Assembly (NCBI GenBank): GCA_964355795.1 | Contig: CAYHEQ010000001.1 | Span: 9,849 to 73,848, forward strand | Direction: 5' to 3' | Source of the DNA: an uncultured Candidatus Saccharibacteria bacterium | GTDB taxonomy: Bacteria; Patescibacteriota; JACPGU01 | DNA: 64,000 nt | Part shown: positions 1-64,000 of the stretch, in pieces | Layout: every line of letters begins with the position of its first letter | Position numbering within the stretch: position 1 is the first letter of the stretch | Position numbers and translations under genes: made by a program | The notes under the pieces: generated by a model | What the model saw: the letters and a program-made list of their open reading frames with translations, nothing else | What the model was told of the DNA's origin: nothing | The model's database searches: none

Positions 1-284
1 ATCGCCGTTCCCTATCCGCGTGAATTTGTGTCTTCCCGTCTGCGTCCATCTGCGTCAAGTCTGCGCTAGTCTGCACTAGAGATTCCCATTCCCCTACTTC
101 CTTTTGCAATTCCCCCAATTCCCGCATCAAAACTCCGGCCGTCTTGGAATCCTGCCAAAAATTAGGAGCCGAGGAGAGAGCTTTTATTTCCTCAATCCTC
201 TTGTAGACTCCCCTATCGATTAGATTTTGCTTGCCCTTCGTAGCTTCGGATAACAATTCCTCGGCCGTTAATACTTCATGCATA
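1..284 (-). CDS. Peptide chain release factor (RF2-like), N-terminal part only; the CDS runs off the window start
   Basis: The minus-strand frame from ATG at 284 stays open to position 1 and is not in the ORF track. Its translation MHEVLTAEELLSEATKGKQNLIDRGVYKRIEEIKALSSAPNFWQDSKTAGVLMRELGELQKEVGEW fits the RF2 N-domain pattern P.FW.D...A...EL..L. No in-frame UGA frameshift site is visible. Confidence 0.4.
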
Positions 285-286
285 TT

Positions 287-1159
287 CTACATTATTACAG
301 TAGCTTTTTCATATAACATCGGTAAGCAATCCTGCCTCATACGAAATTTTGTTCCATGATTGTGGCCAGTACGAGCATCAAAATCAACAAGAATTTTGCC
401 TTCTTCAAGCGCTTTCAAAAATCCTTCGAAACTGAATTTTTGTAGCATGGTTACTCTCGTGTAATGGTAAAATTCTTTTTTGCGTCTAATCTCTACCTCT
501 GCCTGTACATAAAAAGTGTTAAGCAATTTTGTTCCTGCTTTATGCTCCAGATCATCAAAACCCCAATAGGGCTGGGGGTTAAGTTCGCCCAACCCAACCT
601 GTTTTTCAACTTGTTTTAGCCACGCCTTATGTCTTTTATCTACACACTGTGAGTCAAATGAAATTAAAATTTTTCGCTCTTCGCGGTCGATTATAACCCT
701 AAATCCCCTATCACTCCTTGAGTTTCCATGAATAGTCTGACGAAAGCTCATTTCGCCTTTTGGATATTTCTTCCCATCTTCCTGATGGGCCCAACCATAT
801 AAAGGCAATAAAACTTGTGAGACAAAACGAATTGCGCGAGGAGATGGTTCGGTGTGAAAGAGTGTCGTGAGTGATGTTGAGTTTAGGCGTTGCGCTTTAA
901 GCTCCCATTCAGCAGCATTTGGAATCGGTAGATTGTTTTCTTCAATACCAAGCAGATCCTCCAATGTATTGCCGATTCCACCGTGGTTCCCCCTTCGCGC
1001 ATTTGGAATAAACCCCATTTCGGAGATCTCTTTGAGTTTTGTTACCAAAGCTGGTTTCGTGTAAATAGTTGGTTTTTTCATATTAAAATAGCTTAGTTTG
1101 TGCTTTATGATTTTTAATTCTTTTTTTTGCTGATTCGCAATACTCTGGCGAAATATCAA
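287..1159 (-). CDS. Type II restriction endonuclease, MutH/Sau3AI-like fold (MvaI/BcnI-type family)
   Basis: Motif GNHGGIGNTLEDLLGIEENNLPIPNAAEWELKAQR matches the MutH/Sau3AI/MvaI-BcnI signature (G..G..LE.LLG....N..PD....ElK). It lies directly downstream of the methyltransferase on the same strand. The true start is probably the MKKPTIY Met at 1081, which removes the 77-bp overlap. Confidence 0.55.
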   Translation of the reverse strand: MIFRQSIANQQKKELKIIKHKLSYFNMKKPTIYTKPALVTKLKEISEMGFIPNARRGNHGGIGNTLEDLLGIEENNLPIPNAAEWELKAQRLNSTSLTTLFHTEPSPRAIRFVSQVLLPLYGWAHQEDGKKYPKGEMSFRQTIHGNSRSDRGFRVIIDREERKILISFDSQCVDKRHKAWLKQVEKQVGLGELNPQPYWGFDDLEHKAGTKLLNTFYVQAEVEIRRKKEFYHYTRVTMLQKFSFEGFLKALEEGKILVDFDARTGHNHGTKFRMRQDCLPMLYEKATVIM

Positions 1160-1829
1160 TGCCGATATAATTACGCTTGAAGTTTATTGCAGAAATCGCC
1201 GTTGTGCCAGAACCCATAAATGGATCGAGAATAGTCTTGGCGTTTGTTGATGAGATAATCTTGTCTATAAGCTTTATAGGAAAGGGAGCGGGATGCCCAT
1301 TCTTCATTTCCTGGGACACCTCCCAAATATCACCGAGAGCATTTGCTTTTTTTACTAGTTCAAATTTTGGCTTTGCAATAAGATAAATTACCTCATAAGT
1401 TGGCAAGAAATAGCCTGCGTTAAAATTTAAACCACCAGCGCGCTTCCAAATAATAACTTGCCGAACTGGAAATCCATCAACTATATCTTGGCGGTCTTGC
1501 AATAATCCTCCTTGAACACGCCATTTATGATTATAGAAGATTGCCCCGTTATCTGGAATAATTCGCATCATTTCAGTTAGACAATCTCTTTGCCACTTTA
1601 CATATTTTTCATGTGGCATATTGTCGTCATAATGTGAGTACCCATTTTGCAGGGCGGCATTCGCCCATTTTCCGCCCCTTCCATCTTTCATGCCATTACC
1701 AGTAGAATTTTTAAGATTATATGGTGGCGAAGTCACAATTAAATCAACCGAGCCGTTCGGTATTTTTTTCATTATATCTATTGCGTCTCCGCATATAATC
1801 CTATCTATAAACTCATGCGTGTCTTGCAT
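1083..1829 (-). CDS. DNA methyltransferase, beta-class N4-cytosine/N6-adenine type (motif IV SPPY precedes motif I DPFMGSGTT)
   Basis: TSPPYNL catalytic motif followed C-terminally by the AdoMet motif FMGSGTT. This motif order is that of beta-group N4C/N6A MTases such as M.MvaI and M.PvuII. Confidence 0.8.
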   Translation of the reverse strand: MQDTHEFIDRIICGDAIDIMKKIPNGSVDLIVTSPPYNLKNSTGNGMKDGRGGKWANAALQNGYSHYDDNMPHEKYVKWQRDCLTEMMRIIPDNGAIFYNHKWRVQGGLLQDRQDIVDGFPVRQVIIWKRAGGLNFNAGYFLPTYEVIYLIAKPKFELVKKANALGDIWEVSQEMKNGHPAPFPIKLIDKIISSTNAKTILDPFMGSGTTAISAINFKRNYIGIDISPEYCESAKKRIKNHKAQTKLF

Positions 1830-1889
1830 AAATTAATTATAACCTGAATTTAATTTTTGATAAATAGCCATCGTATACATAATATCCCC

Positions 1890-1918
1890 CACTAAAAAAC
1901 CCGCCTTGCGACGGGTTC
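1890..1918 (-). terminator. Rho-independent terminator downstream of the LPXTG gene
   Basis: On the minus strand, hairpin AACCCGTCGCAAGGCGGGTT is followed by a TTTTTT run. Confidence 0.55.
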
Positions 1919-1975
1919 TTTAGTTTTCTACTATCTGTAATCAGTATGTCTGTACCATCCGTAATCCGTAGAAAA

Positions 1976-3979
1976 TTATCTCTTGATCAATTTGGCCGCT
2001 TTGCTCAAAGCGTTGCTTTCTTTCAAGTAAATGGAAGAAGCGATAGCGCCAAACAAGGCAAGCAAGATCAGAGCGGCAATACTACCGGGCGTACCCGTAT
2101 CAGGCAAAGTACCGCCATCAGCCATAAGGTTGAAAGTGGCCAAGCTTGATACTTGAGCGGCGCCATCAGCGTTACCGGTGCCGGTAAAGCTCAATTGCGT
2201 AATATTGCTTGGCGTGTCCTGTTTTACTTTGACGGTGAAGTCCAGATAGCCGGCAGCTCCTTTGGCTAAAGAGCCGATAGAAGCTCCGGAAGAAATCACG
2301 CTGTCAGAGGTAGAAACAGTAGAGCCATTTACTACCACCTTCATACTACCGGCAATGTATTGTAGATTGGCTGGCAGGCTGTTGGTGATGCGAACATTGG
2401 TCAAGTCGCTATCGCCGTTGTTGGCAAAAGCCACACGAATGACAGCTGATTGACCGCGCTTGATAGTCAGCGCGCGCACATAGTTTTTGTTCACCGCGTC
2501 GTAGATAGAAGAAGTGATAGACAAAGACTTGCCGACTGGGGTAATATCCCCCTCTACCGTCACCTTACCACCATTGTCGTTAAGATTAACGGCGCCACTA
2601 TTAGAATAATAGTAGTTTGAGGTTGAGTAAGGACCACCAGCAACAGCGTTGGAGGCAACACGAACTTTGTAGTTCACATAGCCCCAGCTACCTACTGGGA
2701 TGTCAGGCATAACAACACCATTGGCAGAAACAATCGCATCGTTTAGGCCAACCCAAGTGGCGTTAGCGAAATAGAAACGAGAGTAATTACCAACATATTC
2801 CAAACCTGCTGGGATTTGAGCCTTGAAGACTCCACCCGTTAGAGGCGTAGTGCCAGTGTTGCTTACTTGCACTCTGTAGAACAGCTCTTCGCCACGCTTG
2901 GCAGTAGCTGAACTGACATAGTACTGATCATGACGAGTTTCGTTCAAAACTGTCGAAATGATACGAGCAGAAGCAACGGGGGCAGGCGTAACTCCAGAGA
3001 CCTCTACCGTCACCTTACCACCATTGTCGTTAAGATTAACGGCGCCACTATTAGAATAATAGTAGTTTGAGGTTGAGTAAGGACCACCAGCAACAGCGTT
3101 GGAGGCAACACGAACTTTGTAGTTCACATAGCCCCAGCTACCTACTGGGATGTCAGGCATAACAACACCATTGGCAGAAACAATCGCATCGTTTAGGCCA
3201 ACCCAAGTGGCGTTAGCGAAATAGAAACGAGAGTAATTACCAACATATTCCAAACCTGCTGGGATTTGAGCCTTGAAGACCCCACCCGTTAGAGGTGTAG
3301 TGCCAGTGTTGCTTACTTGCACTCTGTAGAACAGCTCTTCGCCACGCTTAGCGGTAGCTGAACTGACATAGTATTGATCATGACGAGTTTCGTTCAAAAC
3401 TGTCGAAATGATACGAGCAGAAGCAACAGGGGCAGGCGCGGTATTGCCATCAGATGGAGTGCCAGCTATTACCGTTGTCTTAGCTCTACTGTCGCCAATA
3501 TTAACGCCACCACCATTAGCAAAAACTTGAGTGGTTGGGGCAACTACAGTACCGGCAGTAGCGCTAGAAGCTACTTGGGTCTTGAAAGAAACATACACAT
3601 GAGTCATTGGCGGAACATCCTGCAAATTAACGCCATTTTCCGCAATAAGAGCATCCGACAATTGGACGACACTATTAGCGGTAGCGCCAACAGGCTTCCA
3701 GTAAAACTTTCCGCTACCAGGAACAAAATTTAAGCCAGCAGGAACAACAACGCGAGAGACAACTCCCTTAAGAGTTGTGGCCGTAACATTGTCGATAATA
3801 ACACTATACATCAGCGTATCGCCAGGCTTGGCAGAAGTTTGAGTAGTCCACTTCTTGTCGCTAGAAACATTGGCTACTTCGGAAGCTACAGAAACTGAAC
3901 CAGCGATAGCCAAAGCAGGAGCGACAATAGCCGTAATCATAGCGAAGACGGCTACGGAATTGATAAGTTTTTTTAACAT
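1976..3979 (-). CDS. LPXTG-anchored cell-surface protein with internal 150-aa tandem repeats
   Basis: N-terminal signal peptide MLKKLINSVAVFAMITAIVAPALA. The C-terminus carries LPDTG, then a hydrophobic stretch and a KR tail, which is a sortase sorting signal. Two identical 150-aa modules lie in between. Confidence 0.75.
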   Translation of the reverse strand: MLKKLINSVAVFAMITAIVAPALAIAGSVSVASEVANVSSDKKWTTQTSAKPGDTLMYSVIIDNVTATTLKGVVSRVVVPAGLNFVPGSGKFYWKPVGATANSVVQLSDALIAENGVNLQDVPPMTHVYVSFKTQVASSATAGTVVAPTTQVFANGGGVNIGDSRAKTTVIAGTPSDGNTAPAPVASARIISTVLNETRHDQYYVSSATAKRGEELFYRVQVSNTGTTPLTGGVFKAQIPAGLEYVGNYSRFYFANATWVGLNDAIVSANGVVMPDIPVGSWGYVNYKVRVASNAVAGGPYSTSNYYYSNSGAVNLNDNGGKVTVEVSGVTPAPVASARIISTVLNETRHDQYYVSSATAKRGEELFYRVQVSNTGTTPLTGGVFKAQIPAGLEYVGNYSRFYFANATWVGLNDAIVSANGVVMPDIPVGSWGYVNYKVRVASNAVAGGPYSTSNYYYSNSGAVNLNDNGGKVTVEGDITPVGKSLSITSSIYDAVNKNYVRALTIKRGQSAVIRVAFANNGDSDLTNVRITNSLPANLQYIAGSMKVVVNGSTVSTSDSVISSGASIGSLAKGAAGYLDFTVKVKQDTPSNITQLSFTGTGNADGAAQVSSLATFNLMADGGTLPDTGTPGSIAALILLALFGAIASSIYLKESNALSKAAKLIKR
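2551..3440. repeat. Near-perfect tandem duplication (2 x 450 bp) inside the LPXTG gene
   Basis: Landmarks recur at an exact 450-bp offset (cctctaccgtcaccttaccacc at 2551 and 3001; tgtcaggcat at 2701 and 3151). Only about 3 mismatches separate the copies. Confidence 0.9.
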
Positions 3980-4115
3980 AATTTTTCTCCATTTTCAAAT
4001 CGCTTGTTTTTTTGCTTTTTTGCGCCTATCGACCAGGATTTCTCCCAGTAAGACGTTTTGGCTTATGGCCAGAAAAGCGAAGCGATTAATGATTAATAAT
4101 TAATTTTTAATTTCT

Positions 4116-4196
4116 TATTTTTCCCGACGCGTTATATTTTTTAATATAATGAAGTCGGGATCCCGATTTCGCGATAGCGAACATCGGGACTTATTT
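4116..4196. repeat. About 82-bp conserved intergenic element, copy 1 of 2 (copy 2 at 30785..30866), containing palindrome TCGGGATCCCGA
   Basis: tatttttcccgacgcRYtatattttttaatataatgaagtcgggatcccgatttcgcgatagcgaacatcgggacttatttt is shared between the two loci. Both copies sit upstream of minus-strand surface-protein genes. Confidence 0.8.
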
Positions 4197-4245
4197 TTTT
4201 AATTTAATGCTCAATATCCAGTTGAGGAAAACAAAAAGAGAGAAT

Positions 4246-4281
4246 GTGGCCCCGACGATACCTTCGGTATGTCGGGGCCAC
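4246..4281 (-). terminator. Strong GC-rich hairpin with UUCG tetraloop, followed by a U-run on the minus strand; likely terminator of the 4398..5825 gene
   Basis: gtggccccgacgataccttcggtatgtcggggccac is a perfect 11-bp outer stem with an inner ATACC-TTC-GGTAT hairpin. On the minus strand it is followed by AUUCUCUCUUUUUGUUUUCC. Confidence 0.6.
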
Positions 4282-4397
4282 AAAGAAAATACAAAGGAAA
4301 CCTTACGGCAGTTGGGGATCTCCCGGGAAGGAGAAACCGCCACTAAGGCTAAAATTGAACAACATGGCGGTTCACCTCCTTCCTTAGAGGAGAACCC

Positions 4398-5825
4398 TCA
4401 GTCAGACTCCGGGTGATCGGCGCCTTGGCTGAAAAAGTCGGTGGCGCCGCTTCCGGCCTGGTTGAAAATGTTGGCCGTGTCGGTAAGCGCGGCGGTCGTT
4501 GCCGCGTTGTTCATCTGGGTCTCCGCCGGCGCAGTTGTCGCCCACGAAATTGTCGCCTGATTGGCCGAGCCCACCCCTGTCTGGGGCTGACTGGACAGTT
4601 GCGCCGAATTCTCCGGCGTGGTGTGGTCCCGATCGGGATCACCTTCCGGTATTTCCGGATGATCGGCTCCGCCGGTCTGGCCTCCGGATGTCTGCCCGCA
4701 ATTTCCGCATCCGCGGTCCTTGCCGAACCAGTCGTCCTTGGCCCAATCGGGCAGAATTAAATCGCCCAGCTGGTAAGTGGTCGCCACTCCGCCAATTACG
4801 CGGAAAACGTTGCCCTCTTTCCAGCCCTGACGTATTGCGTCGGTGGTCATGGAGCGCAGACCTCGTTGAGATCCATTCCAGATCTTTTTGAAGCCTTTCT
4901 CCTTCTTGGCCGCCGGAGCGTTGCAAACACCGCTCCACTTCCTCACCCAGTCCCAGTCTTCCTTCTTATAGCCGGGTGAGCCGATGTAGGGCACCAGCGC
5001 TGCGATGGCCTTGCAGAAACGGGTTTGGTCTTCCAATTTGAAAGCGGTAGAGGCTTCCGACCAAAGCGGCCCCAAGTCTTTCCCGCTCTTCCCGCCCGGA
5101 GAACCGAAATCCTTCTTGGGCTCCTGTTTTCCGGCGGTCTGCTCGCCCGTATCCTTCGGCCCCGTCTTGACGCCCGCGCCCGCGTTCTGCGACGCTGGCT
5201 TCTTGCCCGCGCCCGTTTCAGGCTTCCAGCCGACCAGAGCCTTGTTCAGATTCGTCTGGCCGTCAATTAAGGCCGGCATTTGATTGTCGGCCATCTTGTC
5301 GACCTTGACCTTGATTCCTTTCACATTCTCGGCCATTCCCGGGAGATGAGAAGCGTGCCCTTCGATCTTCTTGACATTCTTGTCGACTCGATCGAGAGCA
5401 TTGGACATGTGAGGCAAAACTTTCGTGTTCTCCTTGATGTCCCTGATGTCCTTGACCGCTCCCGGAAGACCATCCGTATTGCTCTTGATGCCCTTCACGT
5501 CATCGGCCATTCCCGGAAGCACGGACAGCTTGTCCAGCATCTTCTCTTCCGTGGTTGGCTCGCCCGCCTCCACTTCCGGCGCCAGAATGTTTTCCGCCAC
5601 TGAAGCGGGACTCTGCGCCGTTTTCATCTCCCGATTGTTCTTAAGCCAGAAAAAACTCGAGGTGAGAATCACCCCGACGAGAAGCGCCAACCCGATGGTC
5701 AACCAATGCTTTCTGTTCACTTGAACACCTCCGAAATTTTCTAGCGGTGGCGATGAGCCACAGCCGTCCTGCTCCGTTTTTGAAAAAACGGTTCGGCTTT
5801 CTTCCAAATTCAAACCGTTCCCCAA
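4398..5825 (-). CDS. Hypothetical membrane-anchored protein with degenerate about 17-aa repeats (LPGMADDVKGIK-like), encoded in a GC-rich segment
   Basis: One N-terminal TM segment, repeated LPG[MA]..VKGIK motifs, and a Gly/Cys-rich C-terminal region. Local GC is about 60% against about 40% for the window. A GTG at 5721 with a GGAGGTG RBS is an alternative start. Confidence 0.55.
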   Translation of the reverse strand: MGNGLNLEESRTVFSKTEQDGCGSSPPLENFGGVQVNRKHWLTIGLALLVGVILTSSFFWLKNNREMKTAQSPASVAENILAPEVEAGEPTTEEKMLDKLSVLPGMADDVKGIKSNTDGLPGAVKDIRDIKENTKVLPHMSNALDRVDKNVKKIEGHASHLPGMAENVKGIKVKVDKMADNQMPALIDGQTNLNKALVGWKPETGAGKKPASQNAGAGVKTGPKDTGEQTAGKQEPKKDFGSPGGKSGKDLGPLWSEASTAFKLEDQTRFCKAIAALVPYIGSPGYKKEDWDWVRKWSGVCNAPAAKKEKGFKKIWNGSQRGLRSMTTDAIRQGWKEGNVFRVIGGVATTYQLGDLILPDWAKDDWFGKDRGCGNCGQTSGGQTGGADHPEIPEGDPDRDHTTPENSAQLSSQPQTGVGSANQATISWATTAPAETQMNNAATTAALTDTANIFNQAGSGATDFFSQGADHPESD

Positions 5826-6389
5826 CGGTTTTGAACTCTTCCGAAAGCGCTCATCCCTTCACCTCGCCTCCCTTAGTAATATTGCGAAGCGAAAAGAAAT
5901 TTTTCACACTGTTGAGAGAAACAAAAAAACCAAAAAATAAACAACTTTGTAATTACATAGTAATTAGCTCATCCCGAATGCTCGGGATTCGCGTAACTAA
6001 TAGTAACTTGTTGCTTTTTTGGTTTTTATTTTTTCCGCACCTATCCGTATGAATCCGTTTAGAATCCGTGGATATCCGTGCTTTTCGTTCCCCTCAACTG
6101 GATATTTGAGTTTTGCTTGCCTTGTTATTAAAGAACTGACGTGGCATTTATTTCAACCACAAAAAACCCGGGGTAGTCTGGACAGATTACCTCTGGTTTT
6201 TTATGTTCGCAATAAAAATGCTTTTCGCCATGTTCATCTGGTGAAAATTAGTCTTTTCAATTTCTTGGCCATTTTAACACACTTCTCGGGAACCTGTCAA
6301 GGCTTTTTCTCTTGGGCTAGCCAAAAACAAAAGAGAGCCCACGCCCTCCTTGGAAACTACTACTAATTTAACTCAAAAAAACTACCCCG

Positions 6390-7523
6390 TCAAGAGGCTT
6401 CCTCTTCCGGCCTCTCTACCTGAACTTCGTCCAGTAGCTCCCTCTCCACTCCGCTGATTTTCACCACATCTTTGTCAATTTTCTTGAATTCCTTGTGCGC
6501 GACGTTATAGGCGTTAACGGTCGTGGACAAATTACCGCCCAATTTTTTCATATACTCGTCATATTTTCTGATATGCGTATCCAAATCCCCCACTCTTTTA
6601 ATGATTTCCTGCGTAGATTTCTGGATTTGCATCTGCTTCAAGCCCTGCAGAATAGTCTGGAGAAAAGCGTAAAAAGAATTAGGACTGACGATATTGACCC
6701 GTTTTTTGCCCGCGTATTCTATGAGATCGGCAGCATTCACTCCCGCGTCGCCCACTTTATTGATCAAAAGATCGTAATAAATCGCTTCCGACGGGATGAA
6801 CATCAGAGCAAAATCCATCGTCCCATTTTTCGGTTGAATATACTTGGCCGTCTCATCTATTCTATTTTTCAGATCCTGCTTGAAGGCTTTTTCTAGCTTT
6901 TCACGCACATCTTTTTCTTTACACTCTATTATTCTCGTATAATTTTCCAACGAAAATTTGGAATCAATAGGAATTATTTTGTCTTGGAGGAATATCGCCG
7001 CGTCCACGACTAAATCCGCGCCTTTGTCATCTTTACCAACCTTATACTGCATCTCATAAACACTGGGCGGCAAAACGTTTTTTAACACTGTTTCCAAATA
7101 ATATTCGCCGAGCACTCCCCGTCTTTTCGGATTTTGCAAAATATCCTGGAGAGATTGCAATTGGTCTGCGAATCCTACCACCTGTTTGTTCGTTTCGGAG
7201 AGTTTCGTCAGCTGTTCCGTCACATCAGAAATGATTTTCGCTGACTGGCCAAATTGTATTTGCATGGACTTCTGCGACTCCCCCAATTTGGTGTCCATCG
7301 TCTCCGTCAGTTTTTGCAACTGATTTTGGAGCAGTAATAATTGTCCATCGTTTTTCTCCTCCGGCTTTTTCTTGAGCGCAAAAAACATCGCGACTACCGA
7401 AATCGCCAATAACCCGACAAGACCAACCAAAATAAATAAAAGCGTATTCATTAAACAATCATACAAAAAATAGCCATATTTTGCAATAAATAAAACTACC
7501 CCCTTTCGGGGGATAAGTTCCAT
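6390..7523 (-). CDS. rmuC: DNA recombination protein RmuC
   Basis: N-terminal TM segment, long coiled coil, and the C-terminal RmuC domain (IPIDSKFSLENYTR ... MFIPSEAIYYDLL ... NIVSPNSFYAFLQTI). The likely true start is MNTLLFIL at about 7451. Confidence 0.8.
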   Translation of the reverse strand: MELIPRKGVVLFIAKYGYFLYDCLMNTLLFILVGLVGLLAISVVAMFFALKKKPEEKNDGQLLLLQNQLQKLTETMDTKLGESQKSMQIQFGQSAKIISDVTEQLTKLSETNKQVVGFADQLQSLQDILQNPKRRGVLGEYYLETVLKNVLPPSVYEMQYKVGKDDKGADLVVDAAIFLQDKIIPIDSKFSLENYTRIIECKEKDVREKLEKAFKQDLKNRIDETAKYIQPKNGTMDFALMFIPSEAIYYDLLINKVGDAGVNAADLIEYAGKKRVNIVSPNSFYAFLQTILQGLKQMQIQKSTQEIIKRVGDLDTHIRKYDEYMKKLGGNLSTTVNAYNVAHKEFKKIDKDVVKISGVERELLDEVQVERPEEEAS

Positions 7524-7818
7524 AGAGGGTGTTGCTTTTTCATCGCTATCTTCATTAATCTCTTGCTGAGAAAAGAATCAAGCTCTATTACTAAAACAAC
7601 TTCTCCAATGACCCAAGAAATGAGATTTCTCCCAACAAAGGCGGTGGGTTGCGTAAAGCAACACTGCCTAGCCTCTTCAAGAGTAGGCTCTGGGACACGC
7701 ACGGTAAGCTGTGCCTTCTCAACATCATTATTAACAATTTGATATTAAAAGCAATACCACTTTACTACCAGAACAAGATAGGTATAGGTATGGACGCCAC
7801 CATAGCCATTGGTGTTGT

Positions 7819-8361
7819 CTATTGATTTATCTCTGGATGTTCTTCTAAATATCTATCTCTAATGTATACTCCCAACGTTGGTGCTGTATTCTCCATATTG
7901 CGATCGGGATTATTGTAGAAAAATACTTTCAAAAAATCCATGGATTGAGTATCCGATAAAGTATACACCGATCTTATAGATAAAATCTCTACATCATGTT
8001 TCAACCTTGGCTTCTCATTATCTATAATACTGAAAAAGTTAGTCTTATTATCGGCAAATACCTTAGGAAAACTTAAATCTTCTAGTAATTTATTACCTGC
8101 CTCTGTAAGCCTTAGAGGGCTATAACTTTCCAGTTCTCGGTGATCAAACATAATGCTGGTATTGCCTATCAGGGCATCCGCCACTACCTTTATATTGACT
8201 TTTACCTTTTCCATAGTTTTTTCAAGAGAAGACAGTATTTGGAGTTTCCTTCCAATATAGATACACCCACCAATGATAGCTGGTATACCTATAATGATTA
8301 TTGCCTTGTTCGTAAGGTTTAGCCAATCCATATATTTTTTTACCGATATCAGCCTAAACAT
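7819..8361 (-). CDS. Hypothetical membrane protein
   Basis: ORF with one TM segment (IIIIGIPAIIGGCIYI). No recognizable domain. Confidence 0.45.
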   Translation of the reverse strand: MFRLISVKKYMDWLNLTNKAIIIIGIPAIIGGCIYIGRKLQILSSLEKTMEKVKVNIKVVADALIGNTSIMFDHRELESYSPLRLTEAGNKLLEDLSFPKVFADNKTNFFSIIDNEKPRLKHDVEILSIRSVYTLSDTQSMDFLKVFFYNNPDRNMENTAPTLGVYIRDRYLEEHPEINQ

Positions 8362-8425
8362 ATCAGTAGCACGACACTATTTCAATAGCATTTATCTGCA
8401 CTATATCATCTCTTGCAAATATCTA

Positions 8426-9250
8426 TTATTTCTTTGATAAAATTTTTATAGTCGTATCCGATTGAAGCCTTAGCTTATCATATGTGTAAACAGAATCTCC
8501 CCTCTTTATGAAAGCTTTGCCATTAAGCAAAAAGTTTTCGTTTCTAGAGAATGTATCAGCTAAATCGAAAATCTCTTTGTCATATATTGTTTCCTCTTGA
8601 ATCATCGGCTCTAGAGATATACCCTTGAGCGACCCAGTACGCACCACCATTGTCCTTGATAATTTATCGTGCCAAGCACTACCGCTAAAAAGAAAGGACA
8701 ATGGCTCAAATGGTATAAACCTAGAAATTGTTCTCACGAGAGCTTGATCCACTGTCTGGCTCGTACCGCCTAAATCCACAACACTCGTGCGAGTGATGAA
8801 TTTACCTGGAGTCTTACCGATAGATACCTCAAATAGGAAATAGTAGAGAAAATATAATAGTAGACCAAAAACAGAGTTGCCATGGGATGCCGAAGGCGTG
8901 ATAATATAAAAAATTGCTTCAAGCACGCCTATGCACAAAGTGTCTATAATGAAACCGTAAAATCTAGTGCTAAATGGCACCAGCCTAAGAGCATAAGGAT
9001 GTGTATTTTGTTTTAGCTTAAATATGCGTCGTTCTCTGAATAATTCTTCTTTTATCTTTTTTCCCAAAGCTTTCTTATTATCATTCTTTGTGCTACCTAA
9101 AACACCTCCACATTTAGAGCAGAATCTTGCCTTATCCCCAACCTTATTCCCGCACTTCACACAGTGCATATCGTCAGAAATTATATTCTTATAAACCATT
9201 TTCATGCAGGCATTTCTGGTACTCTTCGCCATAAAACTTATACCTAACAT
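8426..9250 (-). CDS. Zinc-ribbon plus RDD-family membrane protein
   Basis: N-terminal CVKCGNK..CSKCG zinc ribbon. RDD-type membrane domain with IGKTPGKFITRTSVVDL. Confidence 0.65.
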   Translation of the reverse strand: MLGISFMAKSTRNACMKMVYKNIISDDMHCVKCGNKVGDKARFCSKCGGVLGSTKNDNKKALGKKIKEELFRERRIFKLKQNTHPYALRLVPFSTRFYGFIIDTLCIGVLEAIFYIITPSASHGNSVFGLLLYFLYYFLFEVSIGKTPGKFITRTSVVDLGGTSQTVDQALVRTISRFIPFEPLSFLFSGSAWHDKLSRTMVVRTGSLKGISLEPMIQEETIYDKEIFDLADTFSRNENFLLNGKAFIKRGDSVYTYDKLRLQSDTTIKILSKK

Positions 9251-9536
9251 CTCCAGCTTGTCTAACGCAATTCTTTTTTATATTCACTGGCCTCAGTTCA
9301 AACCAATAAAATAAAAATCCAACGACAAGTAGTATCAAAATAAACCAAGCATATTTCATATTATTGCGCATTCTGTTCTTTTTTGTACCGCCAGCAATAC
9401 TTATTGCTGACAAACCACAAAATTCACAAAAGGTGGCTTCTTTCTCTATTTTTTTACCACAATTTTCACAGAACATAGCAAATTGATTACTTATGATATT
9501 CGCGATGTTATTATACCACACATGGTGTTCTTGCAT
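9189..9536 (-). CDS. Small zinc-ribbon membrane protein
   Basis: CENCGKK..CEFCG zinc ribbon followed by one TM helix. The true start is probably MFCENCG, which removes the overlap with the upstream ORF. Confidence 0.45.
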   Translation of the reverse strand: MQEHHVWYNNIANIISNQFAMFCENCGKKIEKEATFCEFCGLSAISIAGGTKKNRMRNNMKYAWFILILLVVGFLFYWFELRPVNIKKNCVRQAGDVRYKFYGEEYQKCLHENGL

Positions 9537-9543
9537 TAAAATT

Positions 9544-12500
9544 CTACACCGCGCTATCGTCGCAATACCGACTATACGGGCATTGCTCGCAGGTCATCTG
9601 GTCGGGTGTGGCGGTAAAAGCTTGGGCTCTAATTCCCTCGGCCGCTTTTTTGATATTTTCTTTGGTTTTGGCAATAGTCTTCTCGTCCGGTGTGGCCTTG
9701 CCCAAAATCCCTGATTCTAGGAAAAATAGGCCCACTTCATCTGGCATCTTACCATCATTTTCTTCCACCGCCAGCGCGTAAATAGCCAACTGAATGCTTT
9801 CTTTGGCTCTCCTCTCCGCCTTTTCTTCGCTGTCGATACTGGAAGTTTTGAAGTCGATGATGCGAATTTTCCCCTCCTCCGGCTCTTCCAAGATGTCAAT
9901 CCGTCCCTCAATAATAATATCGTCCAGTGTGAAAGTAAATTTTTTCTCCACTTCCTTGACATTAAAAATCTTGGAATAAGAGTGGACAAATTTCTTAATC
10001 ACCTCAATTCCTTGGTCAAATCTCTGCTTCTCATGCTCGGCGGAAAGAAATCCTTCCGAGCTCCAATTGTCGCGGTAAATATTCAACAATTCTTCCAGTG
10101 TCAAATCGCCTGAAAGTTCCCGAGGTCGCACCTCCGTCCGCTTCGCTCCCCGAGGAACGACCTCTTGAGCTATTTGGTCATTATAATTTGTTTGTAATTT
10201 GTAATTTGTAATTTGTAATTTTCTTTTATAATATTCTTCAATCACCTTGTGCACAGCTCGCCCAAAAATCACCCTTGGGTCGGTCATCAGCCGAATCGGC
10301 GTGATGTGGATATATTTGTATTTCCGCGGACAAGTCAGATAATCATCCACTTCCGCTCTTGACAGACGTAGCTTCCCTTCGCACATCTTGAGGCGAGTGG
10401 AATAAAGTGGCTCGGCTTGAGGCTGGTGTTGCTGGATGCGCTCAATCGGGGAAAAAGTAATCATCTCGGGCGCCACCTTACCCTGCCCCACCGCTTCCGC
10501 TACAAAACGCGAGACTTTTGTGGTTCTTTTGCCACCGTAATCTCGTCCAGCGGAGAGATACAATTTTTTCTTGGCGCGCGTCATTCCAACATAAAAAAGT
10601 CGGCGCTCTTCTTGAACATGGACATCACCCTCGGGTAATTTTTCTTTAATCAATTCTACTGGCACCTCAAAAGTATTACTGCGGTTCGCCCCCGGAAAAC
10701 GCGAGTCAATCAATCCCGCCATAAAAACATAATCAAATTCCAGCCCCTTGGCGGCGTGAAAAGTCAGCACTCGTACCGCGTCAAAATTGGGGTCGTCAGA
10801 GGACTCTTTCGCATCCTCCCCTACTTCCAATAGAACATCAAGGTATTCCATAAATTTCTGCAATCCCGTGTCCAAATTAGCGTCTTGAAAGCCCCGAATA
10901 CGGTCAAAAAATGAGGCAATAGAAATAATCTTTTCGGCATCAGCGATACTCCCCTCTTTTTCCCGTGAAGAAAGCATTTTCAGGTAATCACTCTCTTGCA
11001 AGAATTCGTAAAGAATCTCGCCTGTATTCTTACCGACACTCTCGCGCCGAAACTTCGTCAAAAGATCTAATGCTTTTTCTATTTTTCCGCGTTCTTCTGC
11101 GTTAATTTCCGCGACTTTTCCGCGCAAATACTCTTCAAGTGGAATGTTGGTAGAGCGCACTTTGTGGAGGATTACGCTCAAACCATCATAACCCACCCCC
11201 ACTACTTCACTGGTCAGCAAATTAAACAGAGCCAAATTGTCGGTCGGATTGGAGAGAATAGAGAGAAAAGAAATGAGTATCTTAATAACCTGTTTACGGA
11301 AAAGCCCCTCCGCGCCAGAAAAGGTGAAGGGAATTTTGTGCGCCGAAAGAGCATTGGTGAAAGCTAAAGCATTCTTGTTGCCTCGCACGAGAATGGCAAA
11401 ATCAGAATAATTATTTTCTTGTTTTTTTAATTTTTTAATTTCTTCGGCGACAGAGGCTGCTTCTTCTTGTTCTGAATCCTTGTAAATAAATTCCGGCTCA
11501 CTCCCCTGCTCGGTGGCAGAAATTAATTTTTTATCAATCTTGTATTTCGTCTCCAGCCGTTCTTCATTATTTTTTATGAGGCGGTAACTCGCATCCAAAA
11601 TTGCCTGGGTCGAGCGATAATTTTCCTTTAAGACAATTTGCTTCACATTGGGGTACTGCTCCGTAAAGGCCATAATGTTGGACACCGACGCCCCGCGAAA
11701 TTTGTAAATAGACTGATCGTCATCACCAACGACGGTAACCACTGGGCATGGCAGATTGCAGATTTCAGATTGCAGATTGTTTTGAATTTCGGATTTTGGA
11801 TTTTTGATTTGTTTGGGATTTTGGATTTGAGATTTGAGATTTGCTATAGTCAAAATCTTTAGAAGTTCGTTTTGACTATAGTTGGTGTCTTGGAATTCGT
11901 CAACTAAAATATATTTGTAGGTTTGGCGTAATCTGGCGAGAAGAGAAGGTTTTTCCTGCAAAGCCTTCAACATGTATAATAAGGTATCGCCAAAATCCAG
12001 TCGATCAGAGGCAATCATCATTTTTTGATAAGTCGCATACGCTCGCGCCAGCTCCAAATGCTTTTCTGCTTCCTCTTTTTCCGCCTCGATTTGCGCTTTG
12101 TCTGCGCTGGTCTGCGCGAAGTCAGTGTAGGTCTGCGGTTCTATCACCTCGTCTTTGAGGCGTGAAAAATATTTGAGCATATCGGCAATAAATTTCGTCG
12201 GGTCAGAAAGAGGGCGGAAAATTTTCAAATCAAAATCAAAAATCCTTTCGCGAACGAAAAGAATTTGTTGGATATCAGAGAGCACTTTGAAATTGGTGGA
12301 AAAGCCGAGATAGTAAGCGTTTTCTTGCAAAAATTCTTCAGCAAACGAGTGGAAAGTTTTGATTTTCACATCATTGTAACCATAAGGCGCGATGATATCC
12401 ACGCGCTCCTCCATTTCGTAAGCGGCTTTTTTGGTAAAGGTGAGAGCGAGAATTTCCGAGGGCTTTGCTAATTTTTCCGCAATCAAATAGGCTATTTTTT

Positions 12501-12621
12501 TCGTAATGACCGCGGTCTTTCCAGTCCCCGCGCCGGCCACGATTAAAAGAGGTCCGTCATTATATTTGACGGCCTCTCTTTGCTCGGAATTGAGCCCCTC
12601 CAATATTTCATCAGCTTGCAT
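9544..12621 (-). CDS. UvrD/PcrA-family helicase fused to a C-terminal PD-(D/E)XK (Cas4/AddB-like, Fe-S) nuclease domain
   Basis: Helicase motif I at GAGTGKT (the first G is the start of the quoted string, aa 29). The 1025-aa protein has a C-terminal IDFKTS nuclease motif and the cysteine cluster CEQCPYSRYC. Two low-complexity insertions are encoded by simple-sequence DNA. Confidence 0.85.
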   Translation of the reverse strand: MQADEILEGLNSEQREAVKYNDGPLLIVAGAGTGKTAVITKKIAYLIAEKLAKPSEILALTFTKKAAYEMEERVDIIAPYGYNDVKIKTFHSFAEEFLQENAYYLGFSTNFKVLSDIQQILFVRERIFDFDLKIFRPLSDPTKFIADMLKYFSRLKDEVIEPQTYTDFAQTSADKAQIEAEKEEAEKHLELARAYATYQKMMIASDRLDFGDTLLYMLKALQEKPSLLARLRQTYKYILVDEFQDTNYSQNELLKILTIANLKSQIQNPKQIKNPKSEIQNNLQSEICNLPCPVVTVVGDDDQSIYKFRGASVSNIMAFTEQYPNVKQIVLKENYRSTQAILDASYRLIKNNEERLETKYKIDKKLISATEQGSEPEFIYKDSEQEEAASVAEEIKKLKKQENNYSDFAILVRGNKNALAFTNALSAHKIPFTFSGAEGLFRKQVIKILISFLSILSNPTDNLALFNLLTSEVVGVGYDGLSVILHKVRSTNIPLEEYLRGKVAEINAEERGKIEKALDLLTKFRRESVGKNTGEILYEFLQESDYLKMLSSREKEGSIADAEKIISIASFFDRIRGFQDANLDTGLQKFMEYLDVLLEVGEDAKESSDDPNFDAVRVLTFHAAKGLEFDYVFMAGLIDSRFPGANRSNTFEVPVELIKEKLPEGDVHVQEERRLFYVGMTRAKKKLYLSAGRDYGGKRTTKVSRFVAEAVGQGKVAPEMITFSPIERIQQHQPQAEPLYSTRLKMCEGKLRLSRAEVDDYLTCPRKYKYIHITPIRLMTDPRVIFGRAVHKVIEEYYKRKLQITNYKLQTNYNDQIAQEVVPRGAKRTEVRPRELSGDLTLEELLNIYRDNWSSEGFLSAEHEKQRFDQGIEVIKKFVHSYSKIFNVKEVEKKFTFTLDDIIIEGRIDILEEPEEGKIRIIDFKTSSIDSEEKAERRAKESIQLAIYALAVEENDGKMPDEVGLFFLESGILGKATPDEKTIAKTKENIKKAAEGIRAQAFTATPDQMTCEQCPYSRYCDDSAV
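10191..10218. repeat. (TTTGTAA)x4 heptanucleotide tandem repeat inside the helicase-nuclease coding sequence
   Basis: tttgtaatttgtaatttgtaatttgtaa encodes LQITNYKLQTNY in frame. The unit length is not a multiple of 3. Confidence 0.85.
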
Positions 12622-12692
12622 AGGATCATTTTACCACAAAACAAAGAGGCGCGATACTCGCACTTCCGCACAAAACACTCTAACGAGTCTCC

Positions 12693-13142
12693 CTATTCCG
12701 CTAGTTCAATTTTGGTCACATCCATCAAAGCTCCGTCCCCTTCTACCGTTGGCTGGCTGACACCATAGACCTTCACATTCTTCCCAATATATTTGTCCAA
12801 ATTAACCGCTTTTGATTCCAAAATGACTAACGTAATCCCACCCGCTTCCAGATAATGCGTTCCTTGCTGGTAAATAGATGCCTCCAATTTCCTCACCACT
12901 CCCTCCAAATTACCAGTTTTGCTACCAAAGATATTATCCAGTTGGTTCTGGGCGCTAGATGATTGCCCACCCAAAAGCTCATTATTCAAGTCTCTTTTGG
13001 CCTTGACCTCATCGGCGATGTTATCTCCGGTGCTTTCATCGCGCGGTATTGTTACCAAGGTGCTAACCGAAATGCCCAAAGAAATCACAAAAATTGCGAT
13101 AATTGCGATGAAGATCCATTTTTTGCCAGAGTCATTTCCCAT
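12693..13142 (-). CDS. Hypothetical membrane-anchored secreted protein
   Basis: N-terminal TM/signal anchor IFIAIIAIFVISLGISV. No recognizable domain. Confidence 0.5.
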   Translation of the reverse strand: MGNDSGKKWIFIAIIAIFVISLGISVSTLVTIPRDESTGDNIADEVKAKRDLNNELLGGQSSSAQNQLDNIFGSKTGNLEGVVRKLEASIYQQGTHYLEAGGITLVILESKAVNLDKYIGKNVKVYGVSQPTVEGDGALMDVTKIELAE

Positions 13143-13177
13143 AACAATAAATTACTTTTTCTAATTCGAGTCTAATC

Positions 13178-13219
13178 CGAGGTTCGACCTTAAACAGCTA
13201 ATTCTCAAGGTCGAACCTC
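13178..13219. repeat. Hairpin repeat family copy (GAGGTTCGACC ... GGTCGAACCTC)
   Basis: ccgaggttcgaccttaaacagctaattctcaaggtcgaacctc; 13-bp inverted arms. Confidence 0.8.
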
Positions 13220-13233
13220 TAGGGGTCTGTTAT

Positions 13234-13279
13234 CCGAGGTTCGACCTTAGCTTCTGAACTTCCCCAAGGTCGAACCTCG
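13234..13279. repeat. Hairpin repeat family copy
   Basis: ccgaggttcgaccttagcttctgaacttccccaaggtcgaacctcgg. Confidence 0.8.
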
Positions 13280-13325
13280 GATTTAGGACATGTTCCGTTG
13301 TTCAATAGTAAATTACTTTTTCTAA

Positions 13326-13721
13326 TCAATACTTGTCCAATTCCTGATTTACCAAAGCGTCCGCTTCTTTATTTTTTTCTCGCCGAATATGCGTGAAGGT
13401 GATTTTTTCAAAATGGCCTTTCAATACGCAAACCTTGGCAAAAAGTGGCTTCAAACCCTCATCTTTGACCCGATATTGGCCATTTAACTGTTTGACCACC
13501 AATTCGCTGTCAAGAAAACATTTCACTTCCCCTTTCGTTATGGTCAAAAGTTTTTTCAACCCCAAAACTAACCCCTCGTATTCCGCCTGATTGTTGGTAG
13601 TTTTTCCTAAAAAAACTGCTCCATTGGCCACTATCTTTTCGCCCTTTTTTATCACAAAAGCTCCCGCTGCCGGTCCCGGATTCCCTCTTGCCCCTCCGTC
13701 CGTGAATAATTCGTAAATCAT
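13326..13721 (-). CDS. rnhA: Ribonuclease HI
   Basis: TDGGARGNPGPAAGAFV ... NNQAEYEGLVLGL ... reKNKEADALVN, the RNase H type 1 catalytic D-E-D-D arrangement, in 131 aa. Confidence 0.85.
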   Translation of the reverse strand: MIYELFTDGGARGNPGPAAGAFVIKKGEKIVANGAVFLGKTTNNQAEYEGLVLGLKKLLTITKGEVKCFLDSELVVKQLNGQYRVKDEGLKPLFAKVCVLKGHFEKITFTHIRREKNKEADALVNQELDKY

Positions 13722-13744
13722 AAATCGTGAATCTTAAATCTTTC

Positions 13745-14380
13745 TTAATAGCTTCTACTCGTCGCTGACGATGTGAGGTTGGTTTCTCCGCGCACCATCT
13801 GATTGCCAGAATCTAGATTAGCTCCGCTAGTAGCCTTGATGGCCACTTGAAGCTTTGGTGGCATTGACAAATTAGGGCTACTGGTTACTGAAAAGGAAAA
13901 ATTTTTGATCACCACTTTTTTATTATCATTGAGATCTACGGGGGTTGATGAAGTAAAGCTAGCGCTACCGATAGTTTTGGTTTCCTTGGTCTGTTTTAGT
14001 AGGCCGTCATCGCAAACAGCGGGGTTGGCGCAAACGAGACTAAAGATGTTACGAGAGACTTGACTCGTTTTGAAATCCGTAGAATAAATAACCAGCGCGT
14101 TCCCTTCCTTCTGATAGGCATGGATAGTTCTCGCCCCGCCCTTGGTCGGTAGATTATCGTATTCGCCGTTAGCCGCCTTGGCTTCACGGATTATTGATTC
14201 CAAAACATAACGAGTATCTTGTTGTGTTTTACGCAAAATACTAGCGCGCCTCTCCAAATTGACGGTGCTCACTAGCGCGTCAGTTGAGAGCGTTACAAAA
14301 ATAGCGAAGATGGATATCGCCACCAAAAGCTCGATCAAAGTAAAGCCTTTTTCTTTAGGTTTTAGGTTTTTGTTTTTCAT
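13745..14380 (-). CDS. Type IV pilin-like protein (pseudopilin/minor pilin) with prepilin N-terminal methylation motif
   Basis: KGFTLIELLVAISIFAIFV prepilin cleavage/methylation signature. Confidence 0.75.
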   Translation of the reverse strand: MKNKNLKPKEKGFTLIELLVAISIFAIFVTLSTDALVSTVNLERRASILRKTQQDTRYVLESIIREAKAANGEYDNLPTKGGARTIHAYQKEGNALVIYSTDFKTSQVSRNIFSLVCANPAVCDDGLLKQTKETKTIGSASFTSSTPVDLNDNKKVVIKNFSFSVTSSPNLSMPPKLQVAIKATSGANLDSGNQMVRGETNLTSSATSRSY

Positions 14381-14389
14381 AATATGTAA

Positions 14390-14590
14390 GCGATGCGAAT
14401 GATGCGAATTATCATGCCTGCCCGCAATGCTCTCGCCCGAAGCTTTTCATATCTGTTTATAATTATCGTACGTAATATTTAGGGAGCAAACAATATGGGT
14501 GGGGCGCATAGCGAGGCGGGCGGGCGAATCTACGAATCTTGTGCGAATTTATTCGCGATAATTCGCGTTAATTAGAGAAAATTAGCGACT
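14390..14590. repeat. GCGAAT-rich intergenic repeat locus containing a 117-bp MITE-like element (14413..14529)
   Basis: gatgcgaatgatgcgaatt ... ctacgaatcttgtgcgaatttattcgcg flanks a 117-bp segment. That segment is about 97% identical to 36201..36315. Confidence 0.8.
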
Positions 14591-15053
14591 AGTATTTGCC
14601 CTTCCAGTCAGTGAAATAAGTCGTTTCAGAAAGTGTCTTCTTCCCTATTTTGTCTGTCCAGCTAACTGTTACTATCACTTTTTTCTTAAAAATAGTCGCG
14701 CCATCATAAATTATTCCGGAGGAAATATCTGTAATGACAATGTCCCTCGTAAAACCGGCCGGCAAAGGCTTCATCAATACGCCATTGAGACTAGCATTAT
14801 CCGTTCCCGCAAACCATTCGGAAGCCGTAGCCACATTATTATCGCGAATATTGCGAATACTTTCCACCGCGTCTTGGATGATATTGTAAGCTACACTCCT
14901 TTTCTGGGCTGTATCCCAACTGCGCACCGCCATTTGCGCCACAAAATGAAGCGACAGCATCACCGTCGTCAGAATAGCAAGACTAACGACGACCTCTATG
15001 AGCGTAAAGCCGTTTTTAGGTTTCAGATTGTAGGTTTTGGGTTGTAGGCTCAT
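14589..15053 (-). CDS. Type IV pilin-like protein (pseudopilin)
   Basis: NGFTLIEVVVSLAILTTVM prepilin motif. Confidence 0.75.
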   Translation of the reverse strand: MSLQPKTYNLKPKNGFTLIEVVVSLAILTTVMLSLHFVAQMAVRSWDTAQKRSVAYNIIQDAVESIRNIRDNNVATASEWFAGTDNASLNGVLMKPLPAGFTRDIVITDISSGIIYDGATIFKKKVIVTVSWTDKIGKKTLSETTYFTDWKGKY

Positions 15054-15055
15054 TT

Positions 15056-15667
15056 TTAGGCTCTGACCACATCCATAGTAATAATATGGGTAGCCGCGTT
15101 AATCGTAATTTTGTAACGAATTTTTGTGTCTGGAGAGCTGATGATAATCTCCGCCTTGTCTCCCGTAATAAGGGAGTTTGTGGCGTCCGACAAAGAGATA
15201 TTCCCCCCCGTCCTATTGCCCACCGCAAAAGAAATCCTTAGGGAATTATAGGAGGTGGAAACCCCATTTTTGTATAATTTAATATCGGCGATAGAAAGTT
15301 TTTTATCCGAAACGAATCTGTCCAAAACTGGGAGCCCTTCGGTCGCTTCAGAGCCTACCATAACTGTTGGGTTACCCAACGAATCGGTGGTGATAGACTC
15401 GTCCTGCACAGAAGAAGTTACGCATGACGCTGGACACAGGCTGATATTGAAAAAATAGGCAGTAGTTTTGGCGCTCCTTGGCGATAAAGATAGCGCTTGT
15501 GCTCCCCAAAGAACGCTTTGGAGATCTTTGGCGGCGTTGCGAACAACAATATGGCTCCTATAAGAGCGCATATTGGGGATAGCGATAGCGGTCAACGAGA
15601 CGATAATGGAAATCACCACTATCGCCTCTATCAAGGTGAAGCCTTTTTGTTTTTTGTTTGTTTGCAT
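15056..15667 (-). CDS. Type IV pilin-like protein (pseudopilin, GspH/FimT-like)
   Basis: KGFTLIEAIVVISIIVSLTAIAIP prepilin motif. Confidence 0.75.
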   Translation of the reverse strand: MQTNKKQKGFTLIEAIVVISIIVSLTAIAIPNMRSYRSHIVVRNAAKDLQSVLWGAQALSLSPRSAKTTAYFFNISLCPASCVTSSVQDESITTDSLGNPTVMVGSEATEGLPVLDRFVSDKKLSIADIKLYKNGVSTSYNSLRISFAVGNRTGGNISLSDATNSLITGDKAEIIISSPDTKIRYKITINAATHIITMDVVRA

Positions 15668-15675
15668 ACTTTTGC

Positions 15676-15800
15676 GCTTATTTTTTAGCGATGCTAATCT
15701 ACGAATAATATGCGCCTATAGCGAATGTCTATGCAAATAGATTCGCATTCCATTCGTAGATTCGCGCGCATTCGCATTTCATTAGCATCGCGCTATCATT
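15676..15800. repeat. GCGAAT-rich intergenic repeat locus with inverted termini AGCGATGCTAAT / ATTAGCATCGCGCT
   Basis: Multiple ATTCGCAT / TCGTAGATTCGC motifs. The termini are reverse complements of each other. Confidence 0.75.
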
Positions 15801-16632
15801 ATACACCCAAATACCATTGAATAATATATTTTCCGAAGAACAAAGCGACGAGAAATCCACAGACCAGAAAAGGCGCAAAAGGGATGATGTCTTGACGCGT
15901 TTTTTTCTTCAGCGCTATCAGAACGAGGCTAAAGACCGAGCCCAAAATAAAGGCCGAAAAAAGCGCGACTAAAATAAGCGGCCATCCTAACAGCAAACCA
16001 ATGAATGTCCCCAATTTCACATCACCCCAACCCATCCATTTTTCTTTTGAAATCAAAACGAGAAGCAGAAAAAATCCCCCGCCAATGATCGGTCCCAAAA
16101 TGAATTGCCCAATATCTGGACTATAGATGAAGAAATTGGCGCCAAAGTCATTATGCAAAACTAGATTTAATAGCCCCAGCAAAAGCAAAAGTAAAATCCC
16201 GGGCAAAACTATTTTGTCCGGGACTAAATAAGTCCTCGCGTCAATGAAAAATATCGCTACCAGCGCCGCCAATCCTAAACCGTAAATGAGAAGAAATATC
16301 GTTAAATTATAGCCGAGGAAAGCTCCGGCGAAACGAAAATAAAGTCCAGCGAAAAGAAGTCCCATGAGCAATTCTAGCGCCGGATAAAGTAGCCCAATTT
16401 TGTTTCGGCAGTGGCGACAACGACCACGAAACGCCAAAAACGCCAAAATCGGCACTAATTCCAGCGCCGTGAGAGTTTGCTTGCATTGGGGACAACGACT
16501 GCGACCGAAAATAATCCCCTCGTCGGTATTAAATCTGGTGATAACCACCGAAAGGAAACTACCGATGATCGTGCCCACCACAAAGTATAAAGCTAGATTG
16601 AAATAGAAGCTGGTCATAAGATTATTATACAA
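15799..16632 (-). CDS. pilD: Prepilin peptidase (A24 family)
   Basis: CPQCKQ..CRHCRNKI zinc-binding tetracysteine. Multi-TM protein with a conserved GWGDVKLG Asp motif. Confidence 0.85.
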   Translation of the reverse strand: MYNNLMTSFYFNLALYFVVGTIIGSFLSVVITRFNTDEGIIFGRSRCPQCKQTLTALELVPILAFLAFRGRCRHCRNKIGLLYPALELLMGLLFAGLYFRFAGAFLGYNLTIFLLIYGLGLAALVAIFFIDARTYLVPDKIVLPGILLLLLLGLLNLVLHNDFGANFFIYSPDIGQFILGPIIGGGFFLLLVLISKEKWMGWGDVKLGTFIGLLLGWPLILVALFSAFILGSVFSLVLIALKKKTRQDIIPFAPFLVCGFLVALFFGKYIIQWYLGV

Positions 16633-16737
16633 CCAAAAACGTTAGATGTTAATCTTTTATTATTAGGGCTTACGCGTTTGATCTTATCTTTTTTTACCGT
16701 TCAATGTCAGGCGTTCTCTATTGGTTGCTGCGTCTTT

Positions 16738-16776
16738 TGAGGTTCGACCTCTGGGCATCCTTTGAGGTCGAACCTC
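16738..16776. repeat. Hairpin repeat family copy (loop variant B) located immediately downstream of the major pilin gene
   Basis: gaggttcgacctctgggcatcctttgaggtcgaacctc. The loop is the reverse complement of the loop in the copy at 29004..29043. Confidence 0.8.
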
Positions 16777-16881
16777 TTGGCGGGGAAGGTTAGGCGCGTA
16801 AGTCCTAATTATGCCATAATTTTCAACCGAATACGGCATCCAGAAGGATGCCGTATTCGTTGCGCGCTTTTGAATTTCCTA

Positions 16882-17325
16882 TCAACTGCTGGTGCAAGCG
16901 GCCGCAATAGCAACGTCTTTCCCCCCGCTACCGACAGAATAAGTGGCCGTACCCCCTGTCGGGATATTCTCAAGTGTGGCTACTAAAGCAAAATCTGTGG
17001 CGTTAGCGCAATATTTATAAAACTCTGTGGCGTTTGGCGCTACAATATCTTTCTCCACATATCCAAGCTTTCTTAGAGAAGTCGCTACAGCTGGATCCCA
17101 AATAATAGCCTTGAAAGAACCCGATGCCGCTGGATAAGTCCCCATATCCAAAGAATACTGCAATACTGCCTTAGAAACATAATCCAAATCCGCCTTTCTC
17201 TTCCCGTCTCTGGCCCTAGACCGAGCCGACGAGAAAGAAGCCAAACCAATAGTCGCCAAGATAGCGATAATGGCAATAACTATCAAAAGTTCAATTAAGG
17301 TAAAACCCTTTTCTTTTTTTTGCAT
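16882..17325 (-). CDS. pilA: Major type IV pilin (PilA-like)
   Basis: KGFTLIELLIVIAIIAILATIGL class III signal, small 147-aa protein, C-terminal Cys pair (YCANATDF...AAACTSS). Strong RBS AAGGAG 5 nt before the ATG. Confidence 0.8.
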   Translation of the reverse strand: MQKKEKGFTLIELLIVIAIIAILATIGLASFSSARSRARDGKRKADLDYVSKAVLQYSLDMGTYPAASGSFKAIIWDPAVATSLRKLGYVEKDIVAPNATEFYKYCANATDFALVATLENIPTGGTATYSVGSGGKDVAIAAACTSS

Positions 17326-17341
17326 AATTTCTCCTTTACTA

Positions 17342-17393
17342 TTAATTTCTTAATTTCTTAATTTCTTAATTTCTTAATTTCTTAATTTCTTAA
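17342..17393. repeat. (TTAATTTC)x6.5 octanucleotide tandem repeat in the 5' leader/promoter of the major pilin gene
   Basis: Six perfect 8-bp units plus a partial unit. They end 16 bp upstream of the pilin start codon, just upstream of the RBS. Confidence 0.9.
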
Positions 17394-17446
17394 CCCTATC
17401 GTAATACAATAACCTCTCTATGTTAAGGGCCACTTTTCAACAGGCT

Positions 17447-18664
17447 CTAAGTAATAACATTGGAAAGCTGGAATATCGGCATCAATATCGCCAAGACCAA
17501 AAACATTACTCCTAGACCAATAATCAACATAATCATTGGCTCAAGCAATGCCGTTAATCCTTTGATGGCCGTATTCGTTTCATCTTCATAAATGCTAGCT
17601 AATTTCAGCAAAATCTTGTCTAGTTGCCCGGTTTGTTCGCCAACAGCAATCATGGAAGCGACCAGTGGCGGGAAATAATGACTACGAGAGATAGGGACAG
17701 ATAAAGGAACTCCTCTCTCTACCTCGGCGATAGAACCCTTGATCTCTTGCTCTATCAAGATATTGCCAACGGATTCCGAGATCATGCTCAAAGATTTGAT
17801 GATAGGCACCCCGCCCCCCATCAAAAGACCGAGATTTTTGGCGAAGTGAGCCGTATAAATACCGAGATTGATCTTGCCAAAAACAGGAAATTTCAGCGCT
17901 ATCCACCCTATGGTATGTTTGCCCGTGGTAGTCAACATGAAATATCTAATCAACAAAACTGTAACAATGATAATGACAATAGTCAAATACCAATAGCTAA
18001 CGAGGAAGTGGCTCAAAGCGACCATCAGTCGCGTCAATACTGGCAGTTGCGCTCCAGAAGATTTGAAAACATCTTCTAGTTGAGGAATAACATAAACGAT
18101 AGCCACCAGGCCCACAGCGCCGATGGCGCCAATGATGAAGATTGGGTAAATCATCGCCGCCTTGATCTTGGACCGCATCGCGTAATCACCCTCCATCTGG
18201 TCGGCGACATCATTCAACGCTCCGTCCAGCTTGCCAGAGGCCTCTCCGCTCCTAATCATACTAATGAAAACTGGGGAAAAAACATAGGGGAACTGGCCAA
18301 TGGCAAAAGAAAAACTTTTGCCTTGTTCTATCAAAGATATTATTTTGATAATAACCTTAACCAAATTTTTATTAGTTGTTTGCCGAACCAGAGATCTCAA
18401 AGCCTCCATCAGGGGCAGACCAGCGTTAATCATCGTGGCTAACTGTCTGGAGAAAATAGCCTTATCTTTGGCTCTGATACCCGCAAAAATGCTACTAAAA
18501 AAATTGCGCACTCGGTCTTCCGTGGCCAAAAATGGTTTAACGGCCAGCACCGTCAGCTTGTTATAACGCAAAATATCATCCACCGCGTCAATGCTGTCGG
18601 CTTCTACCAAACCTTTGATGACCCTCCCCGATTTGTCTTGCGCTTCGTATTGATATTGATCCAT
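17447..18664 (-). CDS. pilC: Type IV pilus assembly platform protein PilC (GspF family)
   Basis: 405 aa with two GspF-like repeats and three TM segments, conserved across its length. Confidence 0.9.
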   Translation of the reverse strand: MDQYQYEAQDKSGRVIKGLVEADSIDAVDDILRYNKLTVLAVKPFLATEDRVRNFFSSIFAGIRAKDKAIFSRQLATMINAGLPLMEALRSLVRQTTNKNLVKVIIKIISLIEQGKSFSFAIGQFPYVFSPVFISMIRSGEASGKLDGALNDVADQMEGDYAMRSKIKAAMIYPIFIIGAIGAVGLVAIVYVIPQLEDVFKSSGAQLPVLTRLMVALSHFLVSYWYLTIVIIIVTVLLIRYFMLTTTGKHTIGWIALKFPVFGKINLGIYTAHFAKNLGLLMGGGVPIIKSLSMISESVGNILIEQEIKGSIAEVERGVPLSVPISRSHYFPPLVASMIAVGEQTGQLDKILLKLASIYEDETNTAIKGLTALLEPMIMLIIGLGVMFLVLAILMPIFQLSNVIT

Positions 18665-18791
18665 ATATTAGGTAAATCACAAACTACAAACTCCAAATCA
18701 CAAACCAATAATTAACGGCCTAGATTTTTGTTGTTTGAGATTTTTAACTTGAGATTTGTTTGCAATTTGTTATTTGTAATTTGTTATTTTA

Positions 18792-19871
18792 TCAAAGTAA
18801 TGCCTTAATCGTCTCCTTCGTCACCTTGCCTTGAGCCAGTAGTTCCGTCAGCGATTGCTCAAAGGTAGTCATCCCCTCGCTCTTCCCTGTTTCTATAATT
18901 GACTTCAACTGATTAGTTTTGCCTTCTTTAATGGAGCTGATGATCGCTGTATTCGCCACCATCACTTCCGTGGCCGGAATCCGTCCACCATGCACTTTTG
19001 GCAATAATCTTTGAGCGATCACCCCCAGTAAGACATTGGCCAGCTGGGTTCTCACTTGATTTTGGTAATGTGGCGGGAAAGCGTCAATAATCCTATCGGC
19101 TGTGGTCGCCGCTGAACCAGCGTGGACGGAAGCGAAAACCAGATGACCAGTTTCCGCGATAGTGAGAGCCGCCTCCATTGATTCGCTGTCTCGCAACTCC
19201 CCTATGAGAATAACATCAAAATCTTCTCGCAAAGCCGACCGTAGGGCTTCCTTGAAGCTTTTGGTGTCTCGCCCCACCTCTCTTTGATTTATAATACACT
19301 GTCGGGGACGAAAAACATACTCTATTGGATCTTCAATGGTCAAAATATGCGCCGCTCTGGTTCTATTAATTTCTTCCAAGATAGCCGCGATAGTCGTTGA
19401 TTTGCCCGAACCGGTAGGCCCTGTGACTAGAACCAATCCCTGATGACGGTGAGCAAAACTCTGCACAGAATCTGGCAAACCCAATTCATTAAAACTACGA
19501 ATCTCACTGGGGATCAAACGAATGGCGCAAGCCACGCTCCCTTTTTGTAAAAATATATTGGCGCGAATGAAAGCGCGATCTTTGAAGATATAGGAAAAAT
19601 CCAATTCTTTTTGTTCTCGGAAAGTCTCCTTCTGCTCGGGAGTCAAAAGCAAGTGCACCAATTTCTCTATGTATCCCGGTGTTAATCTAGGCCTATCAAC
19701 CAAAGGCAACAATTTGTTATCCACCCGCAGGACAGGGTAATAGCCGGCCGAAAGATGAATATCGGAAGCCCCTTTCTCCAATCCCTCATTGAGCAAAGAA
19801 AATATCTCTGATTTATTATCAGCCAGCGCTGGAATGTCTAAGAAATCATTGTATTCATTTTTCTGTACCAC
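18792..19871 (-). CDS. pilT: Twitching motility/retraction ATPase PilT
   Basis: 359 aa with Walker A GPTGSGKSTT, Asp box, Walker B and His box. Confidence 0.85.
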   Translation of the reverse strand: MVQKNEYNDFLDIPALADNKSEIFSLLNEGLEKGASDIHLSAGYYPVLRVDNKLLPLVDRPRLTPGYIEKLVHLLLTPEQKETFREQKELDFSYIFKDRAFIRANIFLQKGSVACAIRLIPSEIRSFNELGLPDSVQSFAHRHQGLVLVTGPTGSGKSTTIAAILEEINRTRAAHILTIEDPIEYVFRPRQCIINQREVGRDTKSFKEALRSALREDFDVILIGELRDSESMEAALTIAETGHLVFASVHAGSAATTADRIIDAFPPHYQNQVRTQLANVLLGVIAQRLLPKVHGGRIPATEVMVANTAIISSIKEGKTNQLKSIIETGKSEGMTTFEQSLTELLAQGKVTKETIKALL

Positions 19872-19970
19872 GGTAATAGTTTATAGGTTTTAGTTTGTAG
19901 TGATTAGTGGAATAAAATTACTTAATTTAACCTAAAAACTATAAACTAAAAACTGATATTTTTATTTTTT

Positions 19971-21815
19971 CTACAAGCTCGTTACTCTATACACTTCTTC
20001 CATCGTCGTAATCCCTTGCAATACTTTCAAAACCCCGTCTTGCTTCATAGTAATCATCCCCTCTTTCAAGGCTTGATTTAAGATGTCGGTGGAAGACGAC
20101 CTCTGGATAGTCAATTTCTGCACTTCTTCGGAGATAGGGAGTAATTCATACACGCCCAATCGCCCCTTGTAACCAGAGTTATTGCATTTCTTGCAACCCT
20201 TGCCTTGCAAAATATTTTTCTTTTCAAAAGGGATTTCTTTCTTGTATTCTTCGGGGATAGCTTCATACTCTTTTTTCATATCAGCGATGATGGCTTCGGA
20301 AACTTCCGCTTTTTCCTTACATTCATCACAAACTTTCCTCACCAATCTTTGCGCGATAATAGTATGCAGGGAGGAAGCGATGAGAAATGGTTCCACGCCC
20401 ATATCCACCAAGCGCGGGATAGCGCCGGCAGCGTCATTGGTGTGCAGGGTGGACAAGACTAGATGCCCCGTCAGAGCCGACTGCACCGCCATTTCGGCTG
20501 TTTCTTTGTCGCGAATCTCCCCCACCATAATGATATTGGGGTCTTGGCGCAAAATAGAACGGAGTCCTTGGGCGAAAGAATAACCGATATAGGGTTTCAC
20601 CTGCGATTGGCTAACGCCATTCATCTGGTATTCCACGGGATCTTCTAGAGTGACGATATTAACTCCTTCGGTATTGAGCCGAGCGATGGCCGCGTAAAGA
20701 GTGGTTGATTTACCAGAACCAGTAGGCCCCGTCACGAGCAAGATGCCGTGCGGGATTTGGATAGCTTTGAGCAGGTAATCAAAAGATTTGCCTTGCACGC
20801 CCAGTTGCTCCAATTGAATCACTCCCCCACCTTTGTCCAAGATTCTCATCACCACTTTCTCGCCGTTAGTGGTGGGAAAAGTGGAGATACGCAGGTCAAT
20901 CTCGCGATCAGCGAAGACCACATCAATTCTGCCGTCTTGTGGCACTCTTTGTTCATCAATTTTCAATTTTGCCAAGATTTTGATGCGAGAAACAAAAGCC
21001 GGATGGTCCTTGAGGGGGATACTGGCCACTTGATGCAAGACACCATCAATACGACAACGGATTCTAGTGTCCGCTTTGTCGTTGGGCTCCACGTGAATAT
21101 CGGAAGCGCGAGAAAAAACGGCAAATTTGATAATCGCCGCCACAATTCTTGGGATAGCGGAATTTTTGATTAATTCTTGGAGCTGTTCTGCGGTTTCTAC
21201 CTCTTCCTGCACCAAAGTCGCCAGCGCTGTGTCCGATCGGGGCGCTTCTTCCTTTTTTTCTTCCTGACGAGAGGTCTCTTTTTTTTCTCCAACAGGAGGC
21301 ACTGTCTGCTGGACGATTGGTTGCGCTTCTTCCGTAGCGCCAGTGTCTTTTTCCATTAAGACTGGGTTTTTGTACTGCTCTAAAACTTTTTCTAGTCCCG
21401 CTTGGCTAGCCACATAAGGATCAACGTTGATATTGTTTTTACTCTTAATGAAATCAAAAGCTTTGCGCGTGACAGGATCCCATGGCTTGGAAACAGCTAC
21501 CTTGATCATTTGATCGGAAATTGTCTCAAAAACCACCATATTGTATTTGCGTGCTATCTCTTCCGGAAATTTGGACAAAACAACGAAAGGGATCTTGACC
21601 GCGGAAAGATCAATATAGGGCATCCCATAAATCTCTCCGGCAAATCTGGCGATATCTTCCACATTAACCTTTTCTGACCCAATTAAAGCATCTTCTAAAA
21701 AGGCCCCAGATTGCGCGGCCGTTTCCTTAATCTTTTTGGCGCTTTCTTCATCTAGGAGCTTTTTTCCCAGCGCCAATTCTAAAATGTTTTTTGCATTAAC
21801 TGTCATTGAATGCAT
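19971..21815 (-). CDS. pilB: Type IV pilus assembly ATPase PilB (GspE family)
   Basis: N-terminal T2SSE_N domain, Walker A GPTGSGKSTT, C-terminal tetracysteine CDECK...CKKC. A low-complexity insert makes it 614 aa. Confidence 0.9.
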   Translation of the reverse strand: MHSMTVNAKNILELALGKKLLDEESAKKIKETAAQSGAFLEDALIGSEKVNVEDIARFAGEIYGMPYIDLSAVKIPFVVLSKFPEEIARKYNMVVFETISDQMIKVAVSKPWDPVTRKAFDFIKSKNNINVDPYVASQAGLEKVLEQYKNPVLMEKDTGATEEAQPIVQQTVPPVGEKKETSRQEEKKEEAPRSDTALATLVQEEVETAEQLQELIKNSAIPRIVAAIIKFAVFSRASDIHVEPNDKADTRIRCRIDGVLHQVASIPLKDHPAFVSRIKILAKLKIDEQRVPQDGRIDVVFADREIDLRISTFPTTNGEKVVMRILDKGGGVIQLEQLGVQGKSFDYLLKAIQIPHGILLVTGPTGSGKSTTLYAAIARLNTEGVNIVTLEDPVEYQMNGVSQSQVKPYIGYSFAQGLRSILRQDPNIIMVGEIRDKETAEMAVQSALTGHLVLSTLHTNDAAGAIPRLVDMGVEPFLIASSLHTIIAQRLVRKVCDECKEKAEVSEAIIADMKKEYEAIPEEYKKEIPFEKKNILQGKGCKKCNNSGYKGRLGVYELLPISEEVQKLTIQRSSSTDILNQALKEGMITMKQDGVLKVLQGITTMEEVYRVTSL

Positions 21816-21896
21816 ACTGAATTATGATTCAGGATTTAGGATTTAGGATTTAAAAGATTATTCATGAATCATAAATCATAAATCTTGAATCCCTTC

Positions 21897-22175
21897 CTAA
21901 AGATATGGATTCTCCTTCCCCACATCGGCTGGATCAACCACGACTGGCGTATCAGCAATCTTTTTCAGATCTTTCAGTTCGTTATCCAGAACTTCACTAT
22001 AAGCTTGAGGCACGACTACGGGAGGAAAACTGGTTAATTGTTCTGACTTTGGCGCTGTTTTGATGATAGCGATGACAACGAAAAGCACCATCAAAAAAGC
22101 GGCCACTATACCGATCGTATTGATAGCAGAAAATTCCCCTTTCATTTTTTTCAACCAAAAATTAATCTTTTTCAT
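21897..22175 (-). CDS. Small single-pass membrane protein (pilus-locus associated)
   Basis: 92 aa with one TM segment, located between pilB and pilO-like genes. Confidence 0.4.
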   Translation of the reverse strand: MKKINFWLKKMKGEFSAINTIGIVAAFLMVLFVVIAIIKTAPKSEQLTSFPPVVVPQAYSEVLDNELKDLKKIADTPVVVDPADVGKENPYL

Positions 22176-22195
22176 AAAGCCCCCTCACCTTGACG

Positions 22196-22885
22196 TTACT
22201 TCTCCATTTCAAACGTAGAAATAATAGTTTTCATCAATACATCAGCGCCAGTGTTTCCAGAACTTATATTAAAAATGTAAGAAGCGCCGGCTTTATCCAT
22301 TCTGTAATATACGAAGCCCCCATCGGTGCCGTAACGAGGTATTGTATATTTTTCCCATTGCTGATTGCCTGATTTAATGATTTTTTTATCTATTTTTAGT
22401 GAACTGCCCCCATCAGAAAAGAGTTTTTCTTGTTTTTTTATTATATCGTCGTAATCTGACGGTTTCCCACTTTCAAAATAGAAATTATCAGGGCTAAATG
22501 CCCATCCATAGACGAAAGAGGACCTGTACATAGATGTAAACCCTATCACACTGGAAGGAGCATCTGGATTTTTGGGCTTCTCCCAAACAAAATCAGCAGG
22601 ATACCTAAATCTAACGCCAAGATCTTCGTCTTGATATTTTTTCCATGCATATTTCTCGCCATCACGATACATTTCCTCGGTAGGCCTCGTAAGCTCCTCT
22701 GCGATATTGGACTGCGCATCATTGGATATCGCTTTGTTTGTATCTTTTTTATTTAAAAAATCATTTTGCCATAAATAAACCCCTCCACCAGAAACTATGG
22801 CAACCATTACTAAGATAAAAATGCTTGATATTGCTTTCATACCCCTACTCCCTTCTTTTTGTTCTATTTGTATTGCTCCCCTCAT
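22196..22885 (-). CDS. Hypothetical membrane-anchored protein (pilus locus)
   Basis: Probable start at MKAISSIFILVMVAIV (signal anchor). No known domain. Confidence 0.45.
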   Translation of the reverse strand: MRGAIQIEQKEGSRGMKAISSIFILVMVAIVSGGGVYLWQNDFLNKKDTNKAISNDAQSNIAEELTRPTEEMYRDGEKYAWKKYQDEDLGVRFRYPADFVWEKPKNPDAPSSVIGFTSMYRSSFVYGWAFSPDNFYFESGKPSDYDDIIKKQEKLFSDGGSSLKIDKKIIKSGNQQWEKYTIPRYGTDGGFVYYRMDKAGASYIFNISSGNTGADVLMKTIISTFEMEK

Positions 22886-22930
22886 TATTAAATTTAAATT
22901 AGCCTACTATTACCTGTTTGCTTTGCTATT

Positions 22931-23626
22931 TTATTCTTTACTTCCTCCCACTCCTTCTTGATAAAAAATATTCGCCGTTACAGAGAATCGCAACAAAGGC
23001 TGTCCAATACGGACATCGCCGGAGCCATTAACGCTAATGACTTTGATGTGAAATGGCCTGATATTATCTTCCAGCTCTTTGACGAAATTATAAACGGCAG
23101 AATAATTGCCCGTGATATCAAAGACGATTTCTTGCGTTTTCCAAGTATTGGGAGCCGAAGGCTTGACGCCAACAGCGCCAGCGTTAACCCCCGCTTCTCC
23201 ACTGACAACCGTCCTGTCCGCGCTACTGGCTTCCTTGGGAGTAAAATTGGTGATGAAAAGCGAATTGTCCGAAGCGGCTTTTTCCAGAGTGACCAAAATT
23301 TCAGGAATTTCAATACCTTTCGGCAAAGACTGCTCCACCTCTTCAATGAAATCTTTTTGCTCATCAATACTTTTGGCGAGATTTTCTAATTTAGTTTTCT
23401 TTTCCTCAAGCTTGGCTTTCTCATTAGTATTATTGACAATATTCACCCTGTTTTGCTTGTAGGCGCTGTACAAAGGACCAAAAACTAGATAGCCAAAAAT
23501 ACCCACGATGAGGATGACTAAGAAAATGATCGTGCCGGTTTGATTTTCCCCCGTCCTGAAAAATTCCTCCACTTTTTTGGTGTTGAGAATTTTCTTTTTG
23601 GGCTTTGGTGGTAAAAGATTGTCCAT
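22931..23626 (-). CDS. PilO-like pilus assembly protein
   Basis: Short cytoplasmic N-terminus, one TM segment, a coiled-coil (EKAKLEEKKTKLENLAKSIDEQKDFIEEVEQ), then a C-terminal beta domain. This matches PilO architecture. Confidence 0.55.
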   Translation of the reverse strand: MDNLLPPKPKKKILNTKKVEEFFRTGENQTGTIIFLVILIVGIFGYLVFGPLYSAYKQNRVNIVNNTNEKAKLEEKKTKLENLAKSIDEQKDFIEEVEQSLPKGIEIPEILVTLEKAASDNSLFITNFTPKEASSADRTVVSGEAGVNAGAVGVKPSAPNTWKTQEIVFDITGNYSAVYNFVKELEDNIRPFHIKVISVNGSGDVRIGQPLLRFSVTANIFYQEGVGGSKE

Positions 23627-23711
23627 AAAATTCTGTAATTCGTAGTAACTTATTGTAATTTATCGTAATTAATTGCAACCAGACAACCAATTACCACGAG
23701 TTGCCTAATTA

Positions 23712-24359
23712 CTATAAATTACTGTCATCCAATATCCCCTGCTCCTGCGCTTTTTTGGCTTCCTCCTCTTTAATAACTGTTCTAGTAATATCCTTCTTTA
23801 AGCGCAAAGAAATGGAAAATTCTACCTTTGATTTACCGATGTCATTGACCGTTAATGAGGAGCTGATCAAGGAAGCCCCTTCAAAGAAAGAGGAATTATT
23901 GAAAGACACCAGCAGCTTGGCCACGCCCTGATAAGTTTCGGCCGAACCATTGATTCTGACAATCCCCGCCTTGTCTATCTCAAATCGAGAAAAAGACACT
24001 GTTTTCGGTTCAACGCTCTCCACTTCTTTGAAAACAACTGACCAGAAAGGCGTTTGTTGCAGAAGAGTCAGAGCGTTCCGATTTCTTTGCGCGATAGACA
24101 GCCCTTGTTGCTCTACGCTCAAAAGGGCGGCGTTGGCCGTCTTCAGCCCAGTAATAGCGTCTTTCAACACTTCATTTTTGTTCTTGGCGGAAACTTCTAG
24201 TCCCGCGAAAAGTAGCGTCCCCAAAACGAAAATACCCACAAAAATAGCGGAAAAGACCAGCGCCATCTTGCGATTTTGCTTATCTTTTTCGCTCTCCACG
24301 AAACGAGCCGTCGGCTCTCCTACTTCATTGGTGATTTTGGAAATATCAATATCTAACAT
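23712..24359 (-). CDS. PilN-like pilus assembly protein
   Basis: Cytoplasmic N-terminal segment, one TM segment, coiled-coil, and a periplasmic domain, as in PilN. It lies adjacent to the PilO-like gene. Confidence 0.55.
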   Translation of the reverse strand: MLDIDISKITNEVGEPTARFVESEKDKQNRKMALVFSAIFVGIFVLGTLLFAGLEVSAKNKNEVLKDAITGLKTANAALLSVEQQGLSIAQRNRNALTLLQQTPFWSVVFKEVESVEPKTVSFSRFEIDKAGIVRINGSAETYQGVAKLLVSFNNSSFFEGASLISSSLTVNDIGKSKVEFSISLRLKKDITRTVIKEEEAKKAQEQGILDDSNL

Positions 24360-24414
24360 TTTGTTTTTGTTTTCCTCTTACGACTTGCTCTTACTATAAA
24401 TGAAAGATTTTTAT

Positions 24415-24487
24415 TTTGCAACTATGTAATTGCTTAAGCGATGCGAATCTACAAATAACATGCGAATATAGCGAATGTCTATGCGAA
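24415..24487. repeat. GCGAAT-rich repeat, left flank of the GxxExxY gene
   Basis: taagcgatgcgaatctacaaataacatgcgaatatagcgaatgtctatgcgaatc. Confidence 0.7.
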
Positions 24488-24844
24488 TCAAATTTTTGTA
24501 TTTAATATCCTATTGGGCTTAAGATGGCTATTTCTAAAATTAACTATCATCCCCAACTTCAAATTATTAATTTCTAGGTATCTTTTTACTTGAAAATAAT
24601 CTTCTTTGTCCGCAAAATTTTTTGCTTTGCATTCTACTACTATTTTATCTTCTATGAGAAAATCCATTCTATTCCCACTGCCATCATTTAATTCTCTTTT
24701 ATAAGCAACACCTTTATTCTGCAGTTCCTTCTCTATTTCATCACAATATTGTTTTTCTTTACAGAATCGCCCTAGTCTATTTTGAACTGCAAAAAATATC
24801 CCATTTATTTTGTAAGACAATTCCGGATAAATTACATCCTTCAT
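24488..24844 (-). CDS. GxxExxY-family protein (PD-(D/E)XK superfamily)
   Basis: INGIFFAVQNRLGRFCKEKQYCDEIEKEL ... IVVECKAKNF ... LKLGMIVNF fits the GxxExxY family profile. Confidence 0.65.
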   Translation of the reverse strand: MKDVIYPELSYKINGIFFAVQNRLGRFCKEKQYCDEIEKELQNKGVAYKRELNDGSGNRMDFLIEDKIVVECKAKNFADKEDYFQVKRYLEINNLKLGMIVNFRNSHLKPNRILNTKI

Positions 24845-24849
24845 TTATT

Positions 24850-24910
24850 ACTTATTATTCGCATTATATTCGTAGATTCGCATGAGAATTCGCATTATTC
24901 GCATCGCTTA
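24850..24910. repeat. GCGAAT-rich repeat, right flank of the GxxExxY gene
   Basis: ttattcgcattatattcgtagattcgcatgagaattcgcattattcgcatcgcttattac. Confidence 0.7.
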
Positions 24911-27076
24911 TTACTGCCTGGCTTTGAATACTTCTTTGGCAAATCCCGGTGGCGGGGACAAGACTACTCGCGGATCGTATTGGAAATCTTCGGCTGGTTG
25001 CCAATCCAGATATTTAGGATCGTTAGGCTTTATTGAACCCTTGCAAATTGGTGGCAAGGCGTTATCGCAAGACCAGAGTAGCTCTTTCGGACCAATGTAA
25101 TTGCGATAAAGTTGGAAAGCTTCTGATCGCGAAGAAACATTCCACCACCCGCTAGCGATGACCACTCCATGAATGACTAATTGTTTGTCATAAGTCTCTC
25201 CGCCACAAGCAGCGGGGGTAATAGCGCAAGAACCGCTAATAAAGCTCCCCTTTTGACCGGTATTGGCTTTGTCAGAATAGATGAAGAATACGCCCTCCAG
25301 CCTTCCTACCCTCGGACTGACATTGACATTGCCATTTTTGACAATGAAGCCCACCATATCTTTGTTTTTGTTCTCGTATTGCAGACTGTCGTTAATAGAA
25401 AGATCGCCATCAACAACAACCGTTCCTCTGCCACGCAGGGTCATCGGCGAACCGCTATTGTTACCTATCGTCAAACCGTCACTATAATAAAGAGCGCCTC
25501 CTTCAGGGATATTGGTGGGATTGAGGTCTATTGTCGCGCTAGTGAGACTACCTTTGCCATAACTAGTTTTGGCTATTTTGGCGCCATTAATTAGTTTCGT
25601 CCGACTTTTTTCTATAATTCCGCAAGCCGAATTTTCTTGACAGACTTTGTCTTCATCTAGACCAAAACTGGAAGGACTATTAGAGCTGATGCCGTATGCG
25701 CCCACCGTCCAATCGCTCGCTGATTTTGATTGAGACGCTATATTGCCACCAGAACCGATGATGTAGAGAACGCTAGAAGGATTTCTCAAGTTCACTCCCT
25801 TGCGACCAAAAACGCTACCCCCGGTGGATTCTTTGAGGAAAGAATAAGTAACGATGTCTATGTCTGTTTTGGTAGTTTGCTCTGTCCCCGTCGTAAAGGT
25901 CGCGGTATTGGTAATTACTGAATTGGCTGTCACCTCTTTGGCAATAGTTACTTCTACTTCAAAATGATAATTGGTGGCGTGGACCAAAGAATTGATCGTT
26001 ATGGACAAAGAATTAGTCCCCGCAGTAGCGACGCTATAACTAGCGGAAATGATGTTAGCGCTTTTTACCCTGATACCCTTGATGGCAGACGCTGGCGTAA
26101 CCGTATCGTTGATGGTCAAAGTTCCTCCATCGGTAATATTATCCACCGCTACATCAAGATCGTAAGTGGTGGTGAAATCAATGCCCGGATTAATGAGGAG
26201 AGAAGTATCGTCGCTTTTACTCGCTGTTATCAGAGCCGACATCGGACTGATGAGCAAGACTTCCGCCGCCGAGTATTGCCAATGAATCTTGTCTTCAGAA
26301 ATAGCGGCTACTCCTTTGACTAAATACATGGCGGGATCAACCAAGGAGTTGCCCTTGTTGTCAAAAACTAGCGCTTCCGCCGTAGAACGATCAATATTTT
26401 TGAGATCGGACATTTTGTAAAAAGTGAGCGCGAGATTAGTCGTAGAATTGGCAAAAACAGTAAATCTCCTTCCCTCTTTCGGTTGCGGAACATAATATTG
26501 AACGCCTCCGATGGTTATCGTATCAGATCCGCCACTATCCACGGAGATGAAGTGTGTGCCGACTTTCAGATTAGAAATATTAAAATTCCCACTAGTAGGC
26601 GTGGCCGTTACCCCATCTATCAAAAGAGGGGCGATGATCGGACCGCTGTCGCTATTTTTCATCTCAATGCTGGCCGATCCCAAACCGATTGCTTCCGTAG
26701 CTGTCAACATTACTGTCTTGGAAATTTCCGCGCTAGCACCATTGATGCAAAGTAATTTGTAGATGGCCGAACCTTGCGGAACAAAAGTTTTCACTACTCC
26801 AAGAGGAGCGCCCCAACTACTGACGATAGTGGCGCCTAAGTCATCTATAATCCTGCATGAAGTAGCGCTGGAAACAGTGTAATAGAGAGTTATTGGGTCC
26901 ATCGGGTTTTTGATAGTGACATTTTTGAATGGCAGACCGCTAATACCATCAAAAACAAATTTCGTGATCGTCGGCTCGCCGACCGCCCGCGCGGAAGTGG
27001 CGCCAAAAATAATCCCCGCTACCAACGCTGGGAGAAAAACTAGCCCGAAAATAATGGATGAATATCTTTTGTTCAT
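24911..27076 (-). CDS. Large secreted protein (721 aa), possible adhesin
   Basis: N-terminal signal peptide (IIFGLVFLPALVAGIIFGATSARA). Ser/Thr/Gly/Asn-rich beta-type composition. No catalytic motifs. Confidence 0.65.
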   Translation of the reverse strand: MNKRYSSIIFGLVFLPALVAGIIFGATSARAVGEPTITKFVFDGISGLPFKNVTIKNPMDPITLYYTVSSATSCRIIDDLGATIVSSWGAPLGVVKTFVPQGSAIYKLLCINGASAEISKTVMLTATEAIGLGSASIEMKNSDSGPIIAPLLIDGVTATPTSGNFNISNLKVGTHFISVDSGGSDTITIGGVQYYVPQPKEGRRFTVFANSTTNLALTFYKMSDLKNIDRSTAEALVFDNKGNSLVDPAMYLVKGVAAISEDKIHWQYSAAEVLLISPMSALITASKSDDTSLLINPGIDFTTTYDLDVAVDNITDGGTLTINDTVTPASAIKGIRVKSANIISASYSVATAGTNSLSITINSLVHATNYHFEVEVTIAKEVTANSVITNTATFTTGTEQTTKTDIDIVTYSFLKESTGGSVFGRKGVNLRNPSSVLYIIGSGGNIASQSKSASDWTVGAYGISSNSPSSFGLDEDKVCQENSACGIIEKSRTKLINGAKIAKTSYGKGSLTSATIDLNPTNIPEGGALYYSDGLTIGNNSGSPMTLRGRGTVVVDGDLSINDSLQYENKNKDMVGFIVKNGNVNVSPRVGRLEGVFFIYSDKANTGQKGSFISGSCAITPAACGGETYDKQLVIHGVVIASGWWNVSSRSEAFQLYRNYIGPKELLWSCDNALPPICKGSIKPNDPKYLDWQPAEDFQYDPRVVLSPPPGFAKEVFKARQ

Positions 27077-27103
27077 TTGAATTTTGACTTTATGGTTCCT
27101 CGT

Positions 27104-27140
27104 CCGAGGTTCGACCTTAGCTTCTAAATTTCTCCGAAGT
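27104..27140. repeat. Hairpin repeat family, half copy
   Basis: ccgaggttcgaccttagcttctaaatttctccgaagtctc; the right arm is absent. Confidence 0.6.
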
Positions 27141-27146
27141 CTCCGT

Positions 27147-27191
27147 CCGAGGTTCGACCTTAACTTCTAAACTTCTCCAAGGTCGAACCTC
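27147..27191. repeat. Hairpin repeat family copy
   Basis: ccgaggttcgaccttaacttctaaacttctccaaggtcgaacctc. Confidence 0.8.
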
Positions 27192-27261
27192 TTTACCCCT
27201 GTTTTTCTGTTTTTTTTAATTTTATTCAATCTGCAATCTGAAATCTAGAATCTGCAATTCT

Positions 27262-28017
27262 CTATGGCGCCTTTACCTTGAATTTAACCGAACTCTCCCC
27301 CGGTGTGGCGGTATATGAATTCCAAAGCAATTCGTTGCTGGTAGACGAAAGGGTAAAACCTGTTCCATCGACTATCGTAGCCTTAGTTTTATCAAACATG
27401 CTTGGCAGGACGTATCTCAAATTAACAATCTTGTCCACCGACCCCTGATTGGTAACGCGCAAAGTATAGGTGATGAATCCACCCTTGAAAGATGTCGCAT
27501 TACCGCCTCCCGCGTCTCCCTCCGCTTCCACATAAACCAAGACGCCTTTGGGATAATTGTAAGAGTCGGTATAAGTATATTCTACAGGTTCAATGACGCC
27601 TCCTTGAGGGATAAGATTGACGCTAAAATTGGCCGTTAAAGTAGTACTGCCTTGACCAAAAGTGAAGGTCGCAGAACTAGCAAGGGTATTAGAGAGATTG
27701 CCATAAATAGGGCTAGAAGTAAAAGTCCAACCAGAAAAAACATAACCAGAATTAGCAGTAGCCTTAATTTCTTTGGTAGAACCACCCACTCCTGTTGTTG
27801 CTCCGCCAGTTATAGCTACCGTCCCGCCAGCCACTGGATTGACGACAAGAGTCAACGTGTAATTAGCCACACAAAGATTGGGCATTATGGCGCAGAGACT
27901 CGTCGCCACTGGTGGCACCATGGCCGATACCCCACCGGTCAAAAGCAAAATCAACCCTGCCGCCATACCAGCAAAAATTGTCTTCCTCCGCAAATTATTT
28001 ATGCTCTTTTTAATCAT
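27262..28017 (-). CDS. Secreted protein with InlB B-repeat (Listeria-Bacteroides repeat) domain
   Basis: Signal peptide, then GYVFSGWTFTSSPIYGNLS ... ATFTFGQGSTTLTANF. The same module, with similar DNA, occurs in the 860-aa protein. Confidence 0.65.
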   Translation of the reverse strand: MIKKSINNLRRKTIFAGMAAGLILLLTGGVSAMVPPVATSLCAIMPNLCVANYTLTLVVNPVAGGTVAITGGATTGVGGSTKEIKATANSGYVFSGWTFTSSPIYGNLSNTLASSATFTFGQGSTTLTANFSVNLIPQGGVIEPVEYTYTDSYNYPKGVLVYVEAEGDAGGGNATSFKGGFITYTLRVTNQGSVDKIVNLRYVLPSMFDKTKATIVDGTGFTLSSTSNELLWNSYTATPGESSVKFKVKAP

Positions 28018-28037
28018 TTTAATTGTTAGTTTCGCGT

Positions 28038-28101
28038 CCGAGGTTCAACCTTAGCTCCTAAACTTCTCCACTTGTCCGCCTCTGGAGGAAGGTTGAACCT
28101 C
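28038..28101. repeat. Hairpin repeat family copy (T-to-A variant, long loop)
   Basis: ccgaggttcaaccttagctcctaaacttctccacttgtccgcctctggaggaaggttgaacctc. Confidence 0.7.
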
Positions 28102-28123
28102 TTAATTCTTGTTTGCGCTTTCC

Positions 28124-28654
28124 TTACGGCGCTATCGTCCCGGTAACTGTCCATTGATTTGGTATTTGAACATAAGCAGTTGCGTTTGCCTTCTCATTAC
28201 ATCCCGAACCTGATACTATTTGGCCACCAACTGCTGAATATAGCCCCTGAACAGCTGCGCAATTTTGACCAGCAGCGACAAAAGTGGCAGGAGTATTAAA
28301 GCTAGTAAATGCGCCATTTGTTGCCCCGGCAATAACATTGCCACTCCAACTCCCACTAGGCACTGTCCATGTTTCAGTTATGGTAGTTGTCGAGCCAGTA
28401 ACTCCCCCTGTAACTGTCCATTCGGCTGGCCCTAACGATATCGTCGCCGCTGTATTACCTGGGCCCGAATTGGGTATAGGAATATTCCTCCACGTCTTCA
28501 CAATCCAAGTGAAAGAATACCCCGTTGCCGCTTGGGCTCTCTGATTTTGTGTTCCCCAAGCCACTACCGCGACGACGATAAGAACGATGCCAATGATAAA
28601 AAGCGCTAGGCTTTTTTTGTCCAAAGTTTTTGTCATATTTTCCTCCTCGCACAC
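28124..28654 (-). CDS. Secreted protein sharing a conserved N-terminal leader with the 860-aa protein
   Basis: MTKTLDKKSLALFIIGIVLIVVAVVAWGTQNQRAQAA against MIKTLDKKKLAIFVIGIALIIAAVMAWGTQNQKAQAA. The leader is about 80% identical and is also conserved at the DNA level. Confidence 0.6.
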   Translation of the reverse strand: MCEEENMTKTLDKKSLALFIIGIVLIVVAVVAWGTQNQRAQAATGYSFTWIVKTWRNIPIPNSGPGNTAATISLGPAEWTVTGGVTGSTTTITETWTVPSGSWSGNVIAGATNGAFTSFNTPATFVAAGQNCAAVQGLYSAVGGQIVSGSGCNEKANATAYVQIPNQWTVTGTIAP

Positions 28655-28741
28655 TTTAATTTTAATATAAATTCCTTATCCGACTTCTAATTTTTTATTT
28701 TTTTAATTTTCTTGTCCCGCGAAACCTTTGGCGAAGTGGGA

Positions 28742-29020
28742 TTACTTTTTTAGCCCTTCCCCCGCTATAGGTCCCGGCATTTGACTCGTTTCAAAGCCAT
28801 AAGTCGTTTCCCCCTTCTTCTTCGCCTCCTCTATCGCCAGATTTCTTTTAATCATATCCGGCGTGCCGGCTATCGGTGACTTACTTCGTAACCGTATCTC
28901 GTTATACGCCACCACTCCCAGCAAAACGACTCCGACCGCAAGAGTGATGATAGCAATATGGCGAAAAGTTATTTCTTTCATACTAAATTTTAATTTCTCC
29001 AATCCGAGGCTCAACCTCAA
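28742..29020 (-). CDS. Small membrane protein
   Basis: The N-terminal 13 codons lie inside a hairpin repeat. The likely real start is MKEITFRHIAIITLAVGVVLLGVVA at about 28981. Confidence 0.4.
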   Translation of the reverse strand: MRLSLGLEKLKFSMKEITFRHIAIITLAVGVVLLGVVAYNEIRLRSKSPIAGTPDMIKRNLAIEEAKKKGETTYGFETSQMPGPIAGEGLKK

Positions 29021-29043
29021 AGGATGCCCAGAGGTTGAACCTC
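29004..29043. repeat. Hairpin repeat family copy (loop variant B, opposite orientation)
   Basis: ccgaggctcaacctcaaaggatgcccagaggttgaacctc. Confidence 0.75.
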
Positions 29044-29065
29044 TTTACCCTAGATGGTTTCCTGT

Positions 29066-29110
29066 CCGAGGTTCAACCTTAGCTTCCAAACTTCCCCAAG
29101 GTTGAACCTC
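29066..29110. repeat. Hairpin repeat family copy
   Basis: ccgaggttcaaccttagcttccaaacttccccaaggttgaacctc. Confidence 0.8.
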
Positions 29111-29173
29111 TGACCAATAATTTTTGTCTTCCGCGTAAGTCTGCGTTAAGTCTGCGTCCGTCCGCGGTCGGCG

Positions 29174-29830
29174 CTACTGCGCGACTCCCTGTCCCAATCC
29201 ATCATACAATTTATAATCGTCACTACAAGTGGTCAAGATTTCTGCCGTGGATTTGTGAGCGTAATTGGTTTGCGTTTTGTCAATCACCGTCCCGATGCCG
29301 TAAAGCAATTTAGCCGATAGTGGGTCGCAAACGGACTTAATTATGAATTCGGCAATCGCTGTATTGCCACCATATGTCGCCGTAACTATTATTTTCTTGC
29401 CAGGCACAGAATCGGGACCCAATTTGATGAAAGCTCTAGAATAAGAATCAATAGAAGATACTTCAGGGTTAGCCGTCAAAGAAGTCGTGCTCCCACCAGG
29501 TGATTTATAAAAATTAGCATCGAACTCAACATCTGTTTTCGGCAAAAAAGAAGCTCCTGTAACCTGCGAAATATCCCATTCATACGTGACTGTTGGCCCT
29601 TTAATTGGCAGTCCGGCACCAAGGTTGTCTGTCGTCTGCACTACTAGCTGTAATACTTGCCCCGGCTGAACATCACAACTACTAGGATCATTACACCCGA
29701 CGACAGTCGCGCTAACACTTTCGATGGCAAAGGGAGTCCTCCCATTATTTTTGAAAGCAAAAACTCCTGCGACCATAATGACAATGACCACAACAAACAC
29801 TCCTATTTTTTTTATTCTGTTTTTTATCAT
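29174..29830 (-). CDS. Membrane-anchored secreted protein
   Basis: Signal anchor IGVFVVVIVIMVAGVFAF. Contains Cys pairs. No known domain. Confidence 0.5.
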   Translation of the reverse strand: MIKNRIKKIGVFVVVIVIMVAGVFAFKNNGRTPFAIESVSATVVGCNDPSSCDVQPGQVLQLVVQTTDNLGAGLPIKGPTVTYEWDISQVTGASFLPKTDVEFDANFYKSPGGSTTSLTANPEVSSIDSYSRAFIKLGPDSVPGKKIIVTATYGGNTAIAEFIIKSVCDPLSAKLLYGIGTVIDKTQTNYAHKSTAEILTTCSDDYKLYDGLGQGVAQ

Positions 29831-29868
29831 AATATTCTCTGCCTTTATCTAAAAATCTAAAACCTAAT

Positions 29869-30768
29869 TTATTTTACTGGCACCAATTTTATCGGATTAT
29901 TATACTGATCCAACAAACTTTGCAAAAATGGATCTTGAGGATTTTGCGCCAAACCATCTTTTAAGACCAGCTTCGCTCCCGCAATATCTTTCTGACTATG
30001 CAACATAGTGGCCAAACCATAATAAGCGGCCACTAATTTCGCGTCCAGCCTGATAGCTTCTCGATATTGTTTCTCGGCCGCCTCGTATTTTTCCTGACTA
30101 CTCAAGACATTAGCAAAATTGTTGTGGTAAATAGCGACAGAAGGCTCTTTGGCCACTACTTGCCCCCAAGTTTCTACAGCCTTGGTGAGATTACCAACAT
30201 TTTGGTAAAGTGAAGCTAATGTCGCCAAATCCTCCGCGCTGACAGCTGATTTTTCCAAAATCGTCGTCGCCTCCACATACCTCTTCAGTCTTTCTTCTGG
30301 TGTCAGGGTTCGGCCACTATCTGCGTCCACACCCATCCCCGCTTCTTGGATAGTCTGTTGAAGAGTTTTTTGCGTATCAGAACCAATGATATTTTCCCTG
30401 ATAGTCGTGAGGTAGAAAGAGCCCGCAATGCCAGCTATGATGATAACCAGTAAAGTTGCCCCCAAGAAAATCCCTATTCTCCTGCGGTATCGCGGTATCT
30501 GCAAACGCGAGATATCCACCACCCGCACCGTCCCGGGCTCGGCAAAATTATGCACCAAAATCTCCCCTTGCCGAAGCTTACCAACAACCACTTTTTTGTT
30601 TTTTCGCGCACCTTGATTTTTTCTAATAATCTTGCGCGACCCTCCGAAACTTGCTACTCGCGAGACAGGAATAGTAGTTCCGTGAGCGAGTAAGCGTGAA
30701 GGACGGGTTGGTTTTACTACCTTTTTTGGCTTCAGTTTCTCTTTTTGTTTGCGTTTTTTGATTGACAT
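29869..30768 (-). CDS. TPR-repeat membrane protein
   Basis: Basic N-terminus, one TM segment (IGIFLGATLLVIIIAGIAGSF), then TPR-like repeats (AIYHNNFANVLSSQEKYEAAEKQYREAIRLD). It is paralogous to 34002..34730 and 38073..38759. Confidence 0.7.
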   Translation of the reverse strand: MSIKKRKQKEKLKPKKVVKPTRPSRLLAHGTTIPVSRVASFGGSRKIIRKNQGARKNKKVVVGKLRQGEILVHNFAEPGTVRVVDISRLQIPRYRRRIGIFLGATLLVIIIAGIAGSFYLTTIRENIIGSDTQKTLQQTIQEAGMGVDADSGRTLTPEERLKRYVEATTILEKSAVSAEDLATLASLYQNVGNLTKAVETWGQVVAKEPSVAIYHNNFANVLSSQEKYEAAEKQYREAIRLDAKLVAAYYGLATMLHSQKDIAGAKLVLKDGLAQNPQDPFLQSLLDQYNNPIKLVPVK

Positions 30769-30784
30769 ATATTTCTTTATTTTT

Positions 30785-30866
30785 TATTTTTCCCGACGCA
30801 CTATATTTTTTAATATAATGAAGTCGGGATCCCGATTTCGCGATAGCGAACATCGGGACTTATTTT
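30785..30866. repeat. About 82-bp conserved intergenic element, copy 2 of 2, abutting the TPR gene start
   Basis: About 95% identical to 4116..4196. Contains the TCGGGATCCCGA palindrome and the AT-rich TATATTAAAAAATATA box. It ends about 20 bp before the ATG at 30768. Confidence 0.8.
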
Positions 30867-30872
30867 CTTGAC

Positions 30873-31265
30873 TTATCGTAAAACTGGAGAAGCTTCCATC
30901 GATTTTATTTCTTTAATGTCTTTAGAATTAAAAATTTTCTTCTCTCCAAGCTTATCCACTACTTTTTCTAATTTTTCGTCCCTTTTCCTCATCATAACAA
31001 TCAAATCGCTCTTCAAATTAATCATTTTGTCTGTCATGAAACTCTTGGTGACCATTTGATTCCTTACGCTATCTATATCGGCTTGCAGATCAGTTTTGAC
31101 GGCTTGCAGATCAGTTTTGACACTCTGCAGGTCAGTTTTTACACCCTGAAGATCGGTTTTTATTTCCTTAATATCCCCATGAATACCGCCAAATTGATCA
31201 GTAAGGAAATCCATGAATTTCTCATCATTCATGATGCTAGATTGTTTGGTATTTTCTCCTGTCAT
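30873..31265 (-). CDS. Small coiled-coil protein with 7-aa tandem repeats (KTDLQxV x4)
   Basis: IKTDLQGVKTDLQSVKTDLQAVKTDLQA is encoded by a 4 x 21-bp tandem repeat. Confidence 0.5.
   Translation of the reverse strand: MTGENTKQSSIMNDEKFMDFLTDQFGGIHGDIKEIKTDLQGVKTDLQSVKTDLQAVKTDLQADIDSVRNQMVTKSFMTDKMINLKSDLIVMMRKRDEKLEKVVDKLGEKKIFNSKDIKEIKSMEASPVLR
31080..31163. repeat. 4 x 21-bp tandem repeat (coding)
   Basis: ggcttgcagatcagttttgac x2, followed by two diverged units. Confidence 0.85.
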
Positions 31266-31406
31266 TTTATTTTCTTAATTTTCGCACACCATAATATTTT
31301 TACAATAGTCTGTGCGACCCTCCGAAACGCAACCTATTTGCAAATTTCTGATATTCAGAATATTGCAAGAGGTTAAGTGAAGGATGGGTTTATTTTTTTA
31401 GCCCCA

Positions 31407-33989
31407 CTATTTCACCGGATTCAATATGTGCTTCGGCACAGTGATTGTTACGGCCTTAGTGTTATCGGTAATAATGACTGCGGTAGCGCCACTAGTGGCC
31501 GTGGCCACCAGATTCACTGCGTAAGTGCTGTTGGATTTTAATATACTGAAACTGCAATTGGTCGTAACCGAAGAACAATTGGGAAGACTGGTTGGCAAAA
31601 TGACAGTCCCATTTTCTTTAACTTGCCAATTATAGCCAGAGGTCACCGTCCCTCCCACTGCTACCATCTCTGGCTTCACCGTTACCGTATCCCCTACTCG
31701 GAGAGAGCCGGAAATAGTCCAGTCGCCAGTAGTTTCTTGAGTGGGAGTCACCGAAGCGCCAGCGTTGACGATAGCGCCATCGGTAATGATGTTCGCTCCC
31801 GCTCTGCCCACATCCGGCTTGATGCTCAAAGAGGCCGAAGAGGGAGCGGGAGGATTAAGCCCTGCTGTTTTAGTCACTGTTCCCATCGCCCCGCGACTGT
31901 CTGTTACGGTCAAAGTAAAGGAATAAAGTCCTCCTCCATTAGTATACTCGGGATATGTATAAGCGAGGTCTTTTTTGGTAAAAAGAAGGAATGGAGAAGG
32001 ATCGTCAGAGATTTTTTGGGAATCAGAGGAAGTGTAAGTATAGATATAAGCGGGGTCCCAAGACTTTGTTACCTTCCATGCCCAACTCGTAATTGTATCC
32101 CCATCGGGATCGGTTGATTGATCGTAATATTTGAAATCCATCGTCGTCCCGAGCTGCGTGCCATCAAACTTCGCCACAGGAGGGCTATTCACAGATGTAT
32201 AACTACACACAAAACCAATTGTTCCGCCAGCAGTAAGTGTTCTTATTGATGGAGGAATAAATGTGTATCCCGTCTTAGCCGGACAGGTGGCGGTATAAGA
32301 GCCAATTGGAGCAGTTGTTGAAACAGCAACGGCTACATTCGGCGTAACCACCGTCCCCGTATAGGTTGTCGTAGCAGGACTGGGACCCTTAACTGTGATA
32401 GTTGTATCAGGAAGAGTGGAGTTGATGTTGATGGTGCCAGGTAATACTTTGTCCACCGTAATTGTTTTCGTCGCTGTGTCACTAAACGCCCCTCGACTAT
32501 CCTGAACCATAAGAGACGCTGTATATGTCCCTACGGACGAATACTTATGGAGAGGTTTTTTTTCAACACTATCAATTATCCCGTCATTATTAAAATCCCA
32601 AAACCAACCAGTAATACCGTCGCCATCAGGATCGGTGGAGGTATCTGTAAATTGCACTGAAAGTGGTACAGAGCCAGAAATGGGGCTGGCAACAAACCTG
32701 ACTAAAGGAGATTTATTGGGAAAGGACAATCCTCCGCAACCATCCGTTCTAGATATAACAACAGTACCGTCACCAGCGACTTCTCTAGCGCCTCCTGTGC
32801 CAATGCCACTTCCACCAATACCGCCGTTAGCAGTAACTGTCTTAAATCTCACATCTCTTCCGGCTTCAAAAACTTGCTCGCCACTCCATGTCCCGTCTTC
32901 TTTCTTCGATAATATCTTTATTCTCCCACCACCACCAGCATAAGGTGGAAAATAGCTACCAGCTACCCCGTCGCCACCATTAGCGCTAATCATACCTTCG
33001 TGATTGAAGCTATTTGTAACAATACAAATAGATCCACCAGAGCCACCACCGCCTATTCGTCCACCATTACCTATCTCACCTATCTTGCCATTAGCAGAGA
33101 TACTACCATCTTTATCTATGATGATTTTGTTAGCAGATATTACTATGAGACCACCACCGCTACCGCCAGTATAATCACCATTATAGCCATAAGATCCTAC
33201 TCCCATGCCACCTCCACCTCCACTGCCCCACTGGTCTGGATTATTCTTATCGCCATAAGTATATGACCCAACATCCGCTCCTAAACCTCCATAGCCTCCG
33301 CCCGAACCGGCATATACATAAATAGAGTTAGTAAATGACCAACCTCCACCTCCAGGACCATAGCCATACTGCTTACCAGTGCCACCACTATACCCAAATC
33401 CATCTGCGGTTATTTTACCGCCAGAGTTAATTATCAGTTCTTTATTGATGATGAGTTGCATACTACCAACATCGCCGGGAGATCTTGTCTTTTGGGTTAA
33501 AACACCGTCGTTTATTATAGTTAAGCTATTGAAATAATGCTCTCCATCAATTTGTACCGTTGAACCATTAATAACAACATCTTTCTTGTCGTACTGAACA
33601 TTAGTTGATGAGATAACTCCCGATGGAAATACGGCGCTAATAGGCACAAAATTAGCCATCAAAGCAGTGTTGCCTTGACCAAAAGTGAAGGTCGCAGTAC
33701 TAGTGACCTTGCTAGAAATATTGCCATAAATAGGGTTAGAAGTAAAAGTCCAACCATAAAATTTATATCCCAGATTCGCAGTGGCGGTAATGGTCCTGGT
33801 GGAATTTTCATTCGTCCCTCCGCCAATCACCACGCCATACTCGCTCGGACCAGCCGTCAATGTGAGAGTATAAGTCGTTGCGGCTTGGGCTTTTTGGTTT
33901 TGCGTACCCCAAGCCATTACTGCGGCAATAATTAGCGCAATTCCGATGACGAAAATAGCTAACTTCTTTTTGTCTAAAGTTTTTATCAT
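31407..33989 (-). CDS. Large secreted adhesin-like protein (860 aa) with InlB B-repeat, Gly-rich region and two PKD domains
   Basis: Conserved leader MIKTLDKKKLAIF...AQAA, B-repeat GYKFYGWTFTSNPIYG, and long GGSGGG tracts. PKD motifs WFWDFNNDG and STDPDGDTITSWAW are present. Confidence 0.75.
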   Translation of the reverse strand: MIKTLDKKKLAIFVIGIALIIAAVMAWGTQNQKAQAATTYTLTLTAGPSEYGVVIGGGTNENSTRTITATANLGYKFYGWTFTSNPIYGNISSKVTSTATFTFGQGNTALMANFVPISAVFPSGVISSTNVQYDKKDVVINGSTVQIDGEHYFNSLTIINDGVLTQKTRSPGDVGSMQLIINKELIINSGGKITADGFGYSGGTGKQYGYGPGGGGWSFTNSIYVYAGSGGGYGGLGADVGSYTYGDKNNPDQWGSGGGGGMGVGSYGYNGDYTGGSGGGLIVISANKIIIDKDGSISANGKIGEIGNGGRIGGGGSGGSICIVTNSFNHEGMISANGGDGVAGSYFPPYAGGGGRIKILSKKEDGTWSGEQVFEAGRDVRFKTVTANGGIGGSGIGTGGAREVAGDGTVVISRTDGCGGLSFPNKSPLVRFVASPISGSVPLSVQFTDTSTDPDGDGITGWFWDFNNDGIIDSVEKKPLHKYSSVGTYTASLMVQDSRGAFSDTATKTITVDKVLPGTININSTLPDTTITVKGPSPATTTYTGTVVTPNVAVAVSTTAPIGSYTATCPAKTGYTFIPPSIRTLTAGGTIGFVCSYTSVNSPPVAKFDGTQLGTTMDFKYYDQSTDPDGDTITSWAWKVTKSWDPAYIYTYTSSDSQKISDDPSPFLLFTKKDLAYTYPEYTNGGGLYSFTLTVTDSRGAMGTVTKTAGLNPPAPSSASLSIKPDVGRAGANIITDGAIVNAGASVTPTQETTGDWTISGSLRVGDTVTVKPEMVAVGGTVTSGYNWQVKENGTVILPTSLPNCSSVTTNCSFSILKSNSTYAVNLVATATSGATAVIITDNTKAVTITVPKHILNPVK

Positions 33990-34001
33990 TTTTTTCTTGT
34001 T

Positions 34002-34730
34002 TTATCCTCTTCTGTATGTCATCAATATCTGCTTCAACATCTCATCTTTTGGAATTTGAGCTGTTCCCTCTTCTAAAACTTTTATCGCTTCTGCTCTATT
34101 ATTTTCGAAATCTCTCAAAAGTACCGCTAGATTAACATAGGTGGCAGAAAAATGTGGGTCAATGGTGATGGCTTCGCGATAATGCTTTTTTGCTTCTTCG
34201 TATTTTTTTTCACTACGCAAAACATTGCCCAGATTATTATGCAAAATAGCGTCTTGAGGAGTTACTTTTACGGCTTGTGAGAAAAACTCCTCGGCTTTAC
34301 CCAAATCTCCAAGATTATAATAAGAAACGGCAAGTTTCTGTAAAACATCCTTGTTGTTAGGCTGTGTATTGATAACTTTTTCTAATTCTTCCACGGTTTC
34401 TTTGTATTTTTTTGTTTGCATTTCTGCGCTTATTGCCTGATCGCCACTTTTACCCATCGTTGCCTCCCTGTACGCATCCAGCCCATTCGCTAACCATTCC
34501 TGCGCTTTCACATCGCGCCAAATACGATATTTATTCAACAGAACATTCGCCAACAAAGATCCCCCATAAACCACAACTATAAGAATAATTATACTAATTA
34601 TAATTTTTGCTTTTTTATTAAAAATCTTCCTCTTTCTCTCCTCCCAATTTTTGTTTTTCTTTTTCATAAGTGAAATTTCTGTATCTGTAGTATATATTTC
34701 CTCATTTAGAGGTTCGACCTTAGTTTCCAA
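34002..34730 (-). CDS. TPR-repeat membrane protein (paralog)
   Basis: The first about 11 codons of the ORF are a hairpin repeat, so the start is likely MKKKNKNW at about 34667. One TM segment then TPR repeats (ILHNNLGNVLRSEKKYEEAKKHYREAITID). Confidence 0.65.
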   Translation of the reverse strand: METKVEPLNEEIYTTDTEISLMKKKNKNWEERKRKIFNKKAKIIISIIILIVVVYGGSLLANVLLNKYRIWRDVKAQEWLANGLDAYREATMGKSGDQAISAEMQTKKYKETVEELEKVINTQPNNKDVLQKLAVSYYNLGDLGKAEEFFSQAVKVTPQDAILHNNLGNVLRSEKKYEEAKKHYREAITIDPHFSATYVNLAVLLRDFENNRAEAIKVLEEGTAQIPKDEMLKQILMTYRRG

Positions 34731-34752
34731 ACTTCTCCGAGGCCAAATCTCT
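34708..34752. repeat. Hairpin repeat family copy (degenerate right arm)
   Basis: agaggttcgaccttagtttccaaacttctccgaggccaaatctc. Confidence 0.65.
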
Positions 34753-34781
34753 TATCCCTAATAATTTTTCTCAATCTCCGA

Positions 34782-35168
34782 CTATCCTATTGCTCCTACT
34801 TTGTGCATACTGCTTGCTTCTTCTTCACTCAAAATCCTTTTTCTTGCCAGAATACTTGTCAAAGTGTGTAGTTTTTGCGCTATTCTCCCCTCACTTTGCC
34901 TCACTCTTTTATCCGTCCAATCTTTGTTATTTCCTTCTGATTGCCTAATTTCTTGTTTTAATTCTTTTTCCATCGGTTCCAAAAAATTAACATTGAATTT
35001 AGCTAATTGATCCTTTACTACATCTTCAACTGAATCCTTGAATCTTTGACCCTCAAATATATTCTCTACGGCGTTCTTGAATTTCTCGCCAGCAAAAGAA
35101 TTCTCAATAACCCCCGTTACGATTTCCTTAATTTCCTCTCTGGTTGTGGTAATCTTTTTTTCTGACAT
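34782..35168 (-). CDS. Hypothetical protein
   Basis: 128-aa acidic/basic ORF with no known motif. Confidence 0.45.
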   Translation of the reverse strand: MSEKKITTTREEIKEIVTGVIENSFAGEKFKNAVENIFEGQRFKDSVEDVVKDQLAKFNVNFLEPMEKELKQEIRQSEGNNKDWTDKRVRQSEGRIAQKLHTLTSILARKRILSEEEASSMHKVGAIG

Positions 35169-35179
35169 TTTTGCTAAAA

Positions 35180-35383
35180 TTAAACATTCACCGCGCGCTT
35201 GGCTATAATTTTCGTTGCTTTTCCGCAGTTACCGCAATATTGCTCGTTATCGTCTAGTATACATTTACAATTCAAACATCTTTTGGCGGTTTTCTTTGGC
35301 AACCTTAAGCCACACCCAGTACAAAATTGGTCACTATATCCTTTCCAGTATTGTTTTTTGCACTGCGGACATTTCTTGAACAT
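35180..35383 (-). CDS. Double zinc-ribbon small protein
   Basis: CPQCKK...CTGCG and CLNCKC...CGNCG. Confidence 0.5.
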   Translation of the reverse strand: MFKKCPQCKKQYWKGYSDQFCTGCGLRLPKKTAKRCLNCKCILDDNEQYCGNCGKATKIIAKRAVNV

Positions 35384-35543
35384 ATGTCTTCTCTAAAATC
35401 TTTTTTCTAATATCCATTTTTTTACAAATTACGGTAATATCTTTTGCCATAGACTTTCCTCTACTTTTCCTTTTTGTTTTTTTTGATTCACTATATTGTG
35501 TACTTTGATCCCTTATTTTCTTAATTTCTTATTTTCTTAGCCC

Positions 35544-36095
35544 CTACGGCGCCAAAGTGTCCAAGACGATGAACGAATCGCCAGATTTGGCGGAATAGTT
35601 GCACCAGATCATATCCCCGGAATAGCCCGTTACTATGGCAGTGGCGCAACCCCCCGTTGTTGGCGCAGAAGCGGTAGTGCCATCAGAGCCAGCCTTCATA
35701 CCGCTATATTTGAATCCTGTCGGTGTGGAGAATTTGACATCTGTGGACTTGGCTAAACTTTCAGGATTGTTGACGGTTAAAGTGAATTTGACTGTATCGC
35801 CCGCTTTCGCCGTCGCCGTGTTGTTTCGCGCAGATACTGGCGCGATGTTTTCTGCCTTCGTATGCACCGAAACACCTTGATAATTGAAATTGTAGCCGAC
35901 ATCAATAGGTTGTCTATCGGCCGCGAATGTTCCCAGTTTGAATCCTCCCAAGGCCACGCCAGCCAAAAGCAAAAGGCCTACTACATATATAGTAGCCTTT
36001 CTGTTGGAAAGTTTTTTGGAAAAACCCTTGAGAGTGGAGGCTCTTTTGATGCGATTGCTCCTGCGCACGATTTTTTCAAAATTGAAAGATAACAT
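35544..36095 (-). CDS. Secreted/membrane-anchored protein with Thr/Ala-rich beta domain
   Basis: Signal anchor IYVVGLLLLAGVALGGF. DUF11-like composition. Confidence 0.5.
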   Translation of the reverse strand: MLSFNFEKIVRRSNRIKRASTLKGFSKKLSNRKATIYVVGLLLLAGVALGGFKLGTFAADRQPIDVGYNFNYQGVSVHTKAENIAPVSARNNTATAKAGDTVKFTLTVNNPESLAKSTDVKFSTPTGFKYSGMKAGSDGTTASAPTTGGCATAIVTGYSGDMIWCNYSAKSGDSFIVLDTLAP

Positions 36096-36180
36096 CTTTT
36101 TTGTATTACTGTTATGAAAATTTTGTTTTGAAATATCTATTGCTAACTGACATTAAGCCTGACTTAAAATCTTGCTGAAC

Positions 36181-36430
36181 CGATGCTAATCTGCGAATGG
36201 ATGCCTGCCCGCAATGCTCTCGCCCGAAGCTTTCATATCTGTTTACAATTATCGTACGCAATATTTAGGGAGCAAACAATATGGGTGGGGCGCATAGCGA
36301 GGCGGGCGGGCGAATATGGCGAATATTTATGCGAATTAATTCGCATGGGATTCGTAAATTCGCATCGCGTTCGTAGATTCGCATGGCATTTCAAATTCGC
36401 ATCGCATTATTCGTGTCGCTTAACTCAAAA
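36181..36430. repeat. GCGAAT-rich repeat locus containing the second 115-bp MITE-like element copy (36201..36315)
   Basis: atgcctgcccgcaatgctctcgcccgaagctttcatatctgtttacaattatcgtacgcaatatttagggagcaaacaatatgggtggggcgcatagcgaggcgggcgggcgaat, followed by four ATTCGCAT octamers. Confidence 0.8.
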
Positions 36431-36608
36431 CCAAGACAGAAATATCTCCCTTTTGCGTCTTCTCGACTGAAAATCACACTCCTTAACCCATTCCTTTATT
36501 ATCTAGCGTTGTCTCTATTATAGACGATAAGTCCACCCCTACAAGAGCCGATTTATCCCCAAGCTCGTAACAGAAATGGCCTCAAAACTTGAAGCCATTT
36601 CTGCGCAA

Positions 36609-36790
36609 ACAGGGGCGGAAGTCGCAACTTTACATCGGGAGAAACTGATCAGTTTGCGTTTTTGGCAGGGGCTGAGGGAATCGAACCCCCGACCTCGGTT
36701 TTGTCCCGACGATTGCAGGGCAATGTCGGGATCCCGATCCTCCGATGCAAAATCGGAGCGTCGGGAGAGACCGATAAGTTTGCGTTTTTA
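36609..36790 (-). other. Two tRNA 3'-end-like fragments with no 5' halves (pseudo-tRNA or att-site remnants) downstream of tRNA-Trp, with an internal TCGGGATCCCGA palindrome
   Basis: 36663..36700 encodes GGGGGUUCGAUUCCCUCAGCCCCUGCCA, which is a T-arm, acceptor 3' strand and CCA. No matching 5' acceptor strand exists. 36609..36629 is a degenerate copy of the tRNA-Trp 3' end. Direct repeat GATMAGTTTGCGTTTTT at 36645 and 36773. Confidence 0.5.
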
Positions 36791-36791
36791 A

Positions 36792-36862
36792 CAGGGGCGG
36801 TAGGAGTCGAACCCACACTATTGGTTTTGGAGACCAACGTTCTACCGCTAAACTACGCCCCT
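36792..36862 (-). tRNA. tRNA-Trp (anticodon CCA)
   Basis: The cloverleaf folds by hand: acceptor AGGGGCG/CGCCCCU, anticodon stem UUGGU/ACCAA, loop CUCCAAA, T-loop UUCGACU. Confidence 0.85.
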
Positions 36863-36927
36863 ATTCTAAGAACGGTTTTGCCTTAATATTCGAGCGATTA
36901 GCGTTAATTCGAGAAAATTAGCGATTC

Positions 36928-37101
36928 CTATTTCCCCTCTTTGTGCTTCGTCACCTTCCTGCATCGCTTGCACTTTTTATTCAATTCCAATCTCTCCGTC
37001 GTATTGCGTTTGTTTTTGGAAGTGAAATAATTTTTTTCTTTGCAAACGGTGCATTCCATTGTCACCATCCCTCTTGGTCCTCTTTTCTTTTTTCCTGGCA
37101 T
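36928..37101 (-). CDS. rpmG: 50S ribosomal protein L33
   Basis: [40 protein letters not shown] matches the L33 consensus (C..C...NY.T.KNKRN..ERLEL.K.C..C...T.H.E.K). The ORF-track N-terminal extension to 37203 runs through tRNA-derived sequence and is artefactual. The true start may be further downstream at 37059 or 37068. Confidence 0.6.
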
Positions 37102-37136
37102 AAAATTTGTATTAAGTATTAAGATTTCTATCAAAA

Positions 37137-37184
37137 TGACGGGAGTAGGATTTGCACCTACGAAGGCCGAAGCCAGCAGATTTA
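37137..37184 (-). other. Exact 44-nt duplicate of the 3' part of tRNA-Tyr (3' part of anticodon loop through acceptor 3' strand) with no 5' half
   Basis: gggagtaggatttgcacctacgaaggccgaagccagcagattta is identical to 37248..37291 of the intact tRNA-Tyr. It is joined directly to a double-hairpin element. Confidence 0.75.
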
Positions 37185-37214
37185 TCACCCTGCGGGTGAC
37201 CACCCGTAGGGTGG
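37185..37214. repeat. 30-nt double-hairpin element, copy 1 (TCACCC-tgc-GGGTGA / CCACCC-gta-GGGTGG)
   Basis: tcaccctgcgggtgaccacccgtagggtgg. It sits exactly at an anticodon-loop position (GACU | element | UAAAUCU). Confidence 0.75.
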
Positions 37215-37243
37215 CAGTCTTCTTTAACCAATGATTTTCAAAA

Positions 37244-37326
37244 TGGCGGGAGTAGGATTTGCACCTACGAAGGCCGAAGCCAGCAGATTTACAGTCTGCC
37301 CTCGTTGACTACTTGAGTATCCCGCC
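37244..37326 (-). tRNA. tRNA-Tyr (anticodon GTA), class II with long variable arm
   Basis: Acceptor GGCGGGA/UCCCGCC, anticodon stem GCAGA/UCUGC with loop CUGUAAA, variable arm GGC-UUCG-GCC. The T-loop UGCAAAU is atypical. Confidence 0.75.
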
Positions 37327-37342
37327 ACCATTTTGAAAATCA

Positions 37343-37606
37343 TTAAATTCCCAATCTTTTAAAAAGCATCTCCTTTTGCTGGTTGTTATTTTTAAGCTCA
37401 TTTTCTCTTTTTCTAGCCAGAGTATATGTTTCGTAAGCTTCATAGTATACGAGCCTTAATGGCGCATACATTTTGGTCGAAATAACTTTTTTGTTATTAT
37501 GTTGCAATAATCTCGTTTTCAAATCACGCGTCGAACCTATATAGCGCCATTTTTTTATGGTACTTTTCAATAAGTATACATATCCATTCATATTGTTTTC
37601 TTGCAA
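37343..37606 (-). CDS. Small GIY-YIG nuclease-domain protein (YhbQ/UPF0213-like)
   Basis: GYVYLLKS...YIGSTRDLKTRLLQHNN...YYEAYET...ARKRENELK is the GIY-YIG signature. ATG at 37591 is the likely start; 37606 is a TTG. Confidence 0.7.
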   Translation of the reverse strand: MQENNMNGYVYLLKSTIKKWRYIGSTRDLKTRLLQHNNKKVISTKMYAPLRLVYYEAYETYTLARKRENELKNNNQQKEMLFKRLGI

Positions 37607-37618
37607 ATAAGAGATTTA

Positions 37619-37648
37619 TCACCCTGCGGGTGACCACCCGTAGGGTGG
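37619..37648. repeat. 30-nt double-hairpin element, copy 2 (identical to copy 1)
   Basis: tcaccctgcgggtgaccacccgtagggtgg, directly 3' of a tRNA-Tyr-like 5' half. Confidence 0.75.
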
Positions 37649-37683
37649 CAGTCTGCCCCGTTTGACCGCTTCGGTACCCCACC
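37649..37683 (-). other. Orphan tRNA-Tyr-like 5' half (acceptor through anticodon nt 33), truncated by the double-hairpin element
   Basis: GGUGGGGUACCGAAGCGGUCAAACGGGGCAGACU closely resembles the canonical bacterial tRNA-Tyr 5' half. No partner 3' half with a CCCCACC acceptor strand is present. Confidence 0.65.
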
Positions 37684-37728
37684 ATTTTGGTAATTATCAA
37701 ATTCCTAATCCTTGCCTAAAGCCCACGA

Positions 37729-37768
37729 GCAGGGTTGAACTGCTGACCTTTTCCTTACCATGCTTGCC
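37729..37768 (-). other. Degenerate partial copy of tRNA-Thr(GGT) (T-arm to anticodon loop)
   Basis: agggttgaactgctgaccttttccttaccatg compared with agggttgaactcgagaccttcaccttaccatg in the intact gene. Confidence 0.6.
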
Positions 37769-37779
37769 CGCCTATGCAA

Positions 37780-37852
37780 AGCCGTTGTCGAGGGTTGAAC
37801 TCGAGACCTTCACCTTACCATGGTGACGCTCTACCAACTGAGCTACAACGGC
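37780..37852 (-). tRNA. tRNA-Thr (anticodon GGT)
   Basis: GCCGUUG acceptor, D-loop AGUUGGUA, anticodon stem UCACC/GGUGA with loop AUGGUAA, T-loop UUCAACC. Confidence 0.85.
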
Positions 37853-37889
37853 ATAGGCTTTGGCGGGCGGGGAAATGCTCTACCAACTG

Positions 37890-37920
37890 CCACCCCTGCG
37901 GGTGGTCACCCGAAGGGTGA
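37890..37920. repeat. Double-hairpin element, copy 3 (inverted, loop variants), next to a duplicated tRNA-Thr D-arm fragment
   Basis: ccacccctgcgggtgg tcacccgaagggtga. The stems are conserved and the loop nucleotides changed. It is preceded by tgctctaccaactg, a partial copy of the tRNA-Thr D-arm. Confidence 0.7.
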
Positions 37921-37937
37921 AGCTACTCCTTGCCAAA

Positions 37938-38009
37938 AGCCACCTGTCGGGCTCGAACCGACGACCTACCGCTTACAAGGCGGTTGCTCTACCACTGAGC
38001 TAAGGTGGC
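37938..38009 (-). tRNA. tRNA-Thr (anticodon TGT)
   Basis: GCCACCU acceptor, anticodon stem ACCGC/GCGGU with loop CUUGUAA, T-loop UUCGAGC. Confidence 0.85.
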
Positions 38010-38072
38010 CCGAAAACCACTGCCTGCCCCGACCATGGCGTCGGGGAGCTAAGGTGGCAAATCTACAAAAAA

Positions 38073-38759
38073 TTATTCCACCCGCAATTCCGCCATTTTT
38101 TCCGTCGCTTCTTTAATCAATTGCTGATAATCCTCATTATCTTTTTCCAAAACTAAAGCTTTCTTGTAGCTATCCAAAGCCTTGTCATACTGCCGTAAAG
38201 CCGCGTAAGATAACCCCAGATTGATATAGCGATGAGGCACCAAACCATTGAGCTGAATAGATCTCTGATACGCCTCTATCGCTTCCACGTATCGCCCTTG
38301 ATTGAAAAGCGCCAAGCCAAGATTGTTGTGAATCAGATCATTGTTTTTGTCATACTTCAAAGCCGTCCTGAAAGCTTCTTTGGCGTCAGCGAAATTTTCC
38401 TGTTCTATATATATAACGCCCAATTTGTTGTAAAGCTTAGGATTTTTCGGATCTTTCTCAATAGTAGAAATTAAAATCTTTTCCGCCTCTGTATGATTTT
38501 TCTGATCGATCAATTCTCCCACTTTTTCCAACACTTCGTCGGCAGAATTGCTTTTCTGTTTGACAAATCTCGGGATGGACTTGCTGGTTTTTTTACTCTT
38601 TTTACCGTTGGTTTCTTCGGAAGCTTCGTATCTATTGAGCTTCGCCTCGCCATTACTATTGCCCCGCCTTTTCAAAAGCTCCTCGGAAACTTCTGGCATT
38701 TTGCGAGCCACAACAAAAACCAACGCCGCCAATGCTACAACTAGAATGATGATTTCCAT
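38073..38759 (-). CDS. TPR-repeat membrane protein (paralog)
   Basis: N-terminal TM segment (IIILVVALAALVFVV), then three or four TPR repeats (LYNKLGVIYIEQENFADAKEAFRTALKYD ...). Confidence 0.65.
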   Translation of the reverse strand: MEIIILVVALAALVFVVARKMPEVSEELLKRRGNSNGEAKLNRYEASEETNGKKSKKTSKSIPRFVKQKSNSADEVLEKVGELIDQKNHTEAEKILISTIEKDPKNPKLYNKLGVIYIEQENFADAKEAFRTALKYDKNNDLIHNNLGLALFNQGRYVEAIEAYQRSIQLNGLVPHRYINLGLSYAALRQYDKALDSYKKALVLEKDNEDYQQLIKEATEKMAELRVE

Positions 38760-38884
38760 ATACTTTTAGTTAATAGCGATGCGAATGATACGAATTTTTC
38801 ATGCGAATATGGCGAATCCCTATGCGAATCCAATTTGCATGAATATTCGTAGATTCGCATGTCATTCGTAGATTAGCATCGCGT
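38760..38884. repeat. GCGAAT-rich repeat locus with inverted termini
   Basis: agcgatgcgaatgatacgaat ... ttcgtagattcgcatgtcattcgtagattagcatcgcg. Confidence 0.75.
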
Positions 38885-39727
38885 TTATGAAATGAACAGA
38901 TTCTCAAAAAAAATCCTCTTGGAGGCATTACTCTCCAAGGCGCTTTCCACTTTCAACAGCTTTTCCAAAACCTTGGCTATTCTACCATAAGGCAATGATT
39001 TTTCCAAGTCTCCCCAAGAATCTTTTTCAAAATCCCCCAATTCCCCTATCCCTTGCGTATTCAAAGCCAAATTTCTCAAAACCCAAATCATCATATCAAT
39101 GTCTTTTTGCGGTTCTTCTTTCTCCGCCAGCTCCTTGGCTCTGATTAATTTCAAGAAATCTTTTTCGGATAACAAATCACGGCAAATAGCGATGGCGTTT
39201 CCCCCTTCTTCTCCGTCTGTTGCGGAAAAATCTTCGTAAAAATAGACTGATTGCGCTCGAGACAAAATAGTCTTGGGCATACCGCTCTTATCCCCAGCGG
39301 TTAAGATGATGATAGACTTCGCCGGTGGTTCCTCCAGGGTTTTGAGGAGCGCCTCACAAGCTTCATTGGTCAGCTTCTCCGCATTGTTTATTATCAGAAA
39401 TTTCCACTCGCCCTTGGAGCGAGAAAGATTGATGCCCCTTTGCGCCTCCCGAATATCGTCTATCAAAATATGCTCGTCGCCTTTGTCTATCATATGAGTA
39501 TCAACAAAGGTGCCCGACGAAGCTAGGCGACAATGATGACATTTTCCACAAGGGCTATCCCCCTTCCTTTCTTGACATTGAAAATATTGGGAAAGATATT
39601 TGGCAAAATCTTTCTTCTTTTCGCCCTTTGGACCGTAAAAAATATAGGCGTGAGAAAGCCTCTCTGACTCCAAAGCTTTTTGAAAAAATCCCAATTGTCT
39701 CGGGTATTCTTCTTTAATATCCACCAT
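38885..39727 (-). CDS. holB: DNA polymerase III delta-prime subunit
   Basis: HAYIFYGPKG Walker A-like, zinc module C..C..C..C, EACEALLKTLEEPP box. Confidence 0.8.
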   Translation of the reverse strand: MVDIKEEYPRQLGFFQKALESERLSHAYIFYGPKGEKKKDFAKYLSQYFQCQERKGDSPCGKCHHCRLASSGTFVDTHMIDKGDEHILIDDIREAQRGINLSRSKGEWKFLIINNAEKLTNEACEALLKTLEEPPAKSIIILTAGDKSGMPKTILSRAQSVYFYEDFSATDGEEGGNAIAICRDLLSEKDFLKLIRAKELAEKEEPQKDIDMMIWVLRNLALNTQGIGELGDFEKDSWGDLEKSLPYGRIAKVLEKLLKVESALESNASKRIFFENLFIS

Positions 39728-39860
39728 AGAAGATTATTATACCATTTCTCCAAATATGGTATACTAGGTTCTACGGATTACAGATAGTACAGATGTACGG
39801 ATAATGCAAACATATCCTATCTGTAATCTGTAAATCCGTATTATCCGTAATCCGTAGAGT

Positions 39861-40178
39861 ATGAAATTTGAAGACAAAGAATTAGAATGCCAAGATTGCG
39901 GAGCCAAATTCACTTGGGATGCTTCCGAACAAGCTTATTTTGCCAAAAAAGGCTTCAAAGAAGTTCCTCGCCGTTGTCGCGCCTGTCGAGCGAAAAAGAA
40001 AATTGAAAAGGAAGCCGAAGAGGCTAAGGAAAAAGAAATCACCTGCGCTATTTGCGGAGTCAAATCAGTATCAACGCACGAGATAGCTCCGGATGAAGAA
40101 ACGATATGTATGGACTGCGTTCTGAAAGAACAAATGGAGCCAACTGTTGCCCCTCCGCTAGAAACCCCAGCAACCTAG
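39861..40178 (+). CDS. Zinc-ribbon protein (two CxxC pairs twice)
   Basis: CQDCGAK...CRACRAK and CAICG...CMDC. Confidence 0.5.
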   Translation: MKFEDKELECQDCGAKFTWDASEQAYFAKKGFKEVPRRCRACRAKKKIEKEAEEAKEKEITCAICGVKSVSTHEIAPDEETICMDCVLKEQMEPTVAPPLETPAT

Positions 40179-40195
40179 AACCGACCTAGAACAAA

Positions 40196-40226
40196 AAAGA
40201 GATTCCTAACGGAATTTCTTTTTTCA
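40196..40226. terminator. Bidirectional terminator hairpin between the zinc-ribbon gene and rpmB
   Basis: aaaaagagattcctaacggaatttctttttt is a stem-loop flanked by A-runs and T-runs. Confidence 0.5.
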
Positions 40227-40271
40227 TACTATCATTTTTCTCACCAGAGATTAGAAGCTAAAAACTGAAAA

Positions 40272-40460
40272 CTATAAACTAATTTTCCCCTTGCTTTTCA
40301 TACACTTCGTACACAGCTTCACGCGAATCTTCTTCCCGCGGATTATTAGGCTGGTTGGCTGAATATTGGCGTTGAAAACTCTTCTCGTATGACGATTGGA
40401 GTGACTAACGTTATTGCCGGTCGTTCTCGTTTTTCCGCATGCTTGACACATCTTTGACAT
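40272..40460 (-). CDS. rpmB: 50S ribosomal protein L28
   Basis: MSKMCQACGKTRTTGNNVSHSNRHTRRVF matches L28 (M.K.C...GK....GN.VSHS). GAGG RBS 7 nt upstream of the ATG at 40460. The ORF-track extension to 40535 is probably not translated. Confidence 0.7.
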   Translation of the reverse strand: MSKMCQACGKTRTTGNNVSHSNRHTRRVFNANIQPTSLIIRGKKIRVKLCTKCMKSKGKISL

Positions 40461-40559
40461 TGTTGTTTCCCTCAAGTAATATGGATAATAGAAATGTAAC
40501 TTAGTTATTTTATCAAAAAGATTTGCTTTTGGCAAGAAGGAAAGGCAAAGGAAAGATAT

Positions 40560-41246
40560 ATGTTGCTCCTCAATCTATTCTCCCAGCCTCTTGACCTCGC
40601 GGCGGTTTTGATCGCCATCGTCATCGGTCTGACTGTCCACGAATTTGCTCACGCTTGGATGGCGGCTCGCCTCGGCGACTTGACCGCCAAATACGCGGGA
40701 AGATTATCTTTGAATCCTTCGCGTCATTTTGATTTCACCGGCACATTATTTTTGCTTTTGGTCGGCTTTGGTTGGGGCAAGCCAGTGCCGATCAATCCCA
40801 ACGCTCTGCACGGTCGCTACGCTGAACTCAAAGTTTCCTTGGCTGGACCTTTTTCTAATATTTTAATGGCGCTCATTTGCTCCATCCCTATCGCTATCGC
40901 CTTGGGACTCGGCCTCTCTTACGAAGCTAATATCTATCTGCATTTCATTAGGGTTATCGCGGAGATCAATGTTTTCTTTGCCGCCTTCAATCTCTTACCT
41001 ATCTTTCCGCTGGATGGATCGGCCATCATCAAAGCTCTCGCGCCTCGCTCTTGGCATTATAAATTAGCCGATTGGGAGAGATCCGGTATCATCATTCTTT
41101 TTGGCATCCTTTTTGTGGAAATGGTCTTTCGCATCAATATCCTTTTTCCTTTTATTTATGCAATCAGCAGATTTTTTCTTTTCATTATCGCTTTTGTTTT
41201 GCAACCATTTTCGTATCTCTCCGCATATCTCTCTTCCCTATTTTAA
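40560..41246 (+). CDS. Membrane zinc metalloprotease (HExxH; site-2 protease/M50-like)
   Basis: HEFAHAWMAARLGD in the first TM region, multiple TM segments, and LPIFPLDGS, which is similar to the M50 LDG motif. Confidence 0.6.
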   Translation: MLLLNLFSQPLDLAAVLIAIVIGLTVHEFAHAWMAARLGDLTAKYAGRLSLNPSRHFDFTGTLFLLLVGFGWGKPVPINPNALHGRYAELKVSLAGPFSNILMALICSIPIAIALGLGLSYEANIYLHFIRVIAEINVFFAAFNLLPIFPLDGSAIIKALAPRSWHYKLADWERSGIIILFGILFVEMVFRINILFPFIYAISRFFLFIIAFVLQPFSYLSAYLSSLF

Positions 41247-41360
41247 TCGCGATGCGAATAGCGCAAATTTGAAATGCCGTGCGAATATAACGAATTTTTA
41301 TACTAATAATCTCGTTCGCATAAGATTCGTAGATTCGCATACCATTCGTAGATTAGCATC
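41240..41360. repeat. GCGAAT-rich repeat locus with inverted termini
   Basis: cgcgatgcgaatagcgcaaat ... ttcgtagattcgcataccattcgtagattagcatcgc. Confidence 0.75.
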
Positions 41361-41394
41361 GCTTGTGTTGTTAAGTCGTTGCACGCGCAAAAAA

Positions 41395-41600
41395 ATTTCA
41401 GTATAATCATAATATCCACAGTATCAGACGAAACCTGTTCTGTGGATGGGATGAGCTAAGATCGACCTACACTATAATCGAGGGAGTCCAACATAGATAC
41501 TTGCCCGCGATTCGTTCGTAGCATTTATTTGCGGACACCCACCTAGATTTCCTAGGTCATCGATCTTTCTTTCGTCCCATCCATAGAGTAGGTTTTTTTA
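41395..41600 (+). ncRNA. Candidate structured non-coding region (unassigned) ending in a T-run, upstream of tRNA-Pro
   Basis: No ORF. Local stem CCACAG...CUGUGG. Long-range pairing GGAUGGGAUGAG (41444..) with CGUCCCAUCCAU (41576..). Hairpin CCUAGAUUUCCUAGG. Ends with GGUUUUUUUAUUUG. Confidence 0.25.
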
Positions 41601-41638
41601 TTTGAAAAAATCAGGTATAATATTTTTGCTTCTTTTCT

Positions 41639-41709
41639 CGGAGCGTAGCATAATGGTAGTGTGCACGCATGGGGTGCGTGTGGCCCGGGTTCGATTCCCG
41701 GCGTTCCGA
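41639..41709 (+). tRNA. tRNA-Pro (anticodon GGG)
   Basis: Acceptor CGGAGCG/CGUUCCG, anticodon stem CACGC/GCGUG with loop AUGGGGU (G37), T-arm CCGGG-UUCGAUU-CCCGG. TATAAT box about 20 nt upstream. Confidence 0.8.
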
Positions 41710-41738
41710 TTCAATTCGCATATAACTAAATCCATATT

Positions 41739-42332
41739 ATGAAAAGTTACAACAAGGTTAAAGAGCTACCTTTCCAAGAGCTCAAGGGAATTTCTGCCAA
41801 AACGATGGAGGTTCATTTTGGCAAACTTTATCAGGGCTATGTGAAAAAATGGCAAGAGATTCAGGACAAGGTGGCTAACGCCGACCAAGCTTCGGCCAAC
41901 GCCAGCTTCAGCGATTTGCGAGAGCTGAAATTGGAAGAAACCTTCACTGCTGACGCTATTCTCCTCCACGAAGCGTATTTTGACATCTTAGGTGGAGACG
42001 GTAAGCCAAGTGGAAGCATTATGGAGGCGATCGCCAAAGATTTTGGTTCTTTTGAGCAATGGGTAGAAGAATTCAAAGCCCTCGGTCTTTGCGCTCGCGG
42101 TTGGGTTATTCTAGCCTACGACTTCAATGACGGTCGGCTACGAAATTATACCGCCGACGCGCACAATCAAGGCGGTATCTGGGGTTCAGCGCCCATTGTC
42201 GTCCTCGATGTCTATGAACACGCCTACTTCATTGATTTCGGCTCCGACCGCAAAGCCTATATTGAAGCCTATTTTGAAAATCTCAATTGGGAAGCAGTAG
42301 AAAAAAAATGCACTAAGGTTAAAATAAACTAG
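41739..42332 (+). CDS. Fe/Mn superoxide dismutase
   Basis: HFGKLYQGYV N-terminal metal ligand region and DVYEHAYFIDFG C-terminal signature. Confidence 0.85.
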   Translation: MKSYNKVKELPFQELKGISAKTMEVHFGKLYQGYVKKWQEIQDKVANADQASANASFSDLRELKLEETFTADAILLHEAYFDILGGDGKPSGSIMEAIAKDFGSFEQWVEEFKALGLCARGWVILAYDFNDGRLRNYTADAHNQGGIWGSAPIVVLDVYEHAYFIDFGSDRKAYIEAYFENLNWEAVEKKCTKVKIN

Positions 42333-42380
42333 GTCTTGATGTTTCGTTAGAAATTAGTAATTAGAAATTAGAAATTTATT

Positions 42381-42914
42381 CTATTTGGCATTCATTCTCT
42401 CCGCCAAATAGAATATGGCTATCCCAAAGGCCACTGAAACATTGAGAGATTTGCGCGCCCCTAGCATCGGAATTTCAATAACGACATCGGCCAACCGTTG
42501 CAAGGATTTAGACACTCCCCTAACTTCATTGCCGATGATCAAAGCGATCTTGCCACTCGGTTTGTATTTTTTGTAACCAATCGCATCTTTTGCCTGTTCT
42601 AGGCAAACTATTTGATAACCCTCCCCCTTCAAGCATTTAATGAGCTCCCCTATCGTCTTCACTGGATGAATGTTCTCTTGTGATATTTTTTCTGCGTACT
42701 TCCGCGTAAATTTCCGCGTAGATCCGCGCAAAGTAACCCACGGAACCATATTTTCGGAGCCCAAAGCCACCTTGGCTATCTCTTTCTTCGGCGGACAGCC
42801 TGTATAGCCAGTCAAAAAAATCTTGTCCACCCCCGCCCCCTCCGCGGTACGAAAAATAGACCCCACATTGTGGAGCGAACGAATATTGTGAGCGATAATA
42901 ACGATATTTTTCAT
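42381..42914 (-). CDS. SpoU-family RNA 2'-O-methyltransferase (TrmH/TrmL-like)
   Basis: HNVGSIFRTAEGAGV motif I, IIGNEVRGVS motif II, IPMLGARKSLNVSVAFGI motif III. Confidence 0.8.
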   Translation of the reverse strand: MKNIVIIAHNIRSLHNVGSIFRTAEGAGVDKIFLTGYTGCPPKKEIAKVALGSENMVPWVTLRGSTRKFTRKYAEKISQENIHPVKTIGELIKCLKGEGYQIVCLEQAKDAIGYKKYKPSGKIALIIGNEVRGVSKSLQRLADVVIEIPMLGARKSLNVSVAFGIAIFYLAERMNAK

Positions 42915-42964
42915 ATAACTTCACATAGCATACTCAATAAAACATCCCACCACAACACCACGAC

Positions 42965-42992
42965 ATTCTCACATTCGCAAGAATGTGAGAAT
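42965..42992. promoter_or_regulatory. Palindromic operator ATTCTCACATTC-gcaa-GAATGTGAGAAT (copy 1), upstream of the SpoU methyltransferase gene
   Basis: Perfect 12-bp inverted arms. Identical arms recur at 43280 and 45305. Confidence 0.7.
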
Positions 42993-42993
42993 G

Positions 42994-43266
42994 TTAAAAT
43001 TGCTTAGTGAAGTTGATAACTTTCTTCCCATAGGGTGAGAGAGAATGAGCCACTGCTCTACCCTGATACTTTTTGTTCAAAAGACCAGCCTGAACTAATC
43101 GCCTTGTGTGTTCGGAGATTGTTTTCATATTACAATTGAGAGCCTCTGCAATCTCATCTAGCGTCATGCCACTTTTCTTATCTATCAGAAAAAGAATGTC
43201 CAGACGCCGATGGTTAGCCGCCCCTTTAAAATATCTCTCTAACTGTTTGGCTGTTTTCATATTCAA
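42994..43266 (-). CDS. ArsR/SmtB-family transcriptional regulator
   Basis: ANHRRLDILFLI...MTLDEIAEALNCNMKTISEHTRRLVQAGLL is the ArsR wHTH signature, in 90 aa. Confidence 0.8.
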   Translation of the reverse strand: MNMKTAKQLERYFKGAANHRRLDILFLIDKKSGMTLDEIAEALNCNMKTISEHTRRLVQAGLLNKKYQGRAVAHSLSPYGKKVINFTKQF

Positions 43267-43279
43267 ATGATATCACAAT

Positions 43280-43307
43280 ATTCTCACATTCTCAAGAATG
43301 TGAGAAT
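43280..43307. promoter_or_regulatory. Palindromic operator (copy 2), immediately upstream of the ArsR gene
   Basis: attctcacattctcaagaatgtgagaat. Confidence 0.7.
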
Positions 43308-43309
43308 AT

Positions 43310-45253
43310 CTAATTTCTGTATATTTTATCTACTAGCCCCAATTTAACAAGACGCGACCTGATAGATCCTTTTGTTCTTTCAAACATGGTTGCAAGATTG
43401 ACGGTAGATTTACCTTCTCTAAAAAGCTTTGTTAATTTTTCATCCTGCGCTTCATCCCATGGCAAGTAAGCGCTTGGATGCTTTTCTCGCATTTCATCAA
43501 GATCAACTTTCTTGTCAGTAATTGCTTTTCGTTCTTCTCCTATCAACATTCTCGCAATTCGTAATTCTTCATATGAATATTTCCCATTAAATTTTTCAAA
43601 AACCGGCGAGAGCCTCATCGTATCAAGCTCTCTAAATGTTGCTTGTATTTGCGAAATATTTTTGGCTAGAGAATCCGAAACCAAACGAGCAAAGACATCA
43701 GCAAGGAGTATTTTCTCCCCTTCTACTAAATGTTCTATGTGATCTAATATCGTTCGCTCGTGGAGAGAACGCACTTTGGCTATTTCAATAATATTTTTGC
43801 CCTCCAACCATAGTTTCAGGGTTTCTTGGTATGTATCTGTTTTCTTTTTCTTGACCTTCAGAGAGTGCTGGTTGTTTTCTGCCAATGGCGTAATATGTCC
43901 GCCACAAGCAATGATAAAGTTTTCATGCGTTTTAACCAATTCTGTCTGATTGACCAAAGAATATCTCCTTTCTACTTCAAAAGATGCCTGGCGAAATGAA
44001 TTATCTTGAGTCAAAACATCCGGACTCACTCGAAAAGCCATTTCATTCCAGCCGAGAAGATGGACACCAGAAAGTCGTCGCACGCGAGAAAGCGCCACAT
44101 ACCCCTGTCCAAATTCAAAAACACCCGAGAGATCCATCACCGCTTCGTCCAAACTCATGCCCTGACTTTTGTGCACAGTAATGGCCCATGCGAGACGCAA
44201 TGGCAGTTGAGTGAGACGCGCGCGCGCTTCACCGCCTACCTCTATCGTCCAATCCATCGGCTTAACGAGAATATGCCTGCCATTTTTTGTTTTAACTACC
44301 GGATGCCCGTTCTCCTCATTAAATGATGCAACTACTCCCAGAGTACCATTGGCAAATCCTTCGCGAGGATTATTTTTTGTGAACATCACCACCGCGCCTT
44401 TTTTCAAATGTAATATCTCCGGCGAAAGACAACCCTTTTTCATTGATGCGACCAATGATTTATGCCCCCTTGAACCCATCGTAAAGGTATGATTGTTGTC
44501 AGTAAGATTCCCCAACATCATATCGTTAATTCGATCCACATCGGCATTATGTGAAAAAAGTTTCGTCATACCATCCGACAACATATCGCGCGTCACTTTT
44601 CTTTCTTTAATATGCTTGAAATGATTTTCGTCAAAATTATTTCGCCTGATAGCCGATAGTAAAGAAAGAAATACAGGATCATCCTGACGATACTGCTCGT
44701 CCAAATAACAAGTAGTTAGCTCCGCTTTTTCCCAAGCAGGCGAAGCGTAAGCAAAAGGACTTTCCTCCTCATCGCCCAAAAATGTCGTTTGCCTATTCAT
44801 ACTTTCATCTTTTCTAACAATAGGCGGGAGCTGAAAAAAATCACCTACCAAAACTATCTGCATACCACCAAATGGTTTTTCTTTGTTTTTGATAGCTCGG
44901 CATACCATATCCACCATAGTAAGCGTTGTCGCCGACAACATAGATACTTCGTCAATGACGAGAACTCGCGCATCCTCAATACGATCGGTAATATATTTGC
45001 TTGAGACAATATCGTTAATATCGCTTTTGCTTAGTTTATCTTTGATGCCAATCCCCGACCACGAATGGATGGTCATCCCGCCAAGATGCGTCGCTGCGAT
45101 ACCTGTTGAAGCTGTAATTGCTGGCTCTATTTTATAAGAACGCAAATACCGCACATATTCATTAACAGTATGTGTCTTGCCACTCCCAGGTTCTCCAGTC
45201 AAAAAAACATTGGCCCCAGATTTCAATATATTCAGAGCTTGATCTTGTGTCAT
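43310..45253 (-). CDS. Pif1/RecD-like superfamily 1 helicase with C-terminal HTH region
   Basis: GEPGSGKTH Walker A, VLVIDEVSM Walker B, FFQLPPI Pif1 motif, GDFFQL. 647 aa. Confidence 0.75.
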   Translation of the reverse strand: MTQDQALNILKSGANVFLTGEPGSGKTHTVNEYVRYLRSYKIEPAITASTGIAATHLGGMTIHSWSGIGIKDKLSKSDINDIVSSKYITDRIEDARVLVIDEVSMLSATTLTMVDMVCRAIKNKEKPFGGMQIVLVGDFFQLPPIVRKDESMNRQTTFLGDEEESPFAYASPAWEKAELTTCYLDEQYRQDDPVFLSLLSAIRRNNFDENHFKHIKERKVTRDMLSDGMTKLFSHNADVDRINDMMLGNLTDNNHTFTMGSRGHKSLVASMKKGCLSPEILHLKKGAVVMFTKNNPREGFANGTLGVVASFNEENGHPVVKTKNGRHILVKPMDWTIEVGGEARARLTQLPLRLAWAITVHKSQGMSLDEAVMDLSGVFEFGQGYVALSRVRRLSGVHLLGWNEMAFRVSPDVLTQDNSFRQASFEVERRYSLVNQTELVKTHENFIIACGGHITPLAENNQHSLKVKKKKTDTYQETLKLWLEGKNIIEIAKVRSLHERTILDHIEHLVEGEKILLADVFARLVSDSLAKNISQIQATFRELDTMRLSPVFEKFNGKYSYEELRIARMLIGEERKAITDKKVDLDEMREKHPSAYLPWDEAQDEKLTKLFREGKSTVNLATMFERTKGSIRSRLVKLGLVDKIYRN

Positions 45254-45304
45254 ACGCCACCATTATACACACAACCCCCTCGCAGATAAAGATAAGCAAC
45301 TATC

Positions 45305-45332
45305 ATTCTCACATTCTTGAGAATGTGAGAAT
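45305..45332. promoter_or_regulatory. Palindromic operator (copy 3), about 50 bp upstream of the Pif1-like helicase gene
   Basis: attctcacattcttgagaatgtgagaat. Confidence 0.7.
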
Positions 45333-45418
45333 GAGTTGTAAAATAACAAAAACGAAAAGATACGCGTGGGCGAGTGAGCAATGTGATATAATTATTACAA
45401 CTAAAACTAAGAGGCTCT

Positions 45419-45883
45419 ATGAACAAAAAAACATTTTGGATTTTGGTTTTTTTCATCCTCCTCTCCCTCATCGGATTGGCAGACTCTATTTACTTAACTT
45501 ACGAACATTATACGGGAGCGCCTCTGGTTTGTATTATAACCCAAGGTTGCGATACCGTCACCACCTCCCCCCAAGCCTATATTTTTGGCGTCTATATCGC
45601 CATTTATGGCGTTATCTATTATTCTCTGATTTTCTTTTTGAGCTTGATGGCAATTACCACCAATTACGCGCGAAGCGCAAATTTCTATAAATTTCTTATC
45701 TTTCTAACCCCCCTCGGTTTCCTCGCCTCTCTCTATTTCCTCTACCTCCAAGCCTTCGTTATTGGCACTTTCTGTACCTGGTGCCTCATCTCGGCTATTG
45801 ATTCAACCCTGCTCTTCATATTGGGACTATATTTAGCAAACGATAACCACCGTAGCCATATTTTCGTGGAAGATAAGCTCTAA
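45419..45883 (+). CDS. Vitamin K epoxide reductase (VKOR) family membrane protein
   Basis: Loop Cys pair (CIITQGCD) and active-site CTWC in a TM helix. Four or five TM segments. Confidence 0.7.
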   Translation: MNKKTFWILVFFILLSLIGLADSIYLTYEHYTGAPLVCIITQGCDTVTTSPQAYIFGVYIAIYGVIYYSLIFFLSLMAITTNYARSANFYKFLIFLTPLGFLASLYFLYLQAFVIGTFCTWCLISAIDSTLLFILGLYLANDNHRSHIFVEDKL

Positions 45884-46074
45884 TTTCTTATTTTCTTAAT
45901 TTTTTATTTTCTTAGCCCTACCGTTTTCCACAAGAAAACTCCCCTTGCGTAAAATCCTTATCGGGTTAAAATGAGAGAGAACACCAGCAATTTGGTAATT
46001 TGTTGTAATTGAGTAACTGATTGCAATTAATTACTATAAATTAGCATCAGTTACCACCAATTACCCGAATCCCC

Positions 46075-48348
46075 ATGCCCAATTTCGTCACCAAAGTCGG
46101 CAAGATCCTCTCCCGTCAGAAATCTCCTGACCGCTACACCCTAGTCTCTATCTTCAAGCCCAAAGATATTGAAGAAAGAAATCATGGCGTGCTTTATTTC
46201 ATCTTGGAAATTCTTTCTCCCGATCCGGCTATGAGCAGGGTCGCCAAGATGATTGAAGATACCGTGATAGAAGAATACTATCAAAATACTTCTAACGGAT
46301 TGACCTCCTTGGAACACGCTCTGAAAAAGGTTAACGACGCTCTAGCCAATTTTGCCGAAGAGGGCGAAGTCGGCTGGGTCGGCAAAATCAATGGCATCAT
46401 CGCCACTTTGGAAGGCAATACCTTGCATCTCACCCAGGCCGGAACAGTTGAGGCCTATATGGTGAGGGGAGGTAAAATGATTCATGTTTCCGAAGGCCTC
46501 TCGTCCGCCGCTGACCGTCCCAATCCTTTGAAAACTTTTGTCAATATCACTTCCGGAGAGCTAGAACTCGGCGATCGCTTGATATTTTCCACCTCCGAAC
46601 TCTTCTACCATTTTTCTCTGGACGACTTGAAGAGAATTGTGGCCAAATTCCCTCCCGCGCAAGCTGCCACCTATGTCGTCAAGGCTTTGCAAAAAGAAGA
46701 GATTGAATGCATCAACACCCTCGTTTTGGAACTCACTACCGAAGAGGCTTTGCATGAGGAAGGTGGTGAAGCGGAAGAGAGGAACGCTATGGCCGAATGG
46801 ATTGGCGAGGAAACTCCAGCGCTACAAAAATATGTCGCCAAGGCTCTGCCGATATTTAATTTCTTGTTGAGAAATTCCAAGAAAGGCTTGACCGAAGGTT
46901 TCAAGAAGTCCAGAGATATTTACAAAGAAAGAATCTCGCCCAATATCAGCAAAATGCATCAGGAGGCCAGTCGCAAGGTGAACGAAAAAGTTTCTGAAAT
47001 CGCGCAGAAAAAAGGCCTCAAGACTCCCGGCCAAGATTTCTGGGATGAGAACGAAAAGTTTTTCAAAAAAGGCGCGAAGGTAGGAGAAAAAGGTCCGCAA
47101 CAAGAGCTTTTTGAAGCGCCCCGTCGCAGTATTTTCGCGCCCGTCACCAAGGTCTTGGTGATTATCAAAATCACTATCTTGAAAGTGAAAGACAGGGGAA
47201 AGGAGCAAAGCCAGCTTTACGCTATTATCGGTATCTTGCTCATTACGGTGATCGTCGTCTCTAGCATTTTTTCCTATCAAAATCGTAAAGCTATCGCCAA
47301 AAGGAATGAGATTGCCCAGAAATATGAACAGATTGCTATCAAAACTGACGCCTCCATCAAGGCTAAAGAATTGGGCGACGAGAAAAAATCTCGCGAGCTT
47401 TTGACCCAAGCTCAAGAAGAAATCAAGGCCATCATTGATTCCAAATATATGGGGAGCGAGATCTCCGTTCTGATTGAGAAAATAGATGCCGAATCAGAAA
47501 AGCTTTTTCTCGTCAAAAGACTAAACGACATCTCCCCCATCGCTAGTTTCACCGCTATTGATCCCACGATCAAAATTGAAGGACTCTACAAAAGTAAAAA
47601 TAAACTCTTCTCCTTTGATAAGGAGAGGAATACCGTCCTCTCTTATTCTCTGGACACAAAAAACGCGACTAAAATCGCTGGCGCTTATTTTGAGGGTAAT
47701 TTGGTTCACCTAACCACGCCTGACAACAAAGATATTGCTCTGATTGCCACCACCAATCCCAATAGCATTTACTCTTACAACGCCGGTTCGGACAAAGTGG
47801 ATAAAAAAGCGCAAATCACTGGAGAGGCTTGGTCAGAAGCCACTGGTATCGGCACTTTCTTCAATAATATTTATCTCCTAGTCCCCAAAGAAAACCAGAT
47901 TTATAAATATGTGGCTCTGACTAATAATTACGGCTCCAAAACGGCCTACCTGAAAAGTAATGAAAATCTCGCTGACGCGGTAGATATGGCTATTGACAGC
48001 AGTATCTACGTCCTAATGAAAGACGGCGCAGTTAATCAATATCTGACTGGTGAGAGAACAGCTTTCAAACTTTCCGCCCTGCCCACCCAGATGAAGAGCA
48101 ATGACCCCGCCAAGATCACGGCGGAGAAATTGCTAGACCCTATTCGCATTATCACTACGAAAGATTTGGGCAGTATTTTCATCGCCGACCGTGGCGCGAA
48201 AAGAGTGGTTGTTTATGACAAAGAGGGCAATTACAAGGCGCAATATATTTCTGACAAATTTAACGACCTGAAAGACATCTGGGTCTCCAAAGAAGATAAC
48301 AAGGTCTATGTTCTCTCTGGCGCGGATGTGTATGAGGTAGGATTATAG
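46075..48348 (+). CDS. Hypothetical membrane protein (cytoplasmic N-domain, one TM segment, extracytoplasmic beta-propeller-like C-domain)
   Basis: 757 aa with TM segment LYAIIGILLITVIVVSSIF near aa 390 and repeated beta-strand-rich C-terminal segments. Confidence 0.5.
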   Translation: MPNFVTKVGKILSRQKSPDRYTLVSIFKPKDIEERNHGVLYFILEILSPDPAMSRVAKMIEDTVIEEYYQNTSNGLTSLEHALKKVNDALANFAEEGEVGWVGKINGIIATLEGNTLHLTQAGTVEAYMVRGGKMIHVSEGLSSAADRPNPLKTFVNITSGELELGDRLIFSTSELFYHFSLDDLKRIVAKFPPAQAATYVVKALQKEEIECINTLVLELTTEEALHEEGGEAEERNAMAEWIGEETPALQKYVAKALPIFNFLLRNSKKGLTEGFKKSRDIYKERISPNISKMHQEASRKVNEKVSEIAQKKGLKTPGQDFWDENEKFFKKGAKVGEKGPQQELFEAPRRSIFAPVTKVLVIIKITILKVKDRGKEQSQLYAIIGILLITVIVVSSIFSYQNRKAIAKRNEIAQKYEQIAIKTDASIKAKELGDEKKSRELLTQAQEEIKAIIDSKYMGSEISVLIEKIDAESEKLFLVKRLNDISPIASFTAIDPTIKIEGLYKSKNKLFSFDKERNTVLSYSLDTKNATKIAGAYFEGNLVHLTTPDNKDIALIATTNPNSIYSYNAGSDKVDKKAQITGEAWSEATGIGTFFNNIYLLVPKENQIYKYVALTNNYGSKTAYLKSNENLADAVDMAIDSSIYVLMKDGAVNQYLTGERTAFKLSALPTQMKSNDPAKITAEKLLDPIRIITTKDLGSIFIADRGAKRVVVYDKEGNYKAQYISDKFNDLKDIWVSKEDNKVYVLSGADVYEVGL

Positions 48349-48369
48349 GGTGATAGTGACTAGCAAATT

Positions 48370-48606
48370 CTATCTTTTTGTAAACCATCCTTCCTGCAAA
48401 ATCCCCGATTGCTTAATAATGCCCTTCATAGTTCTGGGCTTAAAAATCTTAGCTCCATGAAAAGGAACACAAACCTGGCGATACTGACCGCCATATTGGC
48501 CACCATAAAAATAATGGCTTCCCTCTGTATTAATAAGAGAGAAGCCATTTTCTTTTAATTTTCTCACGACATCATTAAATGTCCAATTGAAAATTTTGTT
48601 GGGCAT
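48370..48606 (-). CDS. hicA: HicA-family mRNA interferase toxin
   Basis: LKENGFSLINTEGSHYFY ... VPFHGAKIFKPRTMKGIIKQSGI matches the YcfA/HicA profile. Confidence 0.7.
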   Translation of the reverse strand: MPNKIFNWTFNDVVRKLKENGFSLINTEGSHYFYGGQYGGQYRQVCVPFHGAKIFKPRTMKGIIKQSGILQEGWFTKR

Positions 48607-48612
48607 AATATA

Positions 48613-48948
48613 TCAAGCAGAAGCCAATGACATCCGGCCAAAACTATGCACTGTGGGTGCATTTTCTTTCTCTTTTTTGCTCATTAATTGGTCTTTTTGA
48701 GCCAACGCCCACAGATTTTCATATTCGGTATCTGATTTCTGATTCAGGATATTCGGACGCGCTTTTATCAATTGGGCAGATTTAACATACCCCCTGAGAG
48801 CTTCCATAAGCAATGAATACACTTCCGTGGGGTCGTCTCCTGACTCCACAATATTAAATTCCAAACCAACACCATACCAAGTATTATCTTCCTTGAAAAT
48901 GATATAGCGAACTGAGCCTCTTTCTAAAGTATTCTTATTTTTTGCCAT
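48613..48948 (-). CDS. hicB: HicB-family antitoxin (UPF0150)
   Basis: YIIFKEDNTWYGVGLEFNIVESGDDPTEVYSLLMEALRGYV is the HicB N-domain. Adjacent to hicA. Confidence 0.6.
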   Translation of the reverse strand: MAKNKNTLERGSVRYIIFKEDNTWYGVGLEFNIVESGDDPTEVYSLLMEALRGYVKSAQLIKARPNILNQKSDTEYENLWALAQKDQLMSKKEKENAPTVHSFGRMSLASA

Positions 48949-49004
48949 ATTATGTCCTTTTTATTTACAAAAACATTATACCACGAACATGAGGGGAGAG
49001 CCAA

Positions 49005-50702
49005 TCACATCTTTTTCTTTGGCACGATCCCCAAAAGCCCCAGAGTATTCTCGAGTACTATTTTGGTCGCACGAATCAGCTTCAGCCTCTCGGCTTCTTT
49101 TTCGTCCCCTATTATCCGACAATTGTCGTAAAATTTATGGAAGACTCCCGCCAGTTCATAGGCGTAAGCAGTGATTCTGTGCACTTGAAAGCTCTCTGCA
49201 ATTTCTTGCACTAGTTCCGGCAATTGAATCATCTTTTTGATCAAATCCAATTCGTATTCTGAATTTTGCTCATTGATATTTGTAATTTGTTTGTGTTTTG
49301 CCTGCCTGCGCGGGCGAGCGTTTTGTGTTTTGTGTTTTCTCGCCTTAGCGATTACACTATTTATCCTCGCGCTCGCGTATTGGATATAATGAATCGGGTT
49401 CCTATTGCTTTTTTCCTTAGCCAGCTTCAGGTCAATATCAACATGGGTATTGAAGTCGCGCGAGATGAAAAAATATCGCGCCGCGTCCAAACCAATGTCT
49501 TCCACCACCTCGTCAAGCGTGACGAATGTCCCCTTTCTCTTGCTCATACGAATTTCTTCGCCATCTTTTATGACCCTGACTATTTGAAAAACAATAATTT
49601 TTAGTTGCCCTTTGAAACCCAATATCTCTGTCGCCGCCTGCCAGCGATTGATATATCCGTGGTGATCCGCGCCAACGAAAACTATGACTTCTTGGAATTT
49701 TCTCATCACAAATCTATCGTACAGCAGGGCGATGTCGGACATCAGATAAGTGAAATCTCCGTCTTTGGTGCGCACTACTCGATCTTTGTCATCGCCAAAT
49801 TTTGTGGTTTTCAGCCAATAGGCTTCGTCTTTTTCGTAGACCAAGTTTTTTTTCACGATCTTTTGCCAGACTTTTTCAATCAATTTTCTTTTGAAAAGAG
49901 ATTCTTCCGAGAACCACACATCGTACCTGATGCCAAATTTCCGGCAATCTTTTTTGATGAAGTCAGACAAAATAATATCCGCCGCCAATACGCCCACTTC
50001 ACTTTTGCCCTTTTCTACCCAGCCAATCCCCTTTTTCTTTTTGATCTTGCCCGCGACATATTCTATATATTCGCCCTGATAGATTTCTTCGCCTTCTTTT
50101 TCTTGAACCTCAACCCCCAGTTGTTTCTTGACCGATTTGGTTAGTATATTTTTCACCTGATTGCCGGCATCGTTAATATAATATTCTCGGTGCGTGTCAT
50201 ATCCGGCCATCTCAAGAATCTCCGCCAAAGTATCGCCGGAAAATCCCCCCCGACCGTTACCCAAGGTCATCGGCCCTGTCGGATTGGCGGAAAGGAATTC
50301 CACCATCACCTTTCGGTTTTTTGAAGAAAAACCGTCCTTCGTAGCCTTGCGCGAAGAAGGATTACCCTTTCCGTAGTTTTTCTTGGCTTTCAGTATTTCC
50401 TCCACCGATTTTTCCAAAATCTTCGGCTCTACAAAGAAATTGACAAATCCTCCGCCGGCCACTTCCACTCGAGAAAAATCTCTGATTTTTATCAATTCTG
50501 AAACTAGCGTCTCCGCGATCTCTTTTGGATTTTTGCCTAACTTTTTCCCCAAAGAAAAGGCTACATTACTAGAATAATCTCCGAATTCACTTCTTTCCGG
50601 TATATCCAAAGAATATTCGAGATTTGTAACCTTGAATTTCTTTTTGACAATAGTGTCCAATTGTTTTTTTATCTCCGCTTTCATTATTCTCCTTTGTTCC
50701 AT
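49005..50702 (-). CDS. argS: Arginine--tRNA ligase
   Basis: Class I HIGH-region variant SANPTGPMTLGNGRGG, ArgRS anticodon-binding C-terminal domain. 565 aa. Confidence 0.9.
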   Translation of the reverse strand: MEQRRIMKAEIKKQLDTIVKKKFKVTNLEYSLDIPERSEFGDYSSNVAFSLGKKLGKNPKEIAETLVSELIKIRDFSRVEVAGGGFVNFFVEPKILEKSVEEILKAKKNYGKGNPSSRKATKDGFSSKNRKVMVEFLSANPTGPMTLGNGRGGFSGDTLAEILEMAGYDTHREYYINDAGNQVKNILTKSVKKQLGVEVQEKEGEEIYQGEYIEYVAGKIKKKKGIGWVEKGKSEVGVLAADIILSDFIKKDCRKFGIRYDVWFSEESLFKRKLIEKVWQKIVKKNLVYEKDEAYWLKTTKFGDDKDRVVRTKDGDFTYLMSDIALLYDRFVMRKFQEVIVFVGADHHGYINRWQAATEILGFKGQLKIIVFQIVRVIKDGEEIRMSKRKGTFVTLDEVVEDIGLDAARYFFISRDFNTHVDIDLKLAKEKSNRNPIHYIQYASARINSVIAKARKHKTQNARPRRQAKHKQITNINEQNSEYELDLIKKMIQLPELVQEIAESFQVHRITAYAYELAGVFHKFYDNCRIIGDEKEAERLKLIRATKIVLENTLGLLGIVPKKKM

Positions 50703-50728
50703 CCGCCCACTCTCTTTCCTTTTGAATG

Positions 50729-51910
50729 CTACTTTTTAACTTTCACCATCCGATGCTTGCCAATTTTGATAATTATACCAGCAACGACATCTATGGTTGC
50801 GGTCACGTCTGTTGCCTTCCGCTCGTCAATGCTAACCCCGCCTTGCTGAACCAATCTGCGAGCATCACTTTTGCTAGAAACCTGACCGGTCGCGAAAACT
50901 AGCTCAACAATATTCATTTTGCCACTTTTAACCTTCACCTCTGGCATTTTCACATCCGTTTTCTTCTCGCGAAAAATGGCGTTGAATCTCTCCCCCGCTT
51001 TCTTCGCTTCCTTGTCGCCATAAATAGCGCCCACTAATTTTCCCGCCAAAAGAAATTTCGCGTCACGAGGATTTTTTTGAATATCTTTTTTCGCCTGCGC
51101 CAAATCAATATCTGTCAAAAGCTCATATCCGGACAACATCATCTTATCAGGCCAGCTCATCACTTTGCCAAATATCTCATCAGCGCTGTCTTTGAAGGAG
51201 ACTATATTGCCTTCTGTTTTTCCCATTTTCTTCCCCTCTGCATCTTCCAACAATTTTGTGGTCAAAACATATTTTTCTTTATTCTTCATTTTCTTCATCA
51301 ATGTTCTGCCCGCCAACATATTAAACATCTGATCATTACCCCCTATTTCCATATCCACGTCCATAGTCACCGAATCATAAGCCTGAAATATCGGATAGAG
51401 GAATTCATGAAGCGCAATACTTTTATCTTCCCTAATCCTTTTTTGGAACATCTCTCTCTCAATTAACTGACCGACCGTAAAATGCGATGCCAATTCTAGC
51501 AAATCCACCGGTTTTAATTTGTTGGTCCATTTCTCATTGTAAAGAAAACGCACCTTGGCGCTTTTCAAATTCAAAACGCCACCAATTTGTTTCTTATAGG
51601 CCTTGGCGTTTTCCAGAACTTGCTTGTGGGTCAACGGCTTGCGAGTCGCTGCTTTGTCAGTCGGATCGCCAATCTGGGCAGTGAAATCGCCAATCAAAAT
51701 AATAATCTCATGTCCCATCTGCTGGAATTGTCGCAATTTTCGGAGCTGGATGAGATGCCCTAAATGCAACGAATCCCCCGTCGGATCAATCCCATAATAA
51801 ATCCGCAGTTTCTTGCCGGACTGCAAAGCTTTTTCCACCGCTCCCCTACTCGGATAAATGTTTTCTACTCCCCTTTCCAGAAGAGTTTTTATTTGCGCCT
51901 CTTTTGACAT
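50729..51910 (-). CDS. tyrS: Tyrosine--tRNA ligase
   Basis: YYGIDPTGDSLHLGHL (HIGH), KMGKT (KMSKS), C-terminal S4 domain. Confidence 0.85.
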   Translation of the reverse strand: MSKEAQIKTLLERGVENIYPSRGAVEKALQSGKKLRIYYGIDPTGDSLHLGHLIQLRKLRQFQQMGHEIIILIGDFTAQIGDPTDKAATRKPLTHKQVLENAKAYKKQIGGVLNLKSAKVRFLYNEKWTNKLKPVDLLELASHFTVGQLIEREMFQKRIREDKSIALHEFLYPIFQAYDSVTMDVDMEIGGNDQMFNMLAGRTLMKKMKNKEKYVLTTKLLEDAEGKKMGKTEGNIVSFKDSADEIFGKVMSWPDKMMLSGYELLTDIDLAQAKKDIQKNPRDAKFLLAGKLVGAIYGDKEAKKAGERFNAIFREKKTDVKMPEVKVKSGKMNIVELVFATGQVSSKSDARRLVQQGGVSIDERKATDVTATIDVVAGIIIKIGKHRMVKVKK

Positions 51911-52068
51911 AAAAAATAACTTATTTTTAGTTTCTTATTTTCTCAATTTCTTATTTTCTTATTTTACCATTTTGCTGTATAATAATAAAGAGGCGTAAAT
52001 TGCCTGTTTCGTTTTGATTTTTTATTTTCTTATTTTTTTTAATTTCTTAATTTTTTAGCCCCAAACCC

Positions 52069-54717
52069 ATGCGCAAAAAGCTCCACCACCTCCTTTCTCG
52101 CCACCACAAAAAACACCGTCGCCACTCTGTCGTCGGCACTCATTACACCTATTCCTCCGACGAAAATTCGGTAACTCAAAAGTTTTTGCAGAAAAAAACT
52201 CGTCTTTGGGGTGGTTTTTTGGGTGACTTGCTTCAAAATGTTAATTGGAAAAAAACTATCATTTATGGTTCTTTTGGCTTTATCCTGCTGGTGGCCACGC
52301 TCTTCCTTTGGTATGGCAAGGATTTGCCCAATCCTTACAGACTGAACGATCGCTCCGTTACTCAATCAACGAAAATCGTGGATAGAAATGGCCAATTGCT
52401 TTATCAAATCCATGGCGAAGAAAATAGGACGCTAGTGAAATTTGAGGATATCCCCAATGCCGTCAAACAAGCCACGGTCGCGCTGGAAGACAAAGATTTT
52501 TACCGCCACTCGGGATTCAATTTCAAAGGCATCGCCCGCGCTTTCCTCTACGACATCTTTCACCGTCAAGTCAAACAGGGAGGCTCCACCATCACCCAAC
52601 AATTCGTGAAAAACGCGGTGCTAACCAACGAAAAAAGCCTTTCGAGAAAAATCAAAGAGTTCATTATGTCTATAGAAATCGAGCAGATTTATTCGAAAAA
52701 CGAGATTCTTTCGATGTATTTGAATGAAATCCCCTACGGTAACAACGCCTACGGCATTCAACAAGCATCAAAAACTTATTTTGACAAAGATACTAAAGAG
52801 TTAAATCTGGCCGAGTCGGCTCTACTCGCCTCTCTGCCCCAAGCGCCGACCTATTACAATCCTTACGGCTCCAACACTGACGCGCTGATGGGCAGGAAAG
52901 ACTTTACTCTCGACCAGATGGCCGAGCTGAAAATGATTAATCGCGAGGAAGCCGAGAAAGCGAAGAAGGAGGTGATCAAATTCGCCGAACAGACTCAGGG
53001 CATTACCGCTCCGCATTTTGTGATGTACGTGAAAGAAAAGCTGGCTGAACAATTCGGCGAAGCGCGACTGGAAAACGAAGGGTTCGTCATCACTACCACG
53101 CTCGATCTCGACAAACAAAAAATAGCCGAGGAAGCGGTGGCCTCCAATGTCGCCGCCATCAAAGCTCGTGGCGCCTCCAATGCTTCACTGGTTTCTCTCG
53201 ATCCCAAAACCGGACAGATTTTGGCGATGGTGGGTTCGGTCGATTATTTCGACAAAGAAAATGACGGTAATGTTAATGTTTCAGTTCGCCTACGCCAGCC
53301 CGGTTCGTCGATTAAGCCCATCATCTACGCCTTGGCTTTCAAAAACGGCTACTCCCCCGCCACCATGCTGATGGATGTGTCTATTGATTTCGGCCAAGGC
53401 TACCGACCGACCAATTATGATAATAGATTTCGCGGACCGGTGACTATCAGGAAAGCGCTCGGCAATTCCCTGAATATCCCGGCGGTAGAAACTTTGGCGC
53501 TGGTGGGAGTGAAAAACGCCACTGATTTCGCGCAAAAAATGGGCGTCAAGTCGCTGACCGATCCCGACCGCTACGGCTTGTCTCTAGTTCTGGGCGGTGG
53601 CGAAGTGAAGCTCTTGGAACTGGCCTCCGGTTACGCAACACTGGCCAATCAAGGCGCGTACAACGAACCGCTGTCTATTTTGAAAATAGAAGACGGTCGG
53701 GGCGATGTCGTTTATGAATACAAATCCGAGGAACACAAAGGCGAGAAAGTGCTGGACGAAAATGTCGCCTATATGACCAGCAATGTCCTCTCCGATGATT
53801 CGGCTCGCGCCGAGATCTTCGGTATGGGCGGGACATTGACTCTGCCCGGCCGACCAGTGGCCGCCAAATCCGGCACCACCAACGAATATCGCGATGCTTG
53901 GACGATGGGCTACACGCCATCGCTAGTGACCGGTGTCTGGGTGGGCAATAATGACAACAAACCGATGGCTGGAGCTTCCGGCTCTATGGCCGCCGCGCCT
54001 ATTTGGAATCAATATATGAGGCGCGCGCTCGCCAATACTCCGGTAGAACAATTCGTCAACCCGGGCGGAGTGGAATCCGCTACCGTGGACGCCCTTACCG
54101 GCCAGTTGCCTTTGACTGATATTCCCGAAGAGCTGAAGGAAAAACTTCCCACTCGCCAAGAAATTTTCTTGAAAGGTCGGGCGCCGACAGAGGTAGATTC
54201 TACACATAAGATCGTAAAGATAATCAAACCGGCGACCCCTGATGAGAAAAATCTAAAACTGGCCGGCGATTCTTGTCCGGCAAGCCTCGTAGAAAACCGC
54301 GTTTTCTTTGATTTCCATTCCATTATGCCCGGCTGGAGTAATTGGGAGGAAGGCGTAGTGGCTTGGGCCAAAGCTTCCGGACACAACAGTATCCCGACCG
54401 AGAAGCAAGATTGTGATCAATTGGTGAAAGAAAATCAGCCGACAGTGACCATTACTTCGCCATCTGACAACTCTATGCTCTCCTCCCTCATCAGCGTCAC
54501 CATTTCTTACAAGGCGCCGAAAGAAATCGGCAAGATTGAGTATTTCTTGGACGAACAAAAAATCGGCGAAAAGATTAATGACGGCAAAACGAATAATTAC
54601 AATCTGGAGAGCGTGAAACTCTCACCGACCACTCTCGGCTACGCCACTATCAAGGTCGTCCTCACCGACAAACTCGGCCTTGTCGCCACTGATTCCGTGC
54701 CGGTGGTGATAAAATAA
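52069..54717 (+). CDS. Penicillin-binding protein 1A (bifunctional glycosyltransferase/transpeptidase)
   Basis: GT51 motifs (EDKDFYRHSGFNFKGIARA, GGSTITQQ), transpeptidase SSIKP (SxxK), SLN, KSGTT. Confidence 0.9.
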   Translation: MRKKLHHLLSRHHKKHRRHSVVGTHYTYSSDENSVTQKFLQKKTRLWGGFLGDLLQNVNWKKTIIYGSFGFILLVATLFLWYGKDLPNPYRLNDRSVTQSTKIVDRNGQLLYQIHGEENRTLVKFEDIPNAVKQATVALEDKDFYRHSGFNFKGIARAFLYDIFHRQVKQGGSTITQQFVKNAVLTNEKSLSRKIKEFIMSIEIEQIYSKNEILSMYLNEIPYGNNAYGIQQASKTYFDKDTKELNLAESALLASLPQAPTYYNPYGSNTDALMGRKDFTLDQMAELKMINREEAEKAKKEVIKFAEQTQGITAPHFVMYVKEKLAEQFGEARLENEGFVITTTLDLDKQKIAEEAVASNVAAIKARGASNASLVSLDPKTGQILAMVGSVDYFDKENDGNVNVSVRLRQPGSSIKPIIYALAFKNGYSPATMLMDVSIDFGQGYRPTNYDNRFRGPVTIRKALGNSLNIPAVETLALVGVKNATDFAQKMGVKSLTDPDRYGLSLVLGGGEVKLLELASGYATLANQGAYNEPLSILKIEDGRGDVVYEYKSEEHKGEKVLDENVAYMTSNVLSDDSARAEIFGMGGTLTLPGRPVAAKSGTTNEYRDAWTMGYTPSLVTGVWVGNNDNKPMAGASGSMAAAPIWNQYMRRALANTPVEQFVNPGGVESATVDALTGQLPLTDIPEELKEKLPTRQEIFLKGRAPTEVDSTHKIVKIIKPATPDEKNLKLAGDSCPASLVENRVFFDFHSIMPGWSNWEEGVVAWAKASGHNSIPTEKQDCDQLVKENQPTVTITSPSDNSMLSSLISVTISYKAPKEIGKIEYFLDEQKIGEKINDGKTNNYNLESVKLSPTTLGYATIKVVLTDKLGLVATDSVPVVIK

Positions 54718-54755
54718 GAATCGGGATTTTTGACAGCTTTCTTTGGTTTGGTATA

Positions 54756-55064
54756 ATGATGATAACAAAATTAATTCGCCTAATTATGAAATTATTTATC
54801 AATTCTTATATTGAAGAGGTCTTGAAAAAAGCAAAGTATGAATATGGGAAAACGACAGACAGCTGGTGCGCTAGTATCGATATTTTACCTGGTGCTTACG
54901 CGCAAGCAGACACGTTGGAAGAAGCAAGAAGTCAATTAGCCGAAGTTATTGAAGAATATGTTTTGGTGAGCTTGGTTAGCGGTGATAAATTACCGGCAAT
55001 AAACGATCTTGATTTTTCTTTTATATCAAAAAAACAAAAGGTAAAAACTTTGCAAAATGTCTAA
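54756..55064 (+). CDS. hicB: HicB-family antitoxin (second pair)
   Basis: WCASIDILPGAYAQADTLEEARSQLAEVIEEYV. Overlaps the downstream hicA-like gene by 8 bp. Confidence 0.6.
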   Translation: MMITKLIRLIMKLFINSYIEEVLKKAKYEYGKTTDSWCASIDILPGAYAQADTLEEARSQLAEVIEEYVLVSLVSGDKLPAINDLDFSFISKKQKVKTLQNV

Positions 55065-55275
55065 GATAAAGCCTCTTGCGAGAAAGGTTTTAATAAGAAA
55101 ATTAGCTAAGCTAGGATTTTCTGGACCCTATGTGGCATCAAGACATCAATTTATGATAAGCAACAGCAAAAAGATATTTGTTCCCAACCCTCACAAAAAA
55201 GATATTGATATTCCCATTCTAATGGCGATAATCAAACAAATCGGGATCGATAAAGACGCGTTTGTTGATTTGTAA
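55057..55275 (+). CDS. hicA: HicA-family toxin (second pair)
   Basis: ARKVLIRKLAKLGFSGPYVASRHQFM ... VPNPHKKDIDIPILMAIIKQIGI. Confidence 0.65.
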   Translation: MSKIKPLARKVLIRKLAKLGFSGPYVASRHQFMISNSKKIFVPNPHKKDIDIPILMAIIKQIGIDKDAFVDL

Positions 55276-55307
55276 AAACGACTCTTTGATATATTACTCT
55301 TTAATCA

Positions 55308-56051
55308 ATGACCAACAAAAAAACAAAAAAAAATCGTTTCTCTTTCCGCGGAAGTCAGCGCGCATTTCCTGTCTGCGTTCGTCCGCGTTCCTGTCCGCGT
55401 TCATCCGCATCTTCCCAGCGAGGCGTGGCTCTCATCATCACCATTTTTCTTTCCAGCATTATGCTGACTTCGGTGGGTGTTTTCGCCAAAGAAATGGCCG
55501 AAGAAGCTCGCAATTCCGCTCGGCTGGACAATTCTCTCATCGCCTACTACGCCGCCGAAGCGGGAATCGAAGACGCCCTGCTCGCTTGGCGGTACAATAA
55601 GGACGCGGAGATCTCTAGTGATAACGACAAGAATCCCTCTGTTGATGTGACAGAAAAATTAAATGTTACCCCTCGCTGTGTCAGTCTAGAGACCGACGCC
55701 TTCACAGACCCCACCGTCTGCTCCAGCCTGACCTCCAATTATACGAATTTCAACAATCGGTATTACGCTCTAAAAATGTGGTACAAGACCAATGAAATAA
55801 AAAATTACAAGCTGAACCGTGACGATGTGCTGGAGATAGAAGTGCCTAATTTGACGGGGAATGTGGATTTGAGTTGGGCGATACCAAAGGAGATAAAAGC
55901 ACAACTGCTCCTAAACAATAGTGGCTTCAGTATGGAAATCACCGCTTATGACGAGAACGGTAACATAATACCCAAAGAAGAGGGGGGGAAATTTTTACTG
56001 ATACTCAAAAAATGTCTGTGCCGATTTCAAATCCCATTGGTAATAAAATAA
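55308..56051 (+). CDS. PilX-like minor pilin / pilus-associated protein, probably truncated or phase-variable at a G7 tract
   Basis: QRGVALIITIFLSSIMLTSVGVFA resembles the PilX N-terminal domain. The true start is probably internal (GTG at VALIIT). The ORF ends 66 bp after a G7 run, and a second frame continues downstream. Confidence 0.4.
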   Translation: MTNKKTKKNRFSFRGSQRAFPVCVRPRSCPRSSASSQRGVALIITIFLSSIMLTSVGVFAKEMAEEARNSARLDNSLIAYYAAEAGIEDALLAWRYNKDAEISSDNDKNPSVDVTEKLNVTPRCVSLETDAFTDPTVCSSLTSNYTNFNNRYYALKMWYKTNEIKNYKLNRDDVLEIEVPNLTGNVDLSWAIPKEIKAQLLLNNSGFSMEITAYDENGNIIPKEEGGKFLLILKKCLCRFQIPLVIK

Positions 56052-56326
56052 AAATTATTCGTATCAAGCCTTGGTACACAAAAGTAGTGACTGATGGAAC
56101 GCAACCCAGAACTGAAGGCGCACCGATAGCCGGGGTCACCCCCTCTGTTCTCCTCAACGCTTCCTCTGGCTCTGACCTCATGACCACACCCATCACCCAC
56201 ATTGAATCCATCGGCTATTACGGCGGAGTAGCGCGCAAGATTTCCGTTGACCTCGACCGCGCCACCGGCAAAATCATCGGGATGCTGGATTATGCTATCT
56301 ATTCGGAATCAACATTAGTAAAGTAG
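56012..56326 (+). CDS. Possible C-terminal continuation of the PilX-like gene in the +2 frame
   Basis: This frame is open from 55964, upstream of the G7 tract. Adding one G at 55982..55988 would fuse it to the 55308 ORF. Confidence 0.3.
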   Translation: MSVPISNPIGNKIKIIRIKPWYTKVVTDGTQPRTEGAPIAGVTPSVLLNASSGSDLMTTPITHIESIGYYGGVARKISVDLDRATGKIIGMLDYAIYSESTLVK

Positions 56327-56402
56327 CTCGTCATTCGTTTCTTTGTCATTCCCAGCTTGACTGGAAATCCATTACAGCAAGAATAAATGTGGTAACACAA
56401 AG

Positions 56403-56436
56403 AAAAATCCCAGCGTACTGTATACTGGGATTTTAC
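56403..56436. terminator. Bidirectional terminator hairpin between the PilX-like region and rsgA
   Basis: aaaaatcccagcgtactgtatactgggatttt is a 9-bp stem flanked by A-runs and T-runs. Confidence 0.55.
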
Positions 56437-56468
56437 AATTTGTCGAAAATTAATCCGTGACAATAGAC

Positions 56469-57512
56469 CTACAGCTCCTCTAGTATTTTGATGTAGCTAC
56501 CATATCTTTCTTTAGATATGGCGCCATTATCAACAGCATTTCTTACGGCGCATGAAGGTTCAAAAAGATGCATACATCCATAATACTTACACTTACCCAA
56601 ATAGGGAGCAAACTCATCAAAGTAGTATTGAAGGCTCTTCTTATCGATTCCCCAGGCCTTTAATGAACGTATCCCAGGAGTATCTATAATATAAGAACCC
56701 TTTCCCCACTTATAAACCTTTGTGAAGGTAGTCGTGTGTGTCCCCTTTTTTGACTTTTGGCTCACGCCACCAACCTTTAGATTTAGCCCCGGAGCAATCT
56801 TGTTAATCAAAGAAGACTTACCGACACCACTGTGCCCTACAAAAACAACCATCTTGCCTGCAATACGACTCTTTAGGCCATCTATGCCAATGTCCTTGAT
56901 GGCAGAAGTCTCTATGATGTCAATGCCCAAAGAAGCATATTTAGCGATGACCGCCCTTTCCGCGTCACCCTCCAGCTCACACTTGTTCACGCAAACCAAT
57001 GGGTCTATGCCGGAGTTTTGCGCAATCACCAACCAACGATCAATGAATTTCGGATGCAAAGGTGGTTCTTTTGCTGACACAACGACGACCATGAGATCAA
57101 CGTTGGCGGCTATAATATGGCGATGTGCCTCTGCTGCCTTAGTGTGCCTCCTGGTCTCGTCCCTCCTCATACGCACCAAAACATTACTCCTAACCACCAC
57201 ACCCTTTATAGACAACCAGTTGTCGTTATCGTCCATAATAACATGGTCACCAACAACCATGTCCTTGTTGGCCTTGGAGGAATAACGGGGCCGACCCAGA
57301 TGAACTAGCTCATCGCCGACATAAATGTCCAGGGATTCTCCGCGAACATCCGCCACTAAGCCAACAACCGAACTCTTCTGTGGCTCCTTCAAAAAGAAAG
57401 TGCCATCGTCAATGCCAGAAAAAGAGCTCAAAGACTTTTTCTTTGCGCGCTCTTTTTTTGCAATCGCTTTTTTGCTTTCTCTCCACTGATATCCACGAAG
57501 ATGCTTGCTCAT
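56469..57512 (-). CDS. rsgA: Ribosome small-subunit-dependent GTPase A
   Basis: OB-fold N-domain, circularly permuted GTPase (NKCEL ... GHSGVGKSSLIN ... DTPG), C-terminal zinc finger CKYYGCMHLFEPSC. Confidence 0.85.
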   Translation of the reverse strand: MSKHLRGYQWRESKKAIAKKERAKKKSLSSFSGIDDGTFFLKEPQKSSVVGLVADVRGESLDIYVGDELVHLGRPRYSSKANKDMVVGDHVIMDDNDNWLSIKGVVVRSNVLVRMRRDETRRHTKAAEAHRHIIAANVDLMVVVVSAKEPPLHPKFIDRWLVIAQNSGIDPLVCVNKCELEGDAERAVIAKYASLGIDIIETSAIKDIGIDGLKSRIAGKMVVFVGHSGVGKSSLINKIAPGLNLKVGGVSQKSKKGTHTTTFTKVYKWGKGSYIIDTPGIRSLKAWGIDKKSLQYYFDEFAPYLGKCKYYGCMHLFEPSCAVRNAVDNGAISKERYGSYIKILEEL

Positions 57513-57839
57513 TTTATCCCTCCTTTCTTTTCTTATTTTGGATGTAAACGTGCTTTCCTCCTAGCAAAATAAGCCTTAGCCTTTTTGCATAATATTCCAG
57601 CGTCACATTTGATAGTCTTACTGTGTTCCCGTGAAAGTTAGTTATTAACCCTGGGTGCTTTGCAACTTTAGTGGTCATAAAAGTAAAATACTAAAACTTT
57701 TAAGAACTGTAAGACAATGACACATACAATGGAATATCAGTCAAGCAACAAGTTTTTTCCATCTGCAGTCAAGCTAGAACGATCTGCGCGAAAAAACACC
57801 TACGGCTAGCCTCTTGCATGCGACGAAACCGGACTAGCC

Positions 57840-58778
57840 CTAAAGCCCAGAGATTAGGCTTCTGGCATACCCAGATGCAAGTTTATTGAATTCCGATATC
57901 TTATTTATTAAAAATCTTTGTCTCTTGGGATCAGAAATAATACATTCTTTTTTGAGTAGCAACTGCGTCGCATGGATCAGCTCCATCATGGTAGCCAGTC
58001 TGCCCGTGGGGTATCCTTTTGTAAACCAATGTTTCTGACTCATCTGTTTCTCGTGAAGACGGTAATGAACGAGTATTTCTTTCAAGAAAAATATATCGAA
58101 TCTATTCGCAATCTTTATCCACATATTGAGATCAAAGGAATTGTAGCAAAGTTCATCGATGAACATTCCAACCTTGTCAAAAACAGATCTACGAAAGACT
58201 ACGGTTGGCGCTATGGTCACACAGCACCCATTCTGGATTATATACATAAGATAGTCACCGCCCCTTATCAACCCTTTGCGCAGATATAAATCTGACCATA
58301 TTGAGATATAATTTAGCTGAGAGTCTACCTTATTCGCCTGCGCATAGCTCATCATGGCACTCGGATTTGCCTCTAGCGCAGTCACCGATTTACTCAAAAA
58401 TCCAGTCAGCATGACATCATCGTCATGAAAAATAGAGAGATATTTCGTATCGCATATCTCAACTGCCCTGTTCCACCCACCGATTATTCCTGTGTCTTCA
58501 TCAAACTTAATATATTCGACCTGCCCACCACCAATTTCTTCTACAACCGTCTGCGCTACTATATCCGGAGCATTGTCTATAACTACAATTCTCTTGTTTT
58601 GAAAATCTTGACCCAAAACGCTCTGTAGGGCCTGCTTCAAATAATCAGGTCTGTTCCTGGTCGGGATAACAACTGTTATTATGGGGTTGTTTTTATTCAT
58701 GAGACAATAAAGGCAATAGATACTTATCGATATAGCTTTTGGCAGAATACTCCTCTGTCCACTGCACACTAAGCTCAT
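57840..58778 (-). CDS. Family 2 glycosyltransferase
   Basis: ITVVIPTRNRPDYLKQALQSVLGQ, DNAPD, HDDDV (DxD). Confidence 0.8.
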   Translation of the reverse strand: MSLVCSGQRSILPKAISISIYCLYCLMNKNNPIITVVIPTRNRPDYLKQALQSVLGQDFQNKRIVVIDNAPDIVAQTVVEEIGGGQVEYIKFDEDTGIIGGWNRAVEICDTKYLSIFHDDDVMLTGFLSKSVTALEANPSAMMSYAQANKVDSQLNYISIWSDLYLRKGLIRGGDYLMYIIQNGCCVTIAPTVVFRRSVFDKVGMFIDELCYNSFDLNMWIKIANRFDIFFLKEILVHYRLHEKQMSQKHWFTKGYPTGRLATMMELIHATQLLLKKECIISDPKRQRFLINKISEFNKLASGYARSLISGL

Positions 58779-59937
58779 TTAGTTTAGTTTTGTTTTTTGT
58801 GCTGTCTGTTGCTTTTCCCAATTCAGTAATCGCCCTGATGATATCTGAGCTCCTGTTCGAGCGCATGATTGCTCCAAAAAGCCTCCCCTCTTTCACCCAT
58901 TTAGCCATACTCGTACCTTTATGAACCAAGACTGGGACACCCATCATCCCACACTCTACCGCGATACCAGACAAGCGAATACTATAGTGCCTTGGGTGGT
59001 GCAATAATATGGCCAAACTGCATTTGTACAACTGATGGTGGTATTCATCTGTGTCAAGATGCCCCCATATTATTTCGATTGACCCGTCTTGTCCCATATC
59101 CTTCAGTAATTCTCCTATTTCAAAAGTTTCTTTCTTAGCAAAACCGCGTGGGTTTTGAACATTGACGATGAAATGGTAACGCTTCGCGTTATTGTATTTT
59201 TTTGTTATTATTTTTACCAAACGTAGAAAATCCAATAGGCCCTTCTCTTTCCTGCCATCTCCGAAGAAACCTATATTGGTAGCGAACAAGTTCTTTTTTT
59301 TATTTGAAAACGGCGTGTGTGCGCTAAATGGTACGGGAAACATTTTTGGTCTATGCCCAGTAATCTTAGCTATTTTTGTTGCCAAGAGAGCTACGGGCGT
59401 AACCACTATGCTAATTTTTTTCTGATTAATGCCACGCATAGCCTTTTGATATCTATTTTCCAGCTTTCCATTAATACTGGCATCAGAGATCATGCATGCG
59501 TCTGGCAAAGGCGGGTAATACTGGTGGAGTTGCAACACGAATTTTGGTATTTTGCTTTTTTTCGATATCTTCTTGACCGCTCTTATCTCTCGTAGATGGG
59601 CGGTAGTAAATACGATCGCATCATGCTCGGATAAATCAAATGTTGTAATTATTTTTCTTATATCATCCATGGCAATATCGGTTTTCCCTCGCTCAAAACA
59701 GGACATTCGATAAAGAGGCTTAATATAAGGAAAATATTCTAATATTTTTTCGTCTGCAGAATAATTACAGACGAAACCCACCTGTAGGTTTGTTTGTCTT
59801 TCGACACAGTATGCCACCAAAGACTTTGTTGTTTCGAAGAAATGCCCCGACATTATTTTCAAATTTGGCTCGACAAAAATAATTTTCATAATTGCTCTCC
59901 ATTTTTCAGAATGAGTTCTTTTACCTCGTCTGCGCAT
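58693..59937 (-). CDS. Putative glycosyltransferase (GT-B-like)
   Basis: C-terminal GMMGVPVLVHKG...KWVKEG resembles a GT1/GT4 nucleotide-binding region. Low certainty. Confidence 0.4.
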   Translation of the reverse strand: MRRRGKRTHSEKWRAIMKIIFVEPNLKIMSGHFFETTKSLVAYCVERQTNLQVGFVCNYSADEKILEYFPYIKPLYRMSCFERGKTDIAMDDIRKIITTFDLSEHDAIVFTTAHLREIRAVKKISKKSKIPKFVLQLHQYYPPLPDACMISDASINGKLENRYQKAMRGINQKKISIVVTPVALLATKIAKITGHRPKMFPVPFSAHTPFSNKKKNLFATNIGFFGDGRKEKGLLDFLRLVKIITKKYNNAKRYHFIVNVQNPRGFAKKETFEIGELLKDMGQDGSIEIIWGHLDTDEYHHQLYKCSLAILLHHPRHYSIRLSGIAVECGMMGVPVLVHKGTSMAKWVKEGRLFGAIMRSNRSSDIIRAITELGKATDSTKNKTKLNELSVQWTEEYSAKSYIDKYLLPLLSHE

Positions 59938-60704
59938 AACAATGCTGTCTTTTTGACGTTGTCATTGGCACTACCACTATATGCGAGCGCTAATAAATTC
60001 GCGTAAGCATGGTGGATGGGAGAATTTATGTTTACAAAATCTCCACTATCCCTTATTCGACTATTGTGATACTTACGATTACGATATTCGAATATATCTT
60101 CCAAGTTAAGGTTGACATGCTCTTTATCTCTTATTAGCTCCTCTATATCTTCAAAAAAGCCTTCTCCACACAAAGCCATCCCAGACCATATTGCTCCCCG
60201 TTTTATATCTGTCGTCGGATGTTTTGCCACCCTAATGACTGTGTCTAAACCTTGCGTTTCTATCACCCCGCCATTATGCATTTCGGAGATCTGCGATATC
60301 ATTTTCCCAACCAATATATCTCCTTCGACATTAATGTCAGACAGTCCGATGAACGGGTTACCAACATAATAAACGTCCCCCAACACCAGCAACGGGGTTT
60401 TGCCATCGGATAAGACTTTTCCGACACAAGCCAGAGAGTCTAGCAGTGATAACTCTCGAGAGGGCACAATCTGTATCTTTGATTTTTTTTCGCCTCCGAG
60501 ATGGTCAATCAACACGTCAATCCATTCGATATACTCCAACTGGACACAGATGATGATCTGACAAAAATTACTTTTAAATATTTGCCGCAAAGTTCTTAAT
60601 AACAAAATTTCTTCATGCACAGGAAGAAGAAATTTTGGGATTGCCGTACCGACCTCCTTCATTCTAGAGCCAACACCACCCGCCAATATTATTACTGAGA
60701 TCAT
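59886..60704 (-). CDS. Sugar-phosphate nucleotidyltransferase (NTP_transferase family)
   Basis: IILAGGVGSRM N-terminal signature of the nucleotidyltransferase family. Confidence 0.7.
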   Translation of the reverse strand: MISVIILAGGVGSRMKEVGTAIPKFLLPVHEEILLLRTLRQIFKSNFCQIIICVQLEYIEWIDVLIDHLGGEKKSKIQIVPSRELSLLDSLACVGKVLSDGKTPLLVLGDVYYVGNPFIGLSDINVEGDILVGKMISQISEMHNGGVIETQGLDTVIRVAKHPTTDIKRGAIWSGMALCGEGFFEDIEELIRDKEHVNLNLEDIFEYRNRKYHNSRIRDSGDFVNINSPIHHAYANLLALAYSGSANDNVKKTALLCADEVKELILKNGEQL

Positions 60705-62341
60705 AGGGGTTGTTCAGCTAGCAATTCTTGATAAAACCCCTCCTCTATTGGCAAATTTGCCATTTCTTTAATTTTGTTTTTGGTAATCATATACGCTTTA
60801 TCAATGTTTATCTTTTTCAGGAAGTCAATGTCATGCGATACCACTAGTATGGCCCCCTCAAACTGTTTTAATGTTTCGGCGATTATATCTACAGTTTCTA
60901 CATCTAGATTATTTGTTGGCTCGTCAAGTACCAGCAAGCTTACTGGGGACGCGCTCACTATTGCAAAGGCCAATCGAGCAGTTTCTCCTCCGCTAAGGCT
61001 CTTTGCTAGTTTGTCTACCTCGTGTTGTTTTTTGAATAGCAAATTACCCAAAATAGTTCTCGCCTCCTGCAAGCTTATTCTTGGATTTGCCAGGAAGATA
61101 TTGTCAATCAAAGATTTCTTTCGATCTATTTGGTCATATCTTTGACTGACATACATACTGGGAAGGTTTGGTGCCCTTTTCACTTCCTGTCCTCTTAGCT
61201 CTATGTCAGAAGCAGGACTCCCAAGCAACATCTTTATGAAAGATGTTTTGCCACTTCCGTTTTTGCCCGACAAGACTATTCTCTCTCCATATCCAACCGA
61301 AAAATTGATGTCCCCTATCAGCTCCCTCCCCCCGACAATCAATGAACAGTCTTTTATCCCCAATAGCATTTTGCCTTTAAACCCTTCGGTTTCAGATATA
61401 TCTAGTTTGGCCATTTTATTTTTGACTTTTCTGTTAATCACAGTTCTCTCTCTAGCTTCATTTATGTTGCTTTTGATTTTCTCGCTTTTTTTGCCGGCAC
61501 TCGCTGTAGCCCTGTTTTTAAAATATCCTCTTTCCATCGCCGACATGCTTCTGTCTCCGGCCATTCTCTTGCCCGTACCTACTGAGCGACTTGCCCTCTT
61601 CTGTTCTCTGACAAGCGTCTCTTTCGCCCGCGTAATTTCTTTCTCCGCGTCCATCAGTCTTCGCTGTCTAGCTTCATCATCTTGTTCCTTTATCTGTGTG
61701 ACTTTCTGATAATTCCCACCATACTTTTTTAACTTTTGCTCAGATAGTTCCCACACTTCTTTAGCAACTTGATCCACAAAATAAGTGTCATGGGAAACTA
61801 TCACCACCCCTCCTGCAAATTTTTCTATGAATTTACGGAGCACCTCCTTGGATGAAATGTCTAGATGATTCGTGGGCTCATCAAGAAGCAGTATCTTTGG
61901 CTCTTTGAAGGTGGCGATAGCCAGTTTCAGCCTCATATACTCACCACCGCTCAGTTGTTTTAGTTTCATAGATACATCTGGCAATTCTTGGCCAAACATT
62001 TTTTCATAATAGATTTGTATGCGCCACCATTCTTCGTTAGCTACGTTCATATAGTCCATGAGTGTTTGGTCTCCCCTATCATCTATGCCCTCATCTAGCT
62101 GATCTACATAAGACGTAGTGCTTAGGTCTATACTCCCAGATGTCGGCCGTATTGCTCCGGCTAGTACTTTCAGGAGGGTTGATTTGCCCACCCCGTTCCT
62201 GCCCATCAGCGCTATTCTGTCCCCTTTATTAACAGCCAAATCAACATTGTCAAACAATGTCTCTCCTGTTGGCAAAGTGAAACTCAAATGTCTCGCGACT
62301 AATGCGGACTTTTCATTCATATCTGGCATCTTTTCTTTCAT
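60701..62341 (-). CDS. ABC-F family ATPase (two ABC domains with charged linker)
   Basis: Two sets of Walker A (GRNGVGKST / GKNGSGKTS), ABC signature (LSGGEYMRL / LSGGETARL) and Walker B (LLLDEPTNHLD / LVLDEPTNNLD). The linker is Arg/Lys-rich. Confidence 0.85.
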   Translation of the reverse strand: MKEKMPDMNEKSALVARHLSFTLPTGETLFDNVDLAVNKGDRIALMGRNGVGKSTLLKVLAGAIRPTSGSIDLSTTSYVDQLDEGIDDRGDQTLMDYMNVANEEWWRIQIYYEKMFGQELPDVSMKLKQLSGGEYMRLKLAIATFKEPKILLLDEPTNHLDISSKEVLRKFIEKFAGGVVIVSHDTYFVDQVAKEVWELSEQKLKKYGGNYQKVTQIKEQDDEARQRRLMDAEKEITRAKETLVREQKRASRSVGTGKRMAGDRSMSAMERGYFKNRATASAGKKSEKIKSNINEARERTVINRKVKNKMAKLDISETEGFKGKMLLGIKDCSLIVGGRELIGDINFSVGYGERIVLSGKNGSGKTSFIKMLLGSPASDIELRGQEVKRAPNLPSMYVSQRYDQIDRKKSLIDNIFLANPRISLQEARTILGNLLFKKQHEVDKLAKSLSGGETARLAFAIVSASPVSLLVLDEPTNNLDVETVDIIAETLKQFEGAILVVSHDIDFLKKINIDKAYMITKNKIKEMANLPIEEGFYQELLAEQPL

Positions 62342-63147
62342 GTACTAGTAATTAATTTGTATAGATATTGGTTGGCTTCTTCAATTGGCTTCTCCCAATC
62401 AATTATGGGAGCCAAAAACGGCATATGCGCATGCGTTGCCAATGATGGCATAGGCCCTAACAACAATCTTCTTTCGCCAGCGTCAGGATATTTGCCAAGT
62501 CGTTGCAAGTGCCTGAACAGTTCTCTGTCATTTGGACATTTTTCATTATCTAGAGAATATTTCCGATGTAAATCAAAATCTTTTTTAATTATTTTCCCTG
62601 AAGTCATAAAGGTCATACACGTGGACTCCTGAGATCTATAATGCCTATTGCCTCTCAAAAATATCGTGTTCTCCCAATGCGGAAGATCTGCTCCTCCACG
62701 ATACTCTTCATCATATCTTACCGGATGATCATAGGGGGTTAGATAATCAGCGCCGTTGATATTGTCTATCGCATCAATCAGCTCGTAAACTGCTTCAGTA
62801 ACCCACATATAATCATCCTCAACAAACAACAACCTGTCGTTATCATCTGCCACCCTTGCTTCTTCCAATATATAGAGGTATGACTTCGCATTACTATTGG
62901 TAGACAGATAGTCCACCTTTGCCTTAAACGCGAGAGATATACTATAGATAATCTCCTTTTCCTGCACAGACAGCGCATCGGTTTTGTCTATAAAAATTCG
63001 CCATTCCACCTCATCACCATAACGATTACGGTCAAGATGGTTCCTTACACTTAATGCAAAACTAGCCAAGCACAACCGCTTGGAGAACCACGTCGGGCGT
63101 ATTCCTACTCTATCTTCTGGACAATAGCGATAGAATATCCTCAACAT
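62338..63147 (-). CDS. Hypothetical protein (glycosylation cluster)
   Basis: 269-aa ORF with no TM segment and no recognized motif. Confidence 0.45.
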   Translation of the reverse strand: MLRIFYRYCPEDRVGIRPTWFSKRLCLASFALSVRNHLDRNRYGDEVEWRIFIDKTDALSVQEKEIIYSISLAFKAKVDYLSTNSNAKSYLYILEEARVADDNDRLLFVEDDYMWVTEAVYELIDAIDNINGADYLTPYDHPVRYDEEYRGGADLPHWENTIFLRGNRHYRSQESTCMTFMTSGKIIKKDFDLHRKYSLDNEKCPNDRELFRHLQRLGKYPDAGERRLLLGPMPSLATHAHMPFLAPIIDWEKPIEEANQYLYKLITST

Positions 63148-63374
63148 ATGCTACACCACTAGCTTAATCTTCTTGCGAAACTGACTGTGCGACAGACGCC
63201 TTGCTTATTAGATAATGACGCTTCTGGTCAAAGGTGCGTTTCTGTAATTATTATGTAGTATATAGCCAATATTATGTTTCTTCAATATTGACAAAAAAAG
63301 AGAAGTGTTTTAATGCATAGAGTAGCCTGTAAGAATTAAGAGTGTTGTTCACACTTTACCATTCTTGGGATAAA

Positions 63375-64000
63375 GTAGGAACACTATGACAATACATAAA
63401 TCTACACGGCTCACCCCCGTCCAAAGGAAAGAGGTGGCTAATCAGTATTTTCGGCAAAATGTTCGGATAGCTACACTGGCTCGTGACTACCATGTTAGCA
63501 GGCACACTATCTACAATATCGTCCATCGCGCCAGAAGGAACGATTACAGCATCCACAAAAGCACCAACCAACGCTACCGGTGCCTAAAATACGGGATTAG
63601 GCGATTGGCAAAGGTCGAAGCGGCAATAGAGAAAAGACTGAAAGGCCAAGCCCTCCGCTACCACAAGAACTATCCGTGTGAAATGATGCATTCTGACAAC
63701 ACGGAACTACCTATGCTGGAAGGAGAAAAAGTTACCGATAAGCCTGAAACTCTATACGTGGCGATTGATGACTTTTCTAGGGAGCTGTATGCGGCCATTC
63801 TGCCTGACCGCACCCAATATTCCTCGGCCACGTTTCTCGATCAAGTCTTGGAAGAATGCCCCTATACCATGGAAGTCTGGTATACTGACAATGGCACCGA
63901 ATACAAGGGTAACCCTCGCAAACATGAACTGATGAAAATGTGCGAAGCAAACGGTATTAAGCAATACTTTACCAAACCGCATACCCCTCAAACTAATGGC
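63375..64000 (+). mobile_element. IS481-family (rve/DDE) transposase gene, 5' part; runs off the window end
   Basis: ATG at 63375, then an HTH (LTPVQRKEVANQYF...IATLARDYHVSRHTIYNIV). It is followed by DDE integrase-core motifs VAIDDFSR, YTDNGTEY and KPHTPQTNG. It is open to position 64000 and is not in the ORF track because no stop falls inside the window. Confidence 0.65.

Follow-up and report, generated by a model that had tools for sequence, protein, structure and literature searches.

Probable horizontal acquisition of a single-gene compositional islet in an uncultured groundwater Saccharibacteria chromosome

A GC-rich gene stands in the chromosome of an uncultured groundwater member of Saccharibacteria, and its composition raises the question of whether it is foreign or native. 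Members of this lineage are very small epibionts whose genomes are reduced, and gene flow into such genomes is, to our knowledge, poorly documented. The window (the whole stretch of DNA analysed, 64,000 nt) has a mean GC of 0.431; a value of 40% had been supposed for the genome. Positions 4246-5776 are read here as a single-gene compositional islet gained by horizontal acquisition, with a probability of roughly 0.55.

Composition and boundaries of the segment

Sharply bounded, with a log-likelihood ratio of 60 for the fit of two change points. GC in 300-nt windows is 0.58-0.63 between 4350 and 5250 and 0.32-0.45 in the flanks. The original prediction of a strong departure from the surroundings is borne out by these windows, by the change-point fit and by the deviations in GC and GC3; a uniform profile was not recovered on recalculation. 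The limits given there for the GC-rich stretch agree nearly exactly with the fitted ones (Table 1).

The gene has a GC of 0.584, which is 4.4 SD above the 47 other ORFs of the window (their maximum 0.494), and a GC3 of 0.717, which is 4.3 SD above them (maximum 0.576, in a core PBP1 gene). Scoring of codon usage, proposed earlier as a check, thus places the gene outside the range of the other ORFs. GC3 is even along the gene (0.67-0.76), and in the annotated frame GC3 > GC1 > GC2. Synonymous codon choice is shifted for nearly all amino acids; AAG makes up 78% of the Lys codons in the gene and 33% in the other ORFs. Amino-acid content cannot account for the anomaly, because the anomaly is located at synonymous sites.

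These features bear on the reading that the gene is native, passed on vertically and kept GC-rich by selection or local mutation bias, with the flanking repeats as local regulatory or structural DNA. Such an origin is unlikely. Third codon positions show the largest shift, which extends to the synonymous choice of nearly every amino acid, and protein composition offers no explanation for it; none of the 47 other ORFs comes near; the boundaries are sharp. Depletion of CCWGG in the segment (1 site observed, 2.9-4.4 expected) is consistent with a native gene, the motif being scarce in the rest of the genome too, and the numbers are small. As a test of age, restriction-site avoidance was dropped, the CCWGG counts being too small. 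Under a native origin, selection might act on, e.g., mRNA structure or a repetitive, low-complexity protein.

Table 1. Features of the locus, in window coordinates.
Feature	Position	Strand	Remarks
GC-rich segment	4246..5776	none	Maximum-likelihood boundaries; GC 0.577 inside, 0.415 outside
Left inverted repeat AATATCCAGTTGAGGAAAACAAAAAG	4213..4238	+	23/26 match to right arm
Hairpin 2	4245..4282	-	-31.1 kcal/mol, z = -8.3; followed by AUUCUCUCUUUUUGUUUU
20-codon ORF MLFNFSLSGGFSFPGDPQLP plus stop	4303..4365	-	Shine-Dalgarno AAGGAGGTG at 4381-4373, 7-nt spacer
Hairpin 1	4313..4400	-	Starts at the stop codon; -44.5 kcal/mol, z = -6.1
Protein-coding gene, 440 aa	4398..5720	-	GTG 5720 to stop TGA 4400-4398
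Repeat-unit copies at DNA level, 41 nt	5305..5519	-	Three copies, 63-80% identity to reference copy
Shine-Dalgarno GGAGGTG	5726..5732	-	5 nt upstream of GTG 5720
AT-rich upstream region inside the repeats	5777..6080	-	Native-like content
14-codon upstream ORF	5854-5810	-	
Partial third copy of repeat core	5911-5927		In upstream region
AT-rich palindrome, 29-nt arms	5919-6033		Surrounds TCCCGA..TCGGGA hairpin (5972-5987)
4 x ACGGAT, spacing 10-11 nt	6043-6079		Within upstream region
Right inverted repeat AATATCCAGTTGAGGGGAACGAAAAG	6081..6106	-	23/26; with one indel, continues outward for about 5 nt

The gene, its predicted product and the downstream hairpins

The longest ORF reading spans 4398-5825, starts with TTG at 5825 and gives 475 aa. 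The start is most likely GTG 5720, judged from the sequence, because a Shine-Dalgarno stands upstream at suitable distance and the N-terminus is positively charged and followed by a hydrophobic helix. The 475-aa protein of the original prediction holds as the longest possible reading and gives way to the likelier 440-aa form. The NCBI call of 409 aa begins downstream of the N-terminal hydrophobic helix. By its sequence features it is a true coding gene, because a 440-codon frame is open, a Shine-Dalgarno precedes the GTG, an N-terminal helix is predicted and the repeat copies differ both synonymously and non-synonymously. It is the sole long ORF between the inverted repeats in the coding frame; the other ORFs there, none above 130 aa, overlap it and come from reading the GC-rich DNA in alternative frames. 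Beyond the TGA the frame stays open for 68 further codons, ending in a hydrophobic stretch and KLKK. Readthrough of this stop was rejected, the open frame being probably due to chance; TGA ends 9/48 ORFs and the genome carries prfB.

The protein comprises, in order, an N-terminal signal-anchor helix (predicted at residues 3-30), repeats, a Gly/Lys/Pro linker, a mostly helical, Trp/Cys-containing domain of about 120 aa and a disordered tail. Five degenerate repeats of the LPG(M/A)..V/I-K-x-I-K type begin at residues 68, 85, 102, 126 and 148 (440-aa numbering). Both the LPG-type repeats and the membrane anchor had been foreseen. The Gly/Cys-rich tail had been too, and it reduces to a short GCGNCG patch: the whole protein has 4 Cys, and Thr, Ala, Gln and Asn abound in its tail. 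With single-sequence AlphaFold2 the mean pLDDT is 46 over the full length and 58 over residues 205-350. The product is predicted to be a bitopic envelope protein in which the five repeats, helical and degenerate, form an extracytoplasmic stalk between the signal anchor and a flexible linker that leads to the domain and tail. The protein weakly resembles membrane-anchored coiled-coil surface proteins, in that repeated amphipathic helical units come after an N-terminal anchor; the likeness to coiled-coil models such as Pfam DUF7310 is below threshold (14.9 bits, cut-off 40) and does not make it a member. The C-terminal domain matched no known fold. A role at the cell surface, e.g. in contact with a host or particles, is most plausible because of the topology of the protein and its neighbour genes.

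A homology search, also proposed earlier, was run on the gene product and returned the protein itself, hence neither ordinary vertical homologs nor a donor. It matches only itself in a word-indexed search of 5.8 billion clusters. Exhaustive HMMER against 1.84 billion representative proteins adds one eukaryotic kringle-repeat protein, rejected as spurious because a single 44-aa stretch that occurs four times raises its score. No homolog from a donor lineage occurs in either collection, and no donor can be named. No match to the product was obtained with tblastn against phages and plasmids, no related locus in searches of viral and metagenome loci, and nothing above sub-threshold noise in Pfam, PHROGs, NCBIfam and PDB sequence searches (the DUF7310 score above; ArfC, E = 0.08). 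Orphan status is uninformative on origin, because a 721-aa control ORF of native composition in the same window is likewise a singleton; the same caution holds for orphans of any deeply branching lineage. Orphan proteins are normal in this one, a point in favour of a native gene.

Two hairpins follow the gene. Hairpin 1 carries AAGGAGGTG and the ATG of a small ORF in its 5' arm and the complementary GGCGGUUUCUCCUUCC in its 3' arm. Hairpin 2 is a probable intrinsic terminator. The U-run in its tail AUUCUCUCUUUUUGUUUU is interrupted, and a strict-consensus terminator scan does not list the hairpin; its stem core, CCCGAC..GTCGGG, is common to native hairpins of the genome. The UUCG-tetraloop terminator of the original prediction corresponds to this stable hairpin at 4245-4282, with the correction that UUCG reads on the + strand and the loop on the gene strand is CGAA/GAA. 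Transcription would end at the two hairpins in tandem.

The small ORF had been placed at 4364..4302 behind AAGGAGGTG with a 7-nt spacer; ORF, Shine-Dalgarno and spacer are present, one base away (4365..4303). It is most likely not a gene, because its Shine-Dalgarno and ATG are paired in hairpin 1 and similar chance ORFs are common. The pairing holds in both the minimum-free-energy and the centroid structures (-44.5 kcal/mol), and GGAGG with a start 4-10 nt downstream that gives an ORF of <60 aa occurs at 23 places in the window. The ORF would be a by-product of the purine-rich arm of hairpin 1, not normally translated.

Translation to a functional micropeptide, e.g. coupled to termination of the main gene that melts the outer stem, is very unlikely. 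The complete AAGGAGGTG lies at proper distance from the ATG, and the hairpin opens at the main stop codon, so terminating ribosomes would partly unfold the stem; against this, Shine-Dalgarno and ATG belong to the inner stem, 17-35 nt beyond the stop, and would be out of reach of a terminating ribosome. The six AAGGAGGT sites of the window lie mostly away from gene starts. As to conservation of the peptide, proposed earlier as a check, the collections searched hold no related locus. The peptide has no hydrophobic run of transmembrane length, and its GG motif, held to be of interest, is at residues 9-10 of 20 and receives no support. Double-glycine leaders are about 15-24 aa long, with GG at the end and a cognate peptidase-domain ABC exporter nearby. 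That class was rejected for this peptide, the GG being too early; no peptidase-domain ABC exporter is present among the ORFs scanned. A type I toxin was likewise rejected. A perfect Shine-Dalgarno and an ATG within a stem do not make a gene.

Flanking repeats, neighbourhood and independent assemblies

The genes around the islet, in a variable interval from rmuC to prfB, code for RmuC, a DUF11/LPXTG protein, an N4/N6 methylase, an MvaI/BcnI endonuclease and the prfB product; the interval also houses an MvaI/BcnI-type restriction-modification system and an LPXTG surface protein. Transposase, integrase and resolvase domains are absent from the 45 ORFs scanned (1 to 58.8 kb of the window), and no recombinase is encoded over 12 kb on the right side or 4 kb on the left. 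The absence of a mobility gene agrees with a native origin. In the nearest sampled GTDB genomes RmuC identity is only 50-57% and synteny is nil; of 15 other window proteins examined, 0 occur in the flanks of the RmuC relatives. Rfam gives zero matches in 3900-6500 and 5 tRNAs, nothing else, in the whole window.

Gene and 5' leader are bracketed by non-palindromic 26-nt inverted repeats with AATATCCAGTTGAGG-type ends, one lying outside the terminator and the other outside the leader. These repeats do not figure in the original prediction. Dinucleotide-preserving shuffles of the window give zero matches to the repeat pattern, which was derived from both arms themselves. Pairs of inverted repeats matching at >=23/26 within 3 kb number 7 in the whole window, the islet pair included; five of the six others are copies of self-palindromic hairpins, and the sixth (24441/24858) belongs to inverted ATGCGAAT arrays around a small ORF. 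No further copy of the repeat is found in the window at <=3 mismatches. No target-site duplication is present; the flanks ...TTTAATGCTC| and |TGAGTTTTGC have no common direct repeat at any plausible boundary. The 17-base repeat core has 10 matches in viral contigs, in three unrelated coding contexts, which were taken as chance and set aside; the 20-base core has 0 matches in JGI metagenome contigs.

As a sub-case of horizontal acquisition, 4213-6106 could be a non-autonomous transposable cassette, mobilised in trans by a transposase from elsewhere that would recognise the 26-nt terminal inverted repeats. The repeats (23/26, longer with an indel) just outside terminator and leader point to this, as does the single passenger gene with no transposase within. 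The cassette is doubtful all the same: target-site duplication is absent, neither a second copy nor a cognate IS exists in the 64 kb or in the public collections scanned, and the 300 nt adjoining the right repeat look native, not foreign.

These 300 nt hold, besides the elements of Table 1, three small hairpins. The TCCCGA hairpin and the ACGGAT array both recur elsewhere in the genome and, with the terminator stem, form a set of native motifs that favours the native gene.

Four independent contigs, three from ENA Hainich H52 0.1 um replicates with the accessions ERZ1292616-18 and one from a Logan assembly, are 99.8-100% identical and reach from rmuC across the right repeat to 340-400 nt inside the GC-rich gene. 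The right-hand junction is confirmed by them, and the gene part so covered has a GC3 of 0.70. Each of these contigs, which stem from the same population, carries the gene. Three of the four terminate at 5316-5379, with coverage of about 3-5x as judged from contig names. A second allele occurs at this break, with 5 clustered, mostly non-synonymous SNPs at 5333-5356, in the repeat stalk. No independent contig covers the left junction, and exact-protein look-ups for it (the DUF11 protein, the 475-, 440- and NCBI 409-aa forms, a 69-aa antisense ORF) found nothing.

A chimeric artefact of the metagenome-assembled genome would draw on the three contig ends, their low coverage and a left junction seen in a single assembly. 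It is hardly credible. Four assemblies reproduce the change from AT to GC on the right as well as the beginning of the gene, at 99.8-100% identity; across the break the frame stays open, GC3 is alike (0.70 and 0.72) and the repeat motif is unchanged; two false joins would be needed, each restoring the native flank.

Nor is it at all probable that the inverted repeats are crossover sites of an inversion switch, flipping the gene relative to outside promoters in phase variation. Inverted repeats do surround a surface-protein gene, and the population is heterogeneous within that gene. Against a switch, a recombinase is absent (12 kb right, 4 kb left), the repeat has no internal dyad typical of recombinase core sites, and 4/4 independent contigs show one orientation at the right junction, a weak test with assembled contigs. 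The bidirectional terminator at 6170-6193, between the islet and the nearest outside promoter-like site, also separates that site from the element.

Origin and comparison with known systems

Horizontal acquisition is the best reading and is not proven. It is favoured because the anomaly lies at synonymous sites, the boundaries are sharp, inverted repeats flank the gene and the interval houses restriction-modification and surface-protein genes. The original suggestion of horizontal acquisition holds as to synonymous-site composition and sharp boundaries; donor, homologs or close relatives that could prove it were not found.

The gene would have entered by transfer from a donor that cannot be named, landing in the rmuC-prfB interval. 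From GC3 0.72 and the 58% GC of the gene, the donor may have a genomic GC of about 58-60%, an estimate and not a computed value. In layout the repeat-bracketed gene and leader would correspond to a mobile insertion cassette that has no transposase. Because both the terminator and the 300 nt upstream have a native look, the foreign part is perhaps just the coding region and hairpin 1, placed under local control sequences. The gene looks well integrated, because the terminator stem, the TCCCGA hairpin and the ACGGAT array recur elsewhere in the genome. A more far-reaching proposal, improbable as it stands, is that the 1.9-kb unit is a transposase-less cassette active in Saccharibacteria, which brought in the gene of a surface protein from an organism of higher GC, conceivably the host of the epibiont, and that the allele differences at 5333-5356 reflect diversifying selection at a host-contact surface.

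A recently gained envelope protein in a reduced epibiont genome is a candidate for host or particle contact. If the repeats mark a mobile cassette, they would provide a concrete vehicle for gene flow into Saccharibacteria. At present the locus amounts to one orphan gene in one population, with no named donor; its value is that of a clean, independently assembled compositional islet.

The attC site of integron cassettes is an imperfect palindrome with RYYYAAC at the 5' end and GTTRRRY at the 3' end. The locus shares with such cassettes an orphan ORF of atypical composition directly before an imperfect palindrome of about 88 nt. It differs in having neither cassette array nor integrase, and the ends of its hairpin have no properly ordered cores. 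An attC reading of hairpin 1 was rejected: the outer stem pairs GGGUUCUCC with GGGAGAUCCC, and the sole AAC/GTT-type core, CCCCAAC, follows the stem on its 3' side, so that the order is wrong.

Invertons are represented by Hin-hix, Gin-gix, fimS and the Bacteroides invertons. Inverted repeats of about 26 nt that bracket a segment linked to a surface protein are common to them and the islet. The islet segment holds a whole gene and terminator rather than a promoter, has no nearby recombinase or repeat dyad and is seen in one orientation.

Mobile insertion cassettes (MICs), as defined in PMC4337579, include MIC231 of Bacillus cereus and the TnXax1-derived MICs of Xanthomonas. The islet resembles them in its passenger gene, in the absence of a transposase and in terminal inverted repeats whose length, 26 nt, is IS-like, and differs in having no target-site duplication, no cognate IS, one copy and repeats unmatched in the collections scanned.

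Horizontally acquired islets are the nearest comparison. Distinct from these in the present case are a terminator and upstream motifs of host type; a homolog in a donor, a landmark such as a tRNA or integrase and a close relative that could show the gene to be absent were not found. Shared with them are the deviation in GC and GC3, sharp boundaries, restriction-modification and surface-protein neighbours and a lack of relatives in the lineage. The locus is probably a new example of this known kind, the horizontally acquired single-gene islet.

Coding sequence and base composition

The gene on the minus strand at 4398..5720 (the target gene) encodes a membrane-anchored protein. A 440-codon open frame in DNA of 58% GC exceeds chance by far, and the gene of the original prediction is real. 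Its start is corrected. The longest ORF begins at TTG 5825 and encodes 475 aa, the length first proposed. GTG 5720 is preceded by GGAGGTG 5 nt upstream and gives a product beginning MNRKHWLTIGLALLVGVILTSSFFWL, with positive charges followed by a hydrophobic helix. The public gene call (409 aa) uses an internal ATG start and leaves out this N-terminal membrane helix. GTG 5720 is the better start, and the product is most likely 440 aa in length.

The predicted LPG[MA]-type repeats are present as five degenerate units after the anchor (Table), helical at low confidence in the structure model. Copies diverge at synonymous and non-synonymous sites alike. In protein order, the units lead into a linker rich in Gly, Lys and Pro. 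Beyond it, ~120 residues include several Trp as well as three of the protein's four Cys and are predicted to be mostly helical with one beta-hairpin (pLDDT up to ~80). The C-terminal tail is rich in Thr, Ala, Gln and Asn, not in Gly and Cys as first described. The frame stays open for 68 further codons beyond the TGA (4191–4400), ending in a hydrophobic stretch and KLKK. Readthrough was considered and rejected; the open frame is probably due to chance, since the genome has prfB and TGA is the stop codon of 9 of 48 ORFs.

The GC content is 0.58–0.63 across 4350–5250 vs 0.32–0.45 in both flanks (300-nt windows); that of the window is 0.431. In a two-change-point likelihood fit, the GC-rich block, or islet, spans 4246–5776 (0.577 vs 0.415), nearly the limits proposed from the sequence. 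GC at codon positions 1, 2 and 3 of the target gene (minus-strand frame) is 0.569, 0.467 and 0.717. The other ORFs (n = 47, at least 120 aa) have a GC of 0.429 ± 0.036 (maximum 0.494) and a GC3 of 0.447 ± 0.063 (maximum 0.576, in the core PBP1 gene). The target gene lies 4.4 SD (GC) and 4.3 SD (GC3) out, beyond the range of all 47, and the recalculated profile upholds the strong compositional departure claimed earlier. Synonymous codons are shifted in nearly all amino acids (AAG 78% vs 33%, CAG 74% vs 38%, TTC 82% vs 39%, target gene vs other ORFs), and GC3 is even from end to end (0.67–0.76); amino-acid composition cannot yield such a pattern.

The homology search proposed with the original prediction gave no relatives. 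Only the protein itself was returned in every sequence and profile search, apart from a eukaryotic kringle-repeat protein, rejected as a homolog because its score is due to four copies of one 44-aa stretch. Fold searches with low-confidence models gave no match. A control ORF of native composition (24911–27076, 721 aa, without Pfam domain) likewise matched only itself. Poor sampling makes orphan status the norm in this lineage, and it speaks neither for nor against foreign origin.

Genomic setting and the bracketed unit

The window is part of a chromosome of Saccharibacteria (TM7, Patescibacteria). It carries a type IV pilus cluster, PBP1, aminoacyl-tRNA synthetases, an LPXTG/DUF11 surface protein and an MvaI/BcnI-type restriction-modification pair, a gene set typical of Saccharibacteria. 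Relatives of its RmuC occur in Saccharibacteria or Nanosyncoccaceae genomes only, at 50–57% identity (one-genome-per-species GTDB contigs). CCWGG is strongly depleted in the window outside the islet (30 observed vs ~71 expected), which fits an MvaI-type (CCWGG) specificity of the neighbouring endonuclease/methylase pair. CCSGG is mildly low (34 vs 45–54 expected). The DUF11 protein has a C-terminal LPDTG sorting signal and an exact internal duplication of ~147 aa.

Features of the target locus and of other repeats (window coordinates)
Feature	Position	Strand	Sequence or property
Restriction-modification genes	287–1829		
DUF11 protein gene	1976–3979		
88-nt dispersed repeat	4110–4197; 30779–30866		96.6% identical
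Left inverted repeat	4213–4238	+	AATATCCAGTTGAGGAAAACAAAAAG
Hairpin 2	4245–4282		-31.1 kcal/mol; then AUUCUCUCUUUUUGUUUU
20-codon ORF (corrected)	4365..4303	-	MLFNFSLSGGFSFPGDPQLP
Hairpin 1	4313–4400		begins at stop codon; -44.5 kcal/mol, z = -6.1
Repeat units of the protein	residues 68, 85, 102, 126, 148		LPGM, LPGA, LPHM, LPGM, MPAL
14-codon upstream ORF	5810–5854		MSAFGRVQNRWGTV
Right inverted repeat	6081–6106	-	AATATCCAGTTGAGGGGAACGAAAAG
Terminator-like hairpin	6170–6193		bidirectional
Promoter-like site	6300–6271	-	TTGACA-18-TAAAAT with TG; 11/12
Inverted arrays	24441–24910		ATGCGAAT
Palindromic hairpins amid tRNA genes	37185–37214; 37620–37645; 37894–37920		TCACCCTGCGGGTGACCACCCGTAGGGTG, GC-rich
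26-nt palindromes	42964–42992; 43281–43306; 45306–45331		TTCTCACATTCTCAAGAATGTGAGAA, near-identical

The target gene is bracketed by inverted repeats, a feature missed in the original prediction. The two arms are alike at 23 of 26 positions; with one indel, the similarity runs on outward for a few bases. They enclose a unit of 1,894 bp, ordered on the gene's strand as right repeat, AT-rich leader of 300 nt, gene, hairpin 1, hairpin 2, left repeat. Seven inverted pairs of at least 23/26 within 3 kb occur in the whole window, this pair included; the six others comprise five pairs formed by copies of self-palindromic hairpins and one that belongs to inverted ATGCGAAT arrays. These arrays flank ~390 nt, apparently holding a small minus-strand ORF, between a pilN-like gene and the 721-aa orphan ORF.

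The GC-rich block does not fill the whole unit: next to the right repeat lie 300 nt of AT-rich DNA with motifs that recur elsewhere in this genome. A TCCCGA..TCGGGA hairpin of the leader is found four times in the window vs 0.07 expected. Four ACGGAT copies stand at 10–11 nt spacing (6043–6079), and similar arrays occur at 1957–1969 and 39773–39855. With such a leader outside the block, the foreign DNA may be the coding region and hairpin 1 alone, amid native control sequences. A native gene of aberrant composition, the main rival reading, would likewise carry native control sequences; set against a GC3 4.3 SD out, it is unlikely.

ACGGAT/ACAGAT heptamer-like arrays lie in three intergenic regions (6043–6079, 1925–1970, 39773–39855), one just within the right inverted repeat and one directly past the DUF11 stop codon. 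The ACGGAT total is at chance (26 vs 26.2 expected, window), yet the copies are clustered; the arrays look like operator or iteron-type arrays. The structured 5' leader holds three small hairpins, the first of them overlapped by a 14-codon upstream ORF that has a GAGGTG of its own; for this putative ORF a leader-peptide role is conceivable. A strong promoter-like site is followed after ~80–100 nt by the terminator-like hairpin. Judged from sequence, the two could mark the ends of a small RNA, or of a short transcript, in the interval from rmuC to the right repeat; Rfam gave no match for 6160–6300.

Four contigs from separate assemblies were retrieved by exact-protein look-up of RmuC (Hainich groundwater well H52, 0.1 μm fraction, ENA ERZ1292616-18; Logan assembly of ERR3858112). 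All are 99.8–100% identical to the window. Three span rmuC, the right repeat, the leader and the first 340–400 nt of the target gene (GC3 0.70), in the same orientation each; the fourth (L018) ends at 6254, short of the right repeat. The right-hand AT-to-GC junction is thus not an artefact of a single assembly, and a chimeric origin of the GC-rich stretch is highly improbable, even with all three gene-entering contigs (L017, L019, L020) ending inside the gene, at 5379, 5360 and 5316. These ends fall within 63 nt, in the fourth repeat. One contig carries a second allele at 5333–5356, with five substitutions in 24 nt (H122P, A123D, M129V, A130S and one synonymous; four amino-acid changes in nine codons) and no donor copy in the window. 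Together these findings suggest that the contigs break because strains differ in the repeat stalk, which may be hypervariable at strain level. One independent contig begins within the DUF11 gene, as expected where an assembly is interrupted by a repeat.

Hairpins and the 20-codon ORF

Hairpin 1 has the arms GGAAGGAGGUGAACCGCCAUG (5') and GGCGGUUUCUCCUUCC (3'). The predicted 20-codon ORF exists, with a perfect Shine-Dalgarno and slightly shifted coordinates; its standing as a gene is not upheld. Shine-Dalgarno and ATG form one side of the long hairpin 1 stem. In the window, GGAGG with a start codon 4–10 nt on opens an ORF of <60 aa at 23 places, and the majority of the six AAGGAGGT sites lie away from gene starts. 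The peptide has no transmembrane-length hydrophobic run. A double-glycine leader reading was rejected, the GG being too early. The ORF is probably a by-product of the stem; translation by coupling, for which the Shine-Dalgarno and the adjacent stop codon would speak, is very doubtful.

Hairpin 2 is likely the terminator. It was not listed by a strict consensus scan because its U-run is interrupted. It is very stable, as predicted; the UUCG tetraloop is on the plus strand only, and the mRNA loop is CGAA. Hairpin 2 shares its stem core, CCCGAC..GTCGGG, with a hairpin family of this genome (10 in window vs 1.1 expected); one member (36705–36730) is of the same length, with a different yet paired inner stem.

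Hairpins of this core also adjoin tRNA genes and tRNA fragments at 36640–36770 and 38009–38060. A 3'-half-like tRNA piece (ggttcgattccctcagcccctgcca, ~36650–36690) lies downstream of tRNA-Trp, and the tRNA-Thr gene is directly preceded by a second copy of its own first 13 nt (GCCACCTTAGCTC). Insertion or recombination at tRNA genes may have left such fragments behind. Three copies of another palindromic hairpin, TCACCCTGCGGGTGACCACCCGTAGGGTG, which is GC-rich, also lie amid the tRNA genes. Both copies of the 88-nt repeat are intergenic, directly upstream of a minus-strand gene (DUF11/LPXTG protein; TPR protein), each with two hairpins with CCCGA..TCGGG stems; the repeat may act as a terminator/promoter module or encode a small RNA. 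The TTCTCACATTCTCAAGAATGTGAGAA palindromes bracket a small putative HTH regulator gene (by eye) and a Pif1-type helicase gene (43310–45253), and are probably operators of that regulator.

Origin of the gene

Acquisition of one envelope-protein gene by horizontal transfer, as originally proposed, is the best explanation (probability about 0.55); the mechanism may have been of cassette type. The original observation holds after corrections to the ORF start, small-ORF coordinates, loop strand and tail description. Mobile insertion cassettes are passenger genes within IS-type inverted repeats, without transposase (PMC4337579). The 1,894-bp unit differs on three defining features: no target-site duplication was found at the repeat ends, a search of the window, of viral contigs and of metagenome contigs turned up neither a further repeat copy nor a cognate IS, and the 45 ORFs scanned include neither a transposase nor an integrase. 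In layout it is alike, with a passenger gene and bracketing inverted repeats.

Follow-up and report, generated by a model that had tools for sequence, protein, structure and literature searches.

Hairpin elements in the type IV pilus region

The region between 13.2 and 34.8 kb of the window (the whole 64-kb stretch of DNA that was analysed) carries type IV pilus and surface-protein genes in minus-strand runs. Nine hairpin elements are located in this region. Their arms are GAGGTTCRACCT and AGGTYGAACCTC in short form and (TCC)GAGGTTCRACCTT ... AAGGTYGAACCTC in the fuller form, with copies that begin TCC-GAGG and finish CCTC-TTTA or similar. The individual copies are as follows.

A1, 13176..13221, plus strand: full hairpin with arms GAGGTTCGACCTT/AAGGTCGAACCTC and a divergent loop, AAACAGCTAATTCTC; -25.4 kcal/mol; opens a tandem pair and lies 34 nt ahead of the start of ORF 12693-13142
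A2, 13233..13282, plus strand: full hairpin, type-1 loop, 17-bp perfect arm (ATCCGAGGTTCGACCTT); -34.8 kcal/mol, z -7.2
B1, 16737..16778, no strand assigned: full hairpin in the spacer between pilin and pilD, its loop of type 2 (CTGGGCATCCTTTG)
C1, 27103..27140, plus strand: half copy that has lost its right arm and retains the left arm and a type-1 loop
C2, 27146..27193, plus strand: full hairpin with type-1 loop; together C1 and C2 lie 27-70 nt ahead of where ORF 24911-27076 starts
D1, 28037..28103, plus strand: A/T arm variant GGTTCAACC/GGTTGAACC, type-1 loop and an extra module
E1, 29003..29045, plus strand: A/T arm variant, type-2 loop oriented opposite to that of B1
E2, 29065..29112, plus strand: A/T arm variant, type-1 loop, in tandem with E1
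F1, 34706..34752, plus strand: decayed copy, left arm and type-1 loop intact, right arm mutated (GAGGCCAAATCTC)

All nine copies of the original prediction were recovered by both motif and nhmmer search. Allowing at most one mismatch, GAGGTTCGACC matches the 64-kb window 16 times, compared with 0.55 matches expected from shuffles, and 15 of these matches fall within the nine elements; the elements are a short imperfect palindrome repeated in one genome. The sixteenth match, at 10124, is located inside a UvrD/PD-(D/E)XK helicase-nuclease ORF and is chance-like. A profile built from the window copies gave precisely nine matches and no others in the 64 kb, and neither search revealed units outside the 22-kb stretch (42 of 64 kb). 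Occupied intergenic gaps are clustered accordingly, with 6 of 20 at 13-35 kb and 0 of 32 elsewhere (Fisher p = 0.0019).

Analysis of the arms and loops agrees with the inverted arms and the two loop types described earlier, including the presence of the exact reverse complement (CAAAGGATGCCCAG) of the B1 loop in E1. The arm variant, however, is not T-to-A as had been stated: G-to-A in the left arm is paired with a compensating C-to-T in the right arm. The elements have the architecture of a REPIN, in which an inverted REP pair and its spacer form one hairpin with stem-preserving covariation. The seven intact copies that were folded give energies of -23.7 to -34.8 kcal/mol (z -3.2 to -7.4) and are predicted to be stable hairpins, in contrast to the decayed F1 (-13.4 kcal/mol, z -1.2). 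The extra module of D1 is 18 nt long (CCTCCAGAGGCGGACAAG, sense strand) and is also present in elements of the contigs L102 and L098; A1 has a counterpart at the matching place in L098, a strain contig. All seven type-1 copies point the same way along a strand whose GC skew is constant, which fits strand-specific transposition of single-stranded DNA.

Position relative to the neighbouring genes

As had been noted, every copy (9/9) is intergenic within same-strand runs, here between minus-strand genes, and tandem pairs occur at three sites. The next start is 13-35 nt downstream of the copies, except at B1, where the distance is about 120 nt. Two long ORFs have starts, at 29020 and 34730, that run into elements, which bears out the suggestion that these N-termini are artefacts; ATG starts are present further downstream at about 28990 and 34667. 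B1 had been proposed to act as an attenuator of the pilin transcript. However, the pilin gene has a separate hairpin of its own, which is unique, 14 bp long and located at 16828-16860, and B1 is about 105 nt past the pilin stop, with that hairpin on one side of it and, on the other, the best promoter-like site preceding pilD. This placement does not favour the attenuator proposal.

Spread of the family in other genomes

The same arms, combined with variable loops, are present at no fewer than 97 loci in about 70 other genomes, nearly all of them Patescibacteria, whereas about 0.3 chance matches are expected, as estimated from the information content of the arm pattern. The elements are therefore a dispersed family and not a local duplication, as the original prediction held. 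Some of the family genomes are labelled Omnitrophota. A search of 2.9 million viral contigs gave zero matches to the arm pattern.

The REP unit is a 13-nt near-palindrome, GAGGT-TCR-ACCTC, and each of the nine hairpins consists of two inverted units with a spacer of 14-39 nt between them. In the wider family, the arrangement is FR in 114 cases and RF in 6 (in a sample biased towards FR), and only 14 of 259 units are unpaired. The stem sequence is constant across many lineages while the loops vary. Among 102 full hairpins, the central arm base forms 53 A-T, 48 G-C, 1 G·T and 0 A·C pairs, that is, 101 Watson-Crick pairs, one wobble and no mismatch. Other dialects (GATGT..ACATC, GAAGT..ACTTC and GAGGC..GCCTC) also preserve pairing both within the unit and from arm to arm.

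In-frame insertion into conserved protein genes is a property of the family, though not of the window copies. In other genomes, 59 of the 102 full hairpins fall within an ORF, and for 43 of these the ORF extends 50 codons or more in both directions; the host genes include the housekeeping genes uvrA, uvrB, polA, ligA and those of tRNA synthetases. All three reading frames are used (25/23/11). Three in-gene cases compared with homologues are clean insertions of 14-17 residues, namely 14 and 17 aa at differing positions in UvrA and 17 aa in LigA relative to E. coli LigA. At one apparently orthologous in-gene site, the arms are 100% conserved in three divergent genomes while the surrounding codons have diverged nearly to randomness. 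Such conservation could reflect host-level selection, besides recognition by the transposase or homogenisation.

A RAYT-like transposase flanked by the same units

Unbiased clustering of the ORFs at hairpin loci revealed a family of 220-260-aa proteins in 6 loci, which belongs to Pfam Y1_Tnp. Its sole NCBIfam match is the REP-associated tyrosine transposase (NF047646), to which the CPR RAYT-like proteins score 25-49 bits, below the equivalog cut-off of 80 bits. The sole PDB sequence match is 4ER8, the E. coli RAYT bound to a REP hairpin; REP/RAYT systems were reportedly also the subject of Nunvar 2010, Ton-Hoang 2012 and Messing 2012 (PDB 4ER8). The motifs NHFH (HUH) and YIxxNP are invariant in the family. 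The AlphaFold model (pLDDT 89) has 4ER8 as its top fold match (E 1.7e-6), followed by IS200/IS605-type HUH/Y1 proteins (IS608, ISDra2), and the protein of about 235 aa carries at its C-terminus an additional helical domain of about 70 aa. Judged from sequence and predicted fold, the CPR transposases are distant members of the RAYT clade rather than equivalogs.

Units are located near both ends of the transposase gene in all 11 Y1/HUH genes examined (6 clustered and 5 fetched by homology). The latter five were obtained by protein homology alone, and their flanking units lie within about 20-45 nt. The flanks of units beside transposase genes are paired CTTAC...GTAAG; at locus L108, the unit ATCTTAC-GAGGTTCGACCTC-GTAAGAT is present on either side of the gene and is identical to the dispersed unit. 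Four hairpins lie no more than 250 nt from such a gene, compared with about 0.13 expected (Poisson p about 1e-5), and in one genome several dialects surround the transposase gene. Most of the genes examined belong to genomes of the Parcubacteria type; the window itself is Microgenomates/CPR3-like. No Y1_Tnp gene was found in the 64-kb window, so for this genome we infer the RAYT link. The earlier suggestion that the hairpins are targets of a RAYT gains strong support by comparison with other Patescibacteria, with their unit-flanked genes and E. coli RAYT as best match, but not by a RAYT in the window itself.

Strain variation

In the closest relatives, L099-L101 (about 66-68% PilC identity), the syntenic loci are without units of the window arm type, and the gap from RNase H to the next gene is 4 nt in L099 as against 184 nt in the window. 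L102, whose PilC is 100% identical, has at the B1 site a GATGTCCGACATC-type element of a different dialect with the loop inverted. L098 carries an additional element precisely at the end of its synteny with the window. Elements are also present on independent Hainich contigs of the same population, short-read contigs of which terminate at elements, and a 34-nt flank is shared together with the element between two loci. The strain variants, insertions and contig ends are signs of mobility and turnover.

Comparison with known systems

The elements resemble the REP/BIME and REPIN-RAYT systems ('REPtrons') of Escherichia and Pseudomonas (Bertels & Rainey 2011, PMC3116915; Di Nocera 2013, PMC3733652) in being short imperfect palindromes, mostly inverted doublets with a spacer that form one long hairpin, in the compensatory stem changes, in the sub-families within a genome and in having a small HUH/Y1 transposase gene with these palindromes on its flanks. 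However, the CPR unit is only 13 nt long (5-3-5) and is lengthened by complementary flanks that vary, the unpaired GTAG/CGTC tag of classical REPs is absent (GTAG is present in only a few loci, L061 and L095), and the core recurs across many lineages instead of being species-specific. Intragenic GTAG and CGTC REPs in replication/repair and tRNA synthetase genes have been reported previously (PMC3733652); the in-frame gene share in CPR is far larger, about 40-55% of the perfect hairpins sampled. The length of the CPR protein, its additional C-terminal domain and its score below the curated RAYT threshold are further differences.

Rickettsia palindromic elements (RPE) were reportedly described by Ogata et al. 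2000, RPE-1 being 100-150 bp long. Like them, the CPR elements are palindromes of small-genome, host-dependent bacteria, present in frame in essential genes, where they add short peptides at sites that tolerate them, and also between genes. The relation is one of likeness and not of membership: the CPR elements are 34-67 bp long, the sequences are unrelated, and a RAYT-like gene is physically linked in CPR while no transposase is known for RPEs. The IS200/IS605 elements and their PATE derivatives (IS608, ISDra2) share the HUH/Y1 fold and the recognition of sub-terminal DNA hairpins, and the mechanism proposed below is modelled on their strand-specific transposition of single-stranded DNA. In contrast to them, the CPR genes stand alone, without tnpB, and are bordered on either side by one and the same palindrome instead of having separate left and right ends; the dispersed copies are hairpins alone. 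DNA-uptake sequence pairs (DUS/USS) and intrinsic terminators likewise have a constant stem and a variable loop between genes, but the CPR elements lack a U-tract and an excess of singletons, are very unevenly distributed and are linked to a transposase.

Alternative explanations

It is unlikely that the elements are primarily functional RNA hairpins that adjust the expression of the pilus and surface-protein genes by acting within operons as terminators, attenuators or blocks to 3'-5' decay. The predicted stability of the hairpins agrees with such a role, as does their position between co-directional genes shortly upstream of the next start, from which most copies must be in polycistronic mRNAs. 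The same can be said of the G·U wobble on the sense strand of E1, the single G·T in the 102-hairpin set and the unit found in the pilin-pilD spacer of L101, at only about 66% PilC identity; in E. coli, REPs stabilise upstream mRNA. However, no U-tract follows any of the nine copies in the sense (minus) orientation, where the 3' flanks read GGAUUAG, GGAUAAC, GGACGG, GGACGC, GGAUUGG, GGACAGG, AAAAGAC and the like, and a terminator scan of the window picked up none of the elements. The combination of hairpin and U-tract that marks an intrinsic (Rho-independent) terminator is therefore absent from every copy. Besides the separate hairpin of the pilin gene, the stem is identical over many lineages with variable loops, unlike in terminators, the syntenic pilus loci of relatives function without the elements, and the same element is present in frame in uvrA, ligA, polA and tRNA synthetase genes. 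The terminator or attenuator role proposed earlier is not supported, given the missing U-tract and the elements within essential coding genes elsewhere, and any RNA role may be incidental rather than the reason why the elements exist. Selfish or relic palindromes of the RPE kind, not moved by a RAYT-like enzyme and either spread by recombination or another route or now immobile here, are also quite improbable. CGTC-type REPs and RPEs are without a known transposase (PMC3733652), the window has no RAYT, half and decayed copies are present (C1, F1), and the 34-nt flank carried between two loci suggests recombination rather than precise transposition. Against this stand the units that flank 11 of 11 RAYT-like genes, the identity of flanking and dispersed units at L108 and the statistically strong association between hairpin and gene.

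The possibility that the elements are inverted pairs of uptake sequences (of the Neisseria DUS or Haemophilus USS type) recognised by a competence pilus appears very unlikely, even though a constant 12-13-mer with variable loops occurs as inverted pairs, type IV pili are encoded by CPR and the pilus region is where the copies are found. Uptake sequences are spaced at roughly one per kb, mostly as single units, and coding sequence carries them too. Here the remaining 42 kb are empty, singletons are rare and the even, high density of single units is not seen; several dialects exist, for instance among strains of the population and next to a single genome's transposase gene, units flank the transposase gene, and strict arm-to-arm covariation is unnecessary for uptake. 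Integron attC-like sites, or an artefact of local duplication or assembly, are hardly credible. The A/T arm variant does fit the attC cores RYYYAAC/GTTRRRY (GTTCAAC/GTTGAAC), and confinement of the window copies to 22 kb would suit either idea, but the G/C variant (GTTCGAC/GTCGAAC) falls outside these cores. No integrase was seen among the subset of annotated window ORFs that was scanned; the neighbours are a conserved syntenic pilus operon and not cassettes, so that the attC combination of R''/R' cores, adjacent intI and cassettes is lacking. An artefact is refuted by the presence of the motif in about 70 independent assemblies from many studies and on independent Hainich contigs of the same population.

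A probable REPIN system in Patescibacteria

We consider it probable that the nine hairpins are REPIN-like elements of a Patescibacteria-wide REP family mobilised by a RAYT-like transposase. Most likely they are selfish mobile DNA and not pilus regulators, because the repeat flanks the gene of a hairpin-binding transposase and is often in frame in essential genes. Of the earlier REP/BIME-like reading, the family likeness to REPs and REPINs is supported while the role in RNA stability or termination is not. By analogy to E. coli TnpA-REP and IS200/IS605, a RAYT-like HUH/Y1 transposase, the product of one gene located outside the window and bordered by single REP units, would be active in this organism and would recognise the hairpin in single-stranded DNA. 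It would cut next to the hairpin and join it to single-stranded DNA at another site, the replication fork being the probable place. Copies would persist where harm is small, here in the intergenic spacers of the pilus and surface-protein cluster and, in other CPR genomes, also in frame inside protein-coding genes; mRNAs that carry a hairpin may be affected.

A literature search found no paper describing such REP/RAYT-type elements in CPR genomes, in line with the original prediction that they were uncharacterised for this kind of genome. The family is a new one of the REP/REPIN-RAYT type; intragenic REPs and REPtrons are already known elsewhere. More tentatively, and with slightly less than even confidence, one REP core (G-N-N-G-T / NNN / A-C-N-N-C, mostly GAGGTTCRACCTC) and its partner RAYT-like transposase may together constitute a REPIN system that was maintained or disseminated across much of Patescibacteria and some Omnitrophota-labelled genomes, with a large share of its copies in frame in essential genes. 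If so, REPINs would regularly give rise to peptide insertions in CPR proteins, as well as to strain-level hypervariable sites, rearrangement breakpoints and assembly breaks. The identical arms amid diverged codons would then point to very long-lived co-evolution of element and transposase or to a host-level role.

Hairpin copies in the pilus region

The window is compact, gene-dense bacterial DNA in which 51 of 70 crude gene calls lie on the minus strand and the GC skew of the plus strand is negative and constant throughout. The hairpins are located in a region of type IV pilus and surface-protein genes, which contains pilB, pilT, pilC, the pilin gene and pilD together with three more pilin-like genes, PilN/PilO-like genes, TPR proteins and large Ig/PKD-repeat proteins. 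The 11-mer GAGGTTCGACC, allowing at most one mismatch, matches 16 times in the window, where dinucleotide shuffles predict 0.55, and 15 of these matches fall within the nine places named in the original prediction.

Hairpin copies in the window, all between minus-strand genes
13176-13221, A1
13233-13282, A2
16737-16778, B1, type-2 loop
27103-27140, C1, half copy
27146-27193, C2
28037-28103, D1
29003-29045, E1, type-2 loop, orientation opposite to B1
29065-29112, E2
34706-34752, F1, right arm decayed

The layout of the copies is (TCC)GAGGTTCRACCTT - loop - AAGGTYGAACCTC, and in the neighbouring copies D1, E1 and E2 the left arm carries an A and the right arm the matching T. A profile built from the copies recovers exactly these nine and no others in the 64-kb window, which confirms the nine-copy family, and the 14-nt loop of B1 is indeed the exact reverse complement of the E1 loop. 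Predicted folding energies of the seven intact copies folded lie between -23.7 and -34.8 kcal/mol, a long way under those of shuffled controls, from which the decayed F1 does not stand apart. As had been claimed, the copies are intergenic within runs of same-strand genes: all nine occupy spacers of co-directional minus-strand genes, 13–35 nt upstream of the next start codon (about 120 nt for B1), and they contain stop codons in most frames. The occupied spacers are clustered, with six of 20 at 13-35 kb against none of 32 elsewhere in the window (p = 0.0019).

Dispersal of the family across genomes

The family extends beyond the window and is not a local duplication. The pattern GAGGTTCRACCT-N10-40-AGGTYGAACCTC, scanned against one genome per species (185,579 genomes), occurs at no fewer than 97 loci in about 70 assemblies from many separate studies, where the estimated chance expectation is about 0.3 matches. 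The matches listed come nearly all from Patescibacteria, namely Wolfe-, Jorgensen-, Yanofsky-, Nealson-, Lipton-, Moran-, Falkow- and Azambacteria, four MAGs from Hainich and genomes that bear the label 'Saccharibacteria'; a few carry the labels Omnitrophota, Elusimicrobia or Gammaproteobacteria, some of which may be unreliable. Among these matches the loops (10-35 nt) vary between genomes, with loop families recurring in both orientations. The basic unit is a 13-nt near-palindrome, GAGGT-TCR-ACCTC. In the hairpins of the loci listed, a sample biased to those with perfect arms, the central arm base covaries (53 A-T, 48 G-C, one G·T and no A·C), and in other dialects, or unit variants, of the element (GATGTCCGACATC, GAAGTTCAACTTC, GAGGCTMAGCCTC and GGGGTGAAACCCC) the paired positions change jointly. 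A metagenome scan for the type-1 loop of the window gave a single match, the locus L098 of the same population, so that relatives are rare in that collection.

Variation within the population and among relatives

L098 is 95.6% identical to window positions 12717-13301 and carries A1 and A2 at the same position, with identical arms and one or two changes per loop, differences too few to judge arm conservation. It also carries an extra GATGTCCGACATC-type element with a 34-nt flank (L098 955-1043), and this flank is 91% identical, in inverted orientation, to the B1 flank in the pilin-pilD spacer (window 16775-16808). Similarity between L098 and the window (12622-12717 side) stops exactly at the extra element, which thus coincides with a rearrangement breakpoint. 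The pilus-region spacers at 19877-19954, 21818-21884, 27215-27260 and 29125-29165 contain direct and inverted repeats that are short and of low complexity (TAGTTTATAGG..., GATTTAGGATTTA, TCTGCAATCTGAAATCT and GTAAGTCTGCGTTAAGTCTGCG), often adjoining hairpin elements, and comparable GGATTTTAGG runs adjoin the extra element of L098.

The PilC fragments that are 100% identical to that of the window come from the 0.1-µm fraction of Hainich aquifer well H52. At the B1 site, two loci of the population (L103 and L104) agree with the window, and a third with such a PilC fragment (L102) has a GATGTCCGACATC-type element with an inverted loop and an extra 18-nt module shared with D1. Several short-read contigs of the population stop at or just past an element, as expected of a dispersed repeat.

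The closest PilC homologues beyond the population are about 66–68% identical, and one of them is labelled Microgenomates. Together with the Hainich fragments, this places the organism among the Patescibacteria (CPR). An exact look-up of the PilB sequence of the window gave no record. The relatives at this distance, L099-L101, keep the pilus gene order of the window and have no unit of its arm type. The gap between the RNase H gene and the next gene, where A1 and A2 are situated, is 4 nt in L099 and 184 nt in the window, a comparison of gene gaps and not of a nucleotide-level empty site. In L101 (about 66% PilC identity), a single stem-extended unit, ACC-GATGTCCGACATC-GGT, lies in the pilin-pilD spacer at 11977-11989, about 21 nt before pilD. 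The pilin-pilD spacer is either a long-lived location of the element or an insertion hot spot.

An associated RAYT-like transposase

Clustering of the ORFs of the 97 hairpin loci, without prior expectation, brought out six loci whose proteins of 220-260 residues form one family. All six match Pfam Y1_Tnp; their sole NCBIfam match is 'REP-associated tyrosine transposase' (RAYT; 25-49 bits, equivalog cut-off 80) and their sole match in a PDB sequence search is 4ER8, the E. coli RAYT. The motifs YNRG, NHFH (the HUH motif), FQG and YIxxNP are invariant. An AlphaFold model of one family protein (pLDDT 89, pTM 0.86) has its best fold match in 4ER8, 'REP associated tyrosine transposase bound to a REP hairpin' (E 1.7e-6), followed by IS200/IS605 transposases. 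Profile searching places at least 7,970 clusters in the family, and the taxon-named clusters listed belong almost entirely to CPR lineages, with one exception labelled Spirochaetia.

Units are present near both ends of the gene in all six loci, and four hairpins lie within 250 nt of a RAYT-like gene where about 0.13 would be expected (p ~1e-5). Five more RAYT-like genes, picked by protein homology only, all have single stem-extended units about 20-45 nt from both ends, such as ATCTTAC-GAGGTTCGACCTC-GTAAGAT on both sides of the gene in L108 and CTTAC-GAAGTTCAACTTC-GTAAG beside it in L106 and L109. A RAYT-like gene between single units has the layout of a 'REPtron'. The 64-kb window contains no RAYT-like gene, so the proposal that the hairpins are REP-like targets of a RAYT draws its support from comparison with other CPR genomes. 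Single units also occur in frame within RAYT-like genes (L026 1941-1954 and 2230-2242; L030 3966-3978 and 4157-4169; L108 10181), where they encode RGSTS or EVEPQ; the transposase gene has thus been colonised by its own repeat.

Elements inside genes

More than half of the full hairpins in the loci listed (59 of 102) unexpectedly lie within long ORFs that run uninterrupted through the hairpin, and 43 of these have at least 50 codons on either side. Of ten such ORFs compared with Pfam, seven are housekeeping genes. Five of the seven serve replication or repair (two encode UvrA, and UvrB, DNA polymerase I and NAD-dependent ligase are encoded once each), and two are for class I tRNA synthetases of the Ile/Leu/Val type. 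The products of the remaining three are a nuclease-domain protein, a fusion of MFS and spermidine synthase, and a protein of the O-antigen-ligase/TPR kind. The hairpins are read in each of the three frames (25/23/11) and encode peptides such as EVRP...VEPR, RGSTS...GRTS and RFDL...RSNL, which argues that the element is conserved as nucleotides and not as protein. The two UvrA proteins have inserts of 14 and 17 residues at differing positions, each missing from the other, and one LigA, set against that of E. coli, shows 17 inserted residues; in these comparisons the insertions are clean. At an apparently orthologous in-gene site upstream of rpsL-rpsG-fusA in three genomes, the arms are 100% identical, whereas the codons around them are close to random.

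That the in-gene copies are spliced out or bypassed by the ribosome, in the manner of T4 gene 60 or the mitochondrial 'byps', was rejected because the ORFs continue in frame and, where checked, have Pfam domains on both sides of the hairpin. Where hairpins are squeezed between two ORFs, the neighbours are separate genes and not halves of one. A class I tRNA synthetase of the Ile/Leu/Val type in a Hainich Patescibacteria MAG (L067 2-3328) carries, besides a hairpin insert at residues 238-250, an entire histidine-phosphatase (His_Phos_1) domain (residues 456-616) with tRNA-synthetase domain matches on either side. In the window, an exact GATGTCCGACATC at 49731-49743 lies in an arginyl-tRNA synthetase-like ORF and encodes LMSDI within a conserved-looking stretch; we treat it as chance because there is no insertion at this place.

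Terminators, attenuation and other candidate identities

The original prediction also considered the hairpins as termination elements, and B1 as an attenuator of pilin transcription. Neither idea is supported. No copy is followed by a U-tract in the transcribed orientation, and a terminator scan returned none of them. The pilin gene is followed by a unique 14-bp hairpin of its own, CGAATACGGCATCC-TTCT-GGATGCCGTATTCG (sense strand, window 16828-16860), about 20 nt past the stop codon, and B1 lies downstream of it, between this hairpin and a promoter-like site just before pilD. That site (TTAACA-17-TATAAT, window 16652-16624) agrees with the sigma-70 pattern at 11 of 12 positions, better than any other in the region, and ends a few nucleotides before the likely pilD ATG (~16617), which would imply a pilD mRNA that is leaderless or has a very short leader. 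In five of the six occupied spacers a promoter would not fit ahead of the next gene, so the hairpins must be carried on the operon transcripts, and a putative by-product effect on mRNA stability or translation may follow. Regulation of the pilus genes should not be inferred from them, and in annotation such hairpins should be recognised as a source of false ORF starts and not read as terminators or regulators.

Rfam at the gathering score found only five tRNAs in the window, and in E-value mode just sub-threshold miRNA and snoRNA look-alikes. The tRNA genes (36792-38009 and 41639-41709; four clustered on the minus strand, one on the plus strand) are located in a region free of hairpin elements. 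The arms resemble the GGTTCGA of a tRNA T-arm, and mimicry was dismissed since the loop, as read from the sequence, is 2 nt too short. A phage origin was discarded as well: megablast against 50,697 phage records gave no match, and neither the hairpin arm arrangement nor its reverse is present in 2.9 million viral contigs. TIGR-Tas arrays are tandem and lie next to tas genes, whereas the window hairpins are dispersed; attC sites and DNA-uptake sequences were likewise rejected.

Proposed mechanism and relation to known systems

The comparative sequence evidence supports a REP-like, RAYT-target interpretation, and the window hairpins are most likely non-autonomous REPIN-type elements, i.e. two inverted units with a spacer. 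The hairpin would form in single-stranded DNA, where a RAYT-like HUH/Y1 enzyme might recognise the conserved stem, cut beside it through a phosphotyrosine intermediate and rejoin the hairpin at a new site, by analogy with E. coli TnpA-REP and IS608, for which recognition, cutting and rejoining of this kind are established. For the present organism, we infer both the cleavage chemistry and a RAYT-like activity. Purifying selection would then keep only harmless insertions, either in spacers or in tolerant protein loops that they enter in frame and with no stop codon. The seven type-1 copies all point the same way on a strand whose skew is constant (two-sided p ~0.016), which is compatible with strand-specific single-stranded-DNA transposition and inseparable from the direction of transcription. 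Loop inversion, seen between B1 and E1 and between strains, fits the expected outcome of recombination between inverted arms.

REPIN-RAYT systems are the best-studied long-lived, vertically inherited 'replicators' in bacterial genomes, so far known chiefly from Proteobacteria and a few other phyla. The CPR elements have the same architecture. They differ in that the 13-nt core has paired CTTAC/GTAAG flanks and is without the unpaired GTAG/CGTC tag, in that one core is common to many CPR lineages, in their high in-gene fraction, and in a longer, divergent RAYT-like protein. A catalogue of GTAG and CGTC REPs from other phyla, Rickettsia RPE-4 and RPE-6 included, already lists REPtrons as well as REPs within uvrA, uvrB, dnaE, ligase and tRNA synthetase genes (PMC3733652), and RAYT properties have been described (PMC5581495). 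The hairpins had been thought uncharacterised for this kind of genome, and we found no description of REP, REPIN or RAYT elements in CPR genomes, nor the 13-mers in a relevant context, among open-access papers and preprints.

The wider implication would be a CPR-wide REPIN system colonising coding sequence, which would extend REPIN-RAYT to reduced genomes in a very different part of the tree and account in a simple way for the short inserts of CPR housekeeping proteins and the fragmentation of assemblies. For RAYT biochemistry, the system suggests a compact substrate, a 27-nt hairpin, and an enzyme of about 235 aa.

Other repeats and putative mobile genes

A second palindrome family, unrelated to the hairpin elements and either operator-like or a terminal repeat, consists of three copies of a 32-nt perfect palindrome, ATTCTCACATTCT-NN-AGAATGTGAGAAT (42963-42994, 43278-43309 and 45303-45334). 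Two copies flank a PIF1-like helicase gene (43310-45253) and one is upstream of a SpoU methylase gene (42381-42914). Small genes for PD-(D/E)XK (PDDEXK_3) and '23S rRNA intervening sequence protein' are found at varying positions in otherwise syntenic pilus operons:

24488-24844, window
14605-14997, L099
2073-2525, L101
6499-6891, L101

Their scatter suggests that other small mobile genes are present in the pilus region.

Follow-up and report, generated by a model that had tools for sequence, protein, structure and literature searches.

A palindromic box-array element dispersed in CPR genomes and its probable full-length form with a GxxExxY nuclease gene

The GCGAAT-rich intergenic loci in a 64,000-nucleotide stretch of DNA from an uncultured Candidatus Saccharibacteria bacterium (the whole of which is referred to here as the window) are probably, with a likelihood of roughly 0.6, compact versions, lacking a gene, of a palindromic box-array element whose full-length form carries one small GxxExxY nuclease gene at its dyad centre. 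The compact elements are best read as MITE- or REPIN-like derivatives of, or empty sites for, this nuclease cassette, and the spread of the element across genomes of the candidate phyla radiation (CPR) points to a little-studied cassette that is probably mobile rather than to ordinary regulatory sites.

The sequence ATGCGAAT occurs 26 times in the window, compared with 4.12 ± 1.97 times in shuffled sequence (0 of 100 shuffles reach 26), and 22 of the 26 occurrences lie within the elements. The terminus GCGATGCKAAT, allowing at most one mismatch, occurs 15 times in the window relative to 2.79 ± 1.46 expected, and plain GCGAAT is in slight excess (68 vs 48). Each arm consists of four or five 8-nt boxes (ATGCGAAT / CTACGAAT) spaced approximately 10 bp apart, about one helical turn, and the elements end in terminal inverted repeats, GCGATGCKAAT...ATTMGCATCGC, as expected from the initial annotation, which had described one repeat family with reverse-complementary ends. 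All seven sites that it had listed exist, far above chance, but those at 24415 and 24850 mark opposite arms of a single element that the GxxExxY gene interrupts, and the number of composite palindromic elements (A-F) is therefore six. These small, non-coding, dispersed copies of 105-240 bp lie within 27 kb, as does one solo arm:

14389-14589, unstranded: element A, with left terminus AGCGATGCGAAT, boxes interrupted by a nested foldback, and variant right arm ATTCGCGATAATTCGCGTTAATTAGAGAAAATTAGCGAC; it occupies the spacer that separates two pilin genes, its left end 9 nt from the ATG of the ORF at 13745-14380 (-) and its right end overlapping the stop codon of the ORF at 14589-15053 (-).
15687-15791, unstranded: element B, a compact copy of 105 nt, with the prepilin peptidase gene 15799-16632 (-) on one side and the pilin gene 15056-15667 (-) on the other.
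24437-24908: element C, split at its centre by the GxxExxY gene.
24437..24488, unstranded: left arm of element C, five boxes, the last base common to the stop codon of the GxxExxY gene.
24488..24844, - strand: GxxExxY gene, 118 aa, PD-(D/E)XK fold, placed precisely on the dyad of element C.
24857..24908, unstranded: right arm of element C, five boxes (repeat families I8 and I16), with 2 nt between its terminus GCATCGCT and the stop codon of ORF 24911-27076 (-).
36180-36419, unstranded: element D, between tRNA-Trp and the ORF at 35544-36095 (-), whose left arm holds a nested foldback; on its extended right side the terminus is repeated (ATTCGCATCGC at 36358-36368 and 36395-36405) and boxes recur at a 19-nt period.
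36888-36925, unstranded: solo right-arm variant (ATTCGAGCGATTAGCGTTAATTCGAGAAAATTAGCGAT) between tRNA-Trp and the L33 gene, with a likeness to the right arm of element A.
38775-38883, unstranded: element E, compact, 109 nt, whose terminus ATTCGTAGATTAGCATCGC is exactly the pan-CPR one; the holB-like gene 38885-39727 (-) stops 2 nt away, and the TPR gene 38073-38759 (-) lies on the other side.
41249-41363, unstranded: element F, compact, 115 nt, starting 2 nt past the stop codon of the M50 peptidase gene 40560-41246 (+), with a 6S-like RNA and tRNA-Pro downstream.

The octamer periodicity suspected near 36330..36420 is real, the boxes at 36340-36406 recurring with a 19-nt period (repeat family D7), and the accompanying idea of a reiterated recognition site agrees with boxes that are conserved in sequence and spacers that are variable. 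With Rfam covariance models, no element or insert was matched, whether gathering thresholds or E<=5 was applied.

A repeat pair had been suggested to bracket the GxxExxY gene, and the gene does indeed split element C at its centre, co-directional with its neighbours. The bracketing by the arms is not incidental; a GxxExxY gene is the only ORF found between arms. The protein of the window scores above the curated cut-offs for both TIGR04256 (5.6e-18, 65.4 bits; cut-off 35) and PF13366 (1.3e-18, 67.8 bits; cut-off 22), matches these two models only, and retains an intact catalytic D...ExK motif (D61 and E71-x-K73), which identifies it as a member of the GxxExxY / PDDEXK_3 family, with its Cas4/RecB-like fold. 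All four independent arm pairs lying 300-1500 bp apart (in the window, L054, L066 and L082) enclose exactly one ORF each, a GxxExxY homologue. In a sample of 80 metagenomic GxxExxY loci, inverted box arrays at z of at least 4 flank 41 of 73 GxxExxY genes, compared with 2 of 123 control ORFs (other ORFs of the same loci); a position between inverted box arrays is a general feature of GxxExxY genes. The cassette arms are NC(G/T)AAT arrays upstream and ATT(C/A)GN arrays downstream, with other box types accompanying more distant GxxExxY proteins. The compact elements are these cassette arms joined together, and both kinds of copy, with near-identical arms, can be present in one genome: L095 and L054 each have a compact element and a cassette on a single contig. 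Two GxxExxY proteins, found on approximately 24 contigs each, are always in one genomic context; therefore, no recent hopping of gene-bearing copies is seen. No description of such nuclease-flanking palindromes was found in the literature searched.

The family is dispersed in many CPR genomes. The exact 19-nt terminus was found in 84 stretches from approximately 41 assemblies, and 84 of its 92 occurrences in all sequence searched, window included, have further boxes just upstream; approximately 9 chance matches would be expected. Approximately 38 MAGs carry the terminus, nearly all labelled as CPR lineages; three occurrences outside the window are in high-GC non-CPR MAGs and are apparent chance coding matches, and the 19-mer is absent from viral contigs. 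The initial annotation had thus missed, as the main story, that the GCGAAT repeat hosting its insert is a palindromic element of many genomes with the arms of GxxExxY cassettes. Other genomes contain 39 compact arm pairs (at most 140 bp). The elements take up operon junctions and are oriented like the upstream gene. Of the compact elements, 18 are located between tandem and 3 between convergent genes, and none between divergent ones, with a median residual spacer of approximately 8 nt. In 69 of 73 GxxExxY loci, the upstream neighbour is co-directional, and one cassette interrupts the conserved rpsF-ssb-rpsR operon. Near-identical flanks place elements at apparently orthologous sites in the species-level MAGs L015/L045/L071 and L036/L049, and the elements are therefore able to persist for long. 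No presence/absence polymorphism was seen, all Hainich contigs over sites A and C being 99.3-100% identical to the window. In the syntenic relative L088, a 23S_rRNA_IVP gene lies nearby instead. No consistent target-site duplication flanks the elements (TA is present on both sides in a minority only), and the flank consensus, N-TT-T/A on both sides, is in inverted and not direct orientation.

Two of the elements contain a further repeat, which had been annotated as near-identical inserts of 115-117 bp at 14413..14529 and 36201..36315; there are indeed two near-identical copies, and their true sizes are 108 and 107 nt:

14417-14524, + strand: nested foldback copy 1, 108 nt, in element A, CCTGCCCGCAATGC...AT-rich core...GCGAGGCGGGCGGG.
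36204-36310, + strand: nested foldback copy 2, 107 nt, in element D (repeat family D18).

Two substitutions and one indel separate the copies (97.3% identity), which have ends CCTGCCCGC...GCGGGCGGG around a 60-nt AT-rich core and are in the same orientation at the same box split, ATG^CGAAT, in a different box context; in silico excision of copy 1 from element A restores ATGCGAATCTACGAAT. Terminal inverted repeats, two near-identical copies and differing flanks are features of a MITE. The layout is nevertheless not the classic one that had been claimed, as both insertions at ATG^CGAAT are precise and without target-site duplication, and units of 20-145 nt with the same GC-rich termini are present at five other loci; in L097, a foldback-type unit likewise splits a box, at CTA^CGAAT. 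Recent mobility was overstated, its basis being only two 97%-identical copies, and no empty-site allele of the insertion was found; neither was a longer relative or coding partner (parent transposon). The flanks of the two copies differ on both sides immediately beyond the common CGAAT, and a larger segmental duplication is therefore refuted, as the initial annotation had anticipated in treating the unit as an independent nested insertion. Site A is also reproduced in an independent assembly (L171, 99.94% identical), which leaves duplication or assembly artefact with nothing in its favour beyond the similarity of the copies and makes it extremely improbable. The 107/108-nt unit is probably a second, unrelated GC-ended foldback element, nested into a box at NNN^CGAAT without target duplication.

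Several observations on the larger elements would also suit host cis-elements kept by selection in operon junctions, either as intercistronic RNA hairpins (terminators, attenuators or processing sites) or as arrays bound by a conserved CPR host protein, in which case GxxExxY genes would be free-standing homing genes that opportunistically exploit the palindromes as safe harbours. RNA folding gives long hairpins for elements B and E (z of -4.4 and -3.5, and of -4.8 and -5.5, respectively; -1.9 for element F), there is a T-rich flank 3′ of the terminus (GCATCGC-N-TT-T/A), the elements adjoin stop and start codons, the box sequence is kept across distant lineages, orthologous sites are occupied in several species-level MAGs, and the distant relative L088 has ATTCGT arrays upstream of the orthologous pilin genes. 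However, boxes are invariant and spacers variable, and none of 27 predicted pairs shows a compensatory change. Mismatches at the G/T box position in one arm show no correlation with those in the other, and complementarity between the two arms of an element does not exceed that with arms of other elements. Large nested insertions are tolerated at varied positions, box number and element length (69 to 240 bp across the family) vary freely, the orthologous PilN junction of L088 lacks the element, promoter-like and terminator-like scans are at background level, and box type follows the GxxExxY subfamily and not the host, all of which makes selection as host cis-elements rather unlikely.

Ordinary transcription-factor operator clusters, with the 115-bp MITE as the sole mobile component, are disfavoured and much less likely still. 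The 19-20 bp period of boxes (family D7) and the 97% identity of insert copies within unlike flanks would be explained, whereas a full palindrome with identical 19-mer termini next to unrelated genes in approximately 38, nearly all CPR-labelled, MAGs would not, nor would the position of most copies after stop codons in tandem pairs and of none between divergent genes, arms that are those of GxxExxY cassettes, or an insert without target duplication. Short alternating repeats in CPR genomes also call to mind RNA-guide arrays of TIGR or CRISPR type, TIGR-Tas systems being common there (PMC12045711). TIGR arrays are direct tandem arrays with two 8-12-nt repeats, 9-nt variable spacers and an adjacent Nop-domain Tas gene (PMC12045711); the arrays described here are inverted about a dyad, have inter-box spacers of 2-5 nt that show partial conservation across genomes, and adjoin no Tas or Cas gene, and there is no Rfam match. 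Their identity as TIGR-Tas arrays was rejected, and a guide-array origin of either type can be given almost no credence.

Under the preferred reading, in which the loci are gene-less copies of a nuclease cassette, the elements would be mobile and the GxxExxY enzyme would have a role in this. The box arrays would be sequence-specific recognition sites for the nuclease, which may act as a dimer and cut at or near the palindrome. After cutting, the gene could be copied into empty palindromes by homology-directed repair via the approximately 50-bp arms (homing), or arm pairs could be mobilised as RAYT mobilises REPINs, and the cassette would be expressed by read-through from the upstream gene. It counts against this explanation that the homing model gives no account of how palindromes reach new intergenic sites and that a PD-(D/E)XK nuclease on its own is not known as an established transposase. 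The missing consistent target-site duplication, the lack of presence/absence polymorphism, the single context of the two GxxExxY proteins on approximately 24 contigs each, and the apparently orthologous sites in several MAGs count against it too. A broader proposal is made tentatively, namely that GxxExxY (PDDEXK_3) nucleases could be the dedicated enzymes of a widespread, hitherto unrecognised class of palindromic box-array elements. If true, this would be a REPIN-RAYT-like partnership built on a restriction-endonuclease fold, in which the nuclease reads 8-nt box arrays and spreads itself and gene-less palindromes through operon junctions of CPR and many other bacteria, accounting for the abundant "GxxExxY protein" genes and for box-array repeats in intergenic DNA.

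The elements resemble the REP/REPIN-RAYT systems of Escherichia coli and Pseudomonas in that short palindromic extragenic repeats are scattered in intergenic spacers, inverted repeat copies stand on either side of a single small enzyme gene, units without the gene are far more numerous than the gene itself, and long residence is possible. Dispersed inverted pairs and a single flanked enzyme gene were both found, but the enzyme is a PD-(D/E)XK nuclease (PF13366/TIGR04256) in place of the HUH Y1 (IS200/IS605-like) RAYT transposase, and one REP hairpin is replaced in each arm by an array of helically spaced 8-nt boxes. REPINs are lineage-specific, unlike the terminus described here, which is sequence-identical across distant CPR lineages. 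With MITEs (Correia/NEMIS of Neisseria, RUP, and BOX/ERIC-type repeats) the elements share a size of 70-240 bp, lack of coding sequence, terminal inverted repeats, many copies, a position in operon junctions where they are co-transcribed as hairpins, and related longer copies with a gene and the same ends; they differ in having no consistent, fixed-length target-site duplication, an interior that is a box array, and a partner gene, the PD-(D/E)XK nuclease, that is no known transposase. The nested foldback recalls the SDR elements, reportedly described by Elhai et al. in 2008 as small nested repeats of cyanobacteria, which are said to be very small GC-rich or palindromic units nested in other repeat arrays, without target duplication or coding capacity; the lineage and sequence are different, and the core of the unit in the window is AT-rich and 60 nt long. 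Free-standing homing endonuclease genes and ORF-bearing 23S rRNA intervening sequences (23S_rRNA_IVP) likewise have a small selfish ORF centred in a palindromic site with inverted-repeat bounds, coexisting ORF-less and ORF-bearing forms, and expression by read-through, and PD-(D/E)XK homing enzymes exist, I-Ssp6803I being one. The likeness to homing endonucleases would appear to be one of geometry alone, with the gene at the dyad centre and the compact elements corresponding to the arms joined; here, the sites are protein-coding operon junctions rather than rRNA genes or introns, and the empty sites are themselves multicopy and dispersed.

The seven intergenic GCGAAT-rich sites listed in the initial annotation are real, but they do not stand as separate sites; read together they form six composite palindromic elements (A to F) and one solo arm, and those at 24415 and 24850 belong together as the left and right arms of a single element, C, which is divided at its exact centre by a 118-aa minus-strand ORF.

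GCGAAT elements of the window and the features nested in them
14389-14589: element A, palindrome
14417-14524: nested foldback copy in A, 108 nt, ends CCTGCCCGC...GCGGGCGGG
15687-15791: element B, palindrome
24437-24908: element C, palindrome
24488-24844 (-): GxxExxY gene inside C, 118 aa
36180-36419: element D, palindrome
36204-36310: nested foldback copy in D, 107 nt, same ends
36888-36925: solo arm, right-arm variant
38775-38883: element E, palindrome
41249-41363: element F, palindrome

Each arm consists of four or five 8-nt boxes, ATGCGAAT alternating with CTACGAAT/ATAGCGAAT; the outer end of a left arm reads (A)GCGATGCKAAT and that of a right arm the reverse complement, ATTMGCATCGC(T). Successive boxes start at intervals of 8-12 nt (mean ~10), so that boxes taken in pairs produce the 19-20-nt period noticed in the initial annotation (repeat families D7 and D8). 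There were 26 copies of ATGCGAAT in the window versus 4.1 +/- 2.0 in shuffles, 22 of them within the elements, and 15 occurrences of the terminus motif versus 2.8 expected; plain GCGAAT was only mildly enriched, showing that no genome-wide word bias lies behind the element signal. A reading of the boxes as DNA-uptake sequences was ruled out due to their lack of enrichment outside the elements. A lone ATGCGAAT box is located at 41714-41721 (-), directly after tRNA-Pro. The genes surrounding the elements (type IV pilus, holB, tRNAs, M50 peptidase) are nearly all on the same strand, and Rfam searches at gathering thresholds and at E<=5 gave zero matches to any element or to the nested unit. Between element F and tRNA-Pro, immediately downstream of F, there is a 6S RNA-like match (RF00013, 41429-41598 (+); E 8.6e-4; 35 bits, below the gathering cut-off of 46.4), with a TTGCAC...TATAAT-like promoter ahead of it (~41380-41415). 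The window also carries a second box-array palindrome at 39769-39858 (TACGGAT/TACAGAT boxes, termini TCTACGGAT...ATCCGTAGA), and thus has compact, gene-less elements of at least two box families; a solo right arm of this second family is found at 1929-1973, and boxes of its type (CACGGAT, CGCAGAT) flank other GxxExxY genes at the fetched loci L172, L152 and L148.

The ORF in element C matched TIGR04256 'GxxExxY protein' (5.6e-18) and PF13366 PDDEXK_3 (1.3e-18), kept D61, E71-x-K73 and the GxxExxY motif in the protein family alignment, and gave a confident AlphaFold model (pLDDT 93, pTM 0.85). Left and right termini were paired over all fetched loci, and the distances between them were tallied. 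There were 39 pairs <=140 bp apart, 4 pairs 141-300 bp apart that contained unrelated nested inserts, and 4 independent pairs 300-1500 bp apart (the window, L054, L066 and L082), each enclosing a single ORF that encodes a GxxExxY homologue with 53-58% identity to that of the window. The architecture is repeated around two more homologues, but with different boxes (GCGAAA in L005, ACTGATTA-type in L017). Generality was tested on 80 metagenomic loci with encoded relatives of 29-64% identity, where the 150 nt upstream and 150 nt downstream of a gene were scored for an inverted repeat at z>=4; such flanks were present at 41 of 73 GxxExxY genes (56%) versus 2 of 123 other ORFs from the same loci (1.6%). 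The arms around the metagenomic genes are again box arrays, composed of GCGAAT, GCTAAT and ACGAAT with the closer proteins, ACGAAT, ACTAAT and CGAATT with proteins at 33-42% identity, and CGCAGA, CGCTGA, CGCAAA and CGCGGA with the most distant. At six unique loci, gene-less compact palindromes of matching type lie <=3 kb from such a cassette (box-array arms around one GxxExxY gene), and in L095 and L054 the compact copy is near-identical in sequence to the cassette arms joined together. Two tandem GxxExxY genes ~1 kb apart on a single contig were seen in L092, L115, L116 and L162. The GxxExxY protein had no defence-system match in PADLOC, its sole PHROGs match was a family of unknown function, and a plasmid collection held only two distant homologues, of which the one from Persicobacter has weak flanking symmetry.

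We conclude with high confidence that the GCGAAT loci make up a single family of dispersed elements that shares homology with the arms of GxxExxY cassettes. From their geometry and the near-identical arms within one genome, the compact copies can with good confidence be read as internal-deletion derivatives of cassettes or as empty sites that receive a copy of the gene.

The elements occupy ordinary operon junctions, as the spacer remaining after element removal has a median of ~8 nt and compact copies are placed between tandem (18), convergent (3) and divergent (0) gene pairs; in most cases a terminus is separated by 0-7 nt from an ATG or by 0-5 nt from a stop codon. In 69 of 73 loci the GxxExxY gene runs in the same direction as the gene upstream of it, and at L172 (2459-3000; ENA ERZ4903072) a cassette with CCGAAT-box arms splits rpsF from ssb in the conserved rpsF-ssb-rpsR operon; together these point to insertion of the cassette followed by its expression via read-through transcription. 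A second GxxExxY gene is located just upstream of rpsF at L172, with CACGGAT-type boxes downstream of it, and this whole arrangement is identical in ~24 contigs from several samples. In L088 (GCA_016188915.1), a syntenic but distant relative (PilN 49% identical), the counterpart of the element C junction is 81 bp and lacks the element, and the junctions orthologous to A and B contain ATTCGT arrays of a different build. In L088 the pilin genes are preceded by two spacers of 119 and 132 bp, near-duplicates of each other that contain ATTCGT arrays, and just past these genes there is a 23S_rRNA_IVP gene (19326-19718; four-helix-bundle) where the window has none; 23S_rRNA_IVP is the other classic small 'intervening sequence' ORF.

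The nested foldback copies in A and D are 97.3% identical (two substitutions and one indel) and interrupt a box at the same position, ATG^CGAAT. In silico removal of the foldback brings back a canonical box sequence: in A this is ATGCGAATCTACGAAT, and in D it is ATGCGAATATGGCGAAT, which matches element E. The flanks of the two copies differ beyond the common CGAAT, and the copies are therefore not parts of a larger segmental duplication, which the initial annotation had named as the finding that would speak against an independent element. The '115-bp MITE-like element' described there is indeed a GC-ended repeated unit (of 107/108 nt), but it is not a classic MITE, as neither insertion has a target duplication. 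Termini of the form CCYGCCYGC...GCRGGCRGG also enclose units of 20, 36, 103 and 145 nt at other loci, from other genomes; the unit in L097 shares its first 15 nt with the foldback of the window and interrupts a CTA^CGAAT box within a GxxExxY cassette arm, and several of the remaining units are located within different repeat arrays. Given these shared termini and the lack of target duplication, the foldback belongs to a small family of nested foldbacks. Its end-to-end folding is just modestly above shuffles (z -2.2 and -1.9), a 25-mer of it had 0 matches among metagenome contigs (no further copies being found there), and small ORFs leading out of it were dismissed on sequence inspection as non-coding and unlike between the two copies.

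The exact 19-mer right terminus of the host repeat, ATTCGTAGATTMGCATCGC, was found in 84 stretches from ~41 assemblies of the species-representative genome collection (~9 expected by chance), and further boxes lie directly upstream in 84 of 92 occurrences in all sequence examined, window included. The MAGs bearing it are labelled, among others, Moran-, Sacchari-, Pacei-, Doudna-, Andersen-, Falkow-, Uhr-, Komeili-, Buchanan-, Gracili-, Peri-, Jorgensen-, Nomura-, Brenner- and Taylorbacteria, and a few Gammaproteobacteria or Bdellovibrionales; three matches in high-GC non-CPR MAGs, isolated and coding, look like chance. There were 0 matches in viral contigs. Alignment of 12 elements from 10 genomes gave a minimal consensus of ~78 nt with invariant or almost invariant boxes and a variable centre and spacers. 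Some elements have near-identical flanks in several species-level MAGs and are therefore apparently orthologous. The window comes from a bacterium of the candidate phyla radiation (CPR, Patescibacteria) living in Hainich groundwater. Contigs 99.3-100% identical to the window were recovered from ENA assemblies ERZ1292616-18 (Hainich groundwater) and one Logan run; the Hainich contigs are all of the same strain with the same occupancy, and none is an empty-site allele. No consistent target-site duplication was found around the GCGAAT elements, and identical proteins in several contexts, as expected of recent hopping, were not seen (P0060 and P0093 each have one context).

Further repeats were observed in the window. 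An 87-aa GIY-YIG ORF at 37343-37606 (-) (PF01541, 1.2e-14; in PADLOC and PHROGs it matches homing endonucleases weakly), a second small nuclease gene with flanking repeats, lies between two 100% identical 43-nt GC-rich palindromic repeats (37178-37220 and 37612-37654), with a third, inverted and diverged copy nearby (37884-37926); the ORF and all three repeats are within the tRNA-Tyr/Thr cluster. Near-perfect 28-34-nt palindromes, ATTCTCACATTCTCAAGAATGTGAGAAT (42962-42995, 43277-43310 and 45301-45333), lie on either side of a MarR/ArsR-type winged-helix ORF of 90 aa (42994-43266 (-)) and of the adjoining 647-aa gene, and are probably operator sites of this regulator. Another intergenic palindromic family, GAGGTTCGACCTTAGCTTCTAAACTTCTCCAAGGTCGAACCTC (~40-58 nt each; 13224, 16739, 27094, 27137, 28028, 29006, 29056 and 34697), includes one copy with an Rfam match to mir-140 that is spurious. 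Tandem octamer runs, (TTTCTTAA / AATTTCTT)n, often ending in TTAGCCC, occupy intergenic spacers adjoining minus-strand genes (11407-11449, 17326-17402, 35501-35549, 45876-45924, 51922-51981 and 52006-52062), for example just past the start of 16882-17325. Direct repeats comprise a 300-nt pair at 99% identity (2551-2850 and 3001-3300) within ORF 1976-3979, suggesting an internal protein repeat, and two distant pairs, 125 nt at 87% (4082-4206 and 30751-30875) and 157 nt at 78% (27625-27781 and 33648-33804).

The spread over lineages, the placement in ancestral operon junctions and the turnover between distant relatives suggest, with moderate confidence, that the elements are or were mobile. The nuclease may itself read the boxes of the arms and drive propagation, which would proceed by homing into palindromes or else by mobilisation of arm pairs; we put the probability of this reading at about 0.35-0.5. 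Caution is called for by the lack of any observed target duplication, population polymorphism or multi-context protein, by the apparently orthologous elements, and by the fold, as we know of no PD-(D/E)XK-fold enzyme that transposes DNA alone.

The main rival explanation takes the palindromes to be host cis-elements of operon junctions, with GxxExxY genes doing no more than homing into them; it agrees with the conservation of the elements and with their hairpin potential: B and E form long, though imperfect, hairpins (z -3.5 to -5.5), with F folding less well. The consensus fold of the 12-element alignment, however, has 27 pairs with 0 compensatory changes (covariation term +0.15), the G/T variant of the terminal box (GCGAAT vs GCTAAT) is not correlated between the two arms, and in the window the complementarity of a left arm to its own right arm does not exceed that to the right arms of other elements. 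An RNA structure under selection was rejected on the lack of compensatory pairs and of excess within-element complementarity, and an outward promoter or intrinsic terminator was rejected as consensus scans were at background, two TTCGCA -35-like matches being off gene starts. Besides this missing covariation, a host cis-element is difficult to reconcile with a freely varying number of boxes, with tolerance of nested insertions and with nuclease subfamily and box type changing together. At the level of sequence, what is conserved is the box at helical spacing, which is the pattern expected of a protein-recognition array.

PDDEXK_3/GxxExxY is a very large family described as 'function unknown' with 'multiple transfers' (PMC3424549). 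23S_rRNA_IVP is mentioned in a survey of CPR rRNA insertions, but the GxxExxY family and the GCGAAT repeats are not, and no account of GxxExxY biology was found in the searched literature, where the name is rare and a prior description elsewhere is possible. As CPR genomes are small and tightly packed, repeats at operon junctions across many lineages need explaining, and the reproducible link between nuclease and box array provides the GxxExxY family with a definite DNA substrate and with a concrete role that can be tested. The elements probably also break metagenomic assemblies, since many GxxExxY homologues sit on contigs <5 kb. If the nuclease recognises these programmable-looking arrays of short boxes, it would add a novel type of sequence-reading nuclease, and with it a novel kind of mobile element in bacteria.

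A TIGR-Tas or CRISPR-like array was rejected on array geometry. The system is no member of the REPIN-RAYT family, because the flanked gene is not an HUH transposase, and it departs from MITEs in lacking target duplication; in its way of working it is nonetheless closest to REPIN-RAYT pairs and to pairs of MITEs with autonomous elements, and the geometry of the cassette resembles that of free-standing homing endonuclease genes and ORF-bearing rRNA intervening sequences.
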